DNA of 64,000 nt, taken from the NCBI GenBank assembly GCA_963722255.1, contig CAVRJO010000002.1, positions 256,001 to 320,000 on the forward strand, given 5' to 3'. The position numbers and the translations under genes were made by a program. Under the pieces are notes generated by a model. That model ran no database searches. It worked only from the letters and a program-made list of their open reading frames with translations, and had not been told where the DNA came from. Source of the stretch: Candidatus Babeliales bacterium (GTDB lineage Bacteria > Babelota > Babeliae > Babelales > JANWKD01). This document shows, one piece after another, positions 1 to 64,000 of this stretch (positions are counted from its first letter, which is position 1; the number at the start of each line of letters is the position of its first letter).

Positions 1-491
1 AAAATTTGTACAAACAATTTCTTTTGTTTTTTTGTTTACAACTACCTGAGTTTTTATAGTATGACGTTTTTTCTTACCGGAATAAAATTTCCGCTGTTTT
101 TTTTAGGACGTTCAATAGGACTTTCAGTTGCATCTATTAAAATAACTTCAAATTCATTATCGCTTTTCAGTAGCGCTTTTCTGCCAGGCAATCTAAATTC
201 TTTGCTTTGAATAAGAGTATTTTCAACCCATCGTATTGCTTCAAATGCATTGCTTTCAGCAATGCCATAACTTGTCGCAATATGAAGATACGTTCGATAT
301 TCCCGTATATATTCAAGAGTCATCAAAAGCATTTCTTCAATACTGAGCTTATTTGGACGTCCTCCCTTTGCCTTTTTTATTTTTTGCGCTTCTTTTAAAA
401 TAGAAACCAATACTTCAAATGTTTTTCGTTTTACTCCAGTTACTCTTCTAAAGTTTTTTTCTGATGAAATTTTTAATTTTTCATACTTCAT
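1..491 (-). CDS. IS5/ISL2-type transposase, -1 frameshifted, partial
   Basis: GGRPNKLS..LLMTLEY.REYRTY and IDATESPIERPKK motifs. The A8 run at ~97-104 shifts -1 into KQRKFYSGKKKRHTIKTQVVVNKKTKEIVCTNF, which stays open to the window edge. Confidence 0.85.
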
Positions 492-560
492 AATCGCTTA
501 CCCTTTTTTTATAAATCGATTATGATTATGCCATAAAATTTATAGTTTCAGAAGAGGTCT
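1..560 (-). mobile_element. IS5-family (ISL2-like group) insertion sequence, truncated by the window edge
   Basis: Transposase ORF plus a probable terminal sequence AGACCTCTTCTGAAACT (minus strand, ~544-560) just downstream of the murC stop. The other end is outside the window. Confidence 0.8.
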
Positions 561-580
561 AATGCAAGCCTTGGACTATT

Positions 581-1971
581 CTATAACTCAGACTTCAACT
601 TCTGAATGCACTTATTAATCTTTCCAGCGCCTTGCAATAACACTAAATCATCAGGTTCAACAATAGAATCTAAATAGTTTTTAATACCGCTAAATTCAGT
701 ATCATAAGGAATATAGGTTATTCTATATCCCGGTTTTAAAGCTTCTAATTCACGCGCAAATCGTTCAGCAGTAATATCTGCAATCGGCAATTCACTTGCT
801 GCATAAATATCAGTTACCACCAAATTATCTAAAGGAAAATCTTTAAAGGTTTCTAAAAACAGATTCCATAGTTTATCAGTTCTTGTATACCGATGAGGCT
901 CAAAAACAACGGTTAATTTCTTTTTTTTCTTTTATAAGCAACGGCAATAGTATTTTTTATCTCTTCTGGATGATGCCCATAATCATCAAAAAGTTCAGCA
1001 CCTTTATATAATCCGTTATAACTAAAGCGTCGTTCAACGCCTTTAAATGATTCCAGTGCTTTTTGAATAACATCACAAGAGATTTCCAATTCCAAAGCGA
1101 GTGCAATAGCAGCTAAACTATTTAAAACGTTATGACGGCCTGGCATATTTGTTGTAAATAGCCCCAAGAACTCATTTTTATAATATAATGAAAACTGTGA
1201 ATGATCCGATTCAAGCACAACTTCTTGAGCATAACAATCGGCCCAGCTTTCAAATCCATAGGTAATTGTTTTACTATGCGTTAAAGGTAACAATGATCGA
1301 ACCTGTTCATTATCAACACACACTATAGCAACACCATAAAATGGTAAGTTATCTAAAAATTGTTTAAAAGTCGCTTTAATATCATCAATATCTTTATAGG
1401 TATCTAAATGCTCCAAATTAATATTGGTCACTACCGCAATTGTTGCTTGTAAATGCACCAATGAACGATCACTCTCATCTGCTTCTGCAACTAAAAAATC
1501 TCCTAATCCAAACTGTGCATTCGTTGAAATAGTTTTTAATCGACCGCCAATAATTACGGTAGGGTCCTTTTGTGCTTCAATAAGAATATGGGATATCAAT
1601 GATGTTGTCGTCGTTTTACCATGGCTTCCGGCAATAGCGATACTATATTTGGTACGCATTAATTCTGCTAACATCAATGCACGTGGGATCGTGGGTATTT
1701 TTCTTTCTTGTGCCGCAACAATCTCCGGATTATCTGCTTGAATTGCAGAAGAATAGACCAAAACATCAATTGAATGATCTTTACATGCTGAGGAATTATT
1801 TCCCTGATAAATAGTACACCCTATACTTTCTAAATCATGGATACTTTGTTGATCGACATCATTATCGCATCCTGATATTATATAGCCTTGGTAGCGCAAA
1901 ATCTTTGCAATACCACTCATGCCTATACCACCAATGCCAATAAAATGCACGTGAACTTTTTTTCTATACAT
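581..1971 (-). CDS. murC: UDP-N-acetylmuramate--L-alanine ligase (one frameshift in the A-run at ~915-932, probably an assembly error)
   Basis: GIGGIGMSG, GSHGKTTT, EADESD and DDYGHHPEE motifs. The next frame continues with FEPHRYTRT..DIYAASE..QGAG. Confidence 0.92.
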
Positions 1972-2072
1972 TCATTTTCCTAATCTGTAATAATTCTGTA
2001 ATTCCTTTTAAAATAACAAAAATATACAGATGAGAAAACTAATAAAAGACGACAAAGTACAAAAAAAATAAA

Positions 2073-2441
2073 CTACAGCATTTCTCGAAACTTAATAAGC
2101 TTTTTTTGTAACTCAACAAGGTCGCTCATAATTGATAATGGCTTTTCATGAACTTTACTTACAACCGATTCATTATCCATTGTTGTCATTTCTGCGACCG
2201 TATATGATTTCTCATTTTTTAATGCCTCTTTTGCACCTGCAATAGTAAATTTTTTGTCATATAAGAGTTCTTTTATCTTCTGAAAAGCCGAAAGATGTTT
2301 TTGATCATAAAAGCGTTGCCCACCTTCAGAACGCGAAGCCTTTATATTAAACTCTTTTTCCCAAAAACGAATAACAAATGATTCAACATTTAAATTATGC
2401 GCTAATTGACCTATACGAAAGCGTTGTTTACCCATTTTCAT
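2073..2441 (-). CDS. MerR-family transcriptional regulator
   Basis: FRIGQLA..VIRFWEKEF..RSEGGQRFY..FTIAGAK helix-turn-helix signature. Confidence 0.9.
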   Translation of the reverse strand: MKMGKQRFRIGQLAHNLNVESFVIRFWEKEFNIKASRSEGGQRFYDQKHLSAFQKIKELLYDKKFTIAGAKEALKNEKSYTVAEMTTMDNESVVSKVHEKPLSIMSDLVELQKKLIKFREML

Positions 2442-2590
2442 TTTTTTACTCCTTTTGTAACATTAATCAATTTTATCATTCATTACATCTCTCTAGTACA
2501 AACTAATTTCCTTCTAGCCCAAAAAGCAATTCTTTGCTATCTTAAGCATGTCCAATTAAAGCAAAAACGTATAAATAAAGGTTTATCTGT

Positions 2591-4165
2591 ATGAATTTTA
2601 AAGAACTTCTTGTTCCCTTATCATTAGCGCTTATTACCACATGGGCGTTTCAATACTTTTTTAGTGCACGCAAAACTGGTCTTGAGCCAAAGACAGAACA
2701 AACAGTTTCCTCAGGCATGTTTGTTAAAGCGCCTAAGGACACGCATATTGAAGTTCACCAACCCCTTAAACTTGAAGTCAATTTCATTGAAAAATCTCCA
2801 ACAAAGAAACCTGCCACTACTAAAGTAGAAACAGATCAAGTTCGTTACATTTTTTCAAGCGAAGGTGCTTCACTTGAAAGCCTTGAGTTTAAACGTAAAT
2901 GGGGAGGCAAAGAAAGTTATCTCAATACCATTTTCCCTCCAAATAGTGCCGATCGAGAACAACGCTGCTTTCTTGTAGCACTCGACGCTAATACTCCCTA
3001 CCATTTTGACCTCATTAAGCAAAGCCAGGATGATGAAACAGCCCATTTAGTCTATCAAGCGACATTTCCTGAAGGCACTCTTACTAAAGAATTTTCGGTA
3101 TTCAAGCATGAATTTCGTATAGATTTGATCATTACTCTTTCCCCCGCACAAGGACTACAAGGGACTTTACAACCGCGTATATCGTTTCCTTCCCCTTTGG
3201 TGCCACAGCTGGGTAAAGATGATTGGATAAAAGGAATTGTTGCTGATGCAAACAACAAAATTCATCTCTATGAAAAAACCGAAGATATTTTAACAGGATA
3301 CTGGACAAAGCCGTCTCTTTTTGGAACTCAAGACCGTTACTTTATTAATGCTTTATATGCTGACCATAATAACTTCATACAGCGGGCATATTACAAAGTT
3401 TTTGATTTAGAGAATATGTATTCAATTCTTGAAGGAACACCCGTTTCTACTGCTGCTACATGGAAACTTTCCTTCTATTTTGGTCCTAAAGAAGATCATG
3501 CAATAAAAAAAGTTGATGAACGATTAACGCAAGTACTCAATTATGGTTGGCTTGCCCCAATTTCAAGACCGGTTTCAAAAATTTTACTGGATATTCTCAA
3601 CGTTATTAATGATTATGTTCATAATTATGGTATTGCAATAATTATTTTAACATTACTTATGAAGCTCCTTATGCTTCCGTTTACATTCCGTAGTGAGCAA
3701 GGAATGAAAAAACGTGCCGAATTCCAAAAGAAGCTTAACTATATCCAAACAAAGCATAAAAATGATAAAGAAGCCTTAGATCTTGCACGTGCAGATTTAG
3801 TACGTAAACATGGTATGCCAGGCCTCGCAGGTTGTCTGCCAATTTTATTGCAAATTCCATTGTTTATAGCCCTAAGTTGGGTTTTGGGAAATTCAATAGA
3901 ACTCTATATGTCACCATTCTTATGGATTAAAGATCTATCGGCTGCTGACCCCTATTATATTTTGCCAATTCTGCTTGGTATATCGATGTTGTTTCATAAT
4001 CCTACTCAAACAACTGATCCTAAACAGAAAATTTCAGTATTTGCCATGGCAATTATTTTTGCTGCATTTACTACAAGTTTATCAGCCGGATTAGTGCTCT
4101 ATATTCTTACCAGCACACTTCTTGGTATTTTACAAACAACCATTGCACGTAGATTTCCTGTATGA
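2591..4165 (+). CDS. yidC: Membrane protein insertase YidC
   Basis: N-terminal TM and periplasmic domain, YFGPK, YGW, NYGIAIIILT, GCLPILLQIP, FLWIKDLSAADPYYILP. Confidence 0.95.
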   Translation: MNFKELLVPLSLALITTWAFQYFFSARKTGLEPKTEQTVSSGMFVKAPKDTHIEVHQPLKLEVNFIEKSPTKKPATTKVETDQVRYIFSSEGASLESLEFKRKWGGKESYLNTIFPPNSADREQRCFLVALDANTPYHFDLIKQSQDDETAHLVYQATFPEGTLTKEFSVFKHEFRIDLIITLSPAQGLQGTLQPRISFPSPLVPQLGKDDWIKGIVADANNKIHLYEKTEDILTGYWTKPSLFGTQDRYFINALYADHNNFIQRAYYKVFDLENMYSILEGTPVSTAATWKLSFYFGPKEDHAIKKVDERLTQVLNYGWLAPISRPVSKILLDILNVINDYVHNYGIAIIILTLLMKLLMLPFTFRSEQGMKKRAEFQKKLNYIQTKHKNDKEALDLARADLVRKHGMPGLAGCLPILLQIPLFIALSWVLGNSIELYMSPFLWIKDLSAADPYYILPILLGISMLFHNPTQTTDPKQKISVFAMAIIFAAFTTSLSAGLVLYILTSTLLGILQTTIARRFPV

Positions 4166-4761
4166 TTGAACATTTGCCAACATTAGTACAACTCATAAGG
4201 CACTTACAACAAGTGCCTTATCTTGCCTCAAAAAATATTTATCGAGTTGCTGATTATATCGTTTCGTTAGACCCACAAAAAGCTGAGCAGCTTTGCAAAG
4301 CAATCCTTGATGCAAAAAAAAATATCATTCAATGTAATGAATGTTGCAGCTGGCAAGAAATAAATAAAAATTGCGTATATTGTAGTTCGCCAAAACGAGA
4401 CCGTTCCATTATTTGTGTTGTTGAAACATGGCAAGAACTTATCAGTATAGAAAAAACTGCAGGATATCAAGGTGTGTATCACGTTTTGGGAGGCGTAATA
4501 AGCCCGCTTGATGGCATTGGGCCAGAGGATTTAACTATTGATCATTTGGTACAACGCATCAATGATTCAACCAAAGAGATTATTCTTGCAACCAATCAAA
4601 CCCCTGAAGGCGAAGCAACGGCTGCATTTATCGCAAGTAAGCTTAAAAAATTTCCGGTCATTATTTCATGTTTAGCTCGCGGTATTCCTGTCGGATCCTC
4701 GCTTGAATATATTGATAAATTAACCGTCTATAAGGCACTTTCTGAACGTCGTCCTTTTTAA
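4162..4761 (+). CDS. recR: Recombination mediator RecR
   Basis: C4 zinc finger, ICVVE, YHVLGGVISPLDGIGPEDL, ATNQTPEGEATA. Confidence 0.96.
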   Translation: MIEHLPTLVQLIRHLQQVPYLASKNIYRVADYIVSLDPQKAEQLCKAILDAKKNIIQCNECCSWQEINKNCVYCSSPKRDRSIICVVETWQELISIEKTAGYQGVYHVLGGVISPLDGIGPEDLTIDHLVQRINDSTKEIILATNQTPEGEATAAFIASKLKKFPVIISCLARGIPVGSSLEYIDKLTVYKALSERRPF

Positions 4762-4836
4762 ATCATATAATTTGATTGTAATTGCATAAGAGTTTTTGTA
4801 TCTTCTTACTAAATAAAAATAGAACAGGAGATCGAA

Positions 4837-5724
4837 ATGAAAAAACTTATGCTCATTATAGTTACCTTAGCATTAACAATTCCCTATAAAAATTACCCAA
4901 TGGAAACTCTTACTGCCCTTCCCTCATATTGTTATGAGTATTTCAAAACATGTGATCTTACCAAAACTATTCTTGTTGCAACGGTTGGCATATTGGTCAT
5001 TGACAAATTTTATCCTATTTTTCCAAGAAAAAAACAAATAGTGCAACCATCCCCGACATTTGATCGAACAGAAATGATCGAACAAATTAATAGCAAAATA
5101 AACGAATATTCAGAAATTATAGCAATGCCTACAATTGCGGGAGTTATTGAAAGATTAAATGATTACGTATCTTTACAAACTTTTAATGAGAAGGTCAGTT
5201 TCTTTGAACAAGAAAATAATGGAGTACAACAATATCTCAGAGATCATGATTACAAATCGGAGATAGAAAGAATTTCTATAGCAATTGAGGCTTTTACCAA
5301 ACCGCCTCGAATACAACTTCCTTTACCAAAGGATTCATTGGAGATGTATGAAGTTGTTGGTAATAAAGACATAGAATTTCAGCTTAAAACATTCCGTGCA
5401 GAACTTGCAGAATATCAAAAAACAGCTAATTCAATCCAAGGTTATTTAGAACTAATTAGTGAACAAGGAAAAGCTACCACACCGCGCACGTATACAAGTG
5501 ACGACGATAACAATAATAGTACAATACTAGGTTTTATTGCTGAAGAAGAAGAAGAAGAAGAAAACAACGAGCCTCCTTTTGGAACATTAGTCCCACCTCT
5601 TAAGCTTGAAGATCTTAAATTAAATAGTTCTGCAAGTCTAAAAGTGGATGAATCTAATCAGAATAGCCCTACTTCTGTAACTCCGGCACCTAATTCATAT
5701 TCATATGTGCACATAAGTAACTAA
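4837..5724 (+). CDS. Hypothetical secreted/membrane protein with acidic, Ser-rich C-terminus
   Basis: 295-aa ORF with AGGAG RBS and an N-terminal signal-like segment. Confidence 0.7.
   Translation: MKKLMLIIVTLALTIPYKNYPMETLTALPSYCYEYFKTCDLTKTILVATVGILVIDKFYPIFPRKKQIVQPSPTFDRTEMIEQINSKINEYSEIIAMPTIAGVIERLNDYVSLQTFNEKVSFFEQENNGVQQYLRDHDYKSEIERISIAIEAFTKPPRIQLPLPKDSLEMYEVVGNKDIEFQLKTFRAELAEYQKTANSIQGYLELISEQGKATTPRTYTSDDDNNNSTILGFIAEEEEEEENNEPPFGTLVPPLKLEDLKLNSSASLKVDESNQNSPTSVTPAPNSYSYVHISN
5542..5562 (+). repeat. (GAA)7 microsatellite encoding poly-Glu
   Basis: Seven consecutive GAA triplets, read directly. Confidence 0.9.
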
Positions 5725-6305
5725 TCTACTTTACCAACAGCATCAATCTTTTTACCAAGAATGATGAAAAAGATAATAGAAAATAAGTAGCTAACAATGT
5801 ATTGAAAAATATGCATTCTTAAAATCCCTGCTTTCAAGGCCGGACTTGTTTTTATAATTGTTTCAGTTGAACTTTTTACTACTGTTATATTTTCGGCATT
5901 GGTAAAATCCCTAATAGCCTGTAATACCACAGGATAATAGTGTATACTGACCAACAGCCCAACTATCAAAACAAAAATCGTTCCAAGTAATAAATAAACA
6001 CCTAAACGAATGCCAACCGGAAATCCCAAACAAATAAACCGTTCTATAAAATTTTTATTATCATTTTTTTGATTTATATAAAAACAATGCTGAAATCCCC
6101 ACACAAGAATACCCACTTGAACACCAAAAAAAAGAGGCTTAATAAGCATTTCATACGGATTCACCGGCGTAAATGTAGAGGCTTGTTGAAAGGCAAAGAG
6201 CTGTAAAAAAGAGGTAGCCAACAAATACCTCATTTTCTCAACCTCTGTAACAATATCAGCGCGTAAATCTTTAACTAACTGATCAACATTCCAAAAATAA
6301 AACAT
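5721..6305 (-). CDS. Hypothetical integral membrane protein (~4 TM)
   Basis: AGGAG RBS before MFYFWN; hydrophobic segments; FIERFICLGFP motif. Confidence 0.75.
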   Translation of the reverse strand: MFYFWNVDQLVKDLRADIVTEVEKMRYLLATSFLQLFAFQQASTFTPVNPYEMLIKPLFFGVQVGILVWGFQHCFYINQKNDNKNFIERFICLGFPVGIRLGVYLLLGTIFVLIVGLLVSIHYYPVVLQAIRDFTNAENITVVKSSTETIIKTSPALKAGILRMHIFQYIVSYLFSIIFFIILGKKIDAVGKVD

Positions 6306-6329
6306 ATAATCTCCTTTCAAAAAATATCA

Positions 6330-6560
6330 TTAGTGAGGAAAATCTTTTGATTCAGCCCAAGCATCATCATTATACATAGAACAGTTACATGCCCGAACAC
6401 ATTCATCAGAAACAAAACGTCCTGCTTTGCAACATTGGGCACAATCAATTTCCGTAAAAGGACAACTACCATCGACACACTCAGTTCTAATTTGTAGTAT
6501 AGAAAATGATTGTACTATCAAAAAACCTACTATAACTATTTTTTTTACAAAATTTTTCAT
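6330..6560 (-). CDS. Small secreted Cys-rich protein
   Basis: AGGAG RBS, signal peptide, eight Cys in the ~50-aa mature part. Confidence 0.65.
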   Translation of the reverse strand: MKNFVKKIVIVGFLIVQSFSILQIRTECVDGSCPFTEIDCAQCCKAGRFVSDECVRACNCSMYNDDAWAESKDFPH

Positions 6561-6778
6561 CGTAACACTCCTTCTTTTCAAACTTAATTAATTCTTTTGA
6601 GTATTATAAGCAATACCCTTCCAGTCTCAATAGTACCAAAATTAAAATTCAAATATCAATAGTTTTAAAAAATATTTATTTATATAATTCCTTGCAGTAT
6701 TGATACATCACCCTTGCTTTTGGTATCTTAATAATGATCACAGTGATCATTTTGTACCTTAATAAAGGAGTAATTATC

Positions 6779-7279
6779 ATGAAAAGAATACTGTTATTAC
6801 TATTTTTTACCCTTCTATCCTTTACACAAATCTCTTCTAGAGATAGCTTTGCAGGCGGATTTATTGGTGGATTTAGCGGAAGTTTTATTGGTAATGCTAT
6901 AAGCCAACCCCGACAATCACGTAGCGAATGCGTTTATCAGCAACCGGTACAAACACGCGTCGTTGAAGTTCATAAACCAACATACGTTGTACAAGAACCC
7001 CGACAAAACTATAGAAAAAAAGAAAAGAGAAGACGACGCCAACAAGAAGAAGATATATTACGCGAACAAAGATTGCGAGAAATTGCAAACAAGCGACCTG
7101 CACGTGAACGCACTGCATTTACTGAACCCTCTGTTGAACAGCGAATGCAAGAGTTAGCTTGTAAAGAAAAAGAAGTTGAAGCTAAAAAGTTAGAAGCAGA
7201 GCTTGCCAAGGTGCAAGCAGAAAATGCGCAACTCAAACTTAAACTACAACAGAACGAGATGAGAGAATCCAAGAAATAA
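6779..7279 (+). CDS. Hypothetical secreted protein with Gly-zipper-like segment and coiled coil
   Basis: AAGGAG RBS, signal peptide, FAGGFIGGFSGSFIG, basic stretch, C-terminal coiled coil. Confidence 0.75.
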   Translation: MKRILLLLFFTLLSFTQISSRDSFAGGFIGGFSGSFIGNAISQPRQSRSECVYQQPVQTRVVEVHKPTYVVQEPRQNYRKKEKRRRRQQEEDILREQRLREIANKRPARERTAFTEPSVEQRMQELACKEKEVEAKKLEAELAKVQAENAQLKLKLQQNEMRESKK

Positions 7280-7373
7280 ATAGTTTCTTTTTTGACAACA
7301 TTCCCAAGATTTTGATAAAGTTATGCCCAATTATTAGTGTGCAACAAAAAAAATTTTGGGAGCGTTTGTTTAT

Positions 7374-8840
7374 ATGAAGCAACGTATATCATTCTATTCT
7401 CTTATTCTTCTTCTCGTTATTTTTACCATTGACGCAAAATTTTTTAGTCGACAAGAAGAGCATTGGGATTGGTCAAAAATTCCATTTCTAGACGTTGAAT
7501 TCCCTTCAACTTTTTTATGGGGAACCTCAGAATCAGCTATGCAAGCTGAAGGCGATGTTTCAGCGCTCGGTAAAAGAACTCGAAATTCATGGACTCTCTG
7601 GGAATCGCAAGAAATTGTCATAAATGGCATAAAACAACCTCGCGTTCCCCTTGATAAACGTGTTGGTGATGCATGTCAACGCTGGACACGTTATAAAGAG
7701 GATGTGCAGCTCATTAAAAAACTTGGCATGAATGCACACCGGTTTTCAATTGAATGGAGTAAAATAGAACCCGAAAAAGGCGTTTTTGATACTGATGCAA
7801 TGGATCATTATATCGATTATGCTGAAGAAATGATAAAAAACGGTATTCTACCCATTCCTACACTTTTTCATCACACTATGCCTGCTTGGCTCATAGATGT
7901 TCCAGCACCTCGAATGCCTGGCTTTGAAGATACACAAACTATTCAAGATTTTGTAGCATATGCTTTATTTGTTATACAAGCATTTCAAAAAGCCGGTCTT
8001 CTTGAAAAAATACCTTTCTGGATCACCATTAATGAACCCCTCGCCATTCCACTATCTGGTTACATTTATAATGTATTCCCTCCCGGCAAAAAATTTAAGG
8101 TACGTACTGCAGGAATAGTTGCAAAAAATATGCTTGATGCGCACATTGCAACCTATGATGCTTTTAAGAAAATCGATCCTACCCTTATGGTAGGCTTCAC
8201 GCATATAATGCAACCAATACAGCCCTATCGTCCCTGGAATCCACTTGATCAAATTCCCGCAACAATTTTTGATTATCTTGTAAATGATGTTGCACTCGAA
8301 TATTTCAAAACCGGCTACTTTAACTGGGTTTGGCTTGTAAGGGATTATAATGAAAACGCTATAAATAAGCTTGATTTCATTGGCATTAACTATTATACCC
8401 ACACGCTTATTAGTATGTTTAAAGAGCGTGCACGACCTGACGAAAAACTCTCTGAAGCTTATGGCGGAAAAAAGATCAAGGCTATTTATCCTGAAGGGCT
8501 CTATGATTCATTGCAAAAAGTTGCCACACTGGGAGTTCCTATTATAATTACCGAAAATGGCTTTGCTTATGATAATGTTGAGCTTCGTGATGAGTATATA
8601 AAAAAACATATCTATGTTCTTTATAAAGCAATGCAAGAAGGTATTGATATCCGAGGATATCTCTTTTGGACCTTAACGGATTGTTTTGGCTGGACCAGCG
8701 CGCATCAGAGCACCCATGGTATCTATAAGGTTGATTTTGAAACACAAGAAAGGACATTTAGGCCCAGTGCTCAATATCTTGTTGATGTTATTGCTCATAA
8801 AAGTTCATCCTCAACGTTAACACACCGACTTGGAAGCTAA
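7374..8840 (+). CDS. Glycoside hydrolase family 1 (beta-glycosidase), secreted, copy 1
   Basis: FPSTFLWG, RFSIEWSKIEP, TLFHHT, acid/base TINEP, nucleophile ITENG; signal peptide. Confidence 0.95.
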   Translation: MKQRISFYSLILLLVIFTIDAKFFSRQEEHWDWSKIPFLDVEFPSTFLWGTSESAMQAEGDVSALGKRTRNSWTLWESQEIVINGIKQPRVPLDKRVGDACQRWTRYKEDVQLIKKLGMNAHRFSIEWSKIEPEKGVFDTDAMDHYIDYAEEMIKNGILPIPTLFHHTMPAWLIDVPAPRMPGFEDTQTIQDFVAYALFVIQAFQKAGLLEKIPFWITINEPLAIPLSGYIYNVFPPGKKFKVRTAGIVAKNMLDAHIATYDAFKKIDPTLMVGFTHIMQPIQPYRPWNPLDQIPATIFDYLVNDVALEYFKTGYFNWVWLVRDYNENAINKLDFIGINYYTHTLISMFKERARPDEKLSEAYGGKKIKAIYPEGLYDSLQKVATLGVPIIITENGFAYDNVELRDEYIKKHIYVLYKAMQEGIDIRGYLFWTLTDCFGWTSAHQSTHGIYKVDFETQERTFRPSAQYLVDVIAHKSSSSTLTHRLGS

Positions 8841-9017
8841 AGGTAATAAATAATAGCATAAAATAGGTAAAACCACAGAATTTAAGACCTACGGAAATTA
8901 ATCAGTTTTGCTTCATAAACATTATTTACAAATAGGGCTTTTGCTTCTTTATTACTATTACTATATACTAAAAGGAAAATAGTAGTTTTAATAACCTTAT
9001 ACAGAGGCAACCTTTCT

Positions 9018-10649
9018 ATGAAGAAAATTTTACTTATACTAAGTTCAATCATATGTACCTCCTTACATGCTTTTGGAGTGCATAGTCTTGTAGATCAAAT
9101 AGGTACAACAATAAAAGATCATCCTTACGCAACAGCAGCATTTGTGGGCTCAACAATAGCCCTTGGAAGCCCCTGCTTCTATTTTCGTAACCATACTCTT
9201 GAAGAGCGATGGGATTGGGATTCTATCGATACAAGCAAAGTAAAATTTCCTCAAAATTTTGTGTGGGGTACCGCAGATTCAGCCTTCCAAACCGAGGGAA
9301 TTGAAACAGCCAACAATAAAACTATACAAAACACCTGGACAGCTTGGGAAGAAAAGCTTGTTTCTGAAAAATACTCACTCTTTACCCCGACTGGGGTCCT
9401 TAAAAAATTAGGAATACTTAATGTTGAAAAACAGCCACGAACCCCGGTAGAAGACCGAGCAGGGTACGCCTGTCATCGCTGGACTCACTATAAAGAAGAT
9501 GTCAAATTACTCAAAAAAATTGGCGTAAAAATTCACCGCTACTCTATTGAATGGGCTAAAATTGAGCCTGAAGAAGGTATTTATGATCCTGATGCACTTC
9601 AGCATTATATAGACTTCACTTGGGAATTAATCAACAATGGCATTATACCCTGCCCTAACCTTTTCCATCATACCTTGCCGTTATGGTATGCAACCAAGGG
9701 AGGATTTGAAAAGTCTGAAAATATCGAAAAGTTTGTTGAATACGCCGTCTTTATTTTCACAGCATTCCAAAAAGACGGATTACTTGAAAAAACAAAAATA
9801 TGGTTTGCCTTTAATGAAGCCATTGGGGTTGCTTTAGCTGGTTATGTTGATGGCAAAATACCTCCTGGAAAAAAAATGCAACTAATACTAGCTGGTACTG
9901 TTGCCAAGAATATGCTTGATGCTCATATCAGGATTTATGATGAATTTAATAAAATTGATAATTCAATCAAACTTGGCTTCATTCACGTTATGATGCCCAT
10001 AACAGCCTACAACCCGCACAACCCAGTTCATCAACTCTTTGCACAAACCTTTAATCATCTTGTTAATGATGTTGCTCTTGAGTATTTCAAATCAGGGACA
10101 TTCAACTGGCTCAATCTTGTTAAAGATAACAATCCAAATGCTCTTAACAAGATAGATTTCATTGGTGTAAACTATTATTCTCACTTACTTCTCTCATTAA
10201 CGGGCCCAGCAATCAGGCCTGATGAAGTGTGTGCTGATGGATATCCTGGAGCAAAACGAACAAAACCAATATATGCTGAAGGATTATATCAAACTTTAAA
10301 ACATGCTGCTTCATACGGATTCCCGCTGGTTATTACAGAAATTGGTTTTGCAGCAAAGCTTGAAAGCGTTGATCTAAGAACTGAATATTTCAAAAAACAT
10401 TTTTATGCAATGCACAAGGCAATGCAAGAAGGTGTTGATTTGAGAGGTTGTTTCATTTGGACTGCTTTTGATTGCTTCGGATGGAATTCAGGACAACATA
10501 GTACTCATGGTATTTATGCAGTAGATCATAAAACGCAGGAAAGAACATTAAAGAAAAATGCTTGGTATATTGTTGAAATGTTTAATAAGCCGTTTTCAGA
10601 AAAACAAATTGAGCCTCTTGAAGCTATAAAGAAACAAACTACCATTTAG
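9018..10649 (+). CDS. Glycoside hydrolase family 1, secreted, copy 2
   Basis: FPQNFVWG, RYSIEWAKIEP, AFNEA, ITEIG; signal peptide plus a second hydrophobic segment. Confidence 0.95.
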   Translation: MKKILLILSSIICTSLHAFGVHSLVDQIGTTIKDHPYATAAFVGSTIALGSPCFYFRNHTLEERWDWDSIDTSKVKFPQNFVWGTADSAFQTEGIETANNKTIQNTWTAWEEKLVSEKYSLFTPTGVLKKLGILNVEKQPRTPVEDRAGYACHRWTHYKEDVKLLKKIGVKIHRYSIEWAKIEPEEGIYDPDALQHYIDFTWELINNGIIPCPNLFHHTLPLWYATKGGFEKSENIEKFVEYAVFIFTAFQKDGLLEKTKIWFAFNEAIGVALAGYVDGKIPPGKKMQLILAGTVAKNMLDAHIRIYDEFNKIDNSIKLGFIHVMMPITAYNPHNPVHQLFAQTFNHLVNDVALEYFKSGTFNWLNLVKDNNPNALNKIDFIGVNYYSHLLLSLTGPAIRPDEVCADGYPGAKRTKPIYAEGLYQTLKHAASYGFPLVITEIGFAAKLESVDLRTEYFKKHFYAMHKAMQEGVDLRGCFIWTAFDCFGWNSGQHSTHGIYAVDHKTQERTLKKNAWYIVEMFNKPFSEKQIEPLEAIKKQTTI

Positions 10650-10662
10650 AAATAGGATATTT

Positions 10663-12327
10663 ATGAAAATTATGAAACTAGTAGTAGCGCTTATTGCGCT
10701 CATTCCCTTATACACAGAGCCAATGCAAAGCGAAAAGCTTATTTCCTTTGCAAAAATTTTACCATCGCAAGCAAAACAGCTTGCCTGCATGTATCCTAAA
10801 ACAACTGCTGCCCTCTTGGCAACCACCGCTTTAGGTACTACCTGGTATTATGCAAATGGCTACGAAAGGCGTGAAGATTGGGACAATCAAGAATTGGATA
10901 TGACTAAATTCCCTAAGGAAACCACTTGGGGAACCGCCAACTCAGACCTTCAATTATGTGGTGTTCAAACAGTAAAGGGCAAAAAGGTAAAAAATAGTTG
11001 GACAAAATGGCAAAAAGAATTGATTACACCAAAAGACAATCGTCCTTGGTGGCAGAAATTTTTCTATGAAAATCCAAACAGTACAAAAGTTCCTCGTATC
11101 CCTAAAAAACAAAGGATGGGAACCGCAACAGGCCACTGGGATAACTATCAAGAAGATTTTAAATTGTTAAAAGAAGCGGGAATTGAAACATTTCGAACAT
11201 CAATTGAATGGAGCAAAATTCAACCAGATTCTCATAATGAGTATGATACTAAGGCAATGAAATATTATAATGACTATCATAAAGTATCAACTGAAGCATT
11301 TAAAGAAGTTACCATCAATGGATTCCATCATGCTTGGCCCGATTGGTTTGATGAGCTCGGCGCTTTTGAAAAAAAGGAAAATATTAAATATTATGTCGAC
11401 TATTATCTTTGGATGGTTGATCAATTGGCTCAAGAAGGCAATCTTAACGAAATTAAGCGATTTTTAACCTTCAATGAACCTGCAGGTTATGTACTCGCTG
11501 CGTATGTTTATGGCAAATATCCTCCTGGCGAAAAAATGCAGCTCAAAAAAGCTGGAATTGTCTTAAAAAACATGCTTGATGCCCACGTTGAAATTTATCA
11601 TAAACTTAAAGAAAAATATCAAGAACTACAGATAAGCATTGCTCATATGATGCAGCCATTACAACCTTACAATCCTTGGAATCCTCTCGATGTATTAACA
11701 GCGAAGCTATTTAATCATTTATTAAATAATGTCACCTTAGAATATCTTTCTACCGGTAAATTTAAATGGTTATGGTACATAAATGAAACAAATGAGAAAG
11801 CTAAAGGAACTTTAGATTTTGTAGGTGTTAATTATTACACCCATACACTCCTAAACTGGTTTAAGCCAAAAGTTCGCCCTACTGAGATTAGTTCTGATGC
11901 TTATGAAGGTGAAGAAGGAAAAGCACTCTATGCAGAGGGTTTCTATGATTCCCTTAAAACGGTTCATCGTTACTTTCCAGACAAGCCTATCATGATTACA
12001 GAATTAGGTTTTGCCTCAGAGAATAATGAAAAACGAACTGAAGCTTTCAAAAGATTTTTCCTTGTTCTACAAAGAGCAATACATAAAGATAACATGAAAA
12101 TTCTTGGCGTTGAAATCTGGGAATCATTTGCCGGTTATGGCTGGAACCAAGGGAATGGTGGCAAACATGCTCTTTTTGATGTCGATTATACTCAAGAAGA
12201 TAAACCACGAAAACTCAAACCAAGTTCCGAGGGTGTTTTAAATCTAATTGCTCAACATAAAAATTCTCGTAATGATCAACAGCAAAAAGAAACTGATACC
12301 TCAATAAACCTGGAAATAAAAACATGA
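10663..12327 (+). CDS. Glycoside hydrolase family 1, secreted, copy 3
   Basis: RTSIEWSKIQP, TFNEP, ITELG; signal peptide plus a second hydrophobic segment. Confidence 0.93.
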   Translation: MKIMKLVVALIALIPLYTEPMQSEKLISFAKILPSQAKQLACMYPKTTAALLATTALGTTWYYANGYERREDWDNQELDMTKFPKETTWGTANSDLQLCGVQTVKGKKVKNSWTKWQKELITPKDNRPWWQKFFYENPNSTKVPRIPKKQRMGTATGHWDNYQEDFKLLKEAGIETFRTSIEWSKIQPDSHNEYDTKAMKYYNDYHKVSTEAFKEVTINGFHHAWPDWFDELGAFEKKENIKYYVDYYLWMVDQLAQEGNLNEIKRFLTFNEPAGYVLAAYVYGKYPPGEKMQLKKAGIVLKNMLDAHVEIYHKLKEKYQELQISIAHMMQPLQPYNPWNPLDVLTAKLFNHLLNNVTLEYLSTGKFKWLWYINETNEKAKGTLDFVGVNYYTHTLLNWFKPKVRPTEISSDAYEGEEGKALYAEGFYDSLKTVHRYFPDKPIMITELGFASENNEKRTEAFKRFFLVLQRAIHKDNMKILGVEIWESFAGYGWNQGNGGKHALFDVDYTQEDKPRKLKPSSEGVLNLIAQHKNSRNDQQQKETDTSINLEIKT

Positions 12328-12878
12328 AAATAATCAATACAAATTATTTCACTTCGTTGCTTGGCTTATTATTTGGCATAAGCCTTCTAATGCCAATATC
12401 AGCATTTGAACGCAAAGCAGGCTATTGGAATGGTCCTTCTGATGAAAACAACACCAGCTTTTTTGGTACATTAACTAACCCTAAAAGCCAACGGGAAGAT
12501 TGGTATAAGGTTACTCCCTATATTGCCGAATTTTGGTGTACCATTTCAAACATTGGATTTATAGCTGCCGGGATCCACTGCAAATCTCCTGAACTTTTAT
12601 TTGCAGGAGCTGCTTCGATTGTAAGTCATAGTATTCCTAAACAATGGCTTCTCTATGTTGATAAAATCGGTGTACTCATTGTTCTTTCCAAAGTTATTAG
12701 AGAACATAAGACGTTGACCAATAATCCTTGGCTTCTAATTCCAGTGGGTATTGCTGGCGCCATCAATGTAACAGATGCATATCTTGCACGAAATAAAGGG
12801 TTAACATGGCCTCATGTGGTTTGGCATTTATCTTCGGCATTATTAGCCTATGATTTTTTACGACGCACACAACAATAA
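12324..12878 (+). CDS. Alkaline ceramidase-like membrane hydrolase (CREST superfamily)
   Basis: E..YKVTPYIAEFWCTISN resembles the eukaryotic ACER N-terminal motif. SxxxH, D and HxxWH catalytic/Zn motifs are present. ATGA overlap with GH1 copy 3. Confidence 0.82.
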   Translation: MKIINTNYFTSLLGLLFGISLLMPISAFERKAGYWNGPSDENNTSFFGTLTNPKSQREDWYKVTPYIAEFWCTISNIGFIAAGIHCKSPELLFAGAASIVSHSIPKQWLLYVDKIGVLIVLSKVIREHKTLTNNPWLLIPVGIAGAINVTDAYLARNKGLTWPHVVWHLSSALLAYDFLRRTQQ

Positions 12879-12936
12879 TTTACGTGAATTCGACGTAAGC
12901 AAAAACTAAAAAAAGAATATTATTCAATAACGGAAA

Positions 12937-13053
12937 TGTCACCCAGAGGGCCTTCATGCAATGAAGCCCGTGGGGTCCAGCTATAAAAAAAGGTCAAAAT
13001 AATAAATCTATAAACTGGATTCCACGGATTTCGATGAAATCCTCTGAATGACA
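12937..13053. repeat. Palindromic REP/RPE-like element, family A copy 1
   Basis: TGTCACCCAGAGG...CCTCTGAATGACA termini with internal hairpins; homologous to 62201-62318 in the opposite orientation. Confidence 0.8.
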
Positions 13054-13282
13054 ATTGTCAATGTATAAAAAGCTTCCGGTAGCTACACGTGGTCCCGAAA
13101 ACTTAATGCTGTAAGCATTAATGTTGAAGTGGGCCATATTGGAGCGGGAGAGCAATCCAACAGCATGTTGGTGTCCTTGTAGTTAAGGTATATTGGACAC
13201 ACAATATACCTTTAATAAAAAAATTTTAGACAAGTAAAATACTGTTAAATAAAATTCTTTTTTTGTAGTTAAGGAAAGATCT

Positions 13283-13316
13283 AAAAGAAAACGCCCTAAT
13301 ATGGACGTTTTCTTTT
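13283..13316 (-). terminator. Intrinsic terminator after the lipoprotein gene
   Basis: AAAAGAAAACG/CGTTTTCTTTT inverted repeat abutting the stop codon. Confidence 0.6.
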
Positions 13317-13719
13317 AATCATAGTTTTTCTGGCCAATAAAAATAATCACTCGAGAGATTTTTTTCAAAGGCCGAATAGAAATTGAGCAATACTTATTTG
13401 GCTTTTCAAAATTTAAAAGCGTTTCTGAACCCTTAAAGGCAGCAGTTTGCCACCAACCAAGACGCTCCATCTCTTCTTGATAATAAATCGCAATAGATTC
13501 ATGAGAGACTTCAGCTTCATATGAAATAATGCTGCTTTCATCAACACATGCTGTATTATTTATATTTTGCACCAATTGAGCGTTCAAAAGCACAGGCACA
13601 TCATATAACCTCGCTTCAAGATGCTTACTTTTCCAGCGTTTTGCAACAAGATCTTTATCTTTCTTGCATGAACTCAGAATAAGTATCATTACGCAAAGGG
13701 ACAGAAATCGAATTTTCAT
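13315..13719 (-). CDS. Hypothetical lipoprotein
   Basis: Lipobox LSSC; YYQEEMERLGW motif; lies directly downstream of rplS. Confidence 0.75.
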   Translation of the reverse strand: MKIRFLSLCVMILILSSCKKDKDLVAKRWKSKHLEARLYDVPVLLNAQLVQNINNTACVDESSIISYEAEVSHESIAIYYQEEMERLGWWQTAAFKGSETLLNFEKPNKYCSISIRPLKKISRVIIFIGQKNYD

Positions 13720-13723
13720 CTAG

Positions 13724-14104
13724 TTAAGCAGCTTGAATACCGGTTAGAACCTTAGGTTTAACACGGGCAGCTTTACCAACTCGGCCTCTCATATAATAGA
13801 GCTTTGCTCTTCTAATTTTACCGGATCTTACAAACTTAATAGAATCAATAAGCGGTGAGAAATAAGGGAAAATCTTTTCAATAGCAACGGTATTTGAACC
13901 AATTCTACGAACCATAAAGGTCGTTGAAATACCATTATTATTGAAAGCAATAACATCGCCTTCAAAATCTTGGATACGTTCTTTATCGCCTTCTTTAATT
14001 TTTTGGGAGACTATGACGGTATCTCCAATCGTAAACTTCGGAAAGTTACGATCTGTCATACCGATATTTTTAATGGTTTCTTTTGTATATTTTTTAGCCT
14101 TCAT
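13724..14104 (-). CDS. rplS: 50S ribosomal protein L19
   Basis: F.IGDTV.V..KIKEGDKERIQDFEG.VI...GKIRRAKLYYMR. Confidence 0.97.
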   Translation of the reverse strand: MKAKKYTKETIKNIGMTDRNFPKFTIGDTVIVSQKIKEGDKERIQDFEGDVIAFNNNGISTTFMVRRIGSNTVAIEKIFPYFSPLIDSIKFVRSGKIRRAKLYYMRGRVGKAARVKPKVLTGIQAA

Positions 14105-14258
14105 GAAGCTTTTTCCTCGAGTGAATAGTTTACCTTACTAGTAACAATTAATTTGTATATATACAGTATATGCAAAAACTTTACTTCTGCCAATAACTGT
14201 CGCGATAATTTTTAATCACCAACAAAACCACTCATTTTGTATATTTTCAGCTTGTAAT

Positions 14259-16229
14259 TTAAACCTGGGTCCATTCCTGTTCTTCATTGCTCCATTCTTC
14301 ATTTTTTCGAGCTTCCTCCTCATATTCCTTAACCTTTGCCATCAACTGTCTATCAAAAGAATTAGAACCTGTACCTTCCGCAATTGGTTGCACCCTACCA
14401 ATCTGCGGCTTCAAAAGAAGCAATGCTGCAAGAGCATCTACATGATCTTGATTAGGAATAAGCGCTTGCGTTTTAATATCTAAAAGAAACTGCTCTAAGG
14501 CTGTTTTATAGTTCTTGTTTTTTGCATTAACTCTTACTCGTTGATTATTACCAAGGAGGTTAATTGCTTCAACATTTCCATGCTTTAAAGCATAATAAAA
14601 CAAGGAATTCTCTGGTTCATCAACTGCATTCCAATTGCACTCTTCCTGTAAAAGCAGTTCTAATTTTTGATTATCGCGCTTTTCTAAAAGCTTGATCGGA
14701 GAAATTTTAGAACGAAGCGCTCCCTTTGCTCTTAATACATCAATTGCTGCTTTACAATTATAACTATACGCATAATCCAACAATGAATTACCCAGTTCAT
14801 CAGCACAGCGAAGCGAAAAATTCATTTTTTCAAACTTTTTAATCAATTTCTCAATTTGATCTGGCATTTCTCTCGATAACGCCTGCAAATAACTCTTCCG
14901 TAACATTTCTAATCTCGGATTTTTTAAGCGATATTTATATGATGGAACGCCATTAAAAGTTTCATTAAAATATACTCGGGTAGAATTAAAGAGTTCTTTA
15001 TATTTTTCTTTTTCATCCCTATTATATTGAGTACCAAAAATTAAACTTGTTATCTTTTCATTATAACAAGGTGCAATATTAAGGCCTTTCATAGTACCAA
15101 AATTTTCATATATAATATTGCGAACAATCTGCGCATGCTCCTTTCCTGTAGCTGGATACAAGGCGATTATTGGTACAATGCCGTCGCAACTACGTTCTTG
15201 CAATTGCTGTGCAATCTCTTTTGATGATAACGAAAAATCTACATCCGTATAAACTTTGAAGAGGCTTAGAGACTCCCGAAATTGTTTATTATTTTTTACA
15301 AGATTTATTAATGAATAAATTAAAAATATATAATCTTCTAAAGATTTTGGCATTAAATGTTCTTTATAATTTCCACTTACCCGGCTCACAAGTTCTAAGT
15401 CAATTCTTCTATTAATCTTATTATTCACCAAGTTTTTTAAATCACCTTCGCGATCATCTCGTATGCCCTCAAAAAGTTTTGTTTGACGAGTTGAATCATT
15501 ACCAAATATAAGATAATGTTTATAATATAAAACAGTTATTCCATAGTGAGAAAATTCCAGATCTTTTTTTATATTTTTAACAATCTGTGCAAGAGGCTGA
15601 ACCAGCCTTCCTTTTATACATGAACCAAAATCATCAATAACATCTTCTTTGAGTTGATGCAATGGCGCAGAAATAGTTCCTACTGTGCTCATTGTATTTG
15701 GTATATTGCCCAACATAGAATCTATACCTTCAGGTAGAGGTAGATAATTCTCAATGGGCTCTATTGATGCTCTTATTAATTGCGATTCAACACCCAAGGC
15801 GGGAATTATGCTTTCCTCAATAGATACTTGCTGCGGCTCAATGCATAATGCACTGTGATATTGCTTTGGAGCATTAAAGGCAAATGGTACATTATGATCA
15901 ATATCCTTCTTTGTATGCCTCAACCAGAAAAAATTCGAACTCTTAAACCATGACCAACGCTTAAACAGATCATTTGTAAAAGTAAGAGTGTATCTTTTTG
16001 GCACTTCCTCTTGCTTTTTGGATTGATCCCCCGATGTATACCAGTTTTTTATGGCAACCATAGAATAAATGGCATAGTGTGCTACAAAACTGTTTTTGAT
16101 CCTATCGCGATAAGGTTGAGTCAAACCTGGAATAATAGAAAAAGTCGTTTTAGTCGCAAAAAGTAACCCTGCAATGAGGATACCACAATACAAGCGATAT
16201 TTTTTACTATAATGGTAATTTATTTTCAT
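14259..16229 (-). CDS. Putative effector with a central lyase-like domain and C-terminal ankyrin-like repeats
   Basis: DELGNSLLDYA and NAKNKNYKTALE ankyrin-like units; central YKEHL..FKV..IALYP motif. Confidence 0.7.
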   Translation of the reverse strand: MKINYHYSKKYRLYCGILIAGLLFATKTTFSIIPGLTQPYRDRIKNSFVAHYAIYSMVAIKNWYTSGDQSKKQEEVPKRYTLTFTNDLFKRWSWFKSSNFFWLRHTKKDIDHNVPFAFNAPKQYHSALCIEPQQVSIEESIIPALGVESQLIRASIEPIENYLPLPEGIDSMLGNIPNTMSTVGTISAPLHQLKEDVIDDFGSCIKGRLVQPLAQIVKNIKKDLEFSHYGITVLYYKHYLIFGNDSTRQTKLFEGIRDDREGDLKNLVNNKINRRIDLELVSRVSGNYKEHLMPKSLEDYIFLIYSLINLVKNNKQFRESLSLFKVYTDVDFSLSSKEIAQQLQERSCDGIVPIIALYPATGKEHAQIVRNIIYENFGTMKGLNIAPCYNEKITSLIFGTQYNRDEKEKYKELFNSTRVYFNETFNGVPSYKYRLKNPRLEMLRKSYLQALSREMPDQIEKLIKKFEKMNFSLRCADELGNSLLDYAYSYNCKAAIDVLRAKGALRSKISPIKLLEKRDNQKLELLLQEECNWNAVDEPENSLFYYALKHGNVEAINLLGNNQRVRVNAKNKNYKTALEQFLLDIKTQALIPNQDHVDALAALLLLKPQIGRVQPIAEGTGSNSFDRQLMAKVKEYEEEARKNEEWSNEEQEWTQV

Positions 16230-16415
16230 ATTTTAGCTTACTTCTATAGCTTTTTTTCAAGACTATTCTATACAACACTACCATAAATTCTGCAAAGAGG
16301 AAAATAAATGGAACTTCTTCAAAAAATACTATACGCTATTCCCGCTTGTTTTATTGATTAATTCACATTAAAACGGTGTTTATCAATAATTTAATAGTTT
16401 TTGAAACCCTAAGCT

Positions 16416-19400
16416 ATGCACAACAGATCAAAACTCATACTTATTCCTTTATTTCCTCTTTTCTTTCAACTCTTTGCTATGGAAAAAGAGCTCGGAAATG
16501 ACTTCTATTTAAGTCAACTGGAAAAACAGGTACAACCTGCCCTGGGTCACAGATTATATGTACCAGGATTTAACAGCTCTATAAAAGAATCAAAAGATAA
16601 AAAAAAGCAAGAAGATCAGTCTCAACTTGATCCTTTTAAAAGCCAACCATTCAAGCATTTAAAATATCAAAACAAAGCAGTAGGCAAAGTTACAAAATTT
16701 TCTGATAATTTCAGCGAAGGAGTTTCATCACATGATCAACCAATGTCTTTGGATTCTTTTATTAGCGGACTAGCCAATGTAAGTGCAAATATTATCATTA
16801 CCAGAGCAGTGGGTCCTTATGCAAGTGCGGCGATTAGCGCATGCTCAGAAGCCAAATATCTCAGAGAGAAATTTGATGAATTAAATACTGAAATCAGTAA
16901 TAACGCAATAACTGATAATTGGTGCACAATGAATCTTGGATGTACATACCAAGAATCAATTGAAGCTCTTAGAGTCGTTCTTAGTGCAGCAGAAAAACTC
17001 GATCAACAAAAAAGAAAAGTTATTGAAACACATAAAGCAAAGCTCAGGCAATTTGCTGATTTTGTTCTCGAAGGTTATAAATCTGCTCAAGAAAATTATC
17101 CGGAGCTATTTAAAACAAAAGTAAAAAAAGACAATAGTTTGAGAATTTCTAACATCCCCGAATTTGATCTTGAAAAATCTCACCAAGAATATTGGGCGCA
17201 GCATCAACGAGACATACAACAATTTGAAAAAGAATCAAAAGTTCGCATTGCTACATCTAAAAGCAAAAAACCAGCAAATTCAAAATCACAAAAAACTAGC
17301 GCAAAAAAAGATAGTAATAGCAAAAATGCAGCAGCAACTGACACACCTCAAATGCTCACTCCTGAAATGCTTGAAGAACATGCTAAAATTTTTGCTGAAC
17401 AAATAAAAAAACTAGACGCGTTGTCCAAATATAATGAATTCAAATCAGAAATGGAATATCAAGAAACAATGGGCAACATTGCGGGTGGGTTCAATGGCAT
17501 AGCGGCCATTGCAGGTATTTTTGGTCACAAAAAAGAAGCGTACGCGATTAGAACTTTTGGTGCTGCAGGAATTCAAGCTGTTGATAGTATGCGAACTATT
17601 ATGCAAAAAGGTCTGGCTGGCGCCGGAATTCATCCTTATGTTGGCATACTTATGGCAGTTGAAGGGTTATGTGAGTTAATGTTTCAAGAAGAAGATGATT
17701 CTCAAGCAAAAAATACAGAAGCAATCATTAATGCCATAACACAAGGCATTATGCATTTATCACAACAAATGTACCAAATGCGTGAAGAAATGCGCGAACA
17801 GTTTGAAGAAGTTCGCAAAAGGGACACCAAGCATCATTTTATTGTACTTGAAAAATTCTTTGCGCTTCATTTAGATCAAAAAAATATCTTGCACAACTTA
17901 CAAGATCTGCATAACTATATAGCTCACAACCACAAAGCAATTCAAAGTGGCCTTGAAGCATTGCATGCACGAGTTGATAGTAATTTTAGAATGACTCTTG
18001 ATAACTTAAATGGTTTGCGCGTAGAAGATATTGATGATGATATTCAAGAAGCATTATTGTTACCCGATGATGCTTCACCTGAAGAATTTGGTAAATGCAT
18101 ACAAAATCTCTTTATCAAAGGAACAAGTCGCGCTTCGGCCGATTCATTAACGGGCGGTTCGATTGATATACATTCGCCAACGGCACTCCAAACAACACTG
18201 GAAGGCCCTATAGTTCAACAAAATATTTTTGGGCATCCTGCTTTTCCAAATGTTAATCTTTTAAGCAGATATCTTGAAGGAAATTTTAACAATTTTAAAC
18301 ATGAAAAGTTAGTTAATCCTTTAATTTGGATTAAATGCGTCGATACGATTGTGCCTATGCTTAGTCAAAAACTTGCGCGTGATAAAGAATATCCTCCAAC
18401 AAAAAACATGAAAGATTCAGATATCGAAAAATTACTGCTTCTCAAAAAACAAGGGAAAAAAATACGCGCGTTTATTAACAGAGTTTACGAGAATAACTAT
18501 TTAGAGAAAATTGCTCAAAAATATTACAAGGCTTTATCGCAACTTTCTGCAGCAGTTCAGCAGGAGCAAGAAAACTTTGAAAAAAAAGGTAAGAAACTAC
18601 TTCGTAGAGAACTAAGCGCTACTATAGAAGCTGAAAAATCAAAAACAAATGGAATAGTAAATTCGTATGAATGTAAAAAATGCGTTGAATATATAACCAA
18701 TGCATTAAAAAACGCAAAGACAGCAAACGCTTATACCGTACAAGTACAAGGAGCGGGATACTCCTGTCCAACTTATTTGAAAGGACAATCAAAACGAATT
18801 GATTATAAAGAATCAAAATTGATAACAGTAGAAGATGTTCATCAACCCTCTGAAAATTTTAAACGGATCTATGAAGAATACCTAGATGAAAGACAAGCAA
18901 AGAACGAATCGTTACTCAAAGCAACAAAAGTTGACCTTGAGCAAAGTTCTTTCAAACCTATTGGAGATGGTATGAGCACTCTGATCTATCCAGCTGGACA
19001 AAATAGTGATTTGCCTAAACTTATGCGACCTCGCCAGCCATTACCTATAAACCCATTATATATTATAGCAGAAAATAAAGGCCTAGGAATTATTACACAT
19101 ACCTATCATCTTACAGATGAACGTTTCCACCTTGAATCTTTTTTTTGCTTTAAAACAGATGATCCTAAAATAAAAATTTTACATTTATCTTTAGAGCATG
19201 ATTTTCAAAAAGAGATGTATACGCTCAATGAAAATATAAACCACTTCTGGGAAGGAGGACGTTTTCCAAAGTCTATTGATACTTTTACAACTAACGGAGT
19301 ATATCCTAGTAGTGCTTTTACAGTACGGTTTGATGGTGCTCTTGGCCTTATATCTTCAGGGTATTTTCCGCCTGATTGCCCATATCCAGCAGCACGAGAT

Positions 19401-21305
19401 ACTTTTGTCAGTAAAGCGCGCAACGAAAGCGATCAAGCCGACCAGTTTTTGCCTTTCTTTCAACAATTAATACAAGAAGATGAACCGTGCATTCATTTGG
19501 GACCCACCACCCACAAAAGATCTAATCAATCACAAGATTTTTTGCCCTTAGTTCAACAGTTGATACAAGAAGATCAACAAGAAAAAAGATTGCAGTTTAA
19601 CCAAGAAATAATGACGCAGGTAAGTTCAAAATCACCAACTTCGGATATTTTTAAAGCAGCACAACAAGTCGATGTTAGTTTTAAAATTTTGGATAGCTTG
19701 TTAACGCTTATGTATCATGATTTTATGAACGAAGGTCAACGCAAAAAGCATCCAGAGCTTGCAACAATTACAGGCAATGATGATAAATATTGCATTAAAA
19801 ATAATGCTGCATTAACACGATATTTACAAAATTATTCTTCAAAGCATGATTCAGAACATAAACAAGGTGACTATCTTCCCTACCACTTAAAATATAATAC
19901 ATTCTATAAACTGAGAAGAGCACTTGGTACTATTACTAAAACACACTTTCAACCCCAGTTTAAGGCTGTAACACAAGTGATTGATAACATTAATATGCTT
20001 GTTGCTAATTATACAAAGAGAAAAATTACGCCAGGAACAATAGCAATAGCCCCCAAAAAAATTCATGAAGACTCTCAGTTATTGGCAATTGTAATCCAGC
20101 AAATTAAAGAAAAAGATAAAAAAATTGATCAACTCATACAAAGCAACGAAGAGCTCGAACAAAGTAATAAAAAGCTCGCAACAGAAACAAAAGGACTTAA
20201 ACAAGAAGTCGCAGGATTGAATGAACAGATGCAGAAGATGATGGCATTGTTAATAGCTATGAACAATGGAAAACAAACAACCGACAATCTTTCTAATGTT
20301 TATCTTGCTCAAAAACCTTCTGTTGTTGATAGAAAATCTTCACCTTCGCGATACATTATTAAATCCTATATAACTCATGTAAAAAGAGTTAAACAGCAAG
20401 TAGCAGCGGAATGCGGTTATCATGCACTTTTCAATGCATTAGGATGTTTTACAAGCGATATTTTATTTGAACAGTTTATGCAAGAAAATAAGCAACACAT
20501 TAAAGACTCCCGTCATTCTGCTGATGATCAATGGTTAAGCGAAGATGAGGTTGCCGCTTTAGTACAAAAAAACAAAACAGAAACAATGAACATCACGGTG
20601 ATTCCTGATATTACACGCTATAAAGATGGTAAAAGTGGACTTGAACATTCTGTCTTGGTTGCTTTTGCTCAATCGCAAGCTGCTCTAGGAAACAGACCGG
20701 AATTGTATAAACATGTTTTTATACTGCGCACGGGAAAAACAGACGAAACAAGAACTCACTGGGTTGCTGTTGAACAAACGATAAAAAAGGATAGTACTAC
20801 AGAGTATGCGATTATGAATTCACTACCCGGTCATGCTTATAAAGAATATGTAACTATGCTTCAAGATATCTTACATAACCGCGACAACCAATATGCCATT
20901 TCAGTATTCGATCCAATGGTTGAAGAAACACTATCATATGCAATTTCTCAGTTACACTTAAGTACGATTTTTAAAGCACGATCATATGCCCGCACGGGCG
21001 AATCAAAGGCTTCTGATTATCGAATTGTTGATAAAAATCATGAAAAGATTGTTGATGATATTCTTCAAGCTGCACAACAACTGCTTGATATAACAGAAGG
21101 TTTAAGCTTTTGGTCAACTTGTGGACATATTGAACCAAACATATCAGTTCTAGATGCACTTAGCCATATAGTGGATTGTGATGGTGAAGCTCTTACTTAT
21201 AAAAATAGTATTGATGATAAAGAAGAACATAAAACTGTTTTACACATAACAAATGAGCAAAACCGACATATCGAAAATCTTATAAGTTCATTAGAGAATC
21301 TTTAA
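16416..21305 (+). CDS. Large secreted multidomain protein with a C-terminal Josephin-like cysteine protease domain
   Basis: Signal peptide, hydrophobic Gly/Ala-rich segment, coiled coils, KQQ..ECGYHALFNAL...HWVAV...MNSL. Confidence 0.75.
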   Translation: MHNRSKLILIPLFPLFFQLFAMEKELGNDFYLSQLEKQVQPALGHRLYVPGFNSSIKESKDKKKQEDQSQLDPFKSQPFKHLKYQNKAVGKVTKFSDNFSEGVSSHDQPMSLDSFISGLANVSANIIITRAVGPYASAAISACSEAKYLREKFDELNTEISNNAITDNWCTMNLGCTYQESIEALRVVLSAAEKLDQQKRKVIETHKAKLRQFADFVLEGYKSAQENYPELFKTKVKKDNSLRISNIPEFDLEKSHQEYWAQHQRDIQQFEKESKVRIATSKSKKPANSKSQKTSAKKDSNSKNAAATDTPQMLTPEMLEEHAKIFAEQIKKLDALSKYNEFKSEMEYQETMGNIAGGFNGIAAIAGIFGHKKEAYAIRTFGAAGIQAVDSMRTIMQKGLAGAGIHPYVGILMAVEGLCELMFQEEDDSQAKNTEAIINAITQGIMHLSQQMYQMREEMREQFEEVRKRDTKHHFIVLEKFFALHLDQKNILHNLQDLHNYIAHNHKAIQSGLEALHARVDSNFRMTLDNLNGLRVEDIDDDIQEALLLPDDASPEEFGKCIQNLFIKGTSRASADSLTGGSIDIHSPTALQTTLEGPIVQQNIFGHPAFPNVNLLSRYLEGNFNNFKHEKLVNPLIWIKCVDTIVPMLSQKLARDKEYPPTKNMKDSDIEKLLLLKKQGKKIRAFINRVYENNYLEKIAQKYYKALSQLSAAVQQEQENFEKKGKKLLRRELSATIEAEKSKTNGIVNSYECKKCVEYITNALKNAKTANAYTVQVQGAGYSCPTYLKGQSKRIDYKESKLITVEDVHQPSENFKRIYEEYLDERQAKNESLLKATKVDLEQSSFKPIGDGMSTLIYPAGQNSDLPKLMRPRQPLPINPLYIIAENKGLGIITHTYHLTDERFHLESFFCFKTDDPKIKILHLSLEHDFQKEMYTLNENINHFWEGGRFPKSIDTFTTNGVYPSSAFTVRFDGALGLISSGYFPPDCPYPAARDTFVSKARNESDQADQFLPFFQQLIQEDEPCIHLGPTTHKRSNQSQDFLPLVQQLIQEDQQEKRLQFNQEIMTQVSSKSPTSDIFKAAQQVDVSFKILDSLLTLMYHDFMNEGQRKKHPELATITGNDDKYCIKNNAALTRYLQNYSSKHDSEHKQGDYLPYHLKYNTFYKLRRALGTITKTHFQPQFKAVTQVIDNINMLVANYTKRKITPGTIAIAPKKIHEDSQLLAIVIQQIKEKDKKIDQLIQSNEELEQSNKKLATETKGLKQEVAGLNEQMQKMMALLIAMNNGKQTTDNLSNVYLAQKPSVVDRKSSPSRYIIKSYITHVKRVKQQVAAECGYHALFNALGCFTSDILFEQFMQENKQHIKDSRHSADDQWLSEDEVAALVQKNKTETMNITVIPDITRYKDGKSGLEHSVLVAFAQSQAALGNRPELYKHVFILRTGKTDETRTHWVAVEQTIKKDSTTEYAIMNSLPGHAYKEYVTMLQDILHNRDNQYAISVFDPMVEETLSYAISQLHLSTIFKARSYARTGESKASDYRIVDKNHEKIVDDILQAAQQLLDITEGLSFWSTCGHIEPNISVLDALSHIVDCDGEALTYKNSIDDKEEHKTVLHITNEQNRHIENLISSLENL

Positions 21306-21313
21306 TCTATGAC

Positions 21314-21384
21314 TTGACGTTAAAAACCCAGAAAAGCTATAATAAAAGCCAAAGGTAAGGTTTTTTCTGACCTTTGGCTTTTAT
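21314..21384 (+). promoter_or_regulatory. Sigma70 promoter and 15-bp inverted repeat (probable AbiEi operator, or terminator of the upstream gene)
   Basis: TTGACG-18-TATAAT (21314-21343); ATAAAAGCCAAAGGT...ACCTTTGGCTTTTAT (21342-21384). Confidence 0.65.
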
Positions 21385-21408
21385 TTATAGTACTATGGAG
21401 GAATTCAT

Positions 21409-22002
21409 ATGAAAAGAAATTTTTTGCAAGAACTATTGCGATCACCGGAAACAGTATTTTCTTTTAAAGAGCTGTTGCTCAGATTCAGAACCACAGATGT
21501 TCAAACGCTTAAATCCAAATTAAATTACCATGTAAAAAATGGGGATTTACATCATATTCGTCGTGGTCTCTATTCAAAAGATGCCAATTATAATCACTTA
21601 GAATTAGCAACAAAAATCTTAACGCCATCTTATATAAGCTTTGAAACAGTTCTTAGTTCAGCAGGAATCATTTTTCAATATTATAGTCAAATATTTGTTG
21701 CTTCATATCAATCAAGAGATATCATGTGCGATGGAACGACCTATACATTTAGAACAATAAAATCTGCGATCCTTACAAATTCACTGGGAGTTGAAATAGT
21801 TCAAACATACAGTATTGCTACACCCGAAAGAGCTTTTTTAGACAGTATATATTTGAATAAAAATTATCATTTTGACAATCTTCAGCCATTGAATTGGGAT
21901 AAAGTCTATGAGATAGTACCAATATATAAAAATAAAAATATGCAAAAAAGAGTTGATCTGTACTATGATTCATTTAAAAAAGAAGTAGGAAAACTCTCAT
22001 GA
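21409..22002 (+). CDS. Type IV toxin-antitoxin antitoxin, AbiEi family
   Basis: IRRGLY, PSYISFETVL, IATPERAFLD motifs. Confidence 0.88.
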   Translation: MKRNFLQELLRSPETVFSFKELLLRFRTTDVQTLKSKLNYHVKNGDLHHIRRGLYSKDANYNHLELATKILTPSYISFETVLSSAGIIFQYYSQIFVASYQSRDIMCDGTTYTFRTIKSAILTNSLGVEIVQTYSIATPERAFLDSIYLNKNYHFDNLQPLNWDKVYEIVPIYKNKNMQKRVDLYYDSFKKEVGKLS

Positions 22003-22700
22003 CAATAGACATAATCACTCATAAAACTATTCTTATTAAGATCCTTAAAGACATTTTTACTGAGCCAAACATAGCACAATATTTAGGGTTTAAAGGCGGG
22101 ACTGCGGTTCTTTTATTTTATAATTTGAGTCGTTTTTCAGTTGACCTCGATTTTGACCTTTTGGATAAAGAAAAAGAAGATCTTGTTTTTACTACGATCA
22201 ATGAAATTTTAATAAAACATGGCCAAGTCAAAGCACAAAAAAAAAGGTATAGTTTATTTTTTTTATTGTCATATAAAGATAAATCATATGGTGCTCAAAA
22301 TATAAAAGTAGAAATCAATAAAAGATCTTTTGGATCAAGATACGAAGTAAAACAATATTTAGGTATAGCTATGCAAGTCATGGTTAAAGAAGATATGGCC
22401 GCTAATAAATTGGTAGCAATGCATGAAAGAATTGGTAAAACTAATCGTGATATTTTTGATGTTTGGTTCTTCTTACATAATAATTGGCCTATTAACAAAA
22501 AAATCGTTGAATTAAGAACCAATATGACCTACAAAGCTTTTTTGCAAATATGTATCAATGATCTTGAAAAGATGAGTAATCGCAACATATTATCTGGTAT
22601 AGGTGAACTTTTAGATGAAAAACAAAAAGTTTGGGCAAAATCAAAATTGATACCAGAAACCTTATTTCTATTAAAATTGGCCCTTAGCAATGAAAATTAA
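21999..22700 (+). CDS. Type IV toxin-antitoxin toxin, AbiEii nucleotidyltransferase
   Basis: FKGGT, RFSVDLDFD, KL.A..R...RDIFD; ATGA overlap with the antitoxin. Confidence 0.92.
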   Translation: MTIDIITHKTILIKILKDIFTEPNIAQYLGFKGGTAVLLFYNLSRFSVDLDFDLLDKEKEDLVFTTINEILIKHGQVKAQKKRYSLFFLLSYKDKSYGAQNIKVEINKRSFGSRYEVKQYLGIAMQVMVKEDMAANKLVAMHERIGKTNRDIFDVWFFLHNNWPINKKIVELRTNMTYKAFLQICINDLEKMSNRNILSGIGELLDEKQKVWAKSKLIPETLFLLKLALSNEN

Positions 22701-22866
22701 TAACATTTTAGAACCTAATAAACTCATGAGGTACCGGCTAATTTTTGAAGTTAATTACACTTTAATAAGCACAGGGCAAACGCATCAAAAATTCAGGTTT
22801 TAAGCTTACTATATTAACATAAGATTATTGTGATTTATCAAAGCAAAGTTAACAAATTAACCACAA

Positions 22867-23047
22867 TGTCATCACGAGGAACACAGTGACGTGGTGACCC
22901 AGTGATTAAAATGAGAAGTCTTCATAACTGGGTTGCCCAGCCTCCACTTATCCACGCCTTCAGGCTTGGCAAGTTTCGGCGGGCAGGCCGCGCCCGCTTT
23001 GCGTGTCCGAGCGAAGCCTTGGCGAAGTCGAATCGCTCGCAATGACA
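22867..23047. repeat. GC-rich nested palindromic REP/RPE-like element, family B
   Basis: Termini TGTCATCACGAG...CTCGCAATGACA, internal ACCCAGT/ACTGGGT arms and extra GC-rich hairpins within AT-rich intergenic DNA. Confidence 0.75.
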
Positions 23048-23275
23048 ATCGTGAATTTAGCTGCCGTTCCAAACGTATTTTTCTCTCATTAATTCAATCT
23101 TTATAGTGCGGTTGCCCTGTTGCATATATGCCTTGAATTAGGCAGTTCTCAACATCTTTAGATTATTACCTATTATGTAGAATCAATCAGAATTCTGCTA
23201 TCTTGATTTAGATGATTTTTTATATATACTTGTATATAAGTTTGTATATAAATATTTATAAAATAGAGGTATATT

Positions 23276-23830
23276 ATGGCATCCCCCGCGCGTTTATTAG
23301 TATTAGGAATCCTTAACTTCGAGCCCGAAAAACCAAAAAATGGCTATGAAATATTACAAACTTTGGTTTCATGGGACGCAGAAAATTGGACAACAATTAC
23401 CTATGGCTCTATCCATTTTGCGCTAAAAAAAATGGCGCAAGAAGGGTTAGTTAGAATTACCAATGATTCAACTATAGAAGATTCAGGCTGTATCCTCTAC
23501 CAGATAACTCCTGAAGGCCAAGAAGAATTTAAAAAAAGGTTACGCCAACAATGGTGGGAGGTTAAGCCGCACATCGATTCTCTTCAAGTAGCTGTGGTGT
23601 TTATGCATCAAATGCCAAGAGAAGACCTTTTATTGGCTTTAGAACATCGCGAACAACAGTTAAATTATATGGTTAAATCGATGAAATACCTTATTCCAGT
23701 TAAAATGGAAAGGACTGGAGCTCCACGACATATAGAAGAGTTGTTTGCCATTACTGAAGCACATATGAATACTGAGCTTGCTTGGATTGAAAAGGTAAAA
23801 AATAAGATTCATAACAACCAATTGCCCTAA
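23276..23830 (+). CDS. PadR-family transcriptional regulator
   Basis: RLLVLGIL..NGYEI..YGSIHFALKKM..EGLV..YQITPEGQEEF. Confidence 0.92.
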   Translation: MASPARLLVLGILNFEPEKPKNGYEILQTLVSWDAENWTTITYGSIHFALKKMAQEGLVRITNDSTIEDSGCILYQITPEGQEEFKKRLRQQWWEVKPHIDSLQVAVVFMHQMPREDLLLALEHREQQLNYMVKSMKYLIPVKMERTGAPRHIEELFAITEAHMNTELAWIEKVKNKIHNNQLP

Positions 23831-23866
23831 TTTTTAGTTTATATAAGTCGTAATGGAAGGCTATTT

Positions 23867-26480
23867 ATGTTAAGAAAAAATTTTGTTTGTACTATTTGTA
23901 AAGATGTCATATCCGTTATTCGTAAACCAGATACTATTCTCGTTCATGGTGCAAAAGAGCGCAATTTAAAAAATATTTGTTTTGAATTTCCCAAAGGCAA
24001 ATTAATTGCATTAACGGGACCCTCAGGGTCAGGTAAATCCTCTATTGCAACGGGCATCTTGCAAAAAGAATGCATACGGCAATATTTGGAATCACTGGGC
24101 ATGGTTACGGATCATATAGAAAAAGCAAAAGTAGATATAATTATGGGGCTATCCCCTTCTATTGGCGTTACGCAGCGAGTAACGGATTTTAACCCCCGTT
24201 CCACGGTCGGCACAAGATCAGGTATTCTTACCATTTTAAGGAATATGTTTGCGGCTATGGGGCATCAGCCGTGTACAGGTTGTGGAAAAATCGTCAAACA
24301 ACCCTTGCAAGACAAAAATAAATTAACAACCATTGAGATAGAAAAAGATGAAACAAGTTCTTCTTCAAAGAAAATAAAAAAAAGCTATTTTAATTGTCCG
24401 CATTGTTGCCGGCAGCTAGAAAAATTGAAAATGAATCATTTTTCATTCAATGCGTTAGCGGGAGCTTGTGAGACTTGTAAAGGAGTCGGCCAAATCATCA
24501 GCGTTGATCTATCGCGTTTACTTAACGAAGAAAAAACGATGAGAAACGGCGGAGCGGATTTTTGGGGCGAATCGCTTGCAAAGTATTACGAGAGCGTTAT
24601 CCTTGCTGCAAGTAAGCATTATAATTTTCCCTTTGATCCAGCTATTCCAATAAAGAATTATACTAAAGAACAGAGAAATTTTTTACTTTATGGAATCACG
24701 TTTCCAGATTTTGTAAAGGCATACAAGAATATCCAAACGCCTAAAAAAGTGAGTGAAGGAAATTTTGAAGGTATAATTCCGCATTTACTCAATCTCTATA
24801 AGAAGAATCCTGCAAATGCTTCAAATGATGTCAAGAAATATATTGTACATGAGCCGTGTACCGAGTGTAAAAATTCACGGTTGGCAAGACTTGGAAGAGA
24901 AGTAACAGTCAGTGGAAAAACTATTATTGATCTGGTCGGACTTAATCTACGTGAACTGCTCCAATGGATACAAGAGTTGGATCACCATGTTCCAGAGGAT
25001 GAATTGCAAGTTCTTTCAGCCCTTTCAGGCGCATTGAAAGAACGAACATCACATTTAATTGAAGTTGGGCTGGATTATCTAACATTAGAACGTACACTTC
25101 CTTCGCTTTCAGCAGGAGAGTCTCAACGAGTAAGGTTAGCTGGTTTACTTGGTAGCGGTCTTACCGGAGTTTTATATGTTCTTGATGAACCAACCACAGG
25201 TCTACATCCTCATGATAATGCAAAATTATTAAAAACAATGAGGATGATACAAGAAACCGGCAACACCGTTTTAATCATTGAACATGACATGGATATTGTT
25301 AAGCATGCTGATTACATACTCGATGTAGGGCCTGGAGGAGGCAGCAAAGGCGGGAAAATCGTGGTTTCTGGCACACCCGCTGATGTTATGGCTTGTGAAA
25401 CATCTATTACTGGCACCTATTTGGCTAAAAAAGCGGCTATTAAACTAAATCATCCTTCTGCGAAAAAATAAAGCTTTAATTATACGTGGTGCTTGCGAAC
25501 ATAATCTACGAAATATTGACGTTAGTATTCCTATAAAGCAGCTTGTTGTAATGACCGGTGTATCCGGTTCAGGAAAATCAACGCTCCTATTTGATATTTT
25601 GGATAAAGTGGCAAGAAAGCATTTCAATCATGCAAGTGAAGTTCCGGGAAAATATGCTTCTGTTGAAGGCTTAGATTATTTTAATCGCGTAGTAACCGTC
25701 GACCAAGTCACGATAGGCAGCTCAAAATCAACACGTTCCAATGTAGCAACCTATACAAAACTTTTTGATTTGATTCGAGATTTATTTGCTTCTATGCCGG
25801 AAGCAAAAGCTCGTAGCTTTAGTGCGGAGACATTTTCCTTCAATACATCCGATGAACGCTGTGAGAACTGTAATGGCGCAGGCGTAGTAGATGTTGACAT
25901 GACCTTCATGCCTGATATTGAAACAGAATGTCCTGTCTGCAATGGGATGCGATTCACTGATGAACTGTTATCAATACAATTTCAAGGACATACTATCGCG
26001 AACATTTTAGATATGACGATAAGCGATGCTATCCCCCTCTTTAGGCAAGAAAAGAAGATTTTTGCACTCCTAGATTTAATGAGACAAGTTGGTTTAGAAT
26101 ATTTGACATTAGGGCAGTCTACTTCGACATTATCAGGAGGAGAAGCGCAACGAATAAAATTGGCGACTGAACTATCCAAATCTGAAACGGGAAATACGTT
26201 GTACTTATTGGATGAGCCAACAACAGGATTGCACCCACAGGAAGTGGAAAAATTGCTTAATATCTTGAGAAAGCTAGTATCCAAAGGAAATACGGTGGTA
26301 GCAATTGAGCATAACTTAGATGTTATTTGTAATGCGGATACGATTATTGATTTTGGTCCAGGTGGTGGGCTTGCAGGTGGAAAAATTGTTGCAACAGGTA
26401 CACCTCAAGAAATTATTGCAAATAAAGATTCGTTAACTGGGCAATGCTTGAAGGCTTATATAGCAGATAATCAATCATAA
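23867..26480 (+). CDS. UvrA-like (class II / DrrC-like) ATPase, split by a frameshift near 25450-25471
   Basis: Two ABC modules (GPSGSGKS..LSAGESQR..LDEPTTGLH; GVSGSGKS..LSGGEAQR) and zinc fingers. The second frame is open upstream of its ATG (KALIIRGACEHNLRNIDV). Confidence 0.88.
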
Positions 26481-26650
26481 TATTGTCTATGCTAATCAAT
26501 ATTATTCCTTAACATTTGCTGAAAAAGTATTTACCAATCGACAACAAGAGCTGCATGAACATTTGTATTCTGTTTGTTTTAAGTTAGCAAAGATTCATGA
26601 AGAACGCTCAGCTTTACGTGATCAAGGAAACAAATAAACACTTATTTTCA

Positions 26651-29053
26651 TCAATCTTTTTTACGACTTTGAGCTCGTTTAGCTTGTGATGCTTTTGATC
26701 GCCTTAATCTCTTAGCATAATCCGTTTCCTTCAATTTCTTAACAACTTCCTTTGCTTGTTCTTCTATAAAGCGCTTTTGTCGCTTAGCTTTCATGTGCGC
26801 TTCTTTTGATTCCCTTAATTTTTCAGCATATCCAATCTCCTCCAATTGCTTAACAGCTCCCTTTGCTTTCTCTTGTATAAATTTCTGATTATGAGCTTCT
26901 ACCATTGTTTTAATTTCTTGTGGCAGATCGTTATAGCCAAGCTTAATAAGAGGATCGATAGAAATAAATTTATCTTTTGCTAGATCTATCGATCTGAAAA
27001 TATAATATATTAGTAACGCCTGATCTAAGGGAACATAGGGTTGATTAAGAAAAGAAAGAATTAATACTGGGGAAATATCAAGACACAACAGTTTATTTTC
27101 ATTAACTGTAGCATATAAAAAATTATTTTTTAATGTTAAAAATTTACTTTCATATTCAGAAACATTTTTTGAATATTCAAATTCTGATAACATTCTTCCT
27201 GTATTTCGATCAAAGAAATTAATTAAAAAATCACCAGATAAAGCTACATCAAAAGGACTACGATATAATCCACATGCTAAAATAGAGGGTGATACAAAAT
27301 ACACATCAACTACTCTTTGTCCTTTAGAAATATTCCTCTTCCATAGCTCTTTTTTTGTAGACAAATCAATACACATGATCGTATTGTCAGCAGTTGCAAT
27401 AAAGATTTCCTGGCCATCTGGCGAAAAAAGAGTTCCCCGCACAATAATTGGCCGCGCCCATACCGCGTGCTGAGCATTCACATTAAGAACAACAACAATT
27501 GCTTCCCTTTTTGATACCACTGAAAACAGGCTATTATCTTTTGAAAAGGAGCCTATATAAGGAACGTTAGAAAGTGGCTTTTTAAATGGCCAGGCTATAG
27601 CCCCTTCATCGTTGAAACTATTTTCCACCCTCACTAGTTCTTGAGAAAGGGAGATAATTTTTTTTCCATTAGGCGAAATATAATAACGCTCTATAGCAGT
27701 ATTTGCCTTAATTTTAATGGTATGACCGTTAGTAATATCAAGGATCCAATATGACCTCAACTCCTCAGGCCATTTCATCAATGCAAGGCTTAATGTTTTT
27801 GAATCTGAATCGTAATAACTATTTTCGGCAATTTGGCCTCTTTCTGGAAATGGTTTTTCAAATACCACGTTGCCAGTGCCAGCATCTAATACCATTATCT
27901 TTCCGCTTTTACGATCTTCCATAACAATTCGATTAACATCAGAAAAAAATCTCAAAGGCCGTACTGTTGGGAAATCAAAAGAATTTGTAGTCTTTAAAAG
28001 CTCACCATTCTTAACATCAAATATTGTTATTGGTGATGGTAATTCATGATAAAGTAAGATTTTCGAACTATCCGACGAAAACAGGAGATTGCCAAAAATA
28101 TAGGGTTTTTTCCATAACAAGAGATTTGTTGCGATATCTATAACTAGCATTGTAAGATTTTTTGCTTTTATAATCATTGTCTTTACATCAGGAGATATAA
28201 TTATTTTTCCGTTATATTCCCTCTCCCAAACACGTTTTATTATTGATTCTGGTAAGATTTTAAAAATTGATTTCGCTTCAGCGCATATTTTTTGAGATAG
28301 AGGAATTTGCATTTCTTCTGGCAATCCTTGCACGAGATTAAGATAATGATGCAGTTTTTTTTCTGTATTAATAGCTTTTAAACGCTCTAATAAAAGAGTT
28401 CTATATTTTTTTAGTAACTTCTTGCTATCTAAATAGTTTGCTGTATTAAGCATATCAATTAGATTTTCATCAGATAACGGATCAACATCATACGGAATAT
28501 TCGTTAAATCTTTATGAACATATTCAAAAATAGACACAAACTCATTAGGAATTGGTATTGGAATAGTATAATCTTCTACATCATTAAGAATATTTTTGAG
28601 CGTTACCGACTTCTTTGCTTTCGCTAACGACAAAACGTACTCAACCTCACCAACGATAATGGTAATATCAATTCCTCGATCAGTAATAACTTCAGAATAT
28701 TTCTCAATCAATTGTGGAATTTTTAAAATCGATGCTCCAGCCAATAAACGATTTATCATTGTATCATCAAGATCATTCTCATCATACTTTTGGCCGACTA
28801 AATCTTTATAAATATATGCAAAAACCTCTGGAGAAATGGTATCCGATAAGTCGAGAGGCACTTCAAAGTCTTTATGCCTTCTCATCATAGCTGCTAAAAT
28901 TTCTGATTTCCGAGCCTGATTCTTAGTTAATTCATAACTACGATCACCAACTTTGATTTTAACACTTTCTTCCTGCTTCTCCATTGCATAAAAAACAGAA
29001 ACAAAAAATAAAAAACTGCTGAACACACTTATAATTCTTTTACTATTCATCAC
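26651..29053 (-). CDS. Secreted protein with two Skp1/BTB-like domains and a WD40/PQQ-like beta-propeller
   Basis: KKSVTLKNILND..IPIP..LIDMLNTANYLD (Skp1-like, duplicated); repeated ISPDV/FSSDS/ISPNG/FSPDG..LW blades. Confidence 0.78.
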   Translation of the reverse strand: MMNSKRIISVFSSFLFFVSVFYAMEKQEESVKIKVGDRSYELTKNQARKSEILAAMMRRHKDFEVPLDLSDTISPEVFAYIYKDLVGQKYDENDLDDTMINRLLAGASILKIPQLIEKYSEVITDRGIDITIIVGEVEYVLSLAKAKKSVTLKNILNDVEDYTIPIPIPNEFVSIFEYVHKDLTNIPYDVDPLSDENLIDMLNTANYLDSKKLLKKYRTLLLERLKAINTEKKLHHYLNLVQGLPEEMQIPLSQKICAEAKSIFKILPESIIKRVWEREYNGKIIISPDVKTMIIKAKNLTMLVIDIATNLLLWKKPYIFGNLLFSSDSSKILLYHELPSPITIFDVKNGELLKTTNSFDFPTVRPLRFFSDVNRIVMEDRKSGKIMVLDAGTGNVVFEKPFPERGQIAENSYYDSDSKTLSLALMKWPEELRSYWILDITNGHTIKIKANTAIERYYISPNGKKIISLSQELVRVENSFNDEGAIAWPFKKPLSNVPYIGSFSKDNSLFSVVSKREAIVVVLNVNAQHAVWARPIIVRGTLFSPDGQEIFIATADNTIMCIDLSTKKELWKRNISKGQRVVDVYFVSPSILACGLYRSPFDVALSGDFLINFFDRNTGRMLSEFEYSKNVSEYESKFLTLKNNFLYATVNENKLLCLDISPVLILSFLNQPYVPLDQALLIYYIFRSIDLAKDKFISIDPLIKLGYNDLPQEIKTMVEAHNQKFIQEKAKGAVKQLEEIGYAEKLRESKEAHMKAKRQKRFIEEQAKEVVKKLKETDYAKRLRRSKASQAKRAQSRKKD

Positions 29054-29173
29054 TATCCCCTACATTATTTACCATCAAATTATTGTTTTGTAGTATAATA
29101 AGGAATTGAATACCCAATTTGCAATGAAAAAAAACAGAATAAGAAGTATTTAATCCTTTATTTTGGAGTAGCG

Positions 29174-29668
29174 ATGGCTATTATAAGAACTTTTTTTGAT
29201 ATTTTTAAGAGTATTATTCATGCAATTATTAAGTACTTTGAAAAAATTTTTGATAAAAAATCAAGCACAGATCAACCTCAAAAAAACGAATTGGTTCAAA
29301 GTGGAACTCGTAACATACAGGTTAATGGCAATAGCAATACAATTACAGCGTATGTTTCTCTTGAACCAAAGTATATTGATCAGCATAATGCTGCAGAAAA
29401 GATTCGTTCTACAATTAGAAGTGCTAAATATCAAATAAACTCTTATTTCAGTAAATCACCACCGTATGCAGGAAATATTCAATCGAGCTGGCATAAAGAT
29501 AAGTCCAAATTAATAGAGTCTATTAAAACTAATGCTTCACAGTTTAGTTCAAATGATCAAGAAGAACATGTAAAATTAGCTAAACAATTAATGAAAGCGT
29601 CTTTAGATAATAAAAGTGAAATTAACGATATTTTTACTCAGATAGAATCATTATTAAATAAGTATTAG
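29174..29668 (+). CDS. Hypothetical protein
   Basis: 164-aa ORF with GGAG RBS. Confidence 0.6.
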   Translation: MAIIRTFFDIFKSIIHAIIKYFEKIFDKKSSTDQPQKNELVQSGTRNIQVNGNSNTITAYVSLEPKYIDQHNAAEKIRSTIRSAKYQINSYFSKSPPYAGNIQSSWHKDKSKLIESIKTNASQFSSNDQEEHVKLAKQLMKASLDNKSEINDIFTQIESLLNKY

Positions 29669-29880
29669 TATACAAACGTAAATTCCGCGCAAGCAGTGAT
29701 GGAAAACGCATCGAATAATTTTGATATTCAATTCCTGATGCAATCGCTTCTGTAAAGGCTTTTGTTTCAGTAAAATCAATAGTAAAAGAAGAAAAAAGAT
29801 GACACAAGGCAATAAAAAATACAATCTCTCTTATTTTCATTTTAGAGAGATTGTATTGTAATTCACGTAAAAGAAATACT

Positions 29881-30528
29881 CTATTTATTATCATATTGTT
29901 TGAGTAGTTCTAAAACTTTGGTAGTCTCTTGATCAATGAGTTTTCTCTCTCCCATTAATTTACAAATTGTTTCTACCAAGAACTTTGTGCTTGCAAAATC
30001 TCTTGTACGCATCCACTCTTTATATGCAGACATTTGCATTTTGGTATCTTTAAAAAATACCTCCTGGTTAGGGCCAAAATCACTATAAATTCTTTTTTTA
30101 GCCTGTGTTACATCATAGTTTTTCAAAATTTCTTTTTTTTCTTTTTTCCAAGCATCGTCAAGATTAGCGTAAAGATATTCACGGATATAATCAGCATCTT
30201 CACCTGCTTCTACGGCGCCTCTTTCAATAAGCATATTATAGTATCTCTCTTCTCCTACTTTATACATATGAAATTCTGCAAAAAAGTTCCCATAAGCAGC
30301 CAACAATGCGGGATTATCATTATAATCGTCGTTAGATAGAATAGTTCTGCCTCTTTGTATAACAATTGAATCAGTCTCTACATTCAATAGCTCATTAAGC
30401 CGTTCAGTTACAGCTATATCTTTGTTAACAACTTCTTTAGCTTCGCCTTTCTTTTTTTCCATAGCGTTCATACTATTCATTGAAGCGACACAAAACATAA
30501 GCATCAGACTTTGTTTGTAATTAATCAT
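29881..30528 (-). CDS. Hypothetical secreted protein
   Basis: Signal peptide ending NAME; N-terminus shared with 47772-48449. Confidence 0.75.
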   Translation of the reverse strand: MINYKQSLMLMFCVASMNSMNAMEKKKGEAKEVVNKDIAVTERLNELLNVETDSIVIQRGRTILSNDDYNDNPALLAAYGNFFAEFHMYKVGEERYYNMLIERGAVEAGEDADYIREYLYANLDDAWKKEKKEILKNYDVTQAKKRIYSDFGPNQEVFFKDTKMQMSAYKEWMRTRDFASTKFLVETICKLMGERKLIDQETTKVLELLKQYDNK

Positions 30529-30586
30529 GGAAACCCTTCCTTAAATATGTTGTAAAAAATATAACAAAAACTACAAAATCTAGGTA

Positions 30587-30616
30587 AAGAATAACGCCAT
30601 TAATTACTCATGTCTA
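30587..30616 (-). promoter_or_regulatory. Sigma70-like promoter TAGACA-17-TATTCT, also present at 48485-48514
   Basis: 25/30 identity between the two copies; canonical spacing. Confidence 0.65.
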
Positions 30617-30723
30617 GATCAATTGATCGACTAGATCAGCAAAATGATTAACTCGTTTCAAATTTTATTATTTCTTGTAAACTAATATAAAATAAATATA
30701 ATTATCAGGTTCGAGGAAAAATT

Positions 30724-31476
30724 ATGAAAATACTCAATTCAGCATTTTATTTCTTAACAATTTTCTATGCAACTTCATCTTATGCAATGGAACAAAATAA
30801 TCGCATATCACAACAAAAGTTTAACAATCCTACTTTTTTAGAAAAAATCTGTAAATCTGATGGAGTATTATTAAGAGCAGCTTTAGACCAAGGGCTTTCA
30901 CCAAATGCTCACATGTATCCTTATGTACAATTATTGACCTATGTTTTAGATCATTCCTATTCACATTCAGTTAACAATGCAAAAGAATTAGTAAACCGTG
31001 GTGCGATTGTTAGATCTTCACATGTCTATGAATCTATAAAATTTCATGATATAGAACTATTCACTATCTTGCTTAATGCATGTACAGACTTTGATATAGA
31101 AGAAGACAAACAACATGGGTACCATGGTTATACACTTTTACATAGTGTAGCGGCTAGGGGAGGGAATTATGAACTGGTAGAAAAATGTATGCAATTAGGT
31201 TATAACATAGAGGCACAAGATGATAAAGCTGGCAATACTCCGTTATTTGAAGCAATATTAAAACTTAAAATACCTGCTATAAGAGCATTGATTGCTCATG
31301 GAGCAAACCTTCATGCAAAAAATAAATCTGGTAAAACCATTTTAATGTGCGCAGAACAAAATTCAACGTTGATTGCTAAAAATATAAAAATGCATTTGAG
31401 AGTGCAAACTTATCTTGGGTTAGGTAAACAGTTACCAGTTGAAATAACTGACCATATCGCCAGTTTCTATAAGTAG
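30724..31476 (+). CDS. Secreted ankyrin-repeat protein with C-terminal F-box-like motif
   Basis: TLLHSVA, GNTPLFEAI, GANLHAKNKSGKT; ends LPVEITDHIASFYK. Confidence 0.88.
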   Translation: MKILNSAFYFLTIFYATSSYAMEQNNRISQQKFNNPTFLEKICKSDGVLLRAALDQGLSPNAHMYPYVQLLTYVLDHSYSHSVNNAKELVNRGAIVRSSHVYESIKFHDIELFTILLNACTDFDIEEDKQHGYHGYTLLHSVAARGGNYELVEKCMQLGYNIEAQDDKAGNTPLFEAILKLKIPAIRALIAHGANLHAKNKSGKTILMCAEQNSTLIAKNIKMHLRVQTYLGLGKQLPVEITDHIASFYK

Positions 31477-31502
31477 ATCAAATATTCGCTTATGATTAAG
31501 CG

Positions 31503-32213
31503 CTAAATTATTTTTGGAGGCAAATTAAATTCAGCTTCATACTTCTTTAGTTCAGCAAGCATCATGCGCGCTTTAAAACATTTAAATTTAGATTCATTAG
31601 AATTTTTTGATCGATCTGAACAAAAGCACTCGATGTTATTTTTTAAAAGATTTTCAACAGAATCCGATTTATCTTTATGAGCAGATTTATAAATATCCGG
31701 ATTGAATTGAAGCAAAGTAAAAAATGCTTCTAATTTTAAGTCTTCAGCTGCCTCCTGCAATAATGTTTGATTAGTTGAATAATAAGTCTCACGATGCATA
31801 GTAGACATTTTAGAATTAACTAATTCAGGTGCTTTAGTAAGCAGCAATGAAATAACGATTCCATCGTCTGCCTCAACGGCATTCGAAATGGTGTGAATAT
31901 CGGGATATACCCCTGCTTTAAGAGCAATTTTAACTAGATGAGCATTATCTGAATAATGCCAAAGAGGAAAATCATCAAGGGAACCATAACGATTTTTATA
32001 AAGCTTTAAGCTTTTTTTAAATTTTTTTGAAGCTATTTGCTCTTCTAAGTCCATCATCTTTGAATTTAAATCTACCCAGTTCTTATATTTTGGATCAAAT
32101 TCTTTTTCCTTTATTTGTTCACTATCAATTTGATTCGATGAATTTTCAGCTTGTGTGTTTAAAAAGTTGATTGCAAAAGTGAGTAATAACACTAAAGAAA
32201 AATATTTTTTCAT
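31503..32213 (-). CDS. Secreted ankyrin-like protein, paralog of 32297-32929
   Basis: Shared FPLW..LV.IALK.GV.P.IH..SNAVEA.D..TLLQ.A..NPDI.K motif; signal peptide. Confidence 0.75.
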   Translation of the reverse strand: MKKYFSLVLLLTFAINFLNTQAENSSNQIDSEQIKEKEFDPKYKNWVDLNSKMMDLEEQIASKKFKKSLKLYKNRYGSLDDFPLWHYSDNAHLVKIALKAGVYPDIHTISNAVEADDGIVISLLLTKAPELVNSKMSTMHRETYYSTNQTLLQEAAEDLKLEAFFTLLQFNPDIYKSAHKDKSDSVENLLKNNIECFCSDRSKNSNESKFKCFKARMMLAELKKYEAEFNLPPKII

Positions 32214-32296
32214 AGGACACCATAATTCATTATTAAACACTTAGAATCTTATGCCAAGACACATTGAAATCAAATAGATTGCCTACATAAGAAACT

Positions 32297-32929
32297 TTAA
32301 ACATTTTTTTCCTTATCCTGTTTTTGCAGCGCATCTTTTTCATATTCCAGTAGCAAATCAAGCATTGCACATGCTCTGCGATAATCAGAAGTGTTAACAT
32401 CGAATTCTTCCATTTTTTCTTTGAGAATATTTTTAGGGGTTTCAGACGGACGCACAGCTTTGTTGATATCTGGGTTGTAGACAAGCAAAACATTAAAAAC
32501 ATCAATCAGCAAATGCCTTGATGCATATTGCAATAAGGTATCGGAAGTTACTGCAAAACTGCCCATTTGCAAAGACAACCCTTCTTGCATTTTCAATGTA
32601 CCTTGAAGTCGAGAAGAAAAACACTCATTAACATGACTAGAATCTTCATCAAGCAACATTGCTACCATTTTAACATCATTTGCCTCAACGGCATTAGAAA
32701 GAGAATGTATTTCAGGATTAACTCCTTTTTTGAGAGCAATTCTAACTAATTCTTCACAACCAGAAAGCGTCCATAAAGGAAAATTGCTTAGATCTCCGTG
32801 AACTACTTTATAACTTTTAATAAATTTTTTGAATTCACTTTTAGTATATGGCGATTGGTTCATACAGAGTATTGAAAAACTGTATGTAATTAAGCTTAAT
32901 GATAAAATTATTCTATTTTTGAAGAGCAT
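32297..32929 (-). CDS. Secreted ankyrin-like protein, paralog of 31503-32213
   Basis: Same shared motif as 31503-32213; signal peptide ending LCMN. Confidence 0.75.
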   Translation of the reverse strand: MLFKNRIILSLSLITYSFSILCMNQSPYTKSEFKKFIKSYKVVHGDLSNFPLWTLSGCEELVRIALKKGVNPEIHSLSNAVEANDVKMVAMLLDEDSSHVNECFSSRLQGTLKMQEGLSLQMGSFAVTSDTLLQYASRHLLIDVFNVLLVYNPDINKAVRPSETPKNILKEKMEEFDVNTSDYRRACAMLDLLLEYEKDALQKQDKEKNV

Positions 32930-33112
32930 AGCATTCCCTTTGGTAATATTGTGGATAAAATCTTGCATAAACAGTGTATTTTCTCTTTATTGAGATTGCA
33001 AACTATTTAATTGTTTTGGTGTATATACCTAACAATGTATAGTCACTGCCTATTTTAATTGGTAAACTTTACTAGAATAATAGTTATTACTTTCAATATG
33101 AGGATATTCATT

Positions 33113-33766
33113 ATGAAATTTTCACTCTTACAGATATTAATTTTTATGTTACCTTTTCAAACTTTTTCCATGAATAACGATACATTAAATATAATTCAAT
33201 TATCTACAATTGAAACAAAGGAATTGCTTTTGGGTGCATGTATTGAGAATACCGCATCTAATTTAGAACGGATATTGAATTCTGGTATTTCACCTGATAC
33301 AACTGTATATCCATTATTAGCGAAATGCTTAAGTAGCGGCAAAAAAGAACATATCAATTTGCTTTTAAACAGAGGAGCAACTGTTACCAAATCACACATT
33401 TTGAAATCAATTAATTTAAAAGATCTTGAATTATTTGGGCGCTTAATTCGCCAATGTAAAAATTTTAATTGCAATGAAAAACTATTACCCCATAATAATG
33501 AAACACTTTTACATGAAGCTAGCCGCAATGGATCTTCTGAGATAGTTGAAAAGCTCATTTCGCTCGGCGCTGATTTGGAAGCAGAAGATGATTTCGGGTA
33601 TACACCTCTCTTTACTGCCGTTGCACATAAAAATATACCCGTAATTAAAACGCTCTATACTAAGGGTGCAAATATACATAAAAAAATTAAATCAGGAGAA
33701 ACTGCTCTTTCTAGACTTCAAACAACCCTACCAGAACTTGCAGAAGAAATATTAATAGAAAAGTAA
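33113..33766 (+). CDS. Secreted ankyrin-repeat protein
   Basis: TLLHEASRNG, GYTPLFTAV, GANIH; paralog of 30724 and 33790 but without the F-box-like tail. Confidence 0.88.
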   Translation: MKFSLLQILIFMLPFQTFSMNNDTLNIIQLSTIETKELLLGACIENTASNLERILNSGISPDTTVYPLLAKCLSSGKKEHINLLLNRGATVTKSHILKSINLKDLELFGRLIRQCKNFNCNEKLLPHNNETLLHEASRNGSSEIVEKLISLGADLEAEDDFGYTPLFTAVAHKNIPVIKTLYTKGANIHKKIKSGETALSRLQTTLPELAEEILIEK

Positions 33767-33789
33767 AATTCCAACAAAAAGTTATTTTT

Positions 33790-34542
33790 ATGATGAAACA
33801 TATGATACTAATTCTTCCACTAATAGTGCTCTTAAATATCAATGCATTGATTTATACCATGAATAAAGATAACCAAACTATTAATCTTACGCAGTGCAAT
33901 AATCCAGCAAAGCTCTACACAAATGCTGACGTTTTATATAATTTTTGTAAAGTTGAGAATTTAGACCTATTGAAGTATGCATTAAATCACGGACTGTCTC
34001 CCAATACTGCACTTTTTCCCTTGTTAAAAACCACACTATCCAATGGCGCAATCGAATCTGCAAAGGAATTAATAAAAAGAGGAGCTTATGTTAGTTCTTC
34101 ACATATTCGTCAATCAATATCGTTATGCGATAATGAATTATTCAATAGCATATTCTCTGCTTGTGAAGATTTTGATATTGAGGAAGAAAAAGAAGAGTAC
34201 TGGCATACCTTATTACATGAAGCAGCAGCTAAAGGAACTCCCGAAATGGTCGAAAAATTCATCGAATTAGATTTTAATATCGAAGCACAAGATCGTCGTA
34301 ATCGTACACCATTATTTGTAGCAGTGAAAGCGGGTAATATCCAAAAAATTAGAGTATTAATCGCCAAAGGCGCTAACCTTCATGCAGAAAATAAATCCGG
34401 TAAAACTATTTTAATGCTTGCCCAAAAATCACCGATAGCTGCAAAAAATATTAAGGTACGTATGCAAGGTCTATCCTATCTTAGTTGTGGTAAACAGTTG
34501 CATGTTGAAATAACTGACTATATTGCTAGTTTTTATAAGTAA
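33790..34542 (+). CDS. Secreted ankyrin-repeat protein with degenerate F-box-like tail
   Basis: TLLHEAAAKG, RTPLFVAV; ends LHVEITDYIASFYK; close paralog of 30724-31476. Confidence 0.88.
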   Translation: MMKHMILILPLIVLLNINALIYTMNKDNQTINLTQCNNPAKLYTNADVLYNFCKVENLDLLKYALNHGLSPNTALFPLLKTTLSNGAIESAKELIKRGAYVSSSHIRQSISLCDNELFNSIFSACEDFDIEEEKEEYWHTLLHEAAAKGTPEMVEKFIELDFNIEAQDRRNRTPLFVAVKAGNIQKIRVLIAKGANLHAENKSGKTILMLAQKSPIAAKNIKVRMQGLSYLSCGKQLHVEITDYIASFYK

Positions 34543-34618
34543 AATTCGCTAAAATCACGATCTGTACATATCAAAGGTAAAGTAAAAATTATCTTAATTT
34601 TCATTATGAAGGAAAAAG

Positions 34619-35593
34619 TTGCTTTTTAGCTTACGGCTTTTTTGTATTATAATTTTTTTGGTCCTTACAAATTGGTTCACTATTTCAATCTCTGGAGAAA
34701 ATCAAGCATATAAACGTGAAATCGCTCAGCGTGCGGATGGCTCATCAATTGTTTATTATTTACAGCTTCCAATTAATACAGATCAAAAATATCCAATGGT
34801 TGTACTTTGTGACGGTTCATATGAACCATTCGGAACAATTCAAAATGTATTGCCGCTCCATGATTTTTTTGCACAACTTCTTGAATCATGCAATGTTGGT
34901 TTACTAACCGTTGAAAAATGGGGAGTTGATGGGAATCATGTTGATAAATCACTATTTCACAGTCACAATACACGCTCGCAACGAACTCAAGATCATCTTG
35001 ATCTACTACAATTACTTGATCAAAAACATATACCCGGATGGAATGGAAAATATGTAGTAATTGGAGGCTCTGAAGGAGGCGATGTTATCACCAGACTTAT
35101 GCTAGCGCGCGCAGAATCTATTATCGCTGCTATTAACTAAGCAGGCATTGGTGCTTGGGGTTGGCAAGATCAGATATGGGCATATATTCAACACATGCGG
35201 AAGCATGGTTCATTAATGATGAAATTATATATATGGTGGAAAAGATTACCCAAAACGCGTCAAGAATATGATCAGGTTTTTGCGCAAATCTTAAAAAATC
35301 CGACCCATACAAAATGGTGGTTTGGACAAACATATAAATATTGGGCCGATGCATTTTTACACAACATTATGGACGATTTTTATGCGCTTAAGATCCCTTT
35401 GTTAATCATTATGGGAACGAGTGATCCCGGCCTTAAATCATGTGATGAGTTAATTGACCAAGCCTCAAAACACGATATGCCCATAACTTATTGGCGCATT
35501 GAGGGTATGAACCACACTATTAGCAAAGATCGACCTGATATTTTCCCCAAGTCTATAGAATGGTTACATAAAATTTTGAGCAAGAAAACTTAG
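34619..35593 (+). pseudogene. Alpha/beta hydrolase interrupted by an in-frame TAA at 35138-35140
   Basis: GGSEGG nucleophile elbow before the stop; GTSD and GMNH after it. Both ORFs are in the same frame. Confidence 0.75.
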
Positions 35594-35634
35594 GAATCTT
35601 ATTTTTATACAATAATACTTAATGGCTTTAAATC

Positions 35635-36136
35635 TAATATTCAAACAAATACAAAAAGAAATATTATTGACATTTTATTAAGCTTTGTTATTATTTATAA
35701 TAATTGAAATATTTCAATATTTTTTAATAATAAGAAATCTATTATGAAGATTCATAACAAAATTCTATTAATAATACCACTAATTATTGGCTTAGGTTTA
35801 GTTGGAAATAGCAATGGGATGCGCATCAAAGAGAAATTGTCTACATGGGATCCTGCAACCCGCCATCCTTATGCTCAACCCATAACAACTGATAAAGGTA
35901 ATGGATATACATGGAAAATCCGAGAAACTTACAGAATTTGGGGCATAGGTGTATATACAGAGAAGGTGCTTTATCAACAAGTAAGAGGCAGCTATAATTA
36001 TCCCTATCCGCCAGAAGAACTAGAAAGATCTGATTTTACACTATGCAAAAAGATAAAAGCTCTTTTAGGCGGCGCTGCACTCTTAACAGCTGGTGGGCTT
36101 TGGTATTGGTGGAAACATAAAAATTAGCTTATTTAT
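35635..36136 (+). repeat. Direct repeat copy 1 (gene plus upstream region); copy 2 at 38966-40219
   Basis: Near-identical sequence visible by eye. Confidence 0.9.
35744..36127 (+). CDS. Hypothetical secreted protein with a C-terminal membrane anchor
   Basis: Signal peptide; C-terminal ALLGGAALLTAGGLWYWWKHK. Confidence 0.75.
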   Translation: MKIHNKILLIIPLIIGLGLVGNSNGMRIKEKLSTWDPATRHPYAQPITTDKGNGYTWKIRETYRIWGIGVYTEKVLYQQVRGSYNYPYPPEELERSDFTLCKKIKALLGGAALLTAGGLWYWWKHKN

Positions 36137-36180
36137 TAAATGTATACAATTTTGTTGTACAAATACTCTGGAGGTTTTCT

Positions 36181-36951
36181 ATGAATAAATTATCAAAGCT
36201 TTTCCTATTTTTTCTAACAATGCTTTCCTGGAGTTGTGGATCTATAAATTCCGCTACCATCACCACTACCTCAACCGATGAAGCAACAGGAGTTAAGACC
36301 TACATAACAACCTATCCATTTTCAGCTAAAAAAGGCTTGGTCAGAATAAAAAATAGTATTCGTTGGAAAGGCGGATTATACCCCGGCTGTTTATACCCAG
36401 ATGATTGTCAAAATATTACGTTAACTGTTGAACGACATTCTTCAAATCAGGTTATTGTTAAAGCATTTCTTAACAAAGCTTTAGTCGAGCTGCTTGATGA
36501 AGGCGAAGATAAGAGTAACAGACGTCCATGGCACAAGCTTCACACACCCAACAACTGGTATAAAGAAAATGGCTTCATTTGGGTGCCATGGTTCGATGAC
36601 ACTATAGAGGATATGAAAAATCTTTTTAAAGCAAAAAGATGGGATACGATGCGAGGAGACAACAGATTACAACTTACACTGAATGAACCTGGCCATTATC
36701 ATATTATTGTCCCGCTTGATGCCGATGTAGAAGTTGATTTTTCAGAGGGGGATATTAACTATATAACACCGCCCTGGCAAGCCCGAACCCATCTTTCAAT
36801 AGAAAGTAGCACGGTGAATCACGGTGGAGATTCCGGGTGTTCTTTGCCGGCAGAACCAAAACAATCTTGGACATATTATTGGGGAAATCAATCTGACCCG
36901 TTAACAAAATTAATAACTCAAAAAGGGCATATTAATGTGCCTAATCCTTAA
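36181..36951 (+). CDS. Hypothetical secreted protein or lipoprotein
   Basis: GGAGG RBS; signal peptide with SWSC. Confidence 0.7.
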   Translation: MNKLSKLFLFFLTMLSWSCGSINSATITTTSTDEATGVKTYITTYPFSAKKGLVRIKNSIRWKGGLYPGCLYPDDCQNITLTVERHSSNQVIVKAFLNKALVELLDEGEDKSNRRPWHKLHTPNNWYKENGFIWVPWFDDTIEDMKNLFKAKRWDTMRGDNRLQLTLNEPGHYHIIVPLDADVEVDFSEGDINYITPPWQARTHLSIESSTVNHGGDSGCSLPAEPKQSWTYYWGNQSDPLTKLITQKGHINVPNP

Positions 36952-36975
36952 AAAGGTCAAAGCAATTTTGTAAAA

Positions 36976-38220
36976 TTATGTAATATCTTCCCACAATGCA
37001 TTAATCGGAAGCGCAAAAAGATCTTTTTCAAAAGGAATATATTGTGATCCAGTATAAAGAACAATTCCTTTGATAAAATTATCTTTTGCCTTTTCTCGTA
37101 AATATCTAAGTCCTTTAAAATCGCTTGGATTAACCGTTGTGCTATTTTTGATTTCAATACCAACAATATTGCCAGAACGATCCTCTAAAACAATATCAAC
37201 TTCTTCACCACTGGATGTTCTAAAATGATACATTTGAACGTGTAGTTTACTCCATGTTGATTGTTTTTGAAGTTCATTCATTACAAAATTTTCCATTATT
37301 TTTCCTGTATGAAGATTATCATCTAATAATTTTTCTAATGAAACATCAAGAAGATAGGCTAATAACCCGGAATCTACCAGATATAATTTTGGAGCTTTAG
37401 TAATTCTTGATGTTGCATTATTGCTCCATGTTTGTTTAAGATTCACCATAAAAATTGTTTCTAGAAGTGCAATATAGCGATGCACTGTTTTTGCTGAAAT
37501 CTTGCTATCTCGAGCTACTTCAGCAACATTAAGAAGATTGGATGCTCGCACTGCTAAAATTTTCAAAAGATTAGGCAACTCAGTTATTTTTTCAATCTGT
37601 GCTAAATCTTTAATATCTCTTTGCAAAATCAAATTTAAATAATTGCGCATCCAGGCTTCCTGATCTTCCACAGTAAGATTTTGAACCGATGGATATCCTC
37701 CCATTATTACCCGGGTATATAATGCTTTTTTCGTTAAACTTTTTTGAGGTGATTTTAATTGCTTCTTACCAAAAATTGTATCAATAAATTGCTCTTCATG
37801 ATTATAAATTTCTCCCTGAGATAAGGGCATTAAATTAATAACTTCCATTCTTCCTGCTAGTGAGTCTCCTAATCTCGGTATTAATAAAGGATTGGCTGAT
37901 CCGGTTAATAAATACCTCCCGGCGACTCGATTGTTATCTACATCTCTTTTGATTGCTAAAAAAATTTCAGGAACACGCTGAACTTCATCAATAATTAATG
38001 GCTTATTTATTGTAGAAAGAAAATCGGTACTATTACTTTTTGCTGCTAAATAGGTTATTTCATCATCAAAGGTTACATAGGTATAATTGTTTTCCTTCAT
38101 AAACTCTAAGGCAAGCGTTGTTTTACCAATTTGCCGTGCTCCGTTAAGTAATACTACCGGACTTCTTTTTAAAGCCTTTGTTAATAAAGGTTTTATATAT
38201 CTTTTAAACATCTTTTTCAC
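36976..38220 (-). CDS. AAA+ ATPase with DUF4143 C-terminal domain
   Basis: GARQIGKTT, IIDEVQR, LTGSA, DSLAGR, PKLYLVDSGL, FRT..GEEVD..IEIK. Confidence 0.92.
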   Translation of the reverse strand: MKKMFKRYIKPLLTKALKRSPVVLLNGARQIGKTTLALEFMKENNYTYVTFDDEITYLAAKSNSTDFLSTINKPLIIDEVQRVPEIFLAIKRDVDNNRVAGRYLLTGSANPLLIPRLGDSLAGRMEVINLMPLSQGEIYNHEEQFIDTIFGKKQLKSPQKSLTKKALYTRVIMGGYPSVQNLTVEDQEAWMRNYLNLILQRDIKDLAQIEKITELPNLLKILAVRASNLLNVAEVARDSKISAKTVHRYIALLETIFMVNLKQTWSNNATSRITKAPKLYLVDSGLLAYLLDVSLEKLLDDNLHTGKIMENFVMNELQKQSTWSKLHVQMYHFRTSSGEEVDIVLEDRSGNIVGIEIKNSTTVNPSDFKGLRYLREKAKDNFIKGIVLYTGSQYIPFEKDLFALPINALWEDIT

Positions 38221-38408
38221 CTAACTTTTGTAAAATCTGCCAGCAACTGTCATAAATTATGACAGCAACTGACATTTTTTACAAGATATTTAAAAGTGTT
38301 ATATCTTTTTGATGCAAGAAAGGTTATCGAAGCATAAATAAATAATATTATAATTCAGACAATAGTTATTATATTATGTTATAATGAGAATCAAGGAGTA
38401 TATATTTT

Positions 38409-38702
38409 ATGAAAAAAATAAATGTAACATTTTCGATTTCAGTAGAAACAAATGAGCTTTTGCACACTTTAGTTGGAAGAAAAAAATTAAGCGCTTTTGT
38501 TTCTTCTGTTTTACAGAAAGCCCTTGAAGAAAAAGCTAATGCCTTAAAAAGAGCCTATGCGGAAGCTGAAACAGATCCCAATCGTATTGCATGCATTGAT
38601 GATTGGCTTCCTACAGATACAGAGAGTTGGGAATGTAACAATTTCCAAGAAGAGGCGAAATTTATTGGGTTAACCTTGATCCAACAACAGGTAGTGAAAT
38701 AA
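38409..38702 (+). CDS. Putative antitoxin (RHH-like) with C-terminal read-through extension
   Basis: AGGAG RBS; short beta-alpha-alpha N-terminus; ends ..DDW..D.ESWE directly before a mazF-like gene. Confidence 0.75.
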   Translation: MKKINVTFSISVETNELLHTLVGRKKLSAFVSSVLQKALEEKANALKRAYAEAETDPNRIACIDDWLPTDTESWECNNFQEEAKFIGLTLIQQQVVK

Positions 38703-38968
38703 CAAAAACACGACCTGCTGTTATTATTTCTAATAATGTCGGCAATGAAATTTCAAGTAGAGTCATTGTTGCCCCAATCACAAGCAGCATTAAAAAAATA
38801 CTTCCTTTTGAAGTTGCAATAACTATTAAAGATAAAAAAGGCAAGGTTCTCTTGGATCAAATAAGAACTATTGATAAAATTAGACTCGGCACTAAAATTA
38901 GCACCTGCGATAAATCTACAATGCATGCTATAATTGATGCCTTAAAAATTGTCCTTGAGATTGATTAA
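38633..38968 (+). pseudogene. mazF: MazF/PemK-family toxin with a stop at codon 2 (missing from the ORF track)
   Basis: ATG TAA then QFPRRGEIYWVNLDPTTGSEITKTRPAVIISN..VIVAPITS..DQIRTIDKIRL; 112 codons in total. Confidence 0.88.
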
Positions 38969-39213
38969 TATTCAAACAAATACAAAAAGAAATTGTCTAC
39001 ATGGAATCCTGCAATCCACCATCCGTATGCTCAACCCATAAAAACTGATAAAGGTAATGGATATACATGGAAAATCCGAGAAACTTACAGAATTTGGGGC
39101 ATAGGTATTTATACAGAGAAGGTGCTTTATCAACAAATAAAAGACAGCTATAATTATCCCTATCCACCAGAAGAACTAGAAAGATCTGATTTTACACTAT
39201 GCAAAAAGATTAA

Positions 39214-40137
39214 GAGCCTGTCTGAAAACTCAAGGCAGTTGAAAAAATAAATAAAAAAAAATAAAATCCCTCTTGTTGTTACTACACAAACAAAGAAGGA
39301 TTTTTTCATATGAAGCATTTAAATTACGAAGAAATTATACCATCAAAATATGTCATATCTAAAGAACTTTTACAAGAATTTCATAATTTTATTGCAGTCT
39401 ATATGCCACCAAGTAAAATAGGTCGACCACGTTCAGATAATGATCCATTAATAGCAGGAATATATTATTTACTCAAGACAGGATGTCAGTGGGATGCGCT
39501 GCCCAAATGCTTTGGTCCAGCAAAAACCGTTTATCACAGATTTAGAGAACTAGTTAAAGCAAATGCTTTTCAAAAAATTTGGAAATCAATTTTAATGCAC
39601 TATGATCGAACAAAAGGACTTCGTCTTGAAAATCAATCTATAGATTCATGCCATAAAAAAGCGCCTCTTGGAGGAGACAAAACGGGAATTAGCCCTGTTG
39701 ATAGAAGAAAATTGGGCTCCAAATTAAATCTTGTTGTTGAAGAATTGGGACTTCCTCTTAGCGCTACCGTTGCGGGTGGAAATCGACATGACACGCAATT
39801 ATTTGTTCCTCTTATTGATAATTTACAGTATCAAATCCCACAATCAAGAAATCATTATCTTCGCACTGACAAGGGCTTCGTATCTAAAAAAAATAAGGAA
39901 GAAGCTATTAAACGAAACTTTACGCCGGTAATGCCATTAAAAAAACCCAAAAATAAACCTCGAGTTACAACAAATAAAGATCCAATACGGTGGGTTGTTG
40001 AAAGAACATTTTCTTGGATGAATCGATTCAGACGCGTTTTCATTCGTTATGACAAGCTATCTAAAAACTTTCTTGGGCTAGTTCAATTTGCTTGTCTAGT
40101 CATCGTTTTCAGAAAAATTTAGTTTTCAGACAGGCTC
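39214..40137 (+). mobile_element. IS5-family insertion sequence (924 bp)
   Basis: Perfect 17-bp terminal inverted repeats GAGCCTGTCTGAAAACT; TAA target duplication at 39211-39213 and 40138-40140. Confidence 0.96.
39310..40122 (+). CDS. IS5-family transposase
   Basis: GRPR..GIYY.LKTGCQW..LP, IDS, DKGF, RWVVERTFSW. Confidence 0.95.
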   Translation: MKHLNYEEIIPSKYVISKELLQEFHNFIAVYMPPSKIGRPRSDNDPLIAGIYYLLKTGCQWDALPKCFGPAKTVYHRFRELVKANAFQKIWKSILMHYDRTKGLRLENQSIDSCHKKAPLGGDKTGISPVDRRKLGSKLNLVVEELGLPLSATVAGGNRHDTQLFVPLIDNLQYQIPQSRNHYLRTDKGFVSKKNKEEAIKRNFTPVMPLKKPKNKPRVTTNKDPIRWVVERTFSWMNRFRRVFIRYDKLSKNFLGLVQFACLVIVFRKI

Positions 40138-40354
40138 TAAAGCTCTTTTAGGCGACGCCGCACTCTTAACAGCTGGTGGGCTTTGGTATTGGTGGAAACA
40201 TAAAAATTAGCGTATTTATAGAAATAAAGTATTGAATTGCAACAAACTATATTTGCTACGCAATAAAACAAATTGACAAAATTGCATTTTTAGTCTATTA
40301 TTTTTTTAGATAGAAATGCTGTTTTAAATAAATATTAACAAATGGAATATTATT

Positions 40355-41119
40355 ATGAATACACTAAAAAAACTACTCTACTTTTCAACCTTACTATCAA
40401 TCTCGATAGCTTCAGCTGAAATCATTACCCCAGTTGCAGAACTTAAAAACCCTCTTTGTATCTTCGATGTCGGCAGAGTTTTGGTACACCAAAGTCAACT
40501 TTCAAACACACCTGCGTACTTAAACATTATTAGCGAATCAAACAACAAAACATCACTTATAAAGCCCAGCCTTTGGTGTATGTTTAACCTTGCTAAGCTC
40601 AGAACTATAAACCTTACAGGCCCTGAAGATGCTGTTGTAGATTATATTGCACAAAAATTCCCAGCTTTGAATCAAAAAACGAAATCAAATACTACCATAG
40701 CTGAACGAGCAAAAGAAGTTTTATGCACTGCAACCCCAATCAAAGAAACACAAAAAATCGTTGCAGATCTTATTGAAAAAGGGTATCCGGTTGCTCTCGG
40801 CTCTAATAAAGGTAAAAATACCATTGCTCGTATGATTAAATCTGGAGCTCTTGCTGATCTTGATTACGCATTGATTTTCACCTGTGATTCACATGATGAT
40901 GCAGCTCAAGGAATTTTCTATAAAAAGCCCGATGCGCGTTATTACGAAAATCTTAAAAAAGATTTATATAAACAAGGCTTTGTTGATCACTCATTTATTT
41001 TTATTGATAATGATCGTGCAAATGTCGAAGCTGCATGCAAAGCAGGAATGACCGGTATTTTCTATACAACACCTGAAGAACTGATTGCTGATTTACAACA
41101 ACTTGGTATTAAATTTTAA
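40355..41119 (+). CDS. HAD-superfamily hydrolase with signal peptide
   Basis: FDVGRVL, SN, KKPD, FIDND..NV.AA..AGM. Confidence 0.85.
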   Translation: MNTLKKLLYFSTLLSISIASAEIITPVAELKNPLCIFDVGRVLVHQSQLSNTPAYLNIISESNNKTSLIKPSLWCMFNLAKLRTINLTGPEDAVVDYIAQKFPALNQKTKSNTTIAERAKEVLCTATPIKETQKIVADLIEKGYPVALGSNKGKNTIARMIKSGALADLDYALIFTCDSHDDAAQGIFYKKPDARYYENLKKDLYKQGFVDHSFIFIDNDRANVEAACKAGMTGIFYTTPEELIADLQQLGIKF

Positions 41120-41142
41120 AGTATAAACATTATTGAATATTG

Positions 41143-41178
41143 AATAAGCCCATAAGAATCTTATGGGCTTATTTTTTT
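41143..41178 (+). terminator. Intrinsic terminator
   Basis: AATAAGCCCATAAGA/TCTTATGGGCTTATT palindrome followed by a T-tract. Confidence 0.75.
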
Positions 41179-41317
41179 GCATAATTCCTTCTGCTATTTT
41201 CGAAAACATCAAAAAACGAAAATAGCGGCGTTTCTTATTAGCGCAGGTGAAAATAAGGAATCATGCTATTATCGATTTTGGGGCAAAATGAAAATAGCAG
41301 GTTTGTTGGCGAAAATA

Positions 41318-41947
41318 TTATTTTGGTTGATAGGTATCAATTAAAGCTTGTATCTTCTGCCATATAGTTAAAGCAAATTTGCCTTCAGCATCAAGCCCAA
41401 CTTGTGAACTCTTTTCCACTTCTAAACGATCTAATGATTCTTGAGCAAATTTTCTCATTGTTGCATGCGAGCCAATAGTCAAAACTCCTTGATCAACGGA
41501 AACCTGTTTTTGAACTAAAAGTTCTATGCATTCATATAACCGGTTAAGGGCATTGATTATGTTATCAATATTTTCTTCAAGACGCGTACGAGCTAAATAC
41601 CCTTCTATTATGAGTGCATAAGGAGAAAGTTGCTTCTGATCGGAAATAACGTGAGAAACATTAACAACTTGATCTAACGCATAAGGATTAACGCCGGCAT
41701 CTAAACTTTCTTTAATTATTTGTGTATCAAGCTTCCACAATCCCCAGGCAAATCTTTTTTCTAAGGTTTTTGGGGCAGAGTTTGGCATATCGTGAAGATC
41801 TAGTTTTGAGATAATTACAGATTCAGAAGTTTCAATCGGCGATTTAGTTTCATCAGTTGATAGCCGGCATCCTATAAAGGTAGATAAAAAAATAAAAATG
41901 AAACAATAAAAATTAAAGTACCATAGAATTTTAGTTACATTTTTCAT
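41318..41947 (-). CDS. Hypothetical lipoprotein
   Basis: Lipobox FIGC; one ankyrin-like LDAGVNPY segment. Confidence 0.65.
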   Translation of the reverse strand: MKNVTKILWYFNFYCFIFIFLSTFIGCRLSTDETKSPIETSESVIISKLDLHDMPNSAPKTLEKRFAWGLWKLDTQIIKESLDAGVNPYALDQVVNVSHVISDQKQLSPYALIIEGYLARTRLEENIDNIINALNRLYECIELLVQKQVSVDQGVLTIGSHATMRKFAQESLDRLEVEKSSQVGLDAEGKFALTIWQKIQALIDTYQPK

Positions 41948-42374
41948 AACGATTCCTTAATAACTTACATATACATTTTCGATTGTTGTTATGTTGCAAT
42001 CATTATTATCTATTAAATCAAATATTTTATAATGCATAACTATTCCTTTTAGTAACTGTTTTATTTTCGATAATATAGCATTAAATCAATATACTGAAAA
42101 TAGCGCACTACTCATAATTGACAAAATATACCTTCTATGAAACAGTAATGATCGTTATTCTAAACCATTATTCGTCTATAATGAGTTATTTTGAAAGAAT
42201 TTTTAACATGATAACAATCCTCAAACAAACATTATTCATAGGTACAATTATTTGCAATGCATCGCATTACGTAGTTAGGGAATTATAAATTGTAAAAAAG
42301 CATTATTATGTTTATATTAAGCCAATCAATAGACATATTGCTTATTTCGCTATTTATTACAGGGTACATAAAGC

Positions 42375-43250
42375 ATGAATTCAACAAAAATTATATTTTC
42401 ACGAAGGCTTCTTTGTATATTATCTTTATGGTTTTGTACAAACAAAACCGTTGGTAATTATCCGATCATGTCCTATGAAAAGTATGCTTCTGTGTCGCGT
42501 TCTGGCCCTTATAGGTTTCAATTATCAAAATCAAATCAGAATTTTTTTTATTTTGGAGCAAATCATTCGTGTGAGCCTCATAATAAGCAATATCAAATGC
42601 TAGAAAAATTTTGGCAAGAATTTTTAAGGAAAACCAAAGGAAAAAATTGTGTAGTATTGGTAGAAGGATCAAAGCGCTTTGTTGGTCAAAATAAAGAAGA
42701 TGCAATAATGCATAACGGTGGAGAAGGCGGTTTTATTACTTTTCTTGCTCATCAAGCTAATATTGGAACTGAATGCCCTGAACCGAGTGAAATTTTTTTA
42801 CTAAATGAACTGCAGGAACATTTTTCCGAAGAAGAGATAATTTATTTTCGCTTTGCGCAAGCTGTTTTACAATTTAATAGGCATAAGAAGGCTGATGAAA
42901 GATTAGATTTTGAAACTTTTATTCAACCTTATCTAATCAATTTTCAAAAGTTTGTTCAACTTCCAATAACGCTTGCTGCAATGAAGCAAATACACCAAAA
43001 ATTGTTTAAGCAAGAATTTAATCCAAATGACGAAAATTTTTTCTACACAATTACCAATCCTGTTATTCAAGATACTATTATTAACAAAATATGTCGTGAA
43101 GCAAGTACTATTCGAGATATCAAAATTGTGAATTATATTGATAATCTTTTACAACAAGGGAAAGATATTTTTATCGTTTATGGTTTTACTCATGCTGTAA
43201 TACAAGAAGCAGCAATAAGAGAAATATGGGAAAATAATAATTTAAAGTGA
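42375..43250 (+). CDS. Hypothetical protein
   Basis: 291-aa ORF with G..HS, LVEG, RD and VYG..H motifs (weakly TraB/TIKI-like). Confidence 0.65.
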   Translation: MNSTKIIFSRRLLCILSLWFCTNKTVGNYPIMSYEKYASVSRSGPYRFQLSKSNQNFFYFGANHSCEPHNKQYQMLEKFWQEFLRKTKGKNCVVLVEGSKRFVGQNKEDAIMHNGGEGGFITFLAHQANIGTECPEPSEIFLLNELQEHFSEEEIIYFRFAQAVLQFNRHKKADERLDFETFIQPYLINFQKFVQLPITLAAMKQIHQKLFKQEFNPNDENFFYTITNPVIQDTIINKICREASTIRDIKIVNYIDNLLQQGKDIFIVYGFTHAVIQEAAIREIWENNNLK

Positions 43251-43536
43251 TTTTACGATATAAAAATTTCTCATATAACTTCATTAGTTTCACGCTTGCA
43301 ACAAACATAAAGTTCTGCATAACTAATGCCATAGTTGTTTATTCTATCTTTTGGCCCAGGACCCATAACAACAAATCCTTGTGATTCATAAAAAGCCAAA
43401 GCTTTTTCATTGTGAGAAAAGCAGTACACAGTGCAAGTTTTGCATTCTTTATATGTTTCCAATGCAGCATATATTAATTTTTTACCTAATCCCAATCTTC
43501 GATACTCTTTATCAATTATAAGAAGATCAATTTCTA

Positions 43537-44500
43537 TAGCGACCCTCGTTAAGCCGCGCACATTTCACTCAATGCATAAACAGCTGCTTCATAAAAATCT
43601 TTAATATTTTCAGCAGCTTTTCTGATTGCATTTTTGACAGCCGTCCAATGATGCTCAATTGGGTTAAAATCAGGTGAATATGGGGGTAAAAATATAACTC
43701 TGCACGAAGCGGCTTCGATAAGCTGAATTATTTTTTTAGATTTATGGAAGCTAGCATTGTCAATTATAAGTACCATTCCAGGTTCTAACGCAGGAGCCAA
43801 AACCTGTTCTACGTAAGTTTCATAAACAGCAGAATTTGAATATCCTTCAAACAAAAATGGCGCAAACAACAAATTTAAATTCAGTGCTGCCGTGATATTA
43901 TAACGTGCTTTACGTTCAGCTTTTTTTTGCGCATGGCAACGTTCTCCGCGTGGTGCCCATCCAGTAAGAACGACCTCATTATCGTCAATTCCAGTTTCAT
44001 CAGAGTAAATGATTTTTGCTGGATCGATGTCTTTAATTTCTTCTAAAAAATCGGCACGTTTTTTTGCATTTGCTTCGGCGTAGCTAAAAGTTTTTTTTTA
44101 GATGTAAAACCAATCTTTTTAAGCATCCGTAGCATCACGTCTTCAGAGACCTTCACGCCTGTAAGTTGCTCCCATCTAATAACCATTTGTGGGGATGTAC
44201 ATTGCTTATTAGAATTTGCAAATGCTTTGAATTTTTCCAAGTCTGTAATTTTGTGGCTATGGCCTTTTTGATAACCTGTTTTTGGTTTGAGCTCGCCAGT
44301 TTTTTTTCGTAATTCTAACCATTCATAAATTACCCTTCTGCTGACATCAAATATTTTAGCGGCCTCGTCTATATGCATGCCACCATCAACTGCCCCTATT
44401 ACTCGTTCTCTTAAATCAAGACTGAATGCCATTCGCTTCTCCTTTTTAAAATTTTAAGGATAGTATAGCACATTTGTGCGGAAATTAAAGCGGGGCGCTA
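43537..44500 (-). mobile_element. IS630-family insertion sequence
   Basis: Ends TAGCGACCCTCGTTAA / TTAAAGCGGGGCGCTA flanked by a duplicated TA (43535-43536, 44501-44502). Confidence 0.92.
43549..44432 (-). CDS. IS630 transposase, -1 frameshift at the A9 run (~44091-44099)
   Basis: SLDLRERV HTH; the -1 frame reads KKTFSYAEA..YSDETGID..DNASFH..LPPYSPDFNPIEHHW. Confidence 0.92.
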
Positions 44501-44510
44501 TAGAACCCTA

Positions 44511-45367
44511 GGTTCTGTGAACCAAATTTAAAAAATGCTTAAAAAAAGATAAGCTTCCTTTGTTAATCAACTAAAAAAACAAAAGGAAGCTTGTAATGCA
44601 TTACCTAATTAATGATACAGATTTTGAAAAAATATTGAATGTTTTAATGAGCATCAAAGGGATTCACAAGAAGTCTATTGAAAAATTACGTAAATTTATA
44701 GAGGCAATATATTACATATGCAGAAGCGGTTGCCAATGGAGATTATTGCCAATTTATTATGGTAGTTGGCGAGCTGTTCACAAGCGATTTAAGCAGTGGA
44801 ATAAACGTAATATTTGGAAAAAACTATTTGAAAGTTTTCAAGAAGATCCTGATATGGAATGGGCAATGATAGACTCTACAGTTATTAGAGCACATGCATG
44901 TGCAGCTGGATATGGTAAAGATACTCAAGAACAAGAGGCGTTAGGACGTAGCAAGGGCGGCTTCTCAACAAAAATACACGCTTTGGTTGATGCATTGGGA
45001 AATCCACTAAAATTTGTTTTAACACCCGGTCAACGACATGACATTACTCAAGCAAAAAATCTGAGCACTGGTATTGTAGATGCTTCTATCATTGGAGATA
45101 CTGCTTATGATGCTGATCATTTCATTGAAAGCATAAAAGATCAACGATGTAAGCCAGAAATTCCTCCTCGTAGAAATCGTAAGCAGCCTCGTGACTATGA
45201 TGTTCATCTTTACAAAGAGCGACATTCCATCGAATGTTTTTTCGGAAAAATTAAACATTTTCGTAGGATTTTTTCGCGATTCGATAAATCTTCTCAATCT
45301 TATTTATCTTTTTTATATTTTGTAGGGACCTTAATTTGGCTTAGGTAAAATTTGGTTCACAGAACAC
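44511..45367 (+). mobile_element. IS5-family insertion sequence
   Basis: Terminal inverted repeats GTTCTGTGAACCAAATTT / AAATTTGGTTCACAGAAC; CTAG on both sides (44508-44511, 45367-45370), so the duplication is TA or CTAG. Confidence 0.93.
44596..45348 (+). CDS. IS5-family transposase
   Basis: RSGCQWRLLP, IDSTVIRAH, LGRSKGGFSTKIH, GDTAYDA, YKERHSIECFF. Confidence 0.96.
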   Translation: MHYLINDTDFEKILNVLMSIKGIHKKSIEKLRKFIEAIYYICRSGCQWRLLPIYYGSWRAVHKRFKQWNKRNIWKKLFESFQEDPDMEWAMIDSTVIRAHACAAGYGKDTQEQEALGRSKGGFSTKIHALVDALGNPLKFVLTPGQRHDITQAKNLSTGIVDASIIGDTAYDADHFIESIKDQRCKPEIPPRRNRKQPRDYDVHLYKERHSIECFFGKIKHFRRIFSRFDKSSQSYLSFLYFVGTLIWLR

Positions 45368-45774
45368 TAGAATCTTTTTTTAAAAAAACTATCAAGCCAA
45401 CGACTTGTTGCGTTCTCGGATCAAATGCTACATAAAGCCTTTCATGGCCAACTAGATTTACGCAATCAGAGAACTCTTTTTTGTCATTAGCACAATCCAT
45501 CTTCAAATAATAATCCGGATCTTTGCCTATTGGAGTATGAGAATATTTTTTACTATAAAAAGGCTTAAAATATTCCATAGAAACACGCCAATCTAAATCT
45601 ATTGCAGAAGGAATATCAGACAAAGTTGCCTGTCTTATAATAATTTCAGATACCTTATCTACCATAAAGGCATCATTAAAAAGGACCGAAATAAGCAGCA
45701 GGCATAAAAAGTTACACACAATGCATCTCATATCTGAAGAACACAATTAGCTCCCTTTTTTAATGCATTAATTT

Positions 45775-46641
45775 CTAAGGCTTATAAACAAAGACATCAA
45801 AATCAAAAACATGTTCAAAGCCAATTTTTTGATTTATAGAATATGCTTGCTTACCAAGTCCATCTAAAATAACGTAGTCTAGCCCAAGTTCATCTGCCCG
45901 TTGTAAAAGCATTTGAAGTAATGCAGTAGCAATTCCTTGATTGCGATAGTTTTTATCAGTTGCAACTTTAAAAATAAATGCATAATTAGTATTGATCATA
46001 AGATTGCCAGTACCCACAAGTTGATCATTATAGAATGCTCCATAAAACTCTAACTTTGGCATATCGGGCATATTGTGTGTAACTGCTTTTAAATAAGCAT
46101 CAGCAACTTCACTACTATAATTGAATGATTGTGCAACAATAGTAATCCAAGGCTCCATTTCTTGAGGAGTATTAGAAAGTTTTCTAATGTGTATATCTAA
46201 TTTAGGCCACGATTGCATTGGCGATTTTTTGTGCAAATGATATATCATAGTCGATAGAGTAAATTTGTTTATAAAGCCTCTTTCAATAAGAAGATTTGGT
46301 AAAGTAGATGGTTGTGATGATGGTGATACAGCCCAAGAAAGAGGTGCATTATTTTTTTGAGCTTGCGCAACTACATAATCAATAAATTCTATAGCTTTTT
46401 CTTGTGTGTCTGAAAAATGAGTTACATCGTTAAATACCGGCGTATTAAGTCCTGATACACAATAATGCACATTTTCATTAATAAGCATTTTGCCATTAAG
46501 ACGCGATATAAAAAATTCTTGTGCTTTTTGCACCTGCGATTCAACTTGTTTGATATCTGGATAGTTTTCTAAAGCAGCGCACCATGCAAAAAAAGTAAGA
46601 TAATTAATGAAAAAGATCGGGAAAATACTTTCTTTATACAT
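45775..46641 (-). CDS. GNAT-family acetyltransferase
   Basis: VATDKNYRNQGIATALL..KIGF acetyl-CoA motif; signal-like N-terminus. Confidence 0.88.
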   Translation of the reverse strand: MYKESIFPIFFINYLTFFAWCAALENYPDIKQVESQVQKAQEFFISRLNGKMLINENVHYCVSGLNTPVFNDVTHFSDTQEKAIEFIDYVVAQAQKNNAPLSWAVSPSSQPSTLPNLLIERGFINKFTLSTMIYHLHKKSPMQSWPKLDIHIRKLSNTPQEMEPWITIVAQSFNYSSEVADAYLKAVTHNMPDMPKLEFYGAFYNDQLVGTGNLMINTNYAFIFKVATDKNYRNQGIATALLQMLLQRADELGLDYVILDGLGKQAYSINQKIGFEHVFDFDVFVYKP

Positions 46642-46823
46642 GTTATTCCTTTTACAGTAGATATTGAAAATTACCTTACTCATTTTATCTAATTTTTAAT
46701 GGTATCAAAGCGACTAATATAAAAACAAGAGAAATAACTGCGCAAGCACACAATTATGTTTGATTACGAAATAACAGGTTTATTTACATCAAAATAATCA
46801 CACAAAAATAGAGAATTATTCTT

Positions 46824-47687
46824 CTATACAATGAAATATTTATTACCCTCAAGTGCCATTATAGCATCTTTTGATTTGCACAGTTCTTCTACCGCTTTCA
46901 AACTATCTTCGGATTTTTCTGACATAAGATCACTATAATGGCGATAAAAAGGCTCTGAAAGAGGATTGGATAAACGAAGAGACCTCATTTTTTCTGCTAA
47001 AATTTCTTTACGAGCTTTAATTTTCTTATTCGTTGAACTAATTCTTAGTTCATGCGCAACCGCTTTAGTTGGTTGTATCACTATAGAATTGAGCGCAAGA
47101 TATAAAAGCAATGATGATCCGGCAAGAACCCCAAGACTTCCCGCAAGCACAGGTGAAAGAATAATACATTGAACTAAGGTCTCAGATTTGTCACAAAACA
47201 TATCACCTAAACCAAATCCAACATATGTCCCCATTGATCCAAGAAACAAATTTAATACCCCATCTGCCATTTCACATACACAAATATCATTAGGTTCTTT
47301 TGTTAGTTTTTCTCGAAGCTCAAGGAATGTTTTTAACTTTTGACAATCCACCATTAATGCATAATAAATCTTATCAGTTTCTTCATCATCACTGTCTGTG
47401 ACATACGTCCTATACAATTGCAATTGCATAATTGTCTTTTGTGATGAATATTTTTTTCTACAATTTTTTTTTAATATAGAACTATTCTGAGTATAATCAA
47501 AGGTATGTTGACCTGCTGCAAGACTTACGGTTCTTAACGATCTTGATACAACGGGTTGAGTAGATACAGCGCTCAATAGTTTAGTGCTTTGTGAGCAAAC
47601 ACTATTGCCAATCCTATGTTTCATTGCATAAAGAGGATTAAAAAGCAGAACAAAAAATAGCGGTAGTATTTTATTTACATGTTTCAT
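46824..47687 (-). CDS. Hypothetical secreted protein with a basic Ser/Arg-rich leader and two TM segments
   Basis: Signal peptide ending LYAMK; hydrophobic segments in the middle. Confidence 0.72.
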   Translation of the reverse strand: MKHVNKILPLFFVLLFNPLYAMKHRIGNSVCSQSTKLLSAVSTQPVVSRSLRTVSLAAGQHTFDYTQNSSILKKNCRKKYSSQKTIMQLQLYRTYVTDSDDEETDKIYYALMVDCQKLKTFLELREKLTKEPNDICVCEMADGVLNLFLGSMGTYVGFGLGDMFCDKSETLVQCIILSPVLAGSLGVLAGSSLLLYLALNSIVIQPTKAVAHELRISSTNKKIKARKEILAEKMRSLRLSNPLSEPFYRHYSDLMSEKSEDSLKAVEELCKSKDAIMALEGNKYFIV

Positions 47688-47771
47688 AACAATTTCCCTA
47701 ACAAACTTTGGCATGTGAAATTCTAAAAACAAGAGCAGCGCAAATCGATATTCCATGATTGTCAACAAACT

Positions 47772-48449
47772 TCAATGTTCCTTTTCTGAATCAAGCATTC
47801 TTAACTTTGCAAACAAAAGATCTTGTTCAGCTTCTTTTTGTCTCAAAATGCATGCTTGTTTTTCCTGTTCCAATTTTTCTTGCATATCTCTACGTTTTTT
47901 GTATTCTGCATTGTATTTTCCTATTAAAATATTACAACCTCTTTGGCCATCTGAATATTGACAAATACCATGTTGAATAATCCGTGTCTTTAAAATATCA
48001 ACATCAGTATCAAGTAAAAGTTTTGTCATTTCTTCAGATACTTGAACAGCCAGGCTAAAGTATTCATCAATTGGACCATCTTTAGGGTCGTGATAATCAG
48101 CGATAAACTTTCTTACAAGAGGAATATTGTTAGATCCTATTGCTTTACTAAAAAGTTTTGAAAATTCATCAGAGGTTACACCATCTTTAGATATATAATT
48201 TCCATGACCATCTCTATTACTACAAATCAACCCTTCTAAAAGTTCCATTTTTTCATGTTTTTTGCATTCAATGAGTTCTTCAATCATCTGATGACGTTTT
48301 GCTCTGGTATAACCCATTGCCAAAAATTGTGATGCAAGAGTTTTTCTACGCTCTTGAGAACATGATTCTTCCCATCTTTTTTCCATAGCTTGCATATTCA
48401 TTGAAATGACACAAAATATAAGAATCAAATAGTGCTTGTAATTGATCAT
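47772..48449 (-). CDS. Hypothetical secreted protein (weakly ankyrin-like)
   Basis: Signal peptide ending QAME; AI.SNN..LVRKFI and TKLLLD segments. Confidence 0.72.
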   Translation of the reverse strand: MINYKHYLILIFCVISMNMQAMEKRWEESCSQERRKTLASQFLAMGYTRAKRHQMIEELIECKKHEKMELLEGLICSNRDGHGNYISKDGVTSDEFSKLFSKAIGSNNIPLVRKFIADYHDPKDGPIDEYFSLAVQVSEEMTKLLLDTDVDILKTRIIQHGICQYSDGQRGCNILIGKYNAEYKKRRDMQEKLEQEKQACILRQKEAEQDLLFAKLRMLDSEKEH

Positions 48450-48484
48450 GAGATCCTTTCTTTGATAGAGTAAATATTCTGAAT

Positions 48485-48514
48485 AAGAATAACTTCATTA
48501 CGTACGCATGTCTA
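48485..48514 (-). promoter_or_regulatory. Sigma70-like promoter TAGACA-17-TATTCT, second copy
   Basis: Homologous to 30587-30616. Confidence 0.65.
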
Positions 48515-48555
48515 TACTTATATAGTGTAAATAGAGCCTACGTCACTGTTTTCAA

Positions 48556-50127
48556 TTAAGTATGATTATTTAATTTTTTGATCACAAAATCAAGATCTAA
48601 AACATTATTATTGCAATTAAAAGCTAAGCCAATTAACGTGATTTTTTTATTCTGAAACAGATACTTTTGATAATACTCTTTTTCTTCAATTTGTTGCAAT
48701 GCACGCTCTGCTGTGTCATCCGCTTTTATTTCAAATATGTAAATATTTGATTGTGTTTGAATTACAGCATCGATTCTACCCTTATTGGTAGAAACTTCTG
48801 ATTGTATATTTGTGCCAAGCATACTGAAAACTAGTTGAAAAATTGTGTGATAATCTGCTTCTTTTTTCCGTGCATATAATTGATAGGGAACATGAGCAAA
48901 CAATGTTTGTAAGAGTATACAAAATTGTTTCATATCATCTTTATTAAGAGCAGTAATTAGTTGAGTTGTTATGGTTTCAATGCTTGAAACTTCATTGTGA
49001 GTAATAGCTGCTAATAGATAACTCTTAAATGATTCACGAACCTCTACATTCGGGTAGTCGAGGGTAAACTGTTGCAATGTTTCATCATACTTTTTAATGG
49101 TAAGGTAACCTGTTTCAAATAGTAAGGGTAGTAAAGGAATATCAGTAACTTCAAATGTCCTATCAAGCGCTTGTTTGCTTATAATACTATTTTTCTCAAG
49201 CTCAGAAGCTTCAGCTATTTTTTTACGCATAATATGTACTAAAAAGGATGGCGTTCCCGATTTAAACCAATAATTATTAAAACTAAAATCATGCAAGCAA
49301 TAAAGAACTGAAAAGGGATTATAGACTTTTATATTAGCTTCACAAAATCGGTAACCATTATACCATTGTTGCAATTTTGTAAAAATGTCAGGTGTTGTGG
49401 TTTTTGTTTTTTTAGCAAAAGCAGCTACGTAGTCATCAAAATAAAAGGGAAGTTCTGTTTGTGTGTATCCAAAAAGCTGTGATGTTTCTGGTTTAAGAGA
49501 AATATCATTTAAATTGTTCATGCCGGAAAAAACAGAAGTCCTTGCAAACTTAGTGACTCCTGTAATAAAAATGGCTTGCAAATATGCATCAAGACTTTTA
49601 ATGGTAGCATACAAACTATGTAAGATTGCTTGTTGCTCTTGTGCTTCTTTAATATTATGCAAATGATCAAGCATTGGTTTATCGTATTCATCAACAAGAA
49701 TTACAACTTTACTGCGTTGTGATAAAGCGATAATTAATTGATCAAGAGCGCTCTCAGGAAAATTACTCAAAGTAATATTTAATGAATAGTTATCTGCAAT
49801 CTGTTGAAGATGTCTTACCAGTTCTTGCTCTAATTGTTGAGGTGTTCTATGAGCAATGCGTGAAAAATCCAAATGAATAACTGGATATTCAGTCCATTGA
49901 TAATCGCTCGATCCAATACGCAAATTTTCAAAAAGTTTTTTATTTCCTGAAAAAAGTTCTTTAAGTGTTGATATAAACAAGGATTTACCAAAACGTCGAG
50001 GCCTCGATAAAAAATAATATCCTTTTTCTTTCACCAAAGGATATATAAATTGAGTTTTATCTATATACAGATAATTCCCCGTTATCATTTCTTCAAAGTT
50101 ACTTACAAAAATTGGCAGTTTTTTCAT
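48556..50127 (-). CDS. AAA-ATPase-like protein with C-terminal PD-(D/E)XK nuclease domain
   Basis: YIDKT, LSRPRRFGKSL, LVDEYDKP, WYNGY, GRID..IFEIK..ALQQI..K.Y. Confidence 0.92.
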   Translation of the reverse strand: MKKLPIFVSNFEEMITGNYLYIDKTQFIYPLVKEKGYYFLSRPRRFGKSLFISTLKELFSGNKKLFENLRIGSSDYQWTEYPVIHLDFSRIAHRTPQQLEQELVRHLQQIADNYSLNITLSNFPESALDQLIIALSQRSKVVILVDEYDKPMLDHLHNIKEAQEQQAILHSLYATIKSLDAYLQAIFITGVTKFARTSVFSGMNNLNDISLKPETSQLFGYTQTELPFYFDDYVAAFAKKTKTTTPDIFTKLQQWYNGYRFCEANIKVYNPFSVLYCLHDFSFNNYWFKSGTPSFLVHIMRKKIAEASELEKNSIISKQALDRTFEVTDIPLLPLLFETGYLTIKKYDETLQQFTLDYPNVEVRESFKSYLLAAITHNEVSSIETITTQLITALNKDDMKQFCILLQTLFAHVPYQLYARKKEADYHTIFQLVFSMLGTNIQSEVSTNKGRIDAVIQTQSNIYIFEIKADDTAERALQQIEEKEYYQKYLFQNKKITLIGLAFNCNNNVLDLDFVIKKLNNHT

Positions 50128-50311
50128 CGCGCACTCTAAACTGATTACTTTCAAAAATTTACTGTAATTCAAGTATTAGCACAGAATACTATGTTATTGT
50201 AACAAGATTTGTAAAAAGTTACAGTCTACTTCTTTTTTTGGTTCTCATCCATCAATTGGCTATAAATCTCACGAGATGCTAAACAAAATAGCATTCTTTA
50301 CTTTTTATTGT

Positions 50312-51145
50312 TTAAAAGCTCCCGCCAGGACGTGCGCATAAGGCATTATACAAATCATTGGGAATAGAGGCGAGCAGCTCAGCAACTTTTTGCCAACGCT
50401 TGGTAATATAGGCAACTGCTTGTTGATTTTTTATTGCTTCAACAATTTCTTGTGAAGCATCCTGTAATGACTCAACCCAATAAGCCTGTGGTAATTGGTT
50501 AAAATCAATATCATCTCTACTGTTAACCCAACCGGGAACAATGTCAGTAACGACAATTGGAATACCTCTTTGCAAATATTTATTTCGTTCAGCTTCTAAA
50601 TAACGAGAACAAAACGCTTTAGCCGCTGAATATGGTGGATGAGAAGCCACTCCATGGAGCCCATCTATTGATGAAAAACCAACCAAATGGCCATGGCCTT
50701 GTCTTTCAAAAAAATTTAGCCCCGTTCTTGCTAGAGCAAAAAAACCTACAACATCAACTTGTAATACACACAATGAACCTCTCCAATCATTACTTTCAAA
50801 ATCCGCGTCCCAACCTCCCGTGCTGGCAAGTATCAGAAGATCAAGGCCGCCCATTTGTATGATCAGCTCATTCAGCTTTTCTACTGCCTCTTCAGGTTTT
50901 GAAACATCAATATAGGCACTATATGTTTGCGAAGGAATTTCTTGCTGGATTCTTTCTAACAGTGAAATTCTGCGCGCAGCCATGCCAACAATATACCCAT
51001 CGGCTGCAAGGAGTTTTGCAACTTCTTTTCCCATTCCGGAGCTTGCTCCAATAACAATTGCTCTTTTGGTGTGCGCATCAAGCAATGACATGATACTTAT
51101 TACTGCTATTACTAATGCACCTATGAGGATGTCCCTATTGCCCAT
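50312..51145 (-). CDS. Short-chain dehydrogenase/reductase
   Basis: GASSGMG Rossmann motif; YSAAK catalytic motif. Confidence 0.92.
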   Translation of the reverse strand: MGNRDILIGALVIAVISIMSLLDAHTKRAIVIGASSGMGKEVAKLLAADGYIVGMAARRISLLERIQQEIPSQTYSAYIDVSKPEEAVEKLNELIIQMGGLDLLILASTGGWDADFESNDWRGSLCVLQVDVVGFFALARTGLNFFERQGHGHLVGFSSIDGLHGVASHPPYSAAKAFCSRYLEAERNKYLQRGIPIVVTDIVPGWVNSRDDIDFNQLPQAYWVESLQDASQEIVEAIKNQQAVAYITKRWQKVAELLASIPNDLYNALCARPGGSF

Positions 51146-51318
51146 TACAATTCCCCCTGATTTTTTAGTTATTTTTTTATAACTATACTGATCTTTAATA
51201 GGGCGAAGCAATACTAGAAAATTTTTTTTGATATAATCGTCATTCTTGAATTAATTGAATGGTATGAAAAAGAAGAAGCGAATTCTAAGGATGATCAAGC
51301 TCTTCCCTTTTAAAAGTT

Positions 51319-51356
51319 ATAAAACCGGGGATGGCATTGCTGCTCCCCGGTTTATT
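51319..51356 (-). terminator. Intrinsic terminator
   Basis: ATAAAACCGGGGA/TCCCCGGTTTTAT inverted repeat. Confidence 0.65.
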
Positions 51357-51387
51357 TTAGTGTGCAAAAAAAAAGAGTCTTATTGTG

Positions 51388-52191
51388 CTATTGCTGAGCT
51401 TGTAATTTTTTTAATCTCTTTTTTTCTCTTTTTTCGCGTATCGATTCTTTTTTCTTTTCTGTCTTTTCTGCTCTCTCTTCTTTTTCTTTTTTCACTTGCT
51501 GTGCCGACTTTTTATACTCATGTGGTCTTGTATCGCCACGCGTTGTTCTAACTCTTTTTCCAGCTTTCTTGCTCAATGGCTGAACTTCTTGCATTTCACC
51601 TTTTGATGCTTTTTGTATTGGCAACGCTCTTGTTCTTTTGGAAACTTCTAAGGGTTTTGTTTGGCTCGGTAATTGACCCGCTATTCCCGTTGTTCTTTTT
51701 TTTGGTTGTAAAACTTTTGGCCCCACAATAGGCTCAACACTTCTGCTTGGATGAACCGGACGCAAATGTTTCATCAGTGTTTTAGGTTTTTTATAATTGA
51801 AAATATGGCCTTCTGCAATGTCCAAAAATTTGTTAGCGGCATCTATACCCATTTCTGACTTAATCGAATCGTATGAATCCTTTACGACTCTTGCAATTTG
51901 TTGCTCATTCTTAACCTTTAATAAATCACTATGATCTTGTTCCGGGTGATATCTAAGCTTTTTCAAATACGACAAAATGTGATGTCTATTTTTTGAATTT
52001 AATGTCTGATCTTCTCTTTCACTTTGTTTTAAATTTGCAAGTGCCTTCTCTAAGGTATCTATCGAAAGAGCTTTGTCCAAATTGCTTACATGCATTTGTA
52101 CTTGTTTACCTGCACCGCCGGCACAAAACAGTTGTAAGGGTACCACCAACACAACAATCGCTAAAACCTTTAAAAATTGTTTATTCTTCAT
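51388..52191 (-). CDS. Hypothetical secreted, highly basic protein
   Basis: AAGGAG RBS, signal peptide, Lys/Arg-rich C-terminal half. Confidence 0.72.
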   Translation of the reverse strand: MKNKQFLKVLAIVVLVVPLQLFCAGGAGKQVQMHVSNLDKALSIDTLEKALANLKQSEREDQTLNSKNRHHILSYLKKLRYHPEQDHSDLLKVKNEQQIARVVKDSYDSIKSEMGIDAANKFLDIAEGHIFNYKKPKTLMKHLRPVHPSRSVEPIVGPKVLQPKKRTTGIAGQLPSQTKPLEVSKRTRALPIQKASKGEMQEVQPLSKKAGKRVRTTRGDTRPHEYKKSAQQVKKEKEERAEKTEKKKESIREKREKKRLKKLQAQQ

Positions 52192-52280
52192 AAAACTCCT
52201 TTTTAAATAAACAAACAAACTATTCTAGGTTTTAAACTAACACTCTTATATTTTTAATTGCAATATGTTTTATAATTTTT

Positions 52281-53593
52281 TTAAATTTTTACTGTTTTAA
52301 GATTTATTCCCAACCACCGATCAAAGATAATGGCAGCAGCGGAACGAACCGATAAATGATTGAAATCAGAAAAGCCTTCAAGAGGTAATAATAAGAAATC
52401 GCATCGTTCGATAACCGATGGAGCAAGGCCACGACCTGTGCCAAAAATCATAAGTACTGGACGATCAAGTTTCCATACTTTAGATTGATCAAAATAAGTT
52501 ATAGAAGGAGCACCTTTTTCATCAGATCGAGCCGAAGTTGCTATAAGTAAAGGTTTTTTACCCTCAATTTTTTCAATCTCATCAATAACATTCTGTAAAG
52601 AATCAACAACCTCTACCTTGCGAACCGCCTCATGTCTATTGGTATTGTATTCAACACCAATGCCCGTTTTCCAAAACTCAAGTAGTTTGTTTGTTATTCT
52701 TTGTTGATCTATCAAAGGCGTTACTATAAAATATCCCTTCAATCCATAGGTACATGCAGAACGTGCAATATCATGAATATCAAGTGAGGTAACGGACGTT
52801 GTGCCAATTTGATCACCCGGCAATACAATTTCATCATGCATTAAAGCACAATAATGGGAAGGCAAGAATGGTTGAGCAATTTTTAATTGCTGATCAGTAA
52901 GTTCATGAGAACGTAGCCAATCAAAATGGTATTTTACCGTCTTTTCAGCAGCTTTTTGCTCACGCCATTGAGCTATCTTCTCATGATTTCCCGAACGAAT
53001 AATCTCAGGTACTTCTCGTTCATTCCATACAACAGGCATGTATATTCAGGATAATCGACAAAAGGGCCGGAGAATGATTCACGTTCAATAGATTCTTGGT
53101 TACCAACAACTCCGGGCAAAAGGCGAACGATACCTTCAAGCAAAACCATAGCAGGTAAATCACCTGCCATGATTACAAAATCACCGAGTGAAATAACAAG
53201 ATCTGCATATTCCTGCTCAACACGCTCATCCATTCCTTCATAACGAGCAGGAAGTAACATAAGATGTTTTGTTTCCTGAGTTTTTTCAACAATTTCTTGA
53301 ACTAGCAAGTTTGATCTAATTTTTGTCCTTGAGGTGAAAAAAAAATTTTGAAAGACGGCCCATAAAGAGCATCCTTTTGCATAATAAACTTTTGTATGAG
53401 ATCAGGCCTTAACAACATTCCAGGACCTGGACCGAATGTTGGAGAATCAATTCTCTCTTTTGGTTGCACATACGAAAAGTATGATGCTATATCAAAATGC
53501 ACAAGCCCATTCTGCTGAGAACGACCGATTAAACTCGTTCTTAAAAAATGCATCATAGAGTTCTGGGAAAACGGTAATAAGAGAAATATTCAC
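52281..53593 (-). CDS. trmD: tRNA (m1G37) methyltransferase fused to a DUF2168-type SPOUT domain (three apparent frameshifts)
   Basis: ISLITVFPELY, D..FG.GPGML, SPQG, RYEGMDERV, SLGDFV, GVVGN..S..ESF, SGNH..I..WR; then TTSVTSLDIHDIARS..YG..FNHLSVRSA. Confidence 0.88.
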
Positions 53594-53827
53594 TGTTGCG
53601 TACTATCTAAGTTAATTTCAATATTTTCATGAGGTTCTATGCAATTCACCATAGAACGAATTGCTCGAACAACACGACCTTCTTTACCAATAACTTTTTT
53701 AAGATCATGAGCAGCAACTCTAATGTCCAAAGTCTTTTTATCTCCGTCATGGCGTTCAGTAACAACAACCAATTCAGGTTTATCAACTAACTGTTTGATA
53801 ATGCATTCTACTAAGTTTTTTAAGCAT
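53590..53827 (-). CDS. khpA: KH-domain RNA-binding protein (one extra A near the 5' end)
   Basis: LVDKPE..DLKKVIGKEGR..RAIR; position between rpsP and trmD. Confidence 0.85.
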
Positions 53828-53848
53828 TATATCCTAATGTTAATATCA

Positions 53849-54103
53849 TTACGCAGCAGCAGGCTTTTGCTTAGCATATATTTTTTGCAACTTCACAACT
53901 GATTCTGTAGGTATCGCGCCTTGAGAAATCCAGTGAGTAATACGATCTTGATGAAATTGAATAATTTCTCCTGTTAAAGGATTATAAGTACCCAAATCTT
54001 CAATAAATTGACCATCTCGTTTTCTACGAGAGTCTATTGCCACAATACGATAAAACGGAGCCTTTTTTTTCCCAATGCGGGACATGCGAATTTTAACGGC
54101 CAT
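53849..54103 (-). CDS. rpsP: 30S ribosomal protein S16
   Basis: MAVKIRMSRIGKKKAPFYRIVAIDSR..RDG.FIE.LGTYNP. Confidence 0.97.
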   Translation of the reverse strand: MAVKIRMSRIGKKKAPFYRIVAIDSRRKRDGQFIEDLGTYNPLTGEIIQFHQDRITHWISQGAIPTESVVKLQKIYAKQKPAAA

Positions 54104-54150
54104 TCAAAAGTCCTTTCATAAATAATAATCTTGAATAGATAACATTCATT

Positions 54151-55488
54151 TTAATTAAAGCCTGGCAATTTACCTAACTTCTTAAAAAGCTTAACAAATT
54201 GCTGACTTTTTTCAAATCGATCTAAAAATTCATTAATATGTGTTACGGTTACTCCCGCTCCTTTAGCTATTCTTTCTTTCTTGAACCGTTCAGAATAGCA
54301 GGACACAATTTTTCCTTATTGGTCATTGAACTTATGATAGCTCGAAATCTTTTAATCTCTTTTTCGCCTTTTTCAATCATTTCTGGAGTAATTTATTTTG
54401 ACCTACACCTGGCATATAATTAATAATATTGCGATAAAGAGCCTATTTTATTCATCATTTCAATTGCTGAGCAAAATCTAACAAACTTATCTTGCCTTGC
54501 TGAAATGATTTTTCTAAAGCATCTTTATCTGATTGTTTAATCTTTTCTTCCGCTTTTTCAATCAAACTCTGAATATCACCCATACCAAGAATTCTGGACT
54601 AGCCATACGATCAGGTCTACAAAACTCTAAGTCACCAATTTTTTCACCCGCACCAATGAATACTATTGGTTTTTTCATAGTATAGCGAAAAGCAAAAGCG
54701 GCTCCTCCACGAGTATCACTATCAATTTTGGTCAATATAGCACCGCCAAAACTAACCGATTCTTCAAATAATTGTGCTACCCTTAATGACTCTTGACCCG
54801 TCATAGCATCCAAAACCAAATACTTATACTTAGGATTGAGCCTAGAATCTATAGTTTTCAACTCTTGCAATAAAGCTGTATCAATATGCATGCGTCCTGC
54901 TGTATCCAAAAATAAAAGCTCATAACCGTTTTTCTTGTAATAAGCTTGGATATCAAGTGCTGCAGCACAAGGATCTTGTAACGGAGATCGATAGAAATCA
55001 GCACCGATCTGTTTTGCTAAAATTTCAAGCTGATCAAGAGCCGCCGGCCGATAAAAATCGACTGATGCAAGCAAAATTTTTCTGTTTTTCCCACGTTTTT
55101 CAGCTTGTTTTTGAGCAAAATATGCTAACTTTGCAATGGTAGTCGTTTTACCCGACCCTTGCAGTCCCATAAGCATGATAACTGAAGGAATTTGAAAAGT
55201 AAGCGATTCGGTTCCTTGAGATCCACCCAAAAAAGCAACCATTTTATCATGAATAATCTTTATAAGATGTTCACCCGGCTTCAAAGTGGCCGTAAACACC
55301 TTTTGACCTACTACTTCATCTGAAACTTCTTTGAGAAATGTTTCGACCAAGGCATAAGGAACATCCGCCTCTAAAAGCGCATCATGCACCTTTTGTAAGG
55401 TTTCCTTCATATTGCTTTCAGTAAGTTTACTTTGACCTGTTAACCTCGAAAAAAGATTAGAAAACTTATTGGATAAAAAATCAAACAT
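54151..55488 (-). CDS. ffh: Signal recognition particle protein Ffh (about four indels in the M-domain region)
   Basis: ALLEADV, GLQGSGKTTT, DTAGR, DAMTGQ. After correcting shifts: RILGMGD..MPG..IISSMT..GSRKKRIAKGAG. Confidence 0.93.
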
Positions 55489-55581
55489 TGTTTACAAATA
55501 CCTATTAAAAAAATTTTTTTCAATTACAATGGTATAAACAGTTTATCAAAAATAGCTAAATGCACAACTAAAGGAATATTC

Positions 55582-55908
55582 ATGAAAAGGATCCCATTAG
55601 CCATTTTTTTATTCATGACAATGCAATCTTTAAGCGCAATGGAAAAGTATATACATCACCAACCTCATGCATGTACACCTTCAAAGCACACAAAAGAAGC
55701 CCAATCGTTCACAGAAGACAACCCCGGATCTTGCTGTTTTTGTGGCTTGGTAACCTGTACCTGCTTTACGGGTGTGGGAACCTGTTTATCATTAACCCAT
55801 TCAGCCCCAATGGTTACCCTAGCAGCATGGACATGCTGTTTTGGCACCTCATTGTATGTTCTTAAAGAAATCGCACTAGCATACTGGGAAGATAAAAAGG
55901 ATCAATAA
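55582..55908 (+). CDS. Small secreted Cys-rich membrane protein
   Basis: AAGGA RBS; signal peptide ending SAME; CCFC..C.C...C..CC in hydrophobic segments. Confidence 0.7.
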   Translation: MKRIPLAIFLFMTMQSLSAMEKYIHHQPHACTPSKHTKEAQSFTEDNPGSCCFCGLVTCTCFTGVGTCLSLTHSAPMVTLAAWTCCFGTSLYVLKEIALAYWEDKKDQ

Positions 55909-56085
55909 CTATAAGCATAAAGATACAAAAACAGCCAATCTAGCCAAAATATTCAGCCTGAATTACTTTTAGTCCTATGATATTGACAATTTTACAAAAA
56001 TACCTATTATTAATACTATACTGCTACTATACTCTCCCTATAAATGAGAGCATTTTAGACATTTAATGAACCACTAAATGGAAGA

Positions 56086-57372
56086 ATGGATATGAAATTA
56101 GCACGCTATCTTTTACCCGCTTTTCTTGCTATACCAGCTTTGGGGCTTCTTATAGTGCCTTCAACTATAACGAGTAATTTTCACTATTCATTGGTAAAGT
56201 TCATTACTAAAAAAGTTAAACCTACTCTTTTTATTCCGACCCTTACAAGCATTAATGCTCTTACTATGTATAATTTTTCTACAGAGCTTCAAGAAAACAA
56301 TTCTAAAGCAACAACCATTCAAGAGCTTGCCGTTGCTGTTCATAGCGACTATACAAGCATACAAGATGGTATTTCTCTTTCAATAAACTCATCGCACGAA
56401 CCAACGAAATATTGTTCTATCTATAAAGGTGTGCATATACCCGATAAAAGCCCTTGCATTACGGTTTACTCACGCGGATTTGCCCGAGAATCAAGGCCCT
56501 TAAATCCTACCTCTAATGACTCATACTATAATAAAATATTAAATTCGATCGTGCCTGGCTTTCAGCCCCAAGGATTACCTCAAAAAGGTGGTGGCGCTAT
56601 TTGTGCTTATGCCACTATTCGCGAAAACCTTATTCATTCCCCCTGCATTAGTTTTGACTATCCAGATACACGCCTTTCTGCTAATTATGCTCAAACAGTA
56701 GATCTACAATGCTTGACAACAATATTAAGTAAGATTCCTCAAGATAAAAAAATTGTTCAGATAGGAGCAAGCCGTGGCGCAACCGTCTTACTCAAACATG
56801 AACTTCTTAATAAAACAGAGAGGCATCCTGCAGCATTAGTTCTAGAATCGCCCTTTTTAAGTCTTAAAGATACCGTCATGCGTCTTATAAAAAAGACTCT
56901 TTATAATATTCCAATTCCTTCATTTTTAGTTTTAACTGCATTCAACTGGCTCTACCCGCAATACAATGCTAAAGAAGATAACCTGCAGGAGCTCCTCTTA
57001 AATATCAATAAAGATGTCCCCATTTTTATTGTACATCTCAAAGATGATCCCTATGTATCAAATGAATCTATGTTTTGCTTGGTAAACACACTTGCTCAGG
57101 TAAATAAAGAAATTCATCTTCTTGTTCTTAATGATCCATCAAAAAAAGCTCGACATGGAAAGCTCAATATCATGAAACCTTTTCAGCAAGCAGCAAATGC
57201 CTTTTATAAAAAGTATGAGCTTCCTTGCAATGAAGAATTAGCTACAGAAGGCGCAACACTTCTTGACGATGCTAAAAAAAATGCGGAAGCATCTTCTATT
57301 CAAGAATGGATATTCACTCAATGCTTCGAACATCCTACCAAAGAGCATGAATTTTATTTAAAAGATAAATAA
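56086..57372 (+). CDS. Alpha/beta-hydrolase-like protein
   Basis: GASRGA nucleophile elbow, LVLESPF, DDP and H positions. Confidence 0.75.
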   Translation: MDMKLARYLLPAFLAIPALGLLIVPSTITSNFHYSLVKFITKKVKPTLFIPTLTSINALTMYNFSTELQENNSKATTIQELAVAVHSDYTSIQDGISLSINSSHEPTKYCSIYKGVHIPDKSPCITVYSRGFARESRPLNPTSNDSYYNKILNSIVPGFQPQGLPQKGGGAICAYATIRENLIHSPCISFDYPDTRLSANYAQTVDLQCLTTILSKIPQDKKIVQIGASRGATVLLKHELLNKTERHPAALVLESPFLSLKDTVMRLIKKTLYNIPIPSFLVLTAFNWLYPQYNAKEDNLQELLLNINKDVPIFIVHLKDDPYVSNESMFCLVNTLAQVNKEIHLLVLNDPSKKARHGKLNIMKPFQQAANAFYKKYELPCNEELATEGATLLDDAKKNAEASSIQEWIFTQCFEHPTKEHEFYLKDK

Positions 57373-57472
57373 CATAATTCTTTTTAGGACAAGCGTGTAC
57401 ATTTTTTTTAACAAATGTACACTAGATTATAATGATTTCACGTAACCTCATACTATTACTTATTGGATTTTT

Positions 57473-58588
57473 ATGACTAGACCCGCACTTAGTTTTGAAG
57501 AATTTCGTCCCAAAATACTTTTGGTTGGCATTCATGCGCCTTATAACCATACTTCCAATATCCAAGCGTATTATGATGAATTTATTAAATTAGTAGAATC
57601 AGATAATTTAAGATACGATGAAACGCTCTTTTTCAAACTTCGTGAAATTGACGCAAGCACGTTTGTCACCAAAGGAAAATTAGAAGAGATCGCTGAACTG
57701 TGCGATAAAGAAAATATCGATGAAATAATTTTTTCAGAACCTTTATCACCACAACAAGAACGGAATTTGCGGGATTATCTTCATCGAAAAGTTTTCGATC
57801 GCAATCAGCTCATTTTAGAAATTTTTGAAAAAAATGCACATTCTGCTGAAGGAAAGATGCAGGTTCAAATCGCTATGCTTCAGCACAAAAAATCTCGCCT
57901 TGCCGGTAAAGGAGTGACGCTCGGACAACAAAAAGGTAAAGGTGCAATTGGCGGAGCCGGTGAAACAGGAAAAGAACGTGAACGGCGGCATATAGAAGAA
58001 GAGATCTTAAAAATTAAACGACATCTGCTCAAATTAGAGCAAACTAAAGAAACACAACGCAAACAGCGCCTAGGTAATAAAATGCCTTTAGTATGCCTCA
58101 TTGGTTATACAAATGCGGGAAAATCTACTATTCTCAATGCCCTTACCAAAAGTGATGTTTTAGCCGAAGATCGTCTATTTGCAACGCTAGACACGACAAC
58201 ACGCCAACTCTTTATTAATAGCAAGAAAAAGGGACTTATTTCAGATACTGTTGGTTTTATACAAATGCTTCCAACCAAACTTGTTGAAGCCTTTAAATCT
58301 ACCCTTTCTGAGCTTAAGTATGCCGATCTTTTATTACACGTTGTTGATCTTTCTGATAAGAGTTGGGAAAACCATATCAGCGTTGTGCAGGAAATTATTG
58401 CTGACTTAGATATTGAAAAACCTATTCTCTATGTCTTTAACAAAACTGATGAAGTTGAAATAACACCAGAACTTGAAACAGCTCTTAAAAATTATACGCC
58501 TCATGTATTAATTTCTGCTATTTCAGAAGATGGATTAGATGAACTTATTACGTTTCTTGATTCCTGGAAAAAAGATACCCAATTTTAG
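57473..58588 (+). CDS. hflX: GTPase HflX
   Basis: GKLEEI, LSPQQERNL, GYTNAGKST, LFATLDTT, DTVGFI, NKTD. Confidence 0.96.
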   Translation: MTRPALSFEEFRPKILLVGIHAPYNHTSNIQAYYDEFIKLVESDNLRYDETLFFKLREIDASTFVTKGKLEEIAELCDKENIDEIIFSEPLSPQQERNLRDYLHRKVFDRNQLILEIFEKNAHSAEGKMQVQIAMLQHKKSRLAGKGVTLGQQKGKGAIGGAGETGKERERRHIEEEILKIKRHLLKLEQTKETQRKQRLGNKMPLVCLIGYTNAGKSTILNALTKSDVLAEDRLFATLDTTTRQLFINSKKKGLISDTVGFIQMLPTKLVEAFKSTLSELKYADLLLHVVDLSDKSWENHISVVQEIIADLDIEKPILYVFNKTDEVEITPELETALKNYTPHVLISAISEDGLDELITFLDSWKKDTQF

Positions 58589-58734
58589 CATATCAATATT
58601 TTCATATAAGTAACAAATCATAGTTTTTATAGAGTGTGTATATAAAATTTTTTATACACCCTTCACACCATTATAAGAATATATTAAGGTAGGTGTAATT
58701 GTAAAAACTAAATTCTTGTTTTAAGGAGTTTTTT

Positions 58735-59778
58735 ATGAAAAGAGTAATGACATCCCTCATACTGCTTCTATTGAGTGCCGGGTCACAAGATCTTTATGCA
58801 ATGAAACATAATAAGAAAAAACATCGTAAAAAGCCTCAGCACGTCGGCGCTCAAAATAACTCAGAAATAAAAGGTAAAAACGCCCGCAAAAAAACAACTC
58901 TCATAGGTTTTATACAATCAGGTGATATTAAAATTCCTGAAACTTCTATTAGCGAACAACCTGTTGAAGTTCTTGAACCTTTATTCAAGGCATTACATTC
59001 TTCTGTGACTGTTGCTACTCCAAAAAAAGAAGCCCAAACAACCTATGCTCATACTAGAGCAATTCTTGATGAATTATCCAAAAAACGTGGTGACAAAAAA
59101 AAGGCAAAAGAAGGTCTCCAGGGTTTTGCTGATGATTTTAGCGATGATGAAAAAAATATGAAAGCACTGTGGCAATTTGATTCAAAGGAAGATATTGCGG
59201 ATCCAACAAAAATATATTTGGGAATAATGGCGGGTTCTACTTCTCCATGGAAAAATCATGTATACGAATATATGAAAAATAAAAACCAACTGTGTGAAAA
59301 ATATGATACACAGATTGTTGCAAGAGAAAGCACTCTTAAAGATCTTAATGATCAAATAGTTTCGCTTCAAAAAAAAGCACAAGAAGAACATGAACACATT
59401 CAAGCACTCACATTAACCAAAGAACACCATGAAACAAAGCTTAAATCTGCTGAAATCTATTCTGCTGACCTCGTTGATTACCTTACTGGGCAAATAGAAG
59501 AAACAGTCGGGCTTATCGAAAATTACGATAGTGATTTAGATAAATTAGACCTTCAATCATCTCAATTGAGAAAAAACAAAAATACGGATGTAAAAAATTT
59601 TAATGAACAAACTTCTAAAAATAATTTAGAAAAAGGAAATATACTTACAAAGAAAAAAGAAGCTGAAACAATTTTAAAACAATTAAATGTAGCTTTAGAG
59701 CATGTTAACCAAAATCTTCCAAAAGCACGTGATGGCGGTTCTTTTGGACGTCGCTATGTCTGGGGCAAAAGCTTCTAA
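58735..59778 (+). CDS. Hypothetical secreted coiled-coil protein
   Basis: AAGGAG RBS; signal peptide ending LYAMK; KKKHRKK; long coiled coil. Confidence 0.75.
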   Translation: MKRVMTSLILLLLSAGSQDLYAMKHNKKKHRKKPQHVGAQNNSEIKGKNARKKTTLIGFIQSGDIKIPETSISEQPVEVLEPLFKALHSSVTVATPKKEAQTTYAHTRAILDELSKKRGDKKKAKEGLQGFADDFSDDEKNMKALWQFDSKEDIADPTKIYLGIMAGSTSPWKNHVYEYMKNKNQLCEKYDTQIVARESTLKDLNDQIVSLQKKAQEEHEHIQALTLTKEHHETKLKSAEIYSADLVDYLTGQIEETVGLIENYDSDLDKLDLQSSQLRKNKNTDVKNFNEQTSKNNLEKGNILTKKKEAETILKQLNVALEHVNQNLPKARDGGSFGRRYVWGKSF

Positions 59779-59798
59779 TAACGGTAACTGAAATTTCT

Positions 59799-59829
59799 AA
59801 TTGGGACCGAATATTTTTCGGTCCCAATT
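59799..59829 (+). terminator. Intrinsic terminator-like hairpin
   Basis: AATTGGGACCGAA/TTCGGTCCCAATT. Confidence 0.6.
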
Positions 59830-59907
59830 GCTTTCATAACAAAAATAATCTATTCTTAAACTCTGTTTACCTACAAAAAAAAACCCAAATAAAAACCGTG
59901 TAACAGA

Positions 59908-62175
59908 ATGCAACAAGAACAACAACGCTTTAAAAAATTCTTCGAAGAAAATCTTAATCAAGAACAACAAAAAGCGGTTATTCAAAAATCAGGTTCTTTA
60001 TTAGTTATTGCTGGAGCGGGTTCCGGAAAAACACGAGTCATTACATCACGTATCATTAATTTAATTGTTAACGAAAAAACGTCTCCACAATCAATTATTG
60101 CATTAACATTCACCAATAAAGCTGCTGCAGAAATGAAAGAGCGTCTGTTGCATTTTTTGGGAACACATGTAGAAAAAACATTTATTGGAACATTCCATTC
60201 TTATTGTTTGTATCTTTTGCGACAAAACGCATCAATGCTGCCCCATTCACAATTTTCAATTTTAGATTCTGATGATCAACAACAGTTGCTGCAGGGCATT
60301 ATCAAACGAAATGGATTGCAAAAAAAAATTACCGCAAAAAATCTTTCATATCAGATTTCTTTGCGAAAAAATAGTTGTTTAGAAGCATCAGCAGCATCTC
60401 ATGATCAACTTTTTGAACAACTTTATCTAGCATATGAACAAGAAAAAAGCTTAAGCAAATCTCTTGATTTTGACGATCTATTGCTTGAAGTGTTACGCTT
60501 ATTTGCAAATAATTCAGTATTTAAAAATCAATTTCAACAACGAGTCCGACATATTCTTGTTGATGAATATCAGGATACAAATGTTGTTCAGCATGAACTT
60601 CTCAAGCATATGGCTTTAAATAATAAAGAATTTTCTGCCGATTCTTTATGCGCTGTTGGAGATGAAGACCAATCGATCTATTCTTGGCGCGGCGCAACAG
60701 TAGCGAATATCATGCATTTTAAAAATGATTTTCCTGCAACAACAACCATAAAAATTGAACAAAACTATCGTTCTGCTGAACCCATTTTACACGTTGCAAA
60801 TCATGTCATTCAAAATAATAAACAAAGAACGCCTAAAGCATTATGGTCAACAAGAAAAGCAACTGACCGCGTACGAATTATTACAGCACTTTCAGGCTAT
60901 AATGAAGCTGAAGCATTAGCACAATCATTGCAAAGTGCCAGTAAAACGAAATTAGTGCATTCTAAAGCTATTTTATATAGAGCTCACTATCAGTCGCGAA
61001 TTATTGAAGAGGCCCTTTTAAGGCACTCAATTCCTTACAAAATTATTGGTGGCATTCAATTCTATGAACGTAAAGAAATTAAAGACATGCTCGCCTATTT
61101 ACGATTAGTTGTAAATCCCTATGATCGTGTCTCATTTTTTCGAATCATTAATACTCCGGCTCGTGGGCTTGGAGAAAAAGCTGAACAAGAGCTACACGAA
61201 TTGTGGCATAAGGAGCCTTTATACAGCTTTCATGATCTTATTAATCATCTTATCAATAAAGAAATTGTTACCGGTAAAAAAGCACAGCAGCTCAAAGATT
61301 TTTTGCGCTTATTTAGAAATATTTCGTATGAAGATAAACCAAGCCACTGCATCAACCATTTTATCTATGAAACAGAATATTACAGCTACTTAAAAGATAC
61401 TTATGAACAACAAGAATCTGAATCGAAGATTGACAATATTAAAGAGCTTTTGCGTGGAGCACAATATTTTGAAGAACGAACCGATACAAGCTTAGCGCTT
61501 TTTCTTTATGACATTGCTCTTATGCAAGAAAAAATAAACGAACAAGAATCAAGCACAGAGCATGTATGCTTAATGACACTTCATGGAGCAAAAGGATTAG
61601 AATTTGATCTCGTATTTCTCGCCGGCTTGGAAGAAGGGCTGTTCCCATCGAACCATTCGATCTACACTGCTGATGGCCTTGAAGAAGAGCGACGTCTTTT
61701 TTATGTAGGTATAACGAGAGCAAAAGAATATCTCATTATCAGTAATGCACGCTGGCGACACACCTATGGCTCTATGTCCGATCAACGTCCTTCACGTTTC
61801 TTAGCAGAAATTCCTGAAAAACTTGCTTCCAAGCATGATCTGAGTCATATGAATTCTGATGAGCTTAGCTCATTTTTCTTACATTGGTTTACCAATAAAG
61901 CGGAATACAAATCGCAAACAGTCACTTTTGGAACAGCACAAAAAACTATCGTAAAAAATAAAACATCTCCACAATTACCTTCTGATAAACAAGAAAAACA
62001 GCAGATTGAAAATAACACTTCCACCTTTAAAAAATATCAATCTGTTCATCATGTTACTTTTGGAATAGGTATTATTGAAAACGTCGAACAAAAGGACGAA
62101 TCAACAACATATATTACTGCAAAGTTCAAAGCTGGGCTCAAAAAAATAAAAGCCGACTTTCTTCAAAAGATATAA
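59908..62175 (+). CDS. pcrA: ATP-dependent DNA helicase PcrA/UvrD
   Basis: AGAGSGKT, TFTNKAA, VDEYQDTN, VGDEDQSIYSWRGA, MTLHGAKGLEF, EEERRLFYVGITRA. Confidence 0.95.
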   Translation: MQQEQQRFKKFFEENLNQEQQKAVIQKSGSLLVIAGAGSGKTRVITSRIINLIVNEKTSPQSIIALTFTNKAAAEMKERLLHFLGTHVEKTFIGTFHSYCLYLLRQNASMLPHSQFSILDSDDQQQLLQGIIKRNGLQKKITAKNLSYQISLRKNSCLEASAASHDQLFEQLYLAYEQEKSLSKSLDFDDLLLEVLRLFANNSVFKNQFQQRVRHILVDEYQDTNVVQHELLKHMALNNKEFSADSLCAVGDEDQSIYSWRGATVANIMHFKNDFPATTTIKIEQNYRSAEPILHVANHVIQNNKQRTPKALWSTRKATDRVRIITALSGYNEAEALAQSLQSASKTKLVHSKAILYRAHYQSRIIEEALLRHSIPYKIIGGIQFYERKEIKDMLAYLRLVVNPYDRVSFFRIINTPARGLGEKAEQELHELWHKEPLYSFHDLINHLINKEIVTGKKAQQLKDFLRLFRNISYEDKPSHCINHFIYETEYYSYLKDTYEQQESESKIDNIKELLRGAQYFEERTDTSLALFLYDIALMQEKINEQESSTEHVCLMTLHGAKGLEFDLVFLAGLEEGLFPSNHSIYTADGLEEERRLFYVGITRAKEYLIISNARWRHTYGSMSDQRPSRFLAEIPEKLASKHDLSHMNSDELSSFFLHWFTNKAEYKSQTVTFGTAQKTIVKNKTSPQLPSDKQEKQQIENNTSTFKKYQSVHHVTFGIGIIENVEQKDESTTYITAKFKAGLKKIKADFLQKI

Positions 62176-62200
62176 TGGAAAAAAACATCAATAACAATGA

Positions 62201-62318
62201 TGTCATTCAGAGCGTAGCGTGGAATCCAGTTAATAAAATCTTTTCATTATTAATTATTTTGATTTTCTTTATTGCTGGATCCCACGGACTTCACTACGTG
62301 AAGCTCCTCTGGATGACA
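62201..62318. repeat. Palindromic REP/RPE-like element, family A copy 2
   Basis: Reverse complement aligns with 12937-13053. Confidence 0.8.
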
Positions 62319-62373
62319 TTATCACTTTTGAAAAACACCCTGTTTTTAAGTTTTTCTTAGATCAAATTCACTT

Positions 62374-62871
62374 TTATTTTTTCTTCAAAGGATCTTTAGG
62401 TAAAAATGCTCTCAACATCCAAGCCATCTTTTCATGATTTTCAAGCTTTTCAATTAAAAAATTATTAGTGCCAATATCATCGTATTTAGCAAGCACTTCA
62501 TCAGCATCTTTACGAATTAACTTGATTATTGTTTCATGATCTAAGGCCAACTGTTCAATCATTTGTAATTGATTTTTCCCGCCACCAAATAGTTCATCTT
62601 CAATTTTTGACAACTTTGAATATTCTTTGAGCGAGGCAACAGTTTTAAAACCTAATGCTCGAACACGTTCAGCAACTTCATCAATAATTTCCAAGAGATC
62701 TTCATACTGACTTTCAAAAAATTTGTGCAATGAATAAAAATCAGAACCTTCCACATTCCAATGATAATTCAAAGTTTTGATATATACTGCAAATTGGTGT
62801 GCTAAAATTTTATTGAGAACTGCTGCAATATCACTACGATTTTTCTCCGAAATTCCAATATCTGTTTTCAT
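62374..62871 (-). CDS. dps: Dps family ferritin-like protein
   Basis: KTLNYHWNV.G.DF..LH..FE..Y...DEVAER..HEKMAWMLRA. Confidence 0.95.
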   Translation of the reverse strand: MKTDIGISEKNRSDIAAVLNKILAHQFAVYIKTLNYHWNVEGSDFYSLHKFFESQYEDLLEIIDEVAERVRALGFKTVASLKEYSKLSKIEDELFGGGKNQLQMIEQLALDHETIIKLIRKDADEVLAKYDDIGTNNFLIEKLENHEKMAWMLRAFLPKDPLKKK

Positions 62872-63074
62872 ACAAAATCCTTTTTTTAAAAAAATTTAAA
62901 ATTTTCCAGCTCTTCTAACTTTAAAATAGATAGATGCAGCAAAAATTTCAATAGTTACACATTTTTGTAATCATAGTGACGAATAATAGTTAATGCTCCA
63001 GTTGACGGTTTTTAATAGTAAGGTAAACTGCATTCATAGTGAATCGAATTGTAAGAATTTTGAAAGGTAAATTA

Positions 63075-63689
63075 ATGAAAAAAACTTTTATATTTTGTTT
63101 ACTCACCTCTTTAACCTTAATCGTTAAAGCTGATGATAAAAAAGTTGGATTATCACAAGCCGCAGATGCCAAAACACAAACTGCTGCTTCAGCAGTTGAA
63201 TCAGTAAAGATTCGTTATGTTGATCCATACAAAATTATTCCTAAATTAGAACAGTGGAATGATGAACGCGTAAAAATTCAAAAAGAACTTGAAAATCGTT
63301 CAGCTCAAATTGAAAACCTTAAAGTGGCTTATTCAACAAAGGCAAATGAGTTACAAACCAAAGGTAATATTTTAAGCGAAGCTGCTAAAGCTACTGCACT
63401 TAAAGAACTAAATCGTCTTGAAACAGATATCAAATTTGAACAACAATCATTCCAAGAAACCGCTGAAAGAAGTTCACAAGAAGCACAAGTTGCTATTTTT
63501 AGAGAAATCGAAGCTGCTGCTAAGGAATATGCACAATCCAATGGAATTGATTTTGTCTTTGCCGGTGGAGCGATTTTTGTCAATGAAAAATATGACATTA
63601 GTGATATAATTGCTGATATTATGAACAAAAAATATGTAGCACAAAAAGCTAAAACTGCACCCAAAGCACCTGAAATAAAACGGCCATAA
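63075..63689 (+). CDS. skp: OmpH/Skp periplasmic chaperone
   Basis: Signal peptide, KIRYVD, coiled coil, GIDFVF..DISD. Confidence 0.8.
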   Translation: MKKTFIFCLLTSLTLIVKADDKKVGLSQAADAKTQTAASAVESVKIRYVDPYKIIPKLEQWNDERVKIQKELENRSAQIENLKVAYSTKANELQTKGNILSEAAKATALKELNRLETDIKFEQQSFQETAERSSQEAQVAIFREIEAAAKEYAQSNGIDFVFAGGAIFVNEKYDISDIIADIMNKKYVAQKAKTAPKAPEIKRP

Positions 63690-63700
63690 TAGAATCAACC

Positions 63701-63728
63701 AAAGGGCTCCTTTCAAGGGGGCCCTTTT
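63701..63728 (+). terminator. Terminator-like hairpin after skp
   Basis: AAAGGGCTCC/GGGGCCCTTTT. Confidence 0.55.
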
Positions 63729-63744
63729 ACCTATCCATAACTCT

Positions 63745-64000
63745 ATGAATACACCATCTTCTCTTTCATCTATAAAACTTATTATCGGATTAGGAAACCC
63801 CGGAAGACAGTATTATCATAATCGTCATAATATTGGATTTCGAGTTGTTGAGGAATTAGCTAAGCTCCATCATGGAACATTTAAAAAAGTTAATGATATG
63901 GAACTTGCCCAAATAACCGTGAATGGCAAGCCCTATTATTTAGTTATGCCACAAACATTTATGAACTCTTCGGGGAAAGTTCTTTCCTATTTTACCAAAA
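63745..64000 (+). CDS. pth: Peptidyl-tRNA hydrolase, partial (missing from the ORF track)
   Basis: KLIIGLGNPGRQYYHNRHNIGF...PQTFMNSSG. Confidence 0.95.
   Translation, partial: MNTPSSLSSIKLIIGLGNPGRQYYHNRHNIGFRVVEELAKLHHGTFKKVNDMELAQITVNGKPYYLVMPQTFMNSSGKVLSYFTK

Follow-up and report, generated by a model that had tools for sequence, protein, structure and literature searches.

In the 1.6-Mb genome studied here, that of a protist-parasitic bacterium of the Babeliales (Dependentiae/TM6), about a third of the export signals have a conserved methionine right behind them, in most cases with glutamate next, and many of the secreted eukaryote-like proteins probably begin Met-Glu. The pattern is confirmed as real, lies far beyond chance and is much larger than it seemed to the initial annotation, which had picked out 14 examples in the window, the stretch of 64,000 nucleotides under analysis.

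Methionine behind the export signal

By strict count, Met directly follows a -3/-1-type cut site in 244 of 719 leader-bearing ORFs genome-wide, compared with 9 of 173 leader-bearing ORFs from other phyla passed through the identical script (Fisher p = 7e-17). Leaders were called with a crude n/h/c heuristic of our own which also catches membrane anchors, and the resulting set, 45% of ORFs with a median leader length of 22, includes these and some false calls. Met occurs 40-69 times per position at 15-19 residues past the start of the hydrophobic core, compared with about 10 times elsewhere. When cut sites were scored blind, ignoring the residue at +1, Met occupied that position in 145 of 600 proteins, where it was the commonest residue, as against 6 of 140 in the outgroup. 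Its frequency at +1, which might have proved to be at background, is about 7-9 times the outgroup rate. The predicted cut site also coincides with the Met, the top blind -3/-1 site falling exactly there in 157 of 336 cases where chance would give about 1 in 14. The -1 position is A/S/G/C/T in 249 of 319 junctions and the -3 position L/I/S/A/V/T/C in 259 of 319, for a junction consensus of [L/I/S/A/V]-[F/Y]-[A/S/G/C/T] / M-E, where here and below the slash marks the junction. At +2, Glu is found in 118 of the 244 Met-class proteins and D/E/N/Q together in 177 (background 23%), with small residues in 26 (background 34%) and hydrophobic residues in 20 (background 34%). No enrichment of Asp at +2 is seen here (10 of 244), in contrast to the related genomes G005 and G074, where Asp is enriched. 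Since the 244 proteins form 201 clusters, and unrelated ones do not have leaders in common (1 of 29,460 pairs reaches 55% identity), the pattern is not an artefact of paralogy. The genome encodes members of the signal peptidase I (TIGR02227), YidC and Ffh families; split genes also occur in the assembly.

In the window, all 14 ORFs are found as originally described, each with a hydrophobic leader of 19-25 residues, an ATG immediately after it and the dipeptide that had been quoted; they make up 14 of the 34 leader-bearing ORFs, compared with 5% of the 173 outgroup ORFs (binomial p = 5e-10). Met-Glu follows the leader in a 295-aa orphan protein (leader of 21 aa; 4837..4905, plus strand, ATG 4900-4902), where a Shine-Dalgarno AGGAG stands before the leader start; in a 1629-aa orphan (21 aa; 16416..16484, plus, ATG 16479-16481); in an 800-aa BTB/beta-propeller protein with only two homologs in a large protein collection (23 aa from a GTG start; 28979..29053, minus, ATG 28984-28982); in a 215-aa orphan (22 aa; 30457..30528, minus, ATG 30462-30460); in an ankyrin-repeat protein (21 aa; 30724..30792, plus, ATG 30787-30789); in a 225-aa orphan (21 aa; 48381..48449, minus, ATG 48386-48384); and in a 108-aa Cys-rich orphan (19 aa; 55582..55644, plus, ATG 55639-55641). 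Met-Asn is seen in a weak ankyrin-like protein (22 aa; 32858..32929, minus, ATG 32863-32861) and two ankyrin-repeat proteins on the plus strand (19 aa; 33113..33175, ATG 33170-33172; and 23 aa; 33790..33864, ATG 33859-33861), and Met-Gln in a GH1 glycosidase paralog (20 aa; 10663..10728, plus, ATG 10723-10725). As had been claimed, 11 of the 14 thus read M-E, M-N or M-Q. The others are Met-Arg in a 127-aa orphan (25 aa; 35744..35824, plus, ATG 35819-35821) and Met-Lys in an orphan (21 aa; 47619..47687, minus, ATG 47624-47622) and in a 347-aa orphan (22 aa; 58735..58806, plus, ATG 58801-58803).

Minus-strand ORFs are cited by the coordinate of their start codon. Three starts (32929, 33113 and 47687) are internal ATGs within a longer TTG/ATG frame, and are sensible ones. 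A small residue is present at -1 in 12 of the 14 leaders, accompanied by an allowed -3 residue in 9. In the other two (4837 and 10663) the -1 position is Pro, a residue that signal peptidase I is not known to accept there, which makes their cut sites doubtful.

Start codons and selection on the methionine

The Sec-type signal peptides are real and are translated from their own upstream start codon. A Shine-Dalgarno score of at least 4 is seen at 45% of leader starts, a value equal to that of non-secreted genes, whereas it is seen at 1.6% of the Mets behind leaders and at 5.1% of internal ATGs taken at random. The initial annotation had allowed that the second Met might be the real start, but both the Shine-Dalgarno and the codon marks of a start are absent from it. 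In the context small-x-small/X-Glu, X is ATG 122 times, GTG once and TTG never, while 5-17% of real starts are non-ATG. At -1 and +2, codons are used as in the genome at large, and no enrichment of a -10-like hexamer was found upstream of the internal Met. The constraint acts on the amino acid, not on a DNA motif or an initiation codon.

It is scarcely tenable that the second Met is the sole real start and the leader a chance open frame. AT-rich DNA does yield Lys/Asn/Ile/Phe/Leu-rich peptides on translation, but the Shine-Dalgarno precedes the leader start rather than the Met, the leaders obey n/h/c and -3/-1 rules, orthologs in other genera and families keep the leader open and hydrophobic, and other phyla give 5% with the identical pipeline; these counts already contradict such an artefact. 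Quite improbable, too, is a dual use in which translation also begins at the internal ATG, each gene giving a long product for secretion and a short one for the cytoplasm. The ATG is strictly conserved, a LigD-phosphoesterase series retains it even where -1 is non-cleavable and +2 small, as at true starts, and a clear Shine-Dalgarno is also absent from 55% of real starts in this genome. Nevertheless, the sparse Shine-Dalgarno signal at these ATGs (1.6% as against 45%), the near absence of TTG and GTG (1 against 122 ATG), a +2 pattern that differs from real starts and the negative search for an internal promoter-like signal all tell against it, and it is hard to see what purpose ankyrin or WD40 proteins would serve in the bacterial cytoplasm.

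Sequence comparisons show that selection retains the Met as an amino acid of the mature N-terminus. Among paralog pairs less than 30% identical, the partner retains the Met in 57 of 75 (76%), compared with 22 of 258 (9%) for internal Mets. In 67 Met-anchored pairs, identity is 4-24% in the flanks, 33% at -1 and 60% at +2. The ankyrin family dominates both sets of pairs, which are not independent. Between G000 and G074, of the same family but different genera, the Met is conserved in 8 of 14 alignments that span the junction, and in 2 more it is displaced by a gap.

Proteins and lineages

The Met marks the fast-evolving portion of the secretome, made up of eukaryote-like proteins (ankyrin, WD40, J-domain, Sel1/TPR, GNAT) and orphans, not envelope housekeeping, and the split between the two that had first been proposed is upheld. 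A set of 52 Met-class proteins contains 6 ankyrin, 5 WD40 and 2 DnaJ proteins, as well as Sel1/TPR, GNAT and others, with 33 lacking any family; the 107 non-Met others contain no ankyrin proteins and are chiefly membrane or periplasmic housekeeping proteins and hydrolases. Skp/OmpH, correctly cited at the outset as a housekeeping contrast, reads LIVKA/DDKK at its leader end (63039..63689, plus strand), and BamA, one secretin, Pal and periplasmic enzymes likewise lack the Met. Of 33 ankyrin ORFs, 25 have a leader with Met and 4 a leader without. Relatives also have leader-bearing ankyrin proteins without Met (A/QEIT in G040, A/DFNN in G019, A/APAA in G041), some of which expose N-end-rule destabilising residues, so a Met start is not required for ankyrin proteins.

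Met frequency is a trait of lineages within the Babeliales. The rate is 34% here, 31% in G074 (lineage f1), 26% in G001 (f2) and 28% in G005 (f3), but 4-5% in f5 and f7; other phyla stand at 5%. The +2 preference varies similarly, being E here and in f2, D/Q in G005 and H in G040. Within a single orphan family that always bears a leader, Met is at +1 in 6 of 6 members from f1, 3 of 4 from f2, 2 of 6 from f3, 1 of 4 from f9 and 0 of 1 from f8.

This distribution bears on the earlier suggestion that leaders were grafted onto complete genes. It holds for one family, the LigD-phosphoesterase-like proteins, in which three leaderless orthologs begin at the very Met that trails the leader in 18 others. 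In 8 of those 18 junctions -1 is V/L/F/E/R, so that the signal-peptidase cut does not explain the Met, which is kept all the same. As a general or neutral account, grafting fails: the Met outlasts its flanks, Glu at +2 is far commoner than at real starts (48% against 6%), and in the orphan family Met tracks lineage rather than gene history. We consider it rather improbable, therefore, that the Met is generally a neutral relic, an old start codon not yet lost after a 5' extension added the leader. Besides the leaderless orthologs, that idea draws on the J-domain, thioredoxin-like and other cytosol-type domains lying directly behind junctions. It would, however, require hundreds of very recent, independent extensions to reach 34% of leaders, and leaves aside the 6% Glu at position 2 of non-secreted proteins, the retention of Met in 76% of pairs with random-level flanks as against 9% for internal Mets, and an orphan family whose orthologs are all leadered.

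Possible function and known parallels

The explanation we favour, at a probability of roughly 0.45, combines Sec-type leaders translated from their own start with a Met retained as a eukaryote-like protein start, some of these Mets being former start codons. Signal peptidase I would most likely cut between the small residue and the Met, leaving an exported protein that would begin Met-Glu or, less often, Met-Asn or Met-Gln. Some of the Mets may once have initiated cytosol-type proteins, before a 5' extension supplied the leader; they would then have been retained, and in some lineages newly acquired. The reason for retention may be that the eukaryotic cytosol would read Met followed by Glu, Asn, Gln or Asp as the normal beginning of a protein. 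An N-terminus of this kind should undergo no Met-aminopeptidase trimming and would not act as an N-degron of the basic, bulky-hydrophobic or small-residue type, so that a protein which reached the host would be stable there. The native-looking N-terminus proposed initially is plausible. Its further link to NatB acetylation fits the 11 of 14 window proteins reading M-E/N/Q but is weak, because NatB acts on nascent chains and treats Asp like Glu, and Asp is not enriched.

Function may lie either in that native-like N-terminus or in sorting. The second possibility, also raised at first, is that Met-Glu is read after Sec cleavage by machinery crossing the outer or host membrane, parting host-bound cargo from resident periplasmic proteins, in the way that other parasites use short motifs beside the signal peptide. 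We regard this as unlikely, if worth keeping in view. The motif does set eukaryote-like proteins and orphans apart from the housekeeping proteins of periplasm and envelope, selection is limited to two residues at the new N-terminus, the lineage-dependent +2 preference is what a co-evolving receptor would lead one to expect, and the genome has a type II system with two secretins. Against this, the analysis turned up no candidate receptor, the Met is missing from hydrolases that look secreted and from some leader-bearing ankyrins of relatives, and type II systems are reported in all TM6 genomes (PMC4776705), while the Met rule is patchy.

A further account, to which we give a low probability, has Met-Glu at P1'-P2' as simply the best-processed junction for the Sec/signal peptidase of this lineage, towards which fast-evolving proteins drift while conserved ones keep older junctions, with no function after cleavage. 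The rate varies by lineage, visibly so within one ortholog family, and a parallel +1 preference at phylum level is offered by the Bacteroidetes Q-rule (PMC5837995). Yet lineage-specific secreted hydrolases and orphans with A/Q, A/A or A/D junctions are plentiful in the same genome, and LepB gene number does not track the rule (one in f2 genomes, two in f7). Export is favoured by acidic residues near the beginning of the mature protein, which is in keeping with this account, but we know of no reason why Met should be preferred at P1'.

The Met-first rule is lineage-specific, and no description of it was found in the literature searched. The signal peptides as such are classical Sec/signal peptidase I leaders, positively charged at the start, hydrophobic in the core and with small residues at -3/-1, but textbook collections have mainly Ala, and seldom Met, at +1, whereas here Met is commonest (145/600 blind sites). 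In Plasmodium, the PEXEL is likewise a short element behind the signal sequence that marks a host-directed subset of the secretome and, once processed, has Glu/Gln/Asp at the second position. The PEXEL, however, is processed in a eukaryotic ER by an aspartic protease dedicated to it, and the new end is acetylated; in our bacterium the cleaving enzyme is presumably signal peptidase I, and neither a further protease nor a modification is known.

Our figures of 45% of ORFs with leaders, and 29 of 33 ankyrin ORFs, resemble those of published Dependentiae secretomes (Chromulinavorax destructans, PMC6561590; Babela massiliensis, PMC4378268), where signal peptides are given for 44% of CDS, for 78% of ankyrin proteins and, as a separate figure, for 79 of 126 ankyrin proteins. 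Neither paper describes the Met rule or contains the word methionine; 'cleavage' is absent from the former and 'cleavage site' from the latter. That the residue at the mature N-terminus can set the lifetime of a bacterial protein in the eukaryotic cytosol is indicated by the abstracts on anthrax EF and LF, whose cytosolic activity depends on it by way of the N-end rule (PMC3755998, PMC2518864). That work was experimental and dealt with individual toxins, while ours is an inference from a proteome-wide sequence bias.

The closest known parallel is the Bacteroidetes Q-rule, under which signal peptidase I substrates have Gln at +1 that is cyclised to pyroglutamate (PMC5837995, PMC10653852); the words methionine, TM6 and Dependentiae are absent from PMC5837995. 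There the residue is Gln, the rule is phylum-wide and it is described as covering most signal peptidase I substrates, periplasmic ones included; here it is Met with Glu at +2, patchy within one order, confined to about a third of leaders in the accessory, eukaryote-like and orphan class, and with no modifying enzyme known or proposed. In both cases a single residue is over-represented directly past the signal peptidase I cut, in a lineage-specific manner and in many unrelated exported proteins, and is thought to bear on the stability of the new N-terminus.

Leaders and the methionine behind them

The window covers C2:256001-320000 of G000, a genome of two contigs (C1 and C2) that comprises 1.618 Mb at 34% G+C. 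Its PcrA shows 57% identity to the counterpart in a ‘Candidatus Babeliales bacterium’ MAG, the next-best matches being other Dependentiae, and the 60 relatives sampled by genome search are all of the window's order. A simple n/h/c heuristic was applied to the 1591 ORFs called (80 aa or longer, none overlapping) and assigned leader-like N-termini to 719 of them (45%, a set that also includes membrane anchors), matching a reported signal-peptide share of 44% in a different member of the phylum (PMC6561590). The ORF caller picks the first start that gives a leader and is therefore biased towards leaders; the outgroup control, leader-bearing ORFs of other phyla, was run through the identical pipeline. 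The Met count per position rises from about 10 elsewhere to 40–69 at 15–19 residues past the start of the hydrophobic core, and 319 proteins have a Met inside this zone. A strict class, in which allowed residues at -3 and -1 precede the Met at +1, the residue directly after the predicted cut, contains 244 of the 719 leaders in 201 BLAST clusters, compared with 9/173 in the outgroup (1.3 Mb, 76 loci, identical script; Fisher p = 7e-17).

All 14 window ORFs for which the initial annotation had proposed a Met at +1 were found, each with the junction quoted there. Their Met codons lie at window positions 4900 (+), 10723 (+), 16479 (+), 28984 (-), 30462 (-), 30787 (+), 32863 (-), 33170 (+), 33859 (+), 35819 (+), 47624 (-), 48386 (-), 55639 (+) and 58801 (+). 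Met-carrying leaders make up 14/34 in the window, above the background frequency given by the outgroup, and the earlier count of 11 junctions with D, E, N or Q behind the Met was reproduced. The residue at -1 is small in 12 of the 14, nine of which have an allowed residue at -3 as well, and is Pro in two. Pfam finds a GH1 domain in one ORF, BTB plus β-propeller in another and ankyrin repeats in three more, plus a weak match in a fourth, leaving eight with no Pfam family. A homologue search with the BTB/propeller protein gave only two matches, so that no family alignment was possible. Three tandem GH1 β-glucosidase paralogues at window 7356-12327 all have leaders, with Met only after that of the third (EP|MQ).

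The leaders are real signal peptides. Each of the 14 in the window has a positively charged n-region and an uncharged core of about 8–15 residues, and a logo of the 319 proteins is K-rich at -22 to -17 and L/I/F-rich at -16 to -7. Small or neutral residues occupy -1 in 249 of the 319 (A89, S61, G48, C28, T23 being the commonest) and -3 in 259 (with L83, I45, S43, A26, V25, T24 most frequent at that position); F53 and Y40 lead at -2, and E126, N34 and Q26 at +2, after the Met. A score blind to +1, applied at 14 positions per protein, places the best cut exactly before the Met in 157/336 proteins, so the predicted -3/-1 site does coincide with the Met, as the initial annotation had supposed. The Met class has Met at +1 where a lipobox for SPase II would have Cys; Pal, with its true lipobox LAGC, provides the contrast.

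The Sec machinery is represented by YidC and a split Ffh inside the window and by two signal peptidase I genes (TIGR02227), G000:C2:137881-138756 and C2:701907-702773. One of the main alternatives to a role of the mature N-terminus itself is that such junctions are simply those which the signal peptidase of this lineage processes best. A dedicated second peptidase was also considered and rejected: the 80 N-terminal residues of the two enzymes are near-identical, which indicates a recent duplication, and copy number, one or two across the 60 relatives, is unrelated to the Met rule.

Housekeeping genes are split in the assembly, so that some ORFs in the set are fragments. Pieces of essential genes are found at window 581-1971, 23867-26480, 52281-53556 and 54562-55488, through either decay or assembly indel errors: murC is split between 913-1971 (profile 1-338) and 581-823 (378-448), and uvrA between 23867-25471 (232-605) and 25551-26480 (640-941), its first 231 positions not being seen; trmD is broken into two pieces or more, and ffh covers profile 1-291 of 428 only. 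An IS4/IS5-family transposase (DDE_Tnp_1/DUF4096) occurs in five copies with identical N-termini (window 39403-40122; G000 C1:49016, 271653, 284817 and 215718), and an IS5 fragment occupies the left end of the window (54-491). A possible type IV toxin-antitoxin pair lies at window 21409-22700, where an AbiEi-like antitoxin ORF and a 233-aa ORF without family overlap by four bases. GNAT proteins are encoded at window 45775-46683 and at 15279-15833 of locus L177. Elsewhere, a second Omp85-family match (G000:C2:452274-453179) is broken by three stop codons (one TAG, two TAA), and N-termini resembling type IV pilins or pseudopilins (G|F-S/T-L/M-I-E) are found among the leader-like ORFs at G000:C1:194616, C2:3006 and C2:240324 (gene-strand script coordinates), consistent with published reports of type II and type IV pilus genes in this phylum.

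The internal methionine is not an initiation site

Under dual initiation, another of the main alternatives, the Met would serve as a second start. It is rarely marked by a ribosome-binding site: Shine-Dalgarno scores of at least 4 are found before 45% of leader starts and at 45% of the best starts of non-secreted genes, compared with 1.6% of internal Mets and 5.1% of internal ATGs taken at random. Position X of the context allowed(-3)-x-small(-1)|X-Glu is filled by ATG in 122 cases, by GTG in one and by TTG in none, against 5–17% TTG/GTG at real starts. Glu follows 48% of internal Mets and stands at position 2 of 6% of non-secreted proteins, unlike the pattern expected of a start codon, and a search for an internal promoter revealed no enrichment of -10-like hexamers upstream. 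The initial annotation had itself named the second Met as a possible real start; the Shine-Dalgarno, codon, +2 and -10-like counts all oppose this. A search within the genome for leaderless paralogues starting at the Met gave four near-N-terminal matches, none informative. In practice, the signal peptide could be lost if a gene caller placed the start of such a gene at the internal ATG.

At -1 and +2 codons are used as in the genome at large, so that the constraint lies on the protein rather than on a motif of the DNA or RNA. No leader cassettes are shared among unrelated proteins, only 1 of 29,460 pairs reaching 55% identity. Among paralogue pairs whose mature parts are less than 30% identical the Met is present in the partner in 57/75 cases, compared with conservation of 22/258 internal Mets; at 30–40% identity the figures are 80/112 and 53/286. 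In 67 Met-anchored pairs, mostly of the ankyrin family and hence not independent, identity is 4–24% in the flanks, 33% at -1 and 60% at +2. As judged from these comparisons, the Met and the Glu behind it are maintained by selection at the amino-acid level.

In G074, a member of the same family but a different genus, the Met follows 111 of 361 leaders in the 800 kb read (+2 being E49, D13, N11 and Q7). Only 29 of the 244 strict-class proteins have orthologue candidates there. The Met is kept in 8 of 14 alignments that span the junction, and in two more across an alignment gap; the four without it are one secretin, one membrane protein and two Met-class proteins. A sample of 1.6 Mb from 17 relatives gave only 18 usable orthologue matches, mainly ankyrin paralogues.

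Proteins and lineages carrying the mark

The mark is specific to one protein class and to certain lineages. Every leader-bearing ORF of C1:1-400,000 lying within a single 20-kb locus was annotated. The 52 Met-class proteins include six ankyrin, five WD40/β-propeller and two J-domain proteins and one each of Sel1/TPR, GNAT, LigD 3'-phosphoesterase and DUF1796+DUF6624, with one ABC permease as a false call and 33 without family. The 107 leader proteins lacking the Met contain no ankyrin and a single WD40 fragment; among them are FtsH, transporters, FtsW, LspA, MreC, amidase, rotamase, TolB-like PD40 and substrate-binding proteins, together with a number of peptidases and hydrolases, some false calls and ORFs that match no family. 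The ankyrin model matches 33 ORFs, 25 with leader and Met (two missed by the heuristic and read by eye) and four with a leader only. Skp (A|DDKK), as noted initially, and likewise BamA (A|EQSG), one secretin (A|QPEE) and Pal lack the Met. A second secretin has the junction PT|MNNT, its Met not being conserved in G074.

Strict-class rates, as shares of leader-bearing ORFs, were obtained for 11 further Babeliales families (f-numbers) represented by 13 genomes, in samples of 37–200 kb, small enough that effector islands may be caught or overlooked. They are 26% and 11% in f2 (G001 and G003), 28% in f3 (G005), 28% in f4 (G007, n = 18), 5% in f5 (G047), 15% in f6 (G040), 4% in f7 (G010), 9% in f8 (G019), 15% in f9 (G048), 8% and 20% in f11 (G041 and G039), 15% in f12 (G043) and 10% in f13 (G045). 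The +2 residue depends on lineage: M-E predominates in the window's family (f1) and G001, M-D or M-Q, often then L/P-P, in G005 (loci L094-L103), and M-H is frequent in G040 (L104-L113). A DNA-pattern index of the motif over 121 Babeliales genomes lends weak support. Its built-in reversed-pattern control is uncalibrated (3.7 in outgroup loci, 3.8 in G000); with a swapped-codon control f14, f1, f2 and f19 rank highest (medians 2.3–2.6; outgroup loci 1.15), a noisy measure, as G047 scores 1.9 genome-wide yet 5% by the ORF method.

Two orthologue series bear on whether the Met is a neutral relic, a further main alternative, and on the related proposal of the initial annotation that leaders were grafted onto complete genes. 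The first, a stand-alone LigD 3'-phosphoesterase domain (G000:C1:11557-12249, locus L164), is present in 100 of the 201 genomes searched. This domain is normally a cytoplasmic DNA-repair module; in most Babeliales it has a hydrophobic leader with a Lys-rich stretch directly after, odd for a Sec substrate, and it may be membrane-anchored instead. Of the 30 matches listed (L184-L213), 23 were read, a motif filter having missed the other seven. A leader followed by Met is seen in 18 (f1, f2, f3, f11, f17, f19), a leader without Met in one, and a short non-hydrophobic extension in one; three (G025, G180, G087) have no leader and begin with that Met, which is therefore the ancestral start codon here. 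In the 18 the +2 residue is small and -1 is small in 10; since it is V, L, F, E or R in the other eight, a signal-peptidase cut at the Met bond is doubtful.

The second series, the orphan family of G000:C2:210602-211174, occurs in 28/201 genomes. All 21 readable N-termini (two from G000, one from G001; 18 read as short N-terminal pieces) have leaders, with Met at +1 in 6/6 from f1, 3/4 from f2, 2/6 from f3, 1/4 from f9 and 0/1 from f8, the others having A|S, A|H, A|G, A|L, A|E, S|K, S|E or T|Q at that place. Here the Met tracks lineage, which fits a lineage-level rule and not a gene-by-gene relic. Grafting onto complete genes thus fits the first series and not the second.

Possible roles and known systems

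We infer a function for the residues bared by the predicted cleavage, and favour the reading in which the mature N-terminus itself has the role. In the 244 strict-class proteins +2 is D, E, N or Q in 177 (background 23%), small in 26 (34%) and hydrophobic in 20 (34%). A retained Met with such a +2 profile is not read by the known eukaryotic N-degron branches, and small +2 residues would permit Met removal. Both the 177 and 11 of the 14 window junctions have the NatB-type terminus that the initial annotation recognised. NatB acts on nascent chains, however, so that acetylation of an imported protein in the host, already folded, is unlikely. The N-terminal residue has been reported to set the cytosolic activity of two bacterial toxins (PMC3755998, PMC2518864). 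Against a role of the N-terminus stand leader-bearing ankyrins of relatives whose +1 residue is Gln, Asp or Ala, and the lack of Asp enrichment at +2 (10/244).

The remaining main alternative is that the residues are a tag for a second sorting step. A bolder proposal, which we consider improbable, is that Met-Glu is a bacterial host-targeting element, a two-residue code read after Sec export. In some Dependentiae such a code would send eukaryote-like effectors in their hundreds past the outer membrane into the protist cytosol, through an undescribed receptor that would co-evolve with whichever residue (E, D/Q or H by family) stands at +2.

The three main Dependentiae genome papers describe massive signal-peptide use (PMC6561590, PMC4378268, PMC4776705). 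In their searched text the word methionine is absent, as are the cleavage terms sought in the first two. Among the papers listed by full-text searching, no title or abstract opening describes a Met following signal peptides, be it in Dependentiae or in other organisms. Dependentiae export nearly half their proteome. By singling out the ankyrin, WD40 and orphan class, a two-residue mark provides a list of some 250–330 candidate effectors in this genome.

The nearest phenomenon on record is the Q-rule of Bacteroidetes, Gln at +1 of signal peptidase I substrates (PMC5837995); a look-up of terms in that paper likewise yielded nothing on such a Met. As there, one +1 residue is over-represented across unrelated substrates in a lineage-specific manner, varying in our case between Babeliales families. 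The Q-rule covers most signal peptidase I substrates, including resident periplasmic proteins, whereas Skp, BamA, one secretin, substrate-binding proteins, amidase and rotamase lack the Met. This would be another instance, after the Q-rule, of a bacterial lineage fixing the first residue of its exported proteins, with a rule that, unlike the Q-rule, is limited to one functional class.

Follow-up and report, generated by a model that had tools for sequence, protein, structure and literature searches.

Two probable lipid-scavenging enzyme types, apparently joined by recent insertion, in a protist-infecting Babeliales bacterium

The window analysed here, a 64,000-nucleotide stretch from a parasite of protists of the Babeliales (TM6/Dependentiae; genome G000, 93% complete), holds three GH1 glycosidase genes followed by a short gene with alkaline-ceramidase motifs, which we call mini-ACER (Table 1). 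This arrangement raises the question of whether the four genes form one pathway. The sequence-only reading had proposed that they do, with exported GH1 enzymes removing the sugar head of host glycosylceramides and the fourth enzyme then cleaving the ceramide. The available text of PMC4776705 treats the lipid supply of Babeliota, which are without fatty-acid synthesis, as an open question.

Table 1. Features at the GH1 and mini-ACER locus (positions are those of the window)
Feature	Position	Strand	Details
ORF, function unassigned, 181 aa	6734..7279	+	Without a Pfam family; directly 5' of the GH1 array in the window, L034 and G001
GH1a, predicted exported GH1 glycosidase, 488 aa	7374..8840	+	Pfam GH1 E=1e-69; E221 acid/base, E394 nucleophile; G439 at the glycone Glu position
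GH1b, predicted exported GH1, 543 aa	9018..10649	+	Pfam GH1 E=6e-59; NEA and ITEIG; extra hydrophobic patch, residues 40-54; G488 at the glycone Glu position
GH1c, predicted exported GH1, 554 aa, the furthest diverged paralog	10663..12327	+	Pfam GH1 E=8e-45; NEP and ITELG; G493 at the glycone Glu position
mini-ACER, 184 aa	12324..12878	+	Signal-peptide-like N-terminus and predicted five-helix CREST core; E69, S98, H102, D113, H164, W167, H168
Dispersed intergenic repeat, partly palindromic	12884..13262	.	blastn: 19 further matches, ~16 genome places

Layout of the locus

All four genes are real open reading frames on one strand. GH1a and GH1b lie 177 nt apart and GH1b and GH1c 13 nt, while the ATGA overlap that had been described between the third GH1 and the fourth gene is real and probably places mini-ACER on the GH1c transcript. 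This overlap, together with the same gene order in a close relative (locus L034), speaks for a pathway. Scans for promoters and terminators returned about as many matches as chance predicts (30 with 25 expected, and 8 with 5.4 expected, respectively), and the window contains no Rfam match. One DNA sequencing run covers three short pieces, none of them bridging the GH1 and mini-ACER genes. As had been observed, no transporter or regulator is nearby (0/6 flanking ORFs scanned with Pfam). The repeat downstream of mini-ACER marks a variable slot ahead of the convergent rplS region.

All four proteins pass our export rule, a crude combination of hydropathy and basic residues rather than SignalP, and to that extent the signal peptides described earlier stand. 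However, 516 of the 1165 ORFs of at least 150 aa in this genome pass as well, so export is ordinary here rather than distinctive. Nor is a secreted GH1 the unusual trait it was taken for: by the same crude rule the exported form is the norm in the window's GH1 family (125 of 167 members).

A shortened homologue of alkaline ceramidase

On its own, mini-ACER matches the Pfam Ceramidase family (PF05875) weakly, at 21.8 bits against a cut-off of 32.5 and over residues 58-85; among 55 members of its family, 32 match at E<=0.01, the best at 2.5e-12. A profile of the family finds ACER3 at E=1.1e-12, against E values of at least 0.16 for SIDT and no match to PAQR. The fold search pointed to the CREST fold, its top four VIA rows being ACER3 (PDB 6g7o, 6yxh; Z 12.2, rmsd 2.7, 144 aligned), myomaker (9.1) and SIDT2 (8.9 and 7.8), and ACER3 was also the top Foldseek match (E=0.012). 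As Z scores below 13 are weak for helical bundles, it is the profile match to ACER3 on which the assignment rests. Profile and fold together bear out the alkaline-ceramidase motifs reported for the fourth gene and, judged from its sequence, mini-ACER is a true ACER3 homologue, a CREST hydrolase of the ACER clade whose catalytic residues are all in place. The tree was built without eukaryotic ACERs, so the earlier label "eukaryote-type" can be taken to mean the ACER clade only.

Mini-ACER shares with ACER3 the first-helix motif YIAEFWxTxSN, in which E69 corresponds to E33, and its S98, H102, D113, H164, W167 and H168 correspond to S77, H81, D92, H217, W220 and H221. All seven residues are invariant in 55/55 aligned sequences, down to 20% identity. 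The CREST motifs SxxxH (S98/H102), Asp (D113) and HxxxH (H164/H168) are invariant in 58/58 and 55/55 aligned sequences, and the motif set occurs in 206 of 243 family matches.

In contrast to ACER3, mini-ACER is short between its motifs. The H102-H164 spacing is 62 residues (family median 61) rather than 136, a segment of ~75 residues or roughly two helices is missing, and the model shows five core helices where CREST proteins have seven transmembrane helices. Between ACER3 and the adiponectin receptors some helices are constant whereas TM4 and TM5 vary; mini-ACER appears to keep the constant ones and to have lost the TM4-TM5 pair. The Ca2+ site of ACER3 (DWCE(X)N plus AEF, with the C21 disulfide) is preserved only in AEF, with S55, R57 and W60 standing where ACER3 has D19, C21 and N24. 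The signal-peptide-like N-terminus and the score under the Pfam cut-off are further differences.

A protein reduced in this way might, like myomaker, be a membrane protein that lacks catalysis or has degenerated. The absent segment and Ca2+ site, the modest hydrophobicity of the helices and a frameshifted second copy in the same genome would all suit such a fate, but the invariance of the seven residues and the retention of the motif set in most family matches make it highly improbable. Codon-position differences from the L034 copy (24/8/63 over 156 codons) indicate purifying selection. Prediction of a mini-ACER homodimer with Zn gave a score of 0.00.

It has also to be considered that mini-ACER attacks a lipid bond other than that of ceramide (an N-acylethanolamine, phospholipid or GPI ester bond) and that the GH1 enzymes, unrelated to it, have as substrates soluble sugars or sugars substituted at C6 (cellobiose, or 6-phospho-, 6-sulfo- or uronic glycosides). 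We regard this combination as unlikely. Phospholipases A2 and D are named among CREST enzymes in the available text of PMC13562381; against this, the family profile fits ACER3 far better than SIDT or PAQR, and W167 is the counterpart of W220, which contacts ceramide.

No earlier description of a compact family of this kind was found in the literature searched. Members occur in Babeliota, Chlamydiae and Legionella. Giant-virus members are weak leads, consisting of atlas clusters at 0.86-0.87, fold matches with E of at least 0.027 and SNARE- and Ras-family neighbours in two loci (L052, L054); viral contigs searched with P0218 and alignment A2 yielded no confirmed relative, so the giant-virus link goes no further than these leads, and annotated phages contained no relative. 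The hypothetical CREST groups 1 and 2 are, like mini-ACER, bacterial and ACER-related, but the accessible part of their account gives them seven helices and places them mainly in Proteobacteria and plants, with neither Legionella or virus members nor domain fusions such as those below (PMC3146951).

In P0184 a domain homologous to mini-ACER is joined to an acid ceramidase (E=3e-17); in five Pfam-supported proteins and, by eye, in P0099 (whose N-terminal domain had no Pfam or PDB match) the partner is an alpha/beta-hydrolase, and elsewhere it is a DSP phosphatase. These partners speak for a lipid role. The acid-ceramidase fusion favours a ceramide pathway, while the absence of GH1 from the 10 longer homologues examined counts against one that includes the glycosidases. 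In the tree the Babeliota and Chlamydiae copies interleave, with weak support. The Pseudomonas ceramidase PA0845 has a neutral-ceramidase fold and is unrelated. It and the Legionella S1P lyase are nevertheless comparable to a putative mini-ACER ceramidase in being bacterial enzymes that attack host sphingolipids; the pathogen sphingolipid enzymes covered in the available text of PMC6712060 include no CREST-type ceramidase.

Ancestry and sugar pocket of the GH1 trio

The three co-oriented paralogs, 39-51% identical in pairs, had been correctly recognised as GH1 enzymes with both catalytic glutamates. In addition to the Pfam matches, they carry the NE[P] acid/base motif (NEP220 in GH1a, NEA266 in GH1b, NEP271 in GH1c) and the [IV]TENG nucleophile motif (ITENG392, ITEIG439 and ITELG445, respectively), and the predicted structure of GH1a is a GH1 TIM barrel (pLDDT 94). 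Half of the Babeliota genomes (134 of 261) carry an exported GH1 of this kind, of which the trio represents a family-specific tandem expansion.

Among known systems, the closest comparison is with the membrane-bound alkyl-glucosidase BGPh of Pyrococcus horikoshii (1vff) and the steryl glucosidase BGTl. When a basal-type relative was the query, BGPh scored 317 bits and no ordinary natural single-domain beta-glucosidase exceeded 248; with the family profile the figures were 369 bits and at most 326, making BGPh the family's best natural single-domain PDB match; the two-domain beta-glucosidase 8in1 and one reconstructed ancestral GH1 equalled or outscored it. The window paralogs themselves match 1vff more weakly (183 bits, the next natural single-domain enzyme reaching 180), and a structure search with GH1a ranked BGPh seventh among near-ties without singling it out. 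Basal-type family members share with BGPh the TLHHFT motif and a D-N-[FY]-E-W loop, whereas the window paralogs differ in being exported and in having HH[TA] instead of HFT, Gly at the glycone Glu position and His in place of the aromatic residue that follows. By sequence affinity, the window GH1s are descendants of the BGPh lineage.

The existence of GH1 glucocerebrosidases (PMC8571087, as available) lends support to the proposed first step, and GBA3/KLrP, LPH and rice Os3BGlu6 share the GH1 fold and both catalytic glutamates with the trio. However, the trio has nearer relatives (BGPh scores 317 bits, GBA3 193), and these glucocerebrosidases retain a glutamate (E451 of Os3BGlu6 and Sfbgly) that is Gly in GH1a, GH1b and GH1c. 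This residue binds OH4 and OH6 of the sugar, according to the available portions of PMC5991390, PMC3605045 and PMC8571087. Plain GlcCer or GalCer is therefore not the obvious substrate, which weighs against the pathway; the NCBIfam BGL score is also low, at 234 bits against a cut-off of 478. Neither this substitution nor the shortening of the ceramidase-like protein had been noticed in the sequence-only reading. With Glu replaced by Gly and coupled changes around it, the C4/C6 pocket is remodelled, so that the sugar is probably C6-modified or otherwise not plain glucose.

Loss of this phosphomimetic Glu is a hallmark of 6-phospho-glycosidases in the accessible text of PMC3605045, and Ser takes its place in 35 of 167 relatives, both of which favour action on a soluble or C6-substituted sugar. 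The window paralogs do have a small residue there, Gly. Their loops at the position read STHG, STHG and GKHA with no clear Lys-x-Tyr, so that phosphate ligands of the Lys and Tyr type do not stand out, and their NCBIfam scores as 6-phospho-beta-glycosidases fall far under the cut-offs. The TM6 beta-glucosidase of Yeoh et al., very likely of the same gene family and reported in 7/7 genomes there, was interpreted as a cellobiase feeding glycolysis, and the available text makes no mention of its export, tandem expansion, BGPh ancestry or altered pocket (PMC4776705). Against such use of free glucose, neither a ROK kinase nor a glucokinase was found in the window's genome, in a search for these two families.

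Linkage across genomes and the preferred reading

Conserved GH1-ceramidase linkage in relatives was the point on which the sequence-only reading had itself staked the pathway, and the linkage did not materialise. Mini-ACER occurs in 10 of 261 phylum genomes and adjoins GH1 only in this one; the other nine have it unlinked, with GH1 26 kb (G033) or 43 kb (G196) away, further off, on different contigs or not found (G058). Among 33 other fetched mini-ACER loci, 22 of which extend at least 1.5 kb upstream, only that of the close relative L034 has a GH1. Gene order is conserved there at 82-83% protein identity, so the linkage has persisted since that split, and one further relative probably has it too, as P0002 and P0322 come from contigs of equal length. 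Genome-level co-occurrence was 8/9 against a family-level expectation of 7.1 (P=0.39), the naive test being nominally significant (Fisher p=0.036). Of the four Chlamydiae-group genomes with mini-ACER, three gave no GH1 match and one has its GH1 on another contig. Six weak matches of the Chlamydiae-group search (E 2e-6 to 9e-4), a further one in G253 and one unscored genome are left out of the counts. In G001, of the same genus and 99% complete, the three GH1s and the same flanks enclose a slot filled by an O-methyltransferase, an MFS transporter and a GntR regulator, and no mini-ACER match was found.

A second glycosidase-then-ACER arrangement is seen in one Chlamydiae-group lineage (L044, G507), where two GH20s, the only ones in the genome, immediately precede mini-ACER on the same strand, at a distance of 83 nt. 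The adjacency favours a pathway, but the pair resembles chitobiase (E=6e-73 for 1qba, E=2e-19 for human HexA), and the other neighbours of mini-ACER are unrelated, with no family recurring once redundant loci and generic families are set aside.

A selected two-step exported pathway would have the GH1s strip host glycosphingolipid heads, perhaps of modified sugars, and mini-ACER deacylate the ceramide, the operon being young but functional and the GH20 locus convergent. In the available text of PMC6303388, ACER3 does not accept glucosylceramide, so deglycosylation must come first. The proposal keeps its ACER clade, the P0184 fusion, a GH1 lineage of lipophilic glycosides and the acyl genes described below, and loses linkage, co-occurrence and the glycone Glu. 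Because GH1 and mini-ACER are seldom neighbours elsewhere, the joint pathway is unproven, and we consider it possible but doubtful.

Our best reading, held with about even confidence, is that the locus combines two separately inherited types of host-lipid-stripping enzyme, both probably lipid-scavenging, that were joined by a recent insertion and did not evolve as one pathway. The GH1 trio, from a membrane-associated lineage of BGPh-type alkyl/steryl-glucosidases, most likely removes the sugar heads of lipid glycosides by the retaining two-glutamate mechanism. Mini-ACER would be a mobile single gene that entered the variable slot behind the GH1 array before this organism and its close relatives diverged, and would act independently of GH1 despite the probable shared transcript. 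In the most likely mechanism, Zn is bound by H102, H164 and H168, water is activated by D113 and S98, and an N-acyl lipid amide such as ceramide is split without Ca2+ control at a site open to the bilayer. Fatty acid released in this way could be used by the acyl-activating ligase and PlsC-type acyltransferase that the genome encodes, since no fatty-acid synthase or ketoacyl synthase was found in it at 93% completeness. Members of the DAG/sphingosine-kinase and PLP-decarboxylase/S1P-lyase families were likewise not found.

More speculatively, a true ceramidase of five helices that works without calcium, and that would be the smallest CREST enzyme, may be common to protist-infecting bacteria and giant viruses. 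It would have been recruited more than once behind arrays of exported glycosidases (GH1 in the window, GH20 in one Chlamydiae-group lineage) and fused to other lipid hydrolases; with the remodelled GH1s it would strip host glycolipids and so provide fatty acids to bacteria that cannot make their own. We put this forward tentatively.

The locus offers two small sets of directly assayable candidates for lipid acquisition in Babeliota, and it calls the cellobiase reading of Babeliota GH1 into question. As it keeps the constant helices and appears to drop TM4-TM5, mini-ACER would be a natural minimal model of CREST catalysis, and a GH1 clade that combines both catalytic glutamates with a rebuilt sugar pocket may have a new specificity. 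All of this holds whether or not the operon is a pathway.

A compact ACER3-like family

The gene behind the three tandem GH1 genes encodes a shortened homologue of ACER3 (hereafter mini-ACER), which the sequence-only reading had called an alkaline ceramidase. By itself, the window protein falls below the Pfam cut-off and matches ACER3 at E=0.033. A near-length search recovered 97 relatives; with a profile, 211 clusters passed E<=0.001 (the best 150 of 211 listed), and a family profile of 55 hand-picked divergent members matched ACER3 at E=1.1e-12, with the next CREST protein at 0.16. The residues E69, S98, H102, D113, H164, W167 and H168 are invariant in 55/55 members and correspond respectively to E33, S77, H81, D92, H217, W220 and H221 of ACER3, which extracts of the structural literature describe as Zn ligands, catalytic residues, one substrate contact and one Ca ligand (PMC6303388; PMC9436119). 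The best fold match of the predicted structure (pLDDT 91) was ACER3, followed by myomaker and SIDT2.

The homology and residue set support the earlier assignment, but not as a standard ACER. Motif spacing is 62 residues in mini-ACER (median 61 in 206 of 243 family sequences) as against 136 in ACER3, the model has a core of five helices, and mini-ACER lacks D19, C21 and N24 of the ACER3 Ca2+ loop. Because of this spacing, and a statement in extracts of published work that these helices vary, we infer that the absent segment is TM4-TM5.

Coordinates of the features discussed
Feature	Location	Positions	Strand
GH1a	window	7374-8840	+
GH1b	window	9018-10649	+
GH1c	window	10663-12327	+
mini-ACER, 184 aa	window	12324-12878	+
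Two-part palindromic intergenic repeat	window	12884-13262	
Signal-peptide protein, 1629 aa	window	16416-21305	
Transposase-like ORFs, by sequence	window	54-491; 39310-40122; 44043-45348	
Second mini-ACER of the source genome (L003, L004)	G000:C2	90936-91413	
GH1 copies without catalytic glutamates	L016; L063	from 1480; from 6184	
Tandem chitobiase-like GH20 pair directly upstream of mini-ACER, Chlamydiae-group lineage	L044; L140	1639-8480; 6613-13452	
DSP/PTP phosphatase directly upstream of mini-ACER	L029	7391-7981	
Two GT32-type PF04488 DXD glycosyltransferases converging on mini-ACER	L114 (G058)	6420-8218	opposite

Distribution, fusions and neighbours of mini-ACER

The family is patchy: 10 of the phylum's 261 genomes carry it, 400 scored Chlamydiae-group genomes yielded five strong matches, and one member with a named source comes from Legionella waltersii. 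Weak leads suggest that giant viruses may also hold members. Two divergent homologues (L052, L054) have SNARE-domain and Ras-family genes as neighbours on gene-dense contigs, a context suggestive of giant viruses. A quick tree covered 79 of 80 rows, with one skipped and two divergent loci left out from the start. In it, sequences of Babeliota and of Chlamydiae were interleaved with mostly weak support, and the window protein clustered with L034 and P0002 (support 99). The source genome carries a second copy, frameshifted into two pieces with no GH1 nearby, which is 51-65% identical to the window protein, resembles another subclade and was probably acquired separately.

Ten longer homologues were surveyed for fusions. 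The strongest hint of a fatty-amide substrate comes from P0184, a single sequence on one short contig, in which the mini-ACER domain is fused to an acid-ceramidase (Ntn hydrolase) domain (E=3e-17); two unrelated ceramidase folds thus share one chain. Pfam-supported alpha/beta-hydrolase domains occur in five of the ten, at either end, with a further apparent case by eye in P0099. A DSP/PTP phosphatase is fused to mini-ACER in P0239 and P0240 and is its neighbour in L029, in separate lineages, and could be a lipid phosphatase. No second family was found in P0189, and no GH1 fusion among the ten.

Among 62 proteins scanned around mini-ACER loci, many were unrelated. Serine hydrolases are neighbours in L031 and L035, and glycosyltransferases in G058, where GH1 gave no match. 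Two tandem chitobiase-like GH20s, the only GH20s found in G507, precede mini-ACER by 83 nt in L044 and in G507, which is nearly identical to it. This locus counts against a pattern of no linkage; by rough estimate, one such case in ~25 independent loci is little beyond chance.

Ancestry and sugar pocket of the GH1 array

The earlier description of the GH1 trio, its motifs and its ATGA overlap with the fourth gene is confirmed; no other GH1 was found in the source genome. Named homologues of the trio are Babeliales proteins, and one of the three has an identical counterpart in another genome of the order. Of the 261 phylum genomes, 134 have GH1, often more than one copy. According to extracts of a TM6 study, beta-glucosidase was reported in 7/7 genomes and read as a cellobiase, and lipid acquisition was stated to be unexplained (PMC4776705).

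The best-scoring natural single-domain enzyme of known structure is BGPh (1vff), at 317 bits against a basal-type relative (at most 248 for other natural single-domain enzymes) and 369 against the family profile (at most 326). Scores of 8in1, which has two domains, and of an ancestral reconstruction were equal or higher, and structure search did not separate BGPh from other GH1s. Extracts of one paper describe BGPh as a membrane-bound enzyme that favours glucosides with long alkyl chains, and name the related BGTl a steryl glucosidase (PMC4687101). By ancestry, a lipid aglycone is plausible for the window enzymes. Four BGPh-type GH1s (P0355, P0357, P0359, P0362) carry a fused thioredoxin/redoxin domain in precomputed Pfam annotation.

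The sugar-pocket glutamate (E451 of Os3BGlu6) is retained in 57 of 167 relatives; most of the others have Gly, Ser, Cys or Asn in its place. Its loss tracks a Phe to His change at position 167 (101 His/non-Glu, 44 Phe/Glu), and all three window paralogs have Gly. According to partial texts, this glutamate binds OH4 and OH6, keeps out 6-phospho sugars and is retained in GH1 glucocerebrosidases (PMC5991390; PMC3605045; PMC8571087); plain glucosylceramide is therefore not favoured as their substrate. In a midpoint-rooted FastTree phylogeny (163 of 167 rows after removal of four fragments), the trio fell in one clade (0.998) with tandem arrays of their family. Elsewhere, in two GH1 copies that lie alongside intact paralogs, neither the catalytic acid/base nor the nucleophile survives (WAPE, TQNG); these copies are possibly non-catalytic glycolipid binders.

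Linkage and metabolic setting

The expected conservation of GH1-ceramidase linkage was not borne out. GH1 was present in one of 33 mini-ACER loci, 22 of which have at least 1.5 kb upstream and at least two pairs of which are redundant; this was the close relative L034, where gene order is as in the window and the final junction is a 4-nt gap. Nine other phylum genomes have mini-ACER, with GH1 present in 8/9 (family-rate expectation 7.1/9, P=0.39; naive Fisher test, p=0.036) and adjacent in 0/9. In G001, of the same genus, the flanks and three GH1s are shared, and the site behind the array holds a methyltransferase, an MFS transporter and a GntR regulator. Mini-ACER matches were found in 0/4 other genomes of the family, and the dispersed repeat 3' of the window gene recurs at ~16 other sites in the genome. 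It follows that the slot is variable and that mini-ACER was inserted recently.

Babeliales (TM6/Dependentiae) are obligate parasites of protists. Export by itself is unremarkable, since 516 of 1165 ORFs in the source genome pass a crude export rule (hydropathy plus basic residues) and, in extracts of an isolate study, 44% of proteins carry signal peptides (PMC6561590). The window also encodes a protein of 1629 aa that has a signal peptide, matches no Pfam family above cut-off and is a candidate large exported host-interaction protein.

The source genome (1.62 Mb, two contigs, 34% GC) is 93% complete. Searches of it for ketoacyl synthase, ROK, glucokinase, DAG/sphingosine kinase and PLP-decarboxylase families returned nothing, with single matches for AMP-binding ligase, PlsC-type acyltransferase and enolase. 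At that completeness, this set would fit a need for the lipid products more than for the sugar.

Searches of literature mostly outside subscription journals turned up neither a short ACER family in these bacteria nor lipid-glycoside activity of Babeliota GH1s; member lists of the CREST study (PMC3146951) could bear on novelty. The exported glycosphingolipid pathway proposed earlier is partly supported and stands as a testable minority reading. What is solidly new is a compact ACER-like family and a remodelled, exported GH1 clade.
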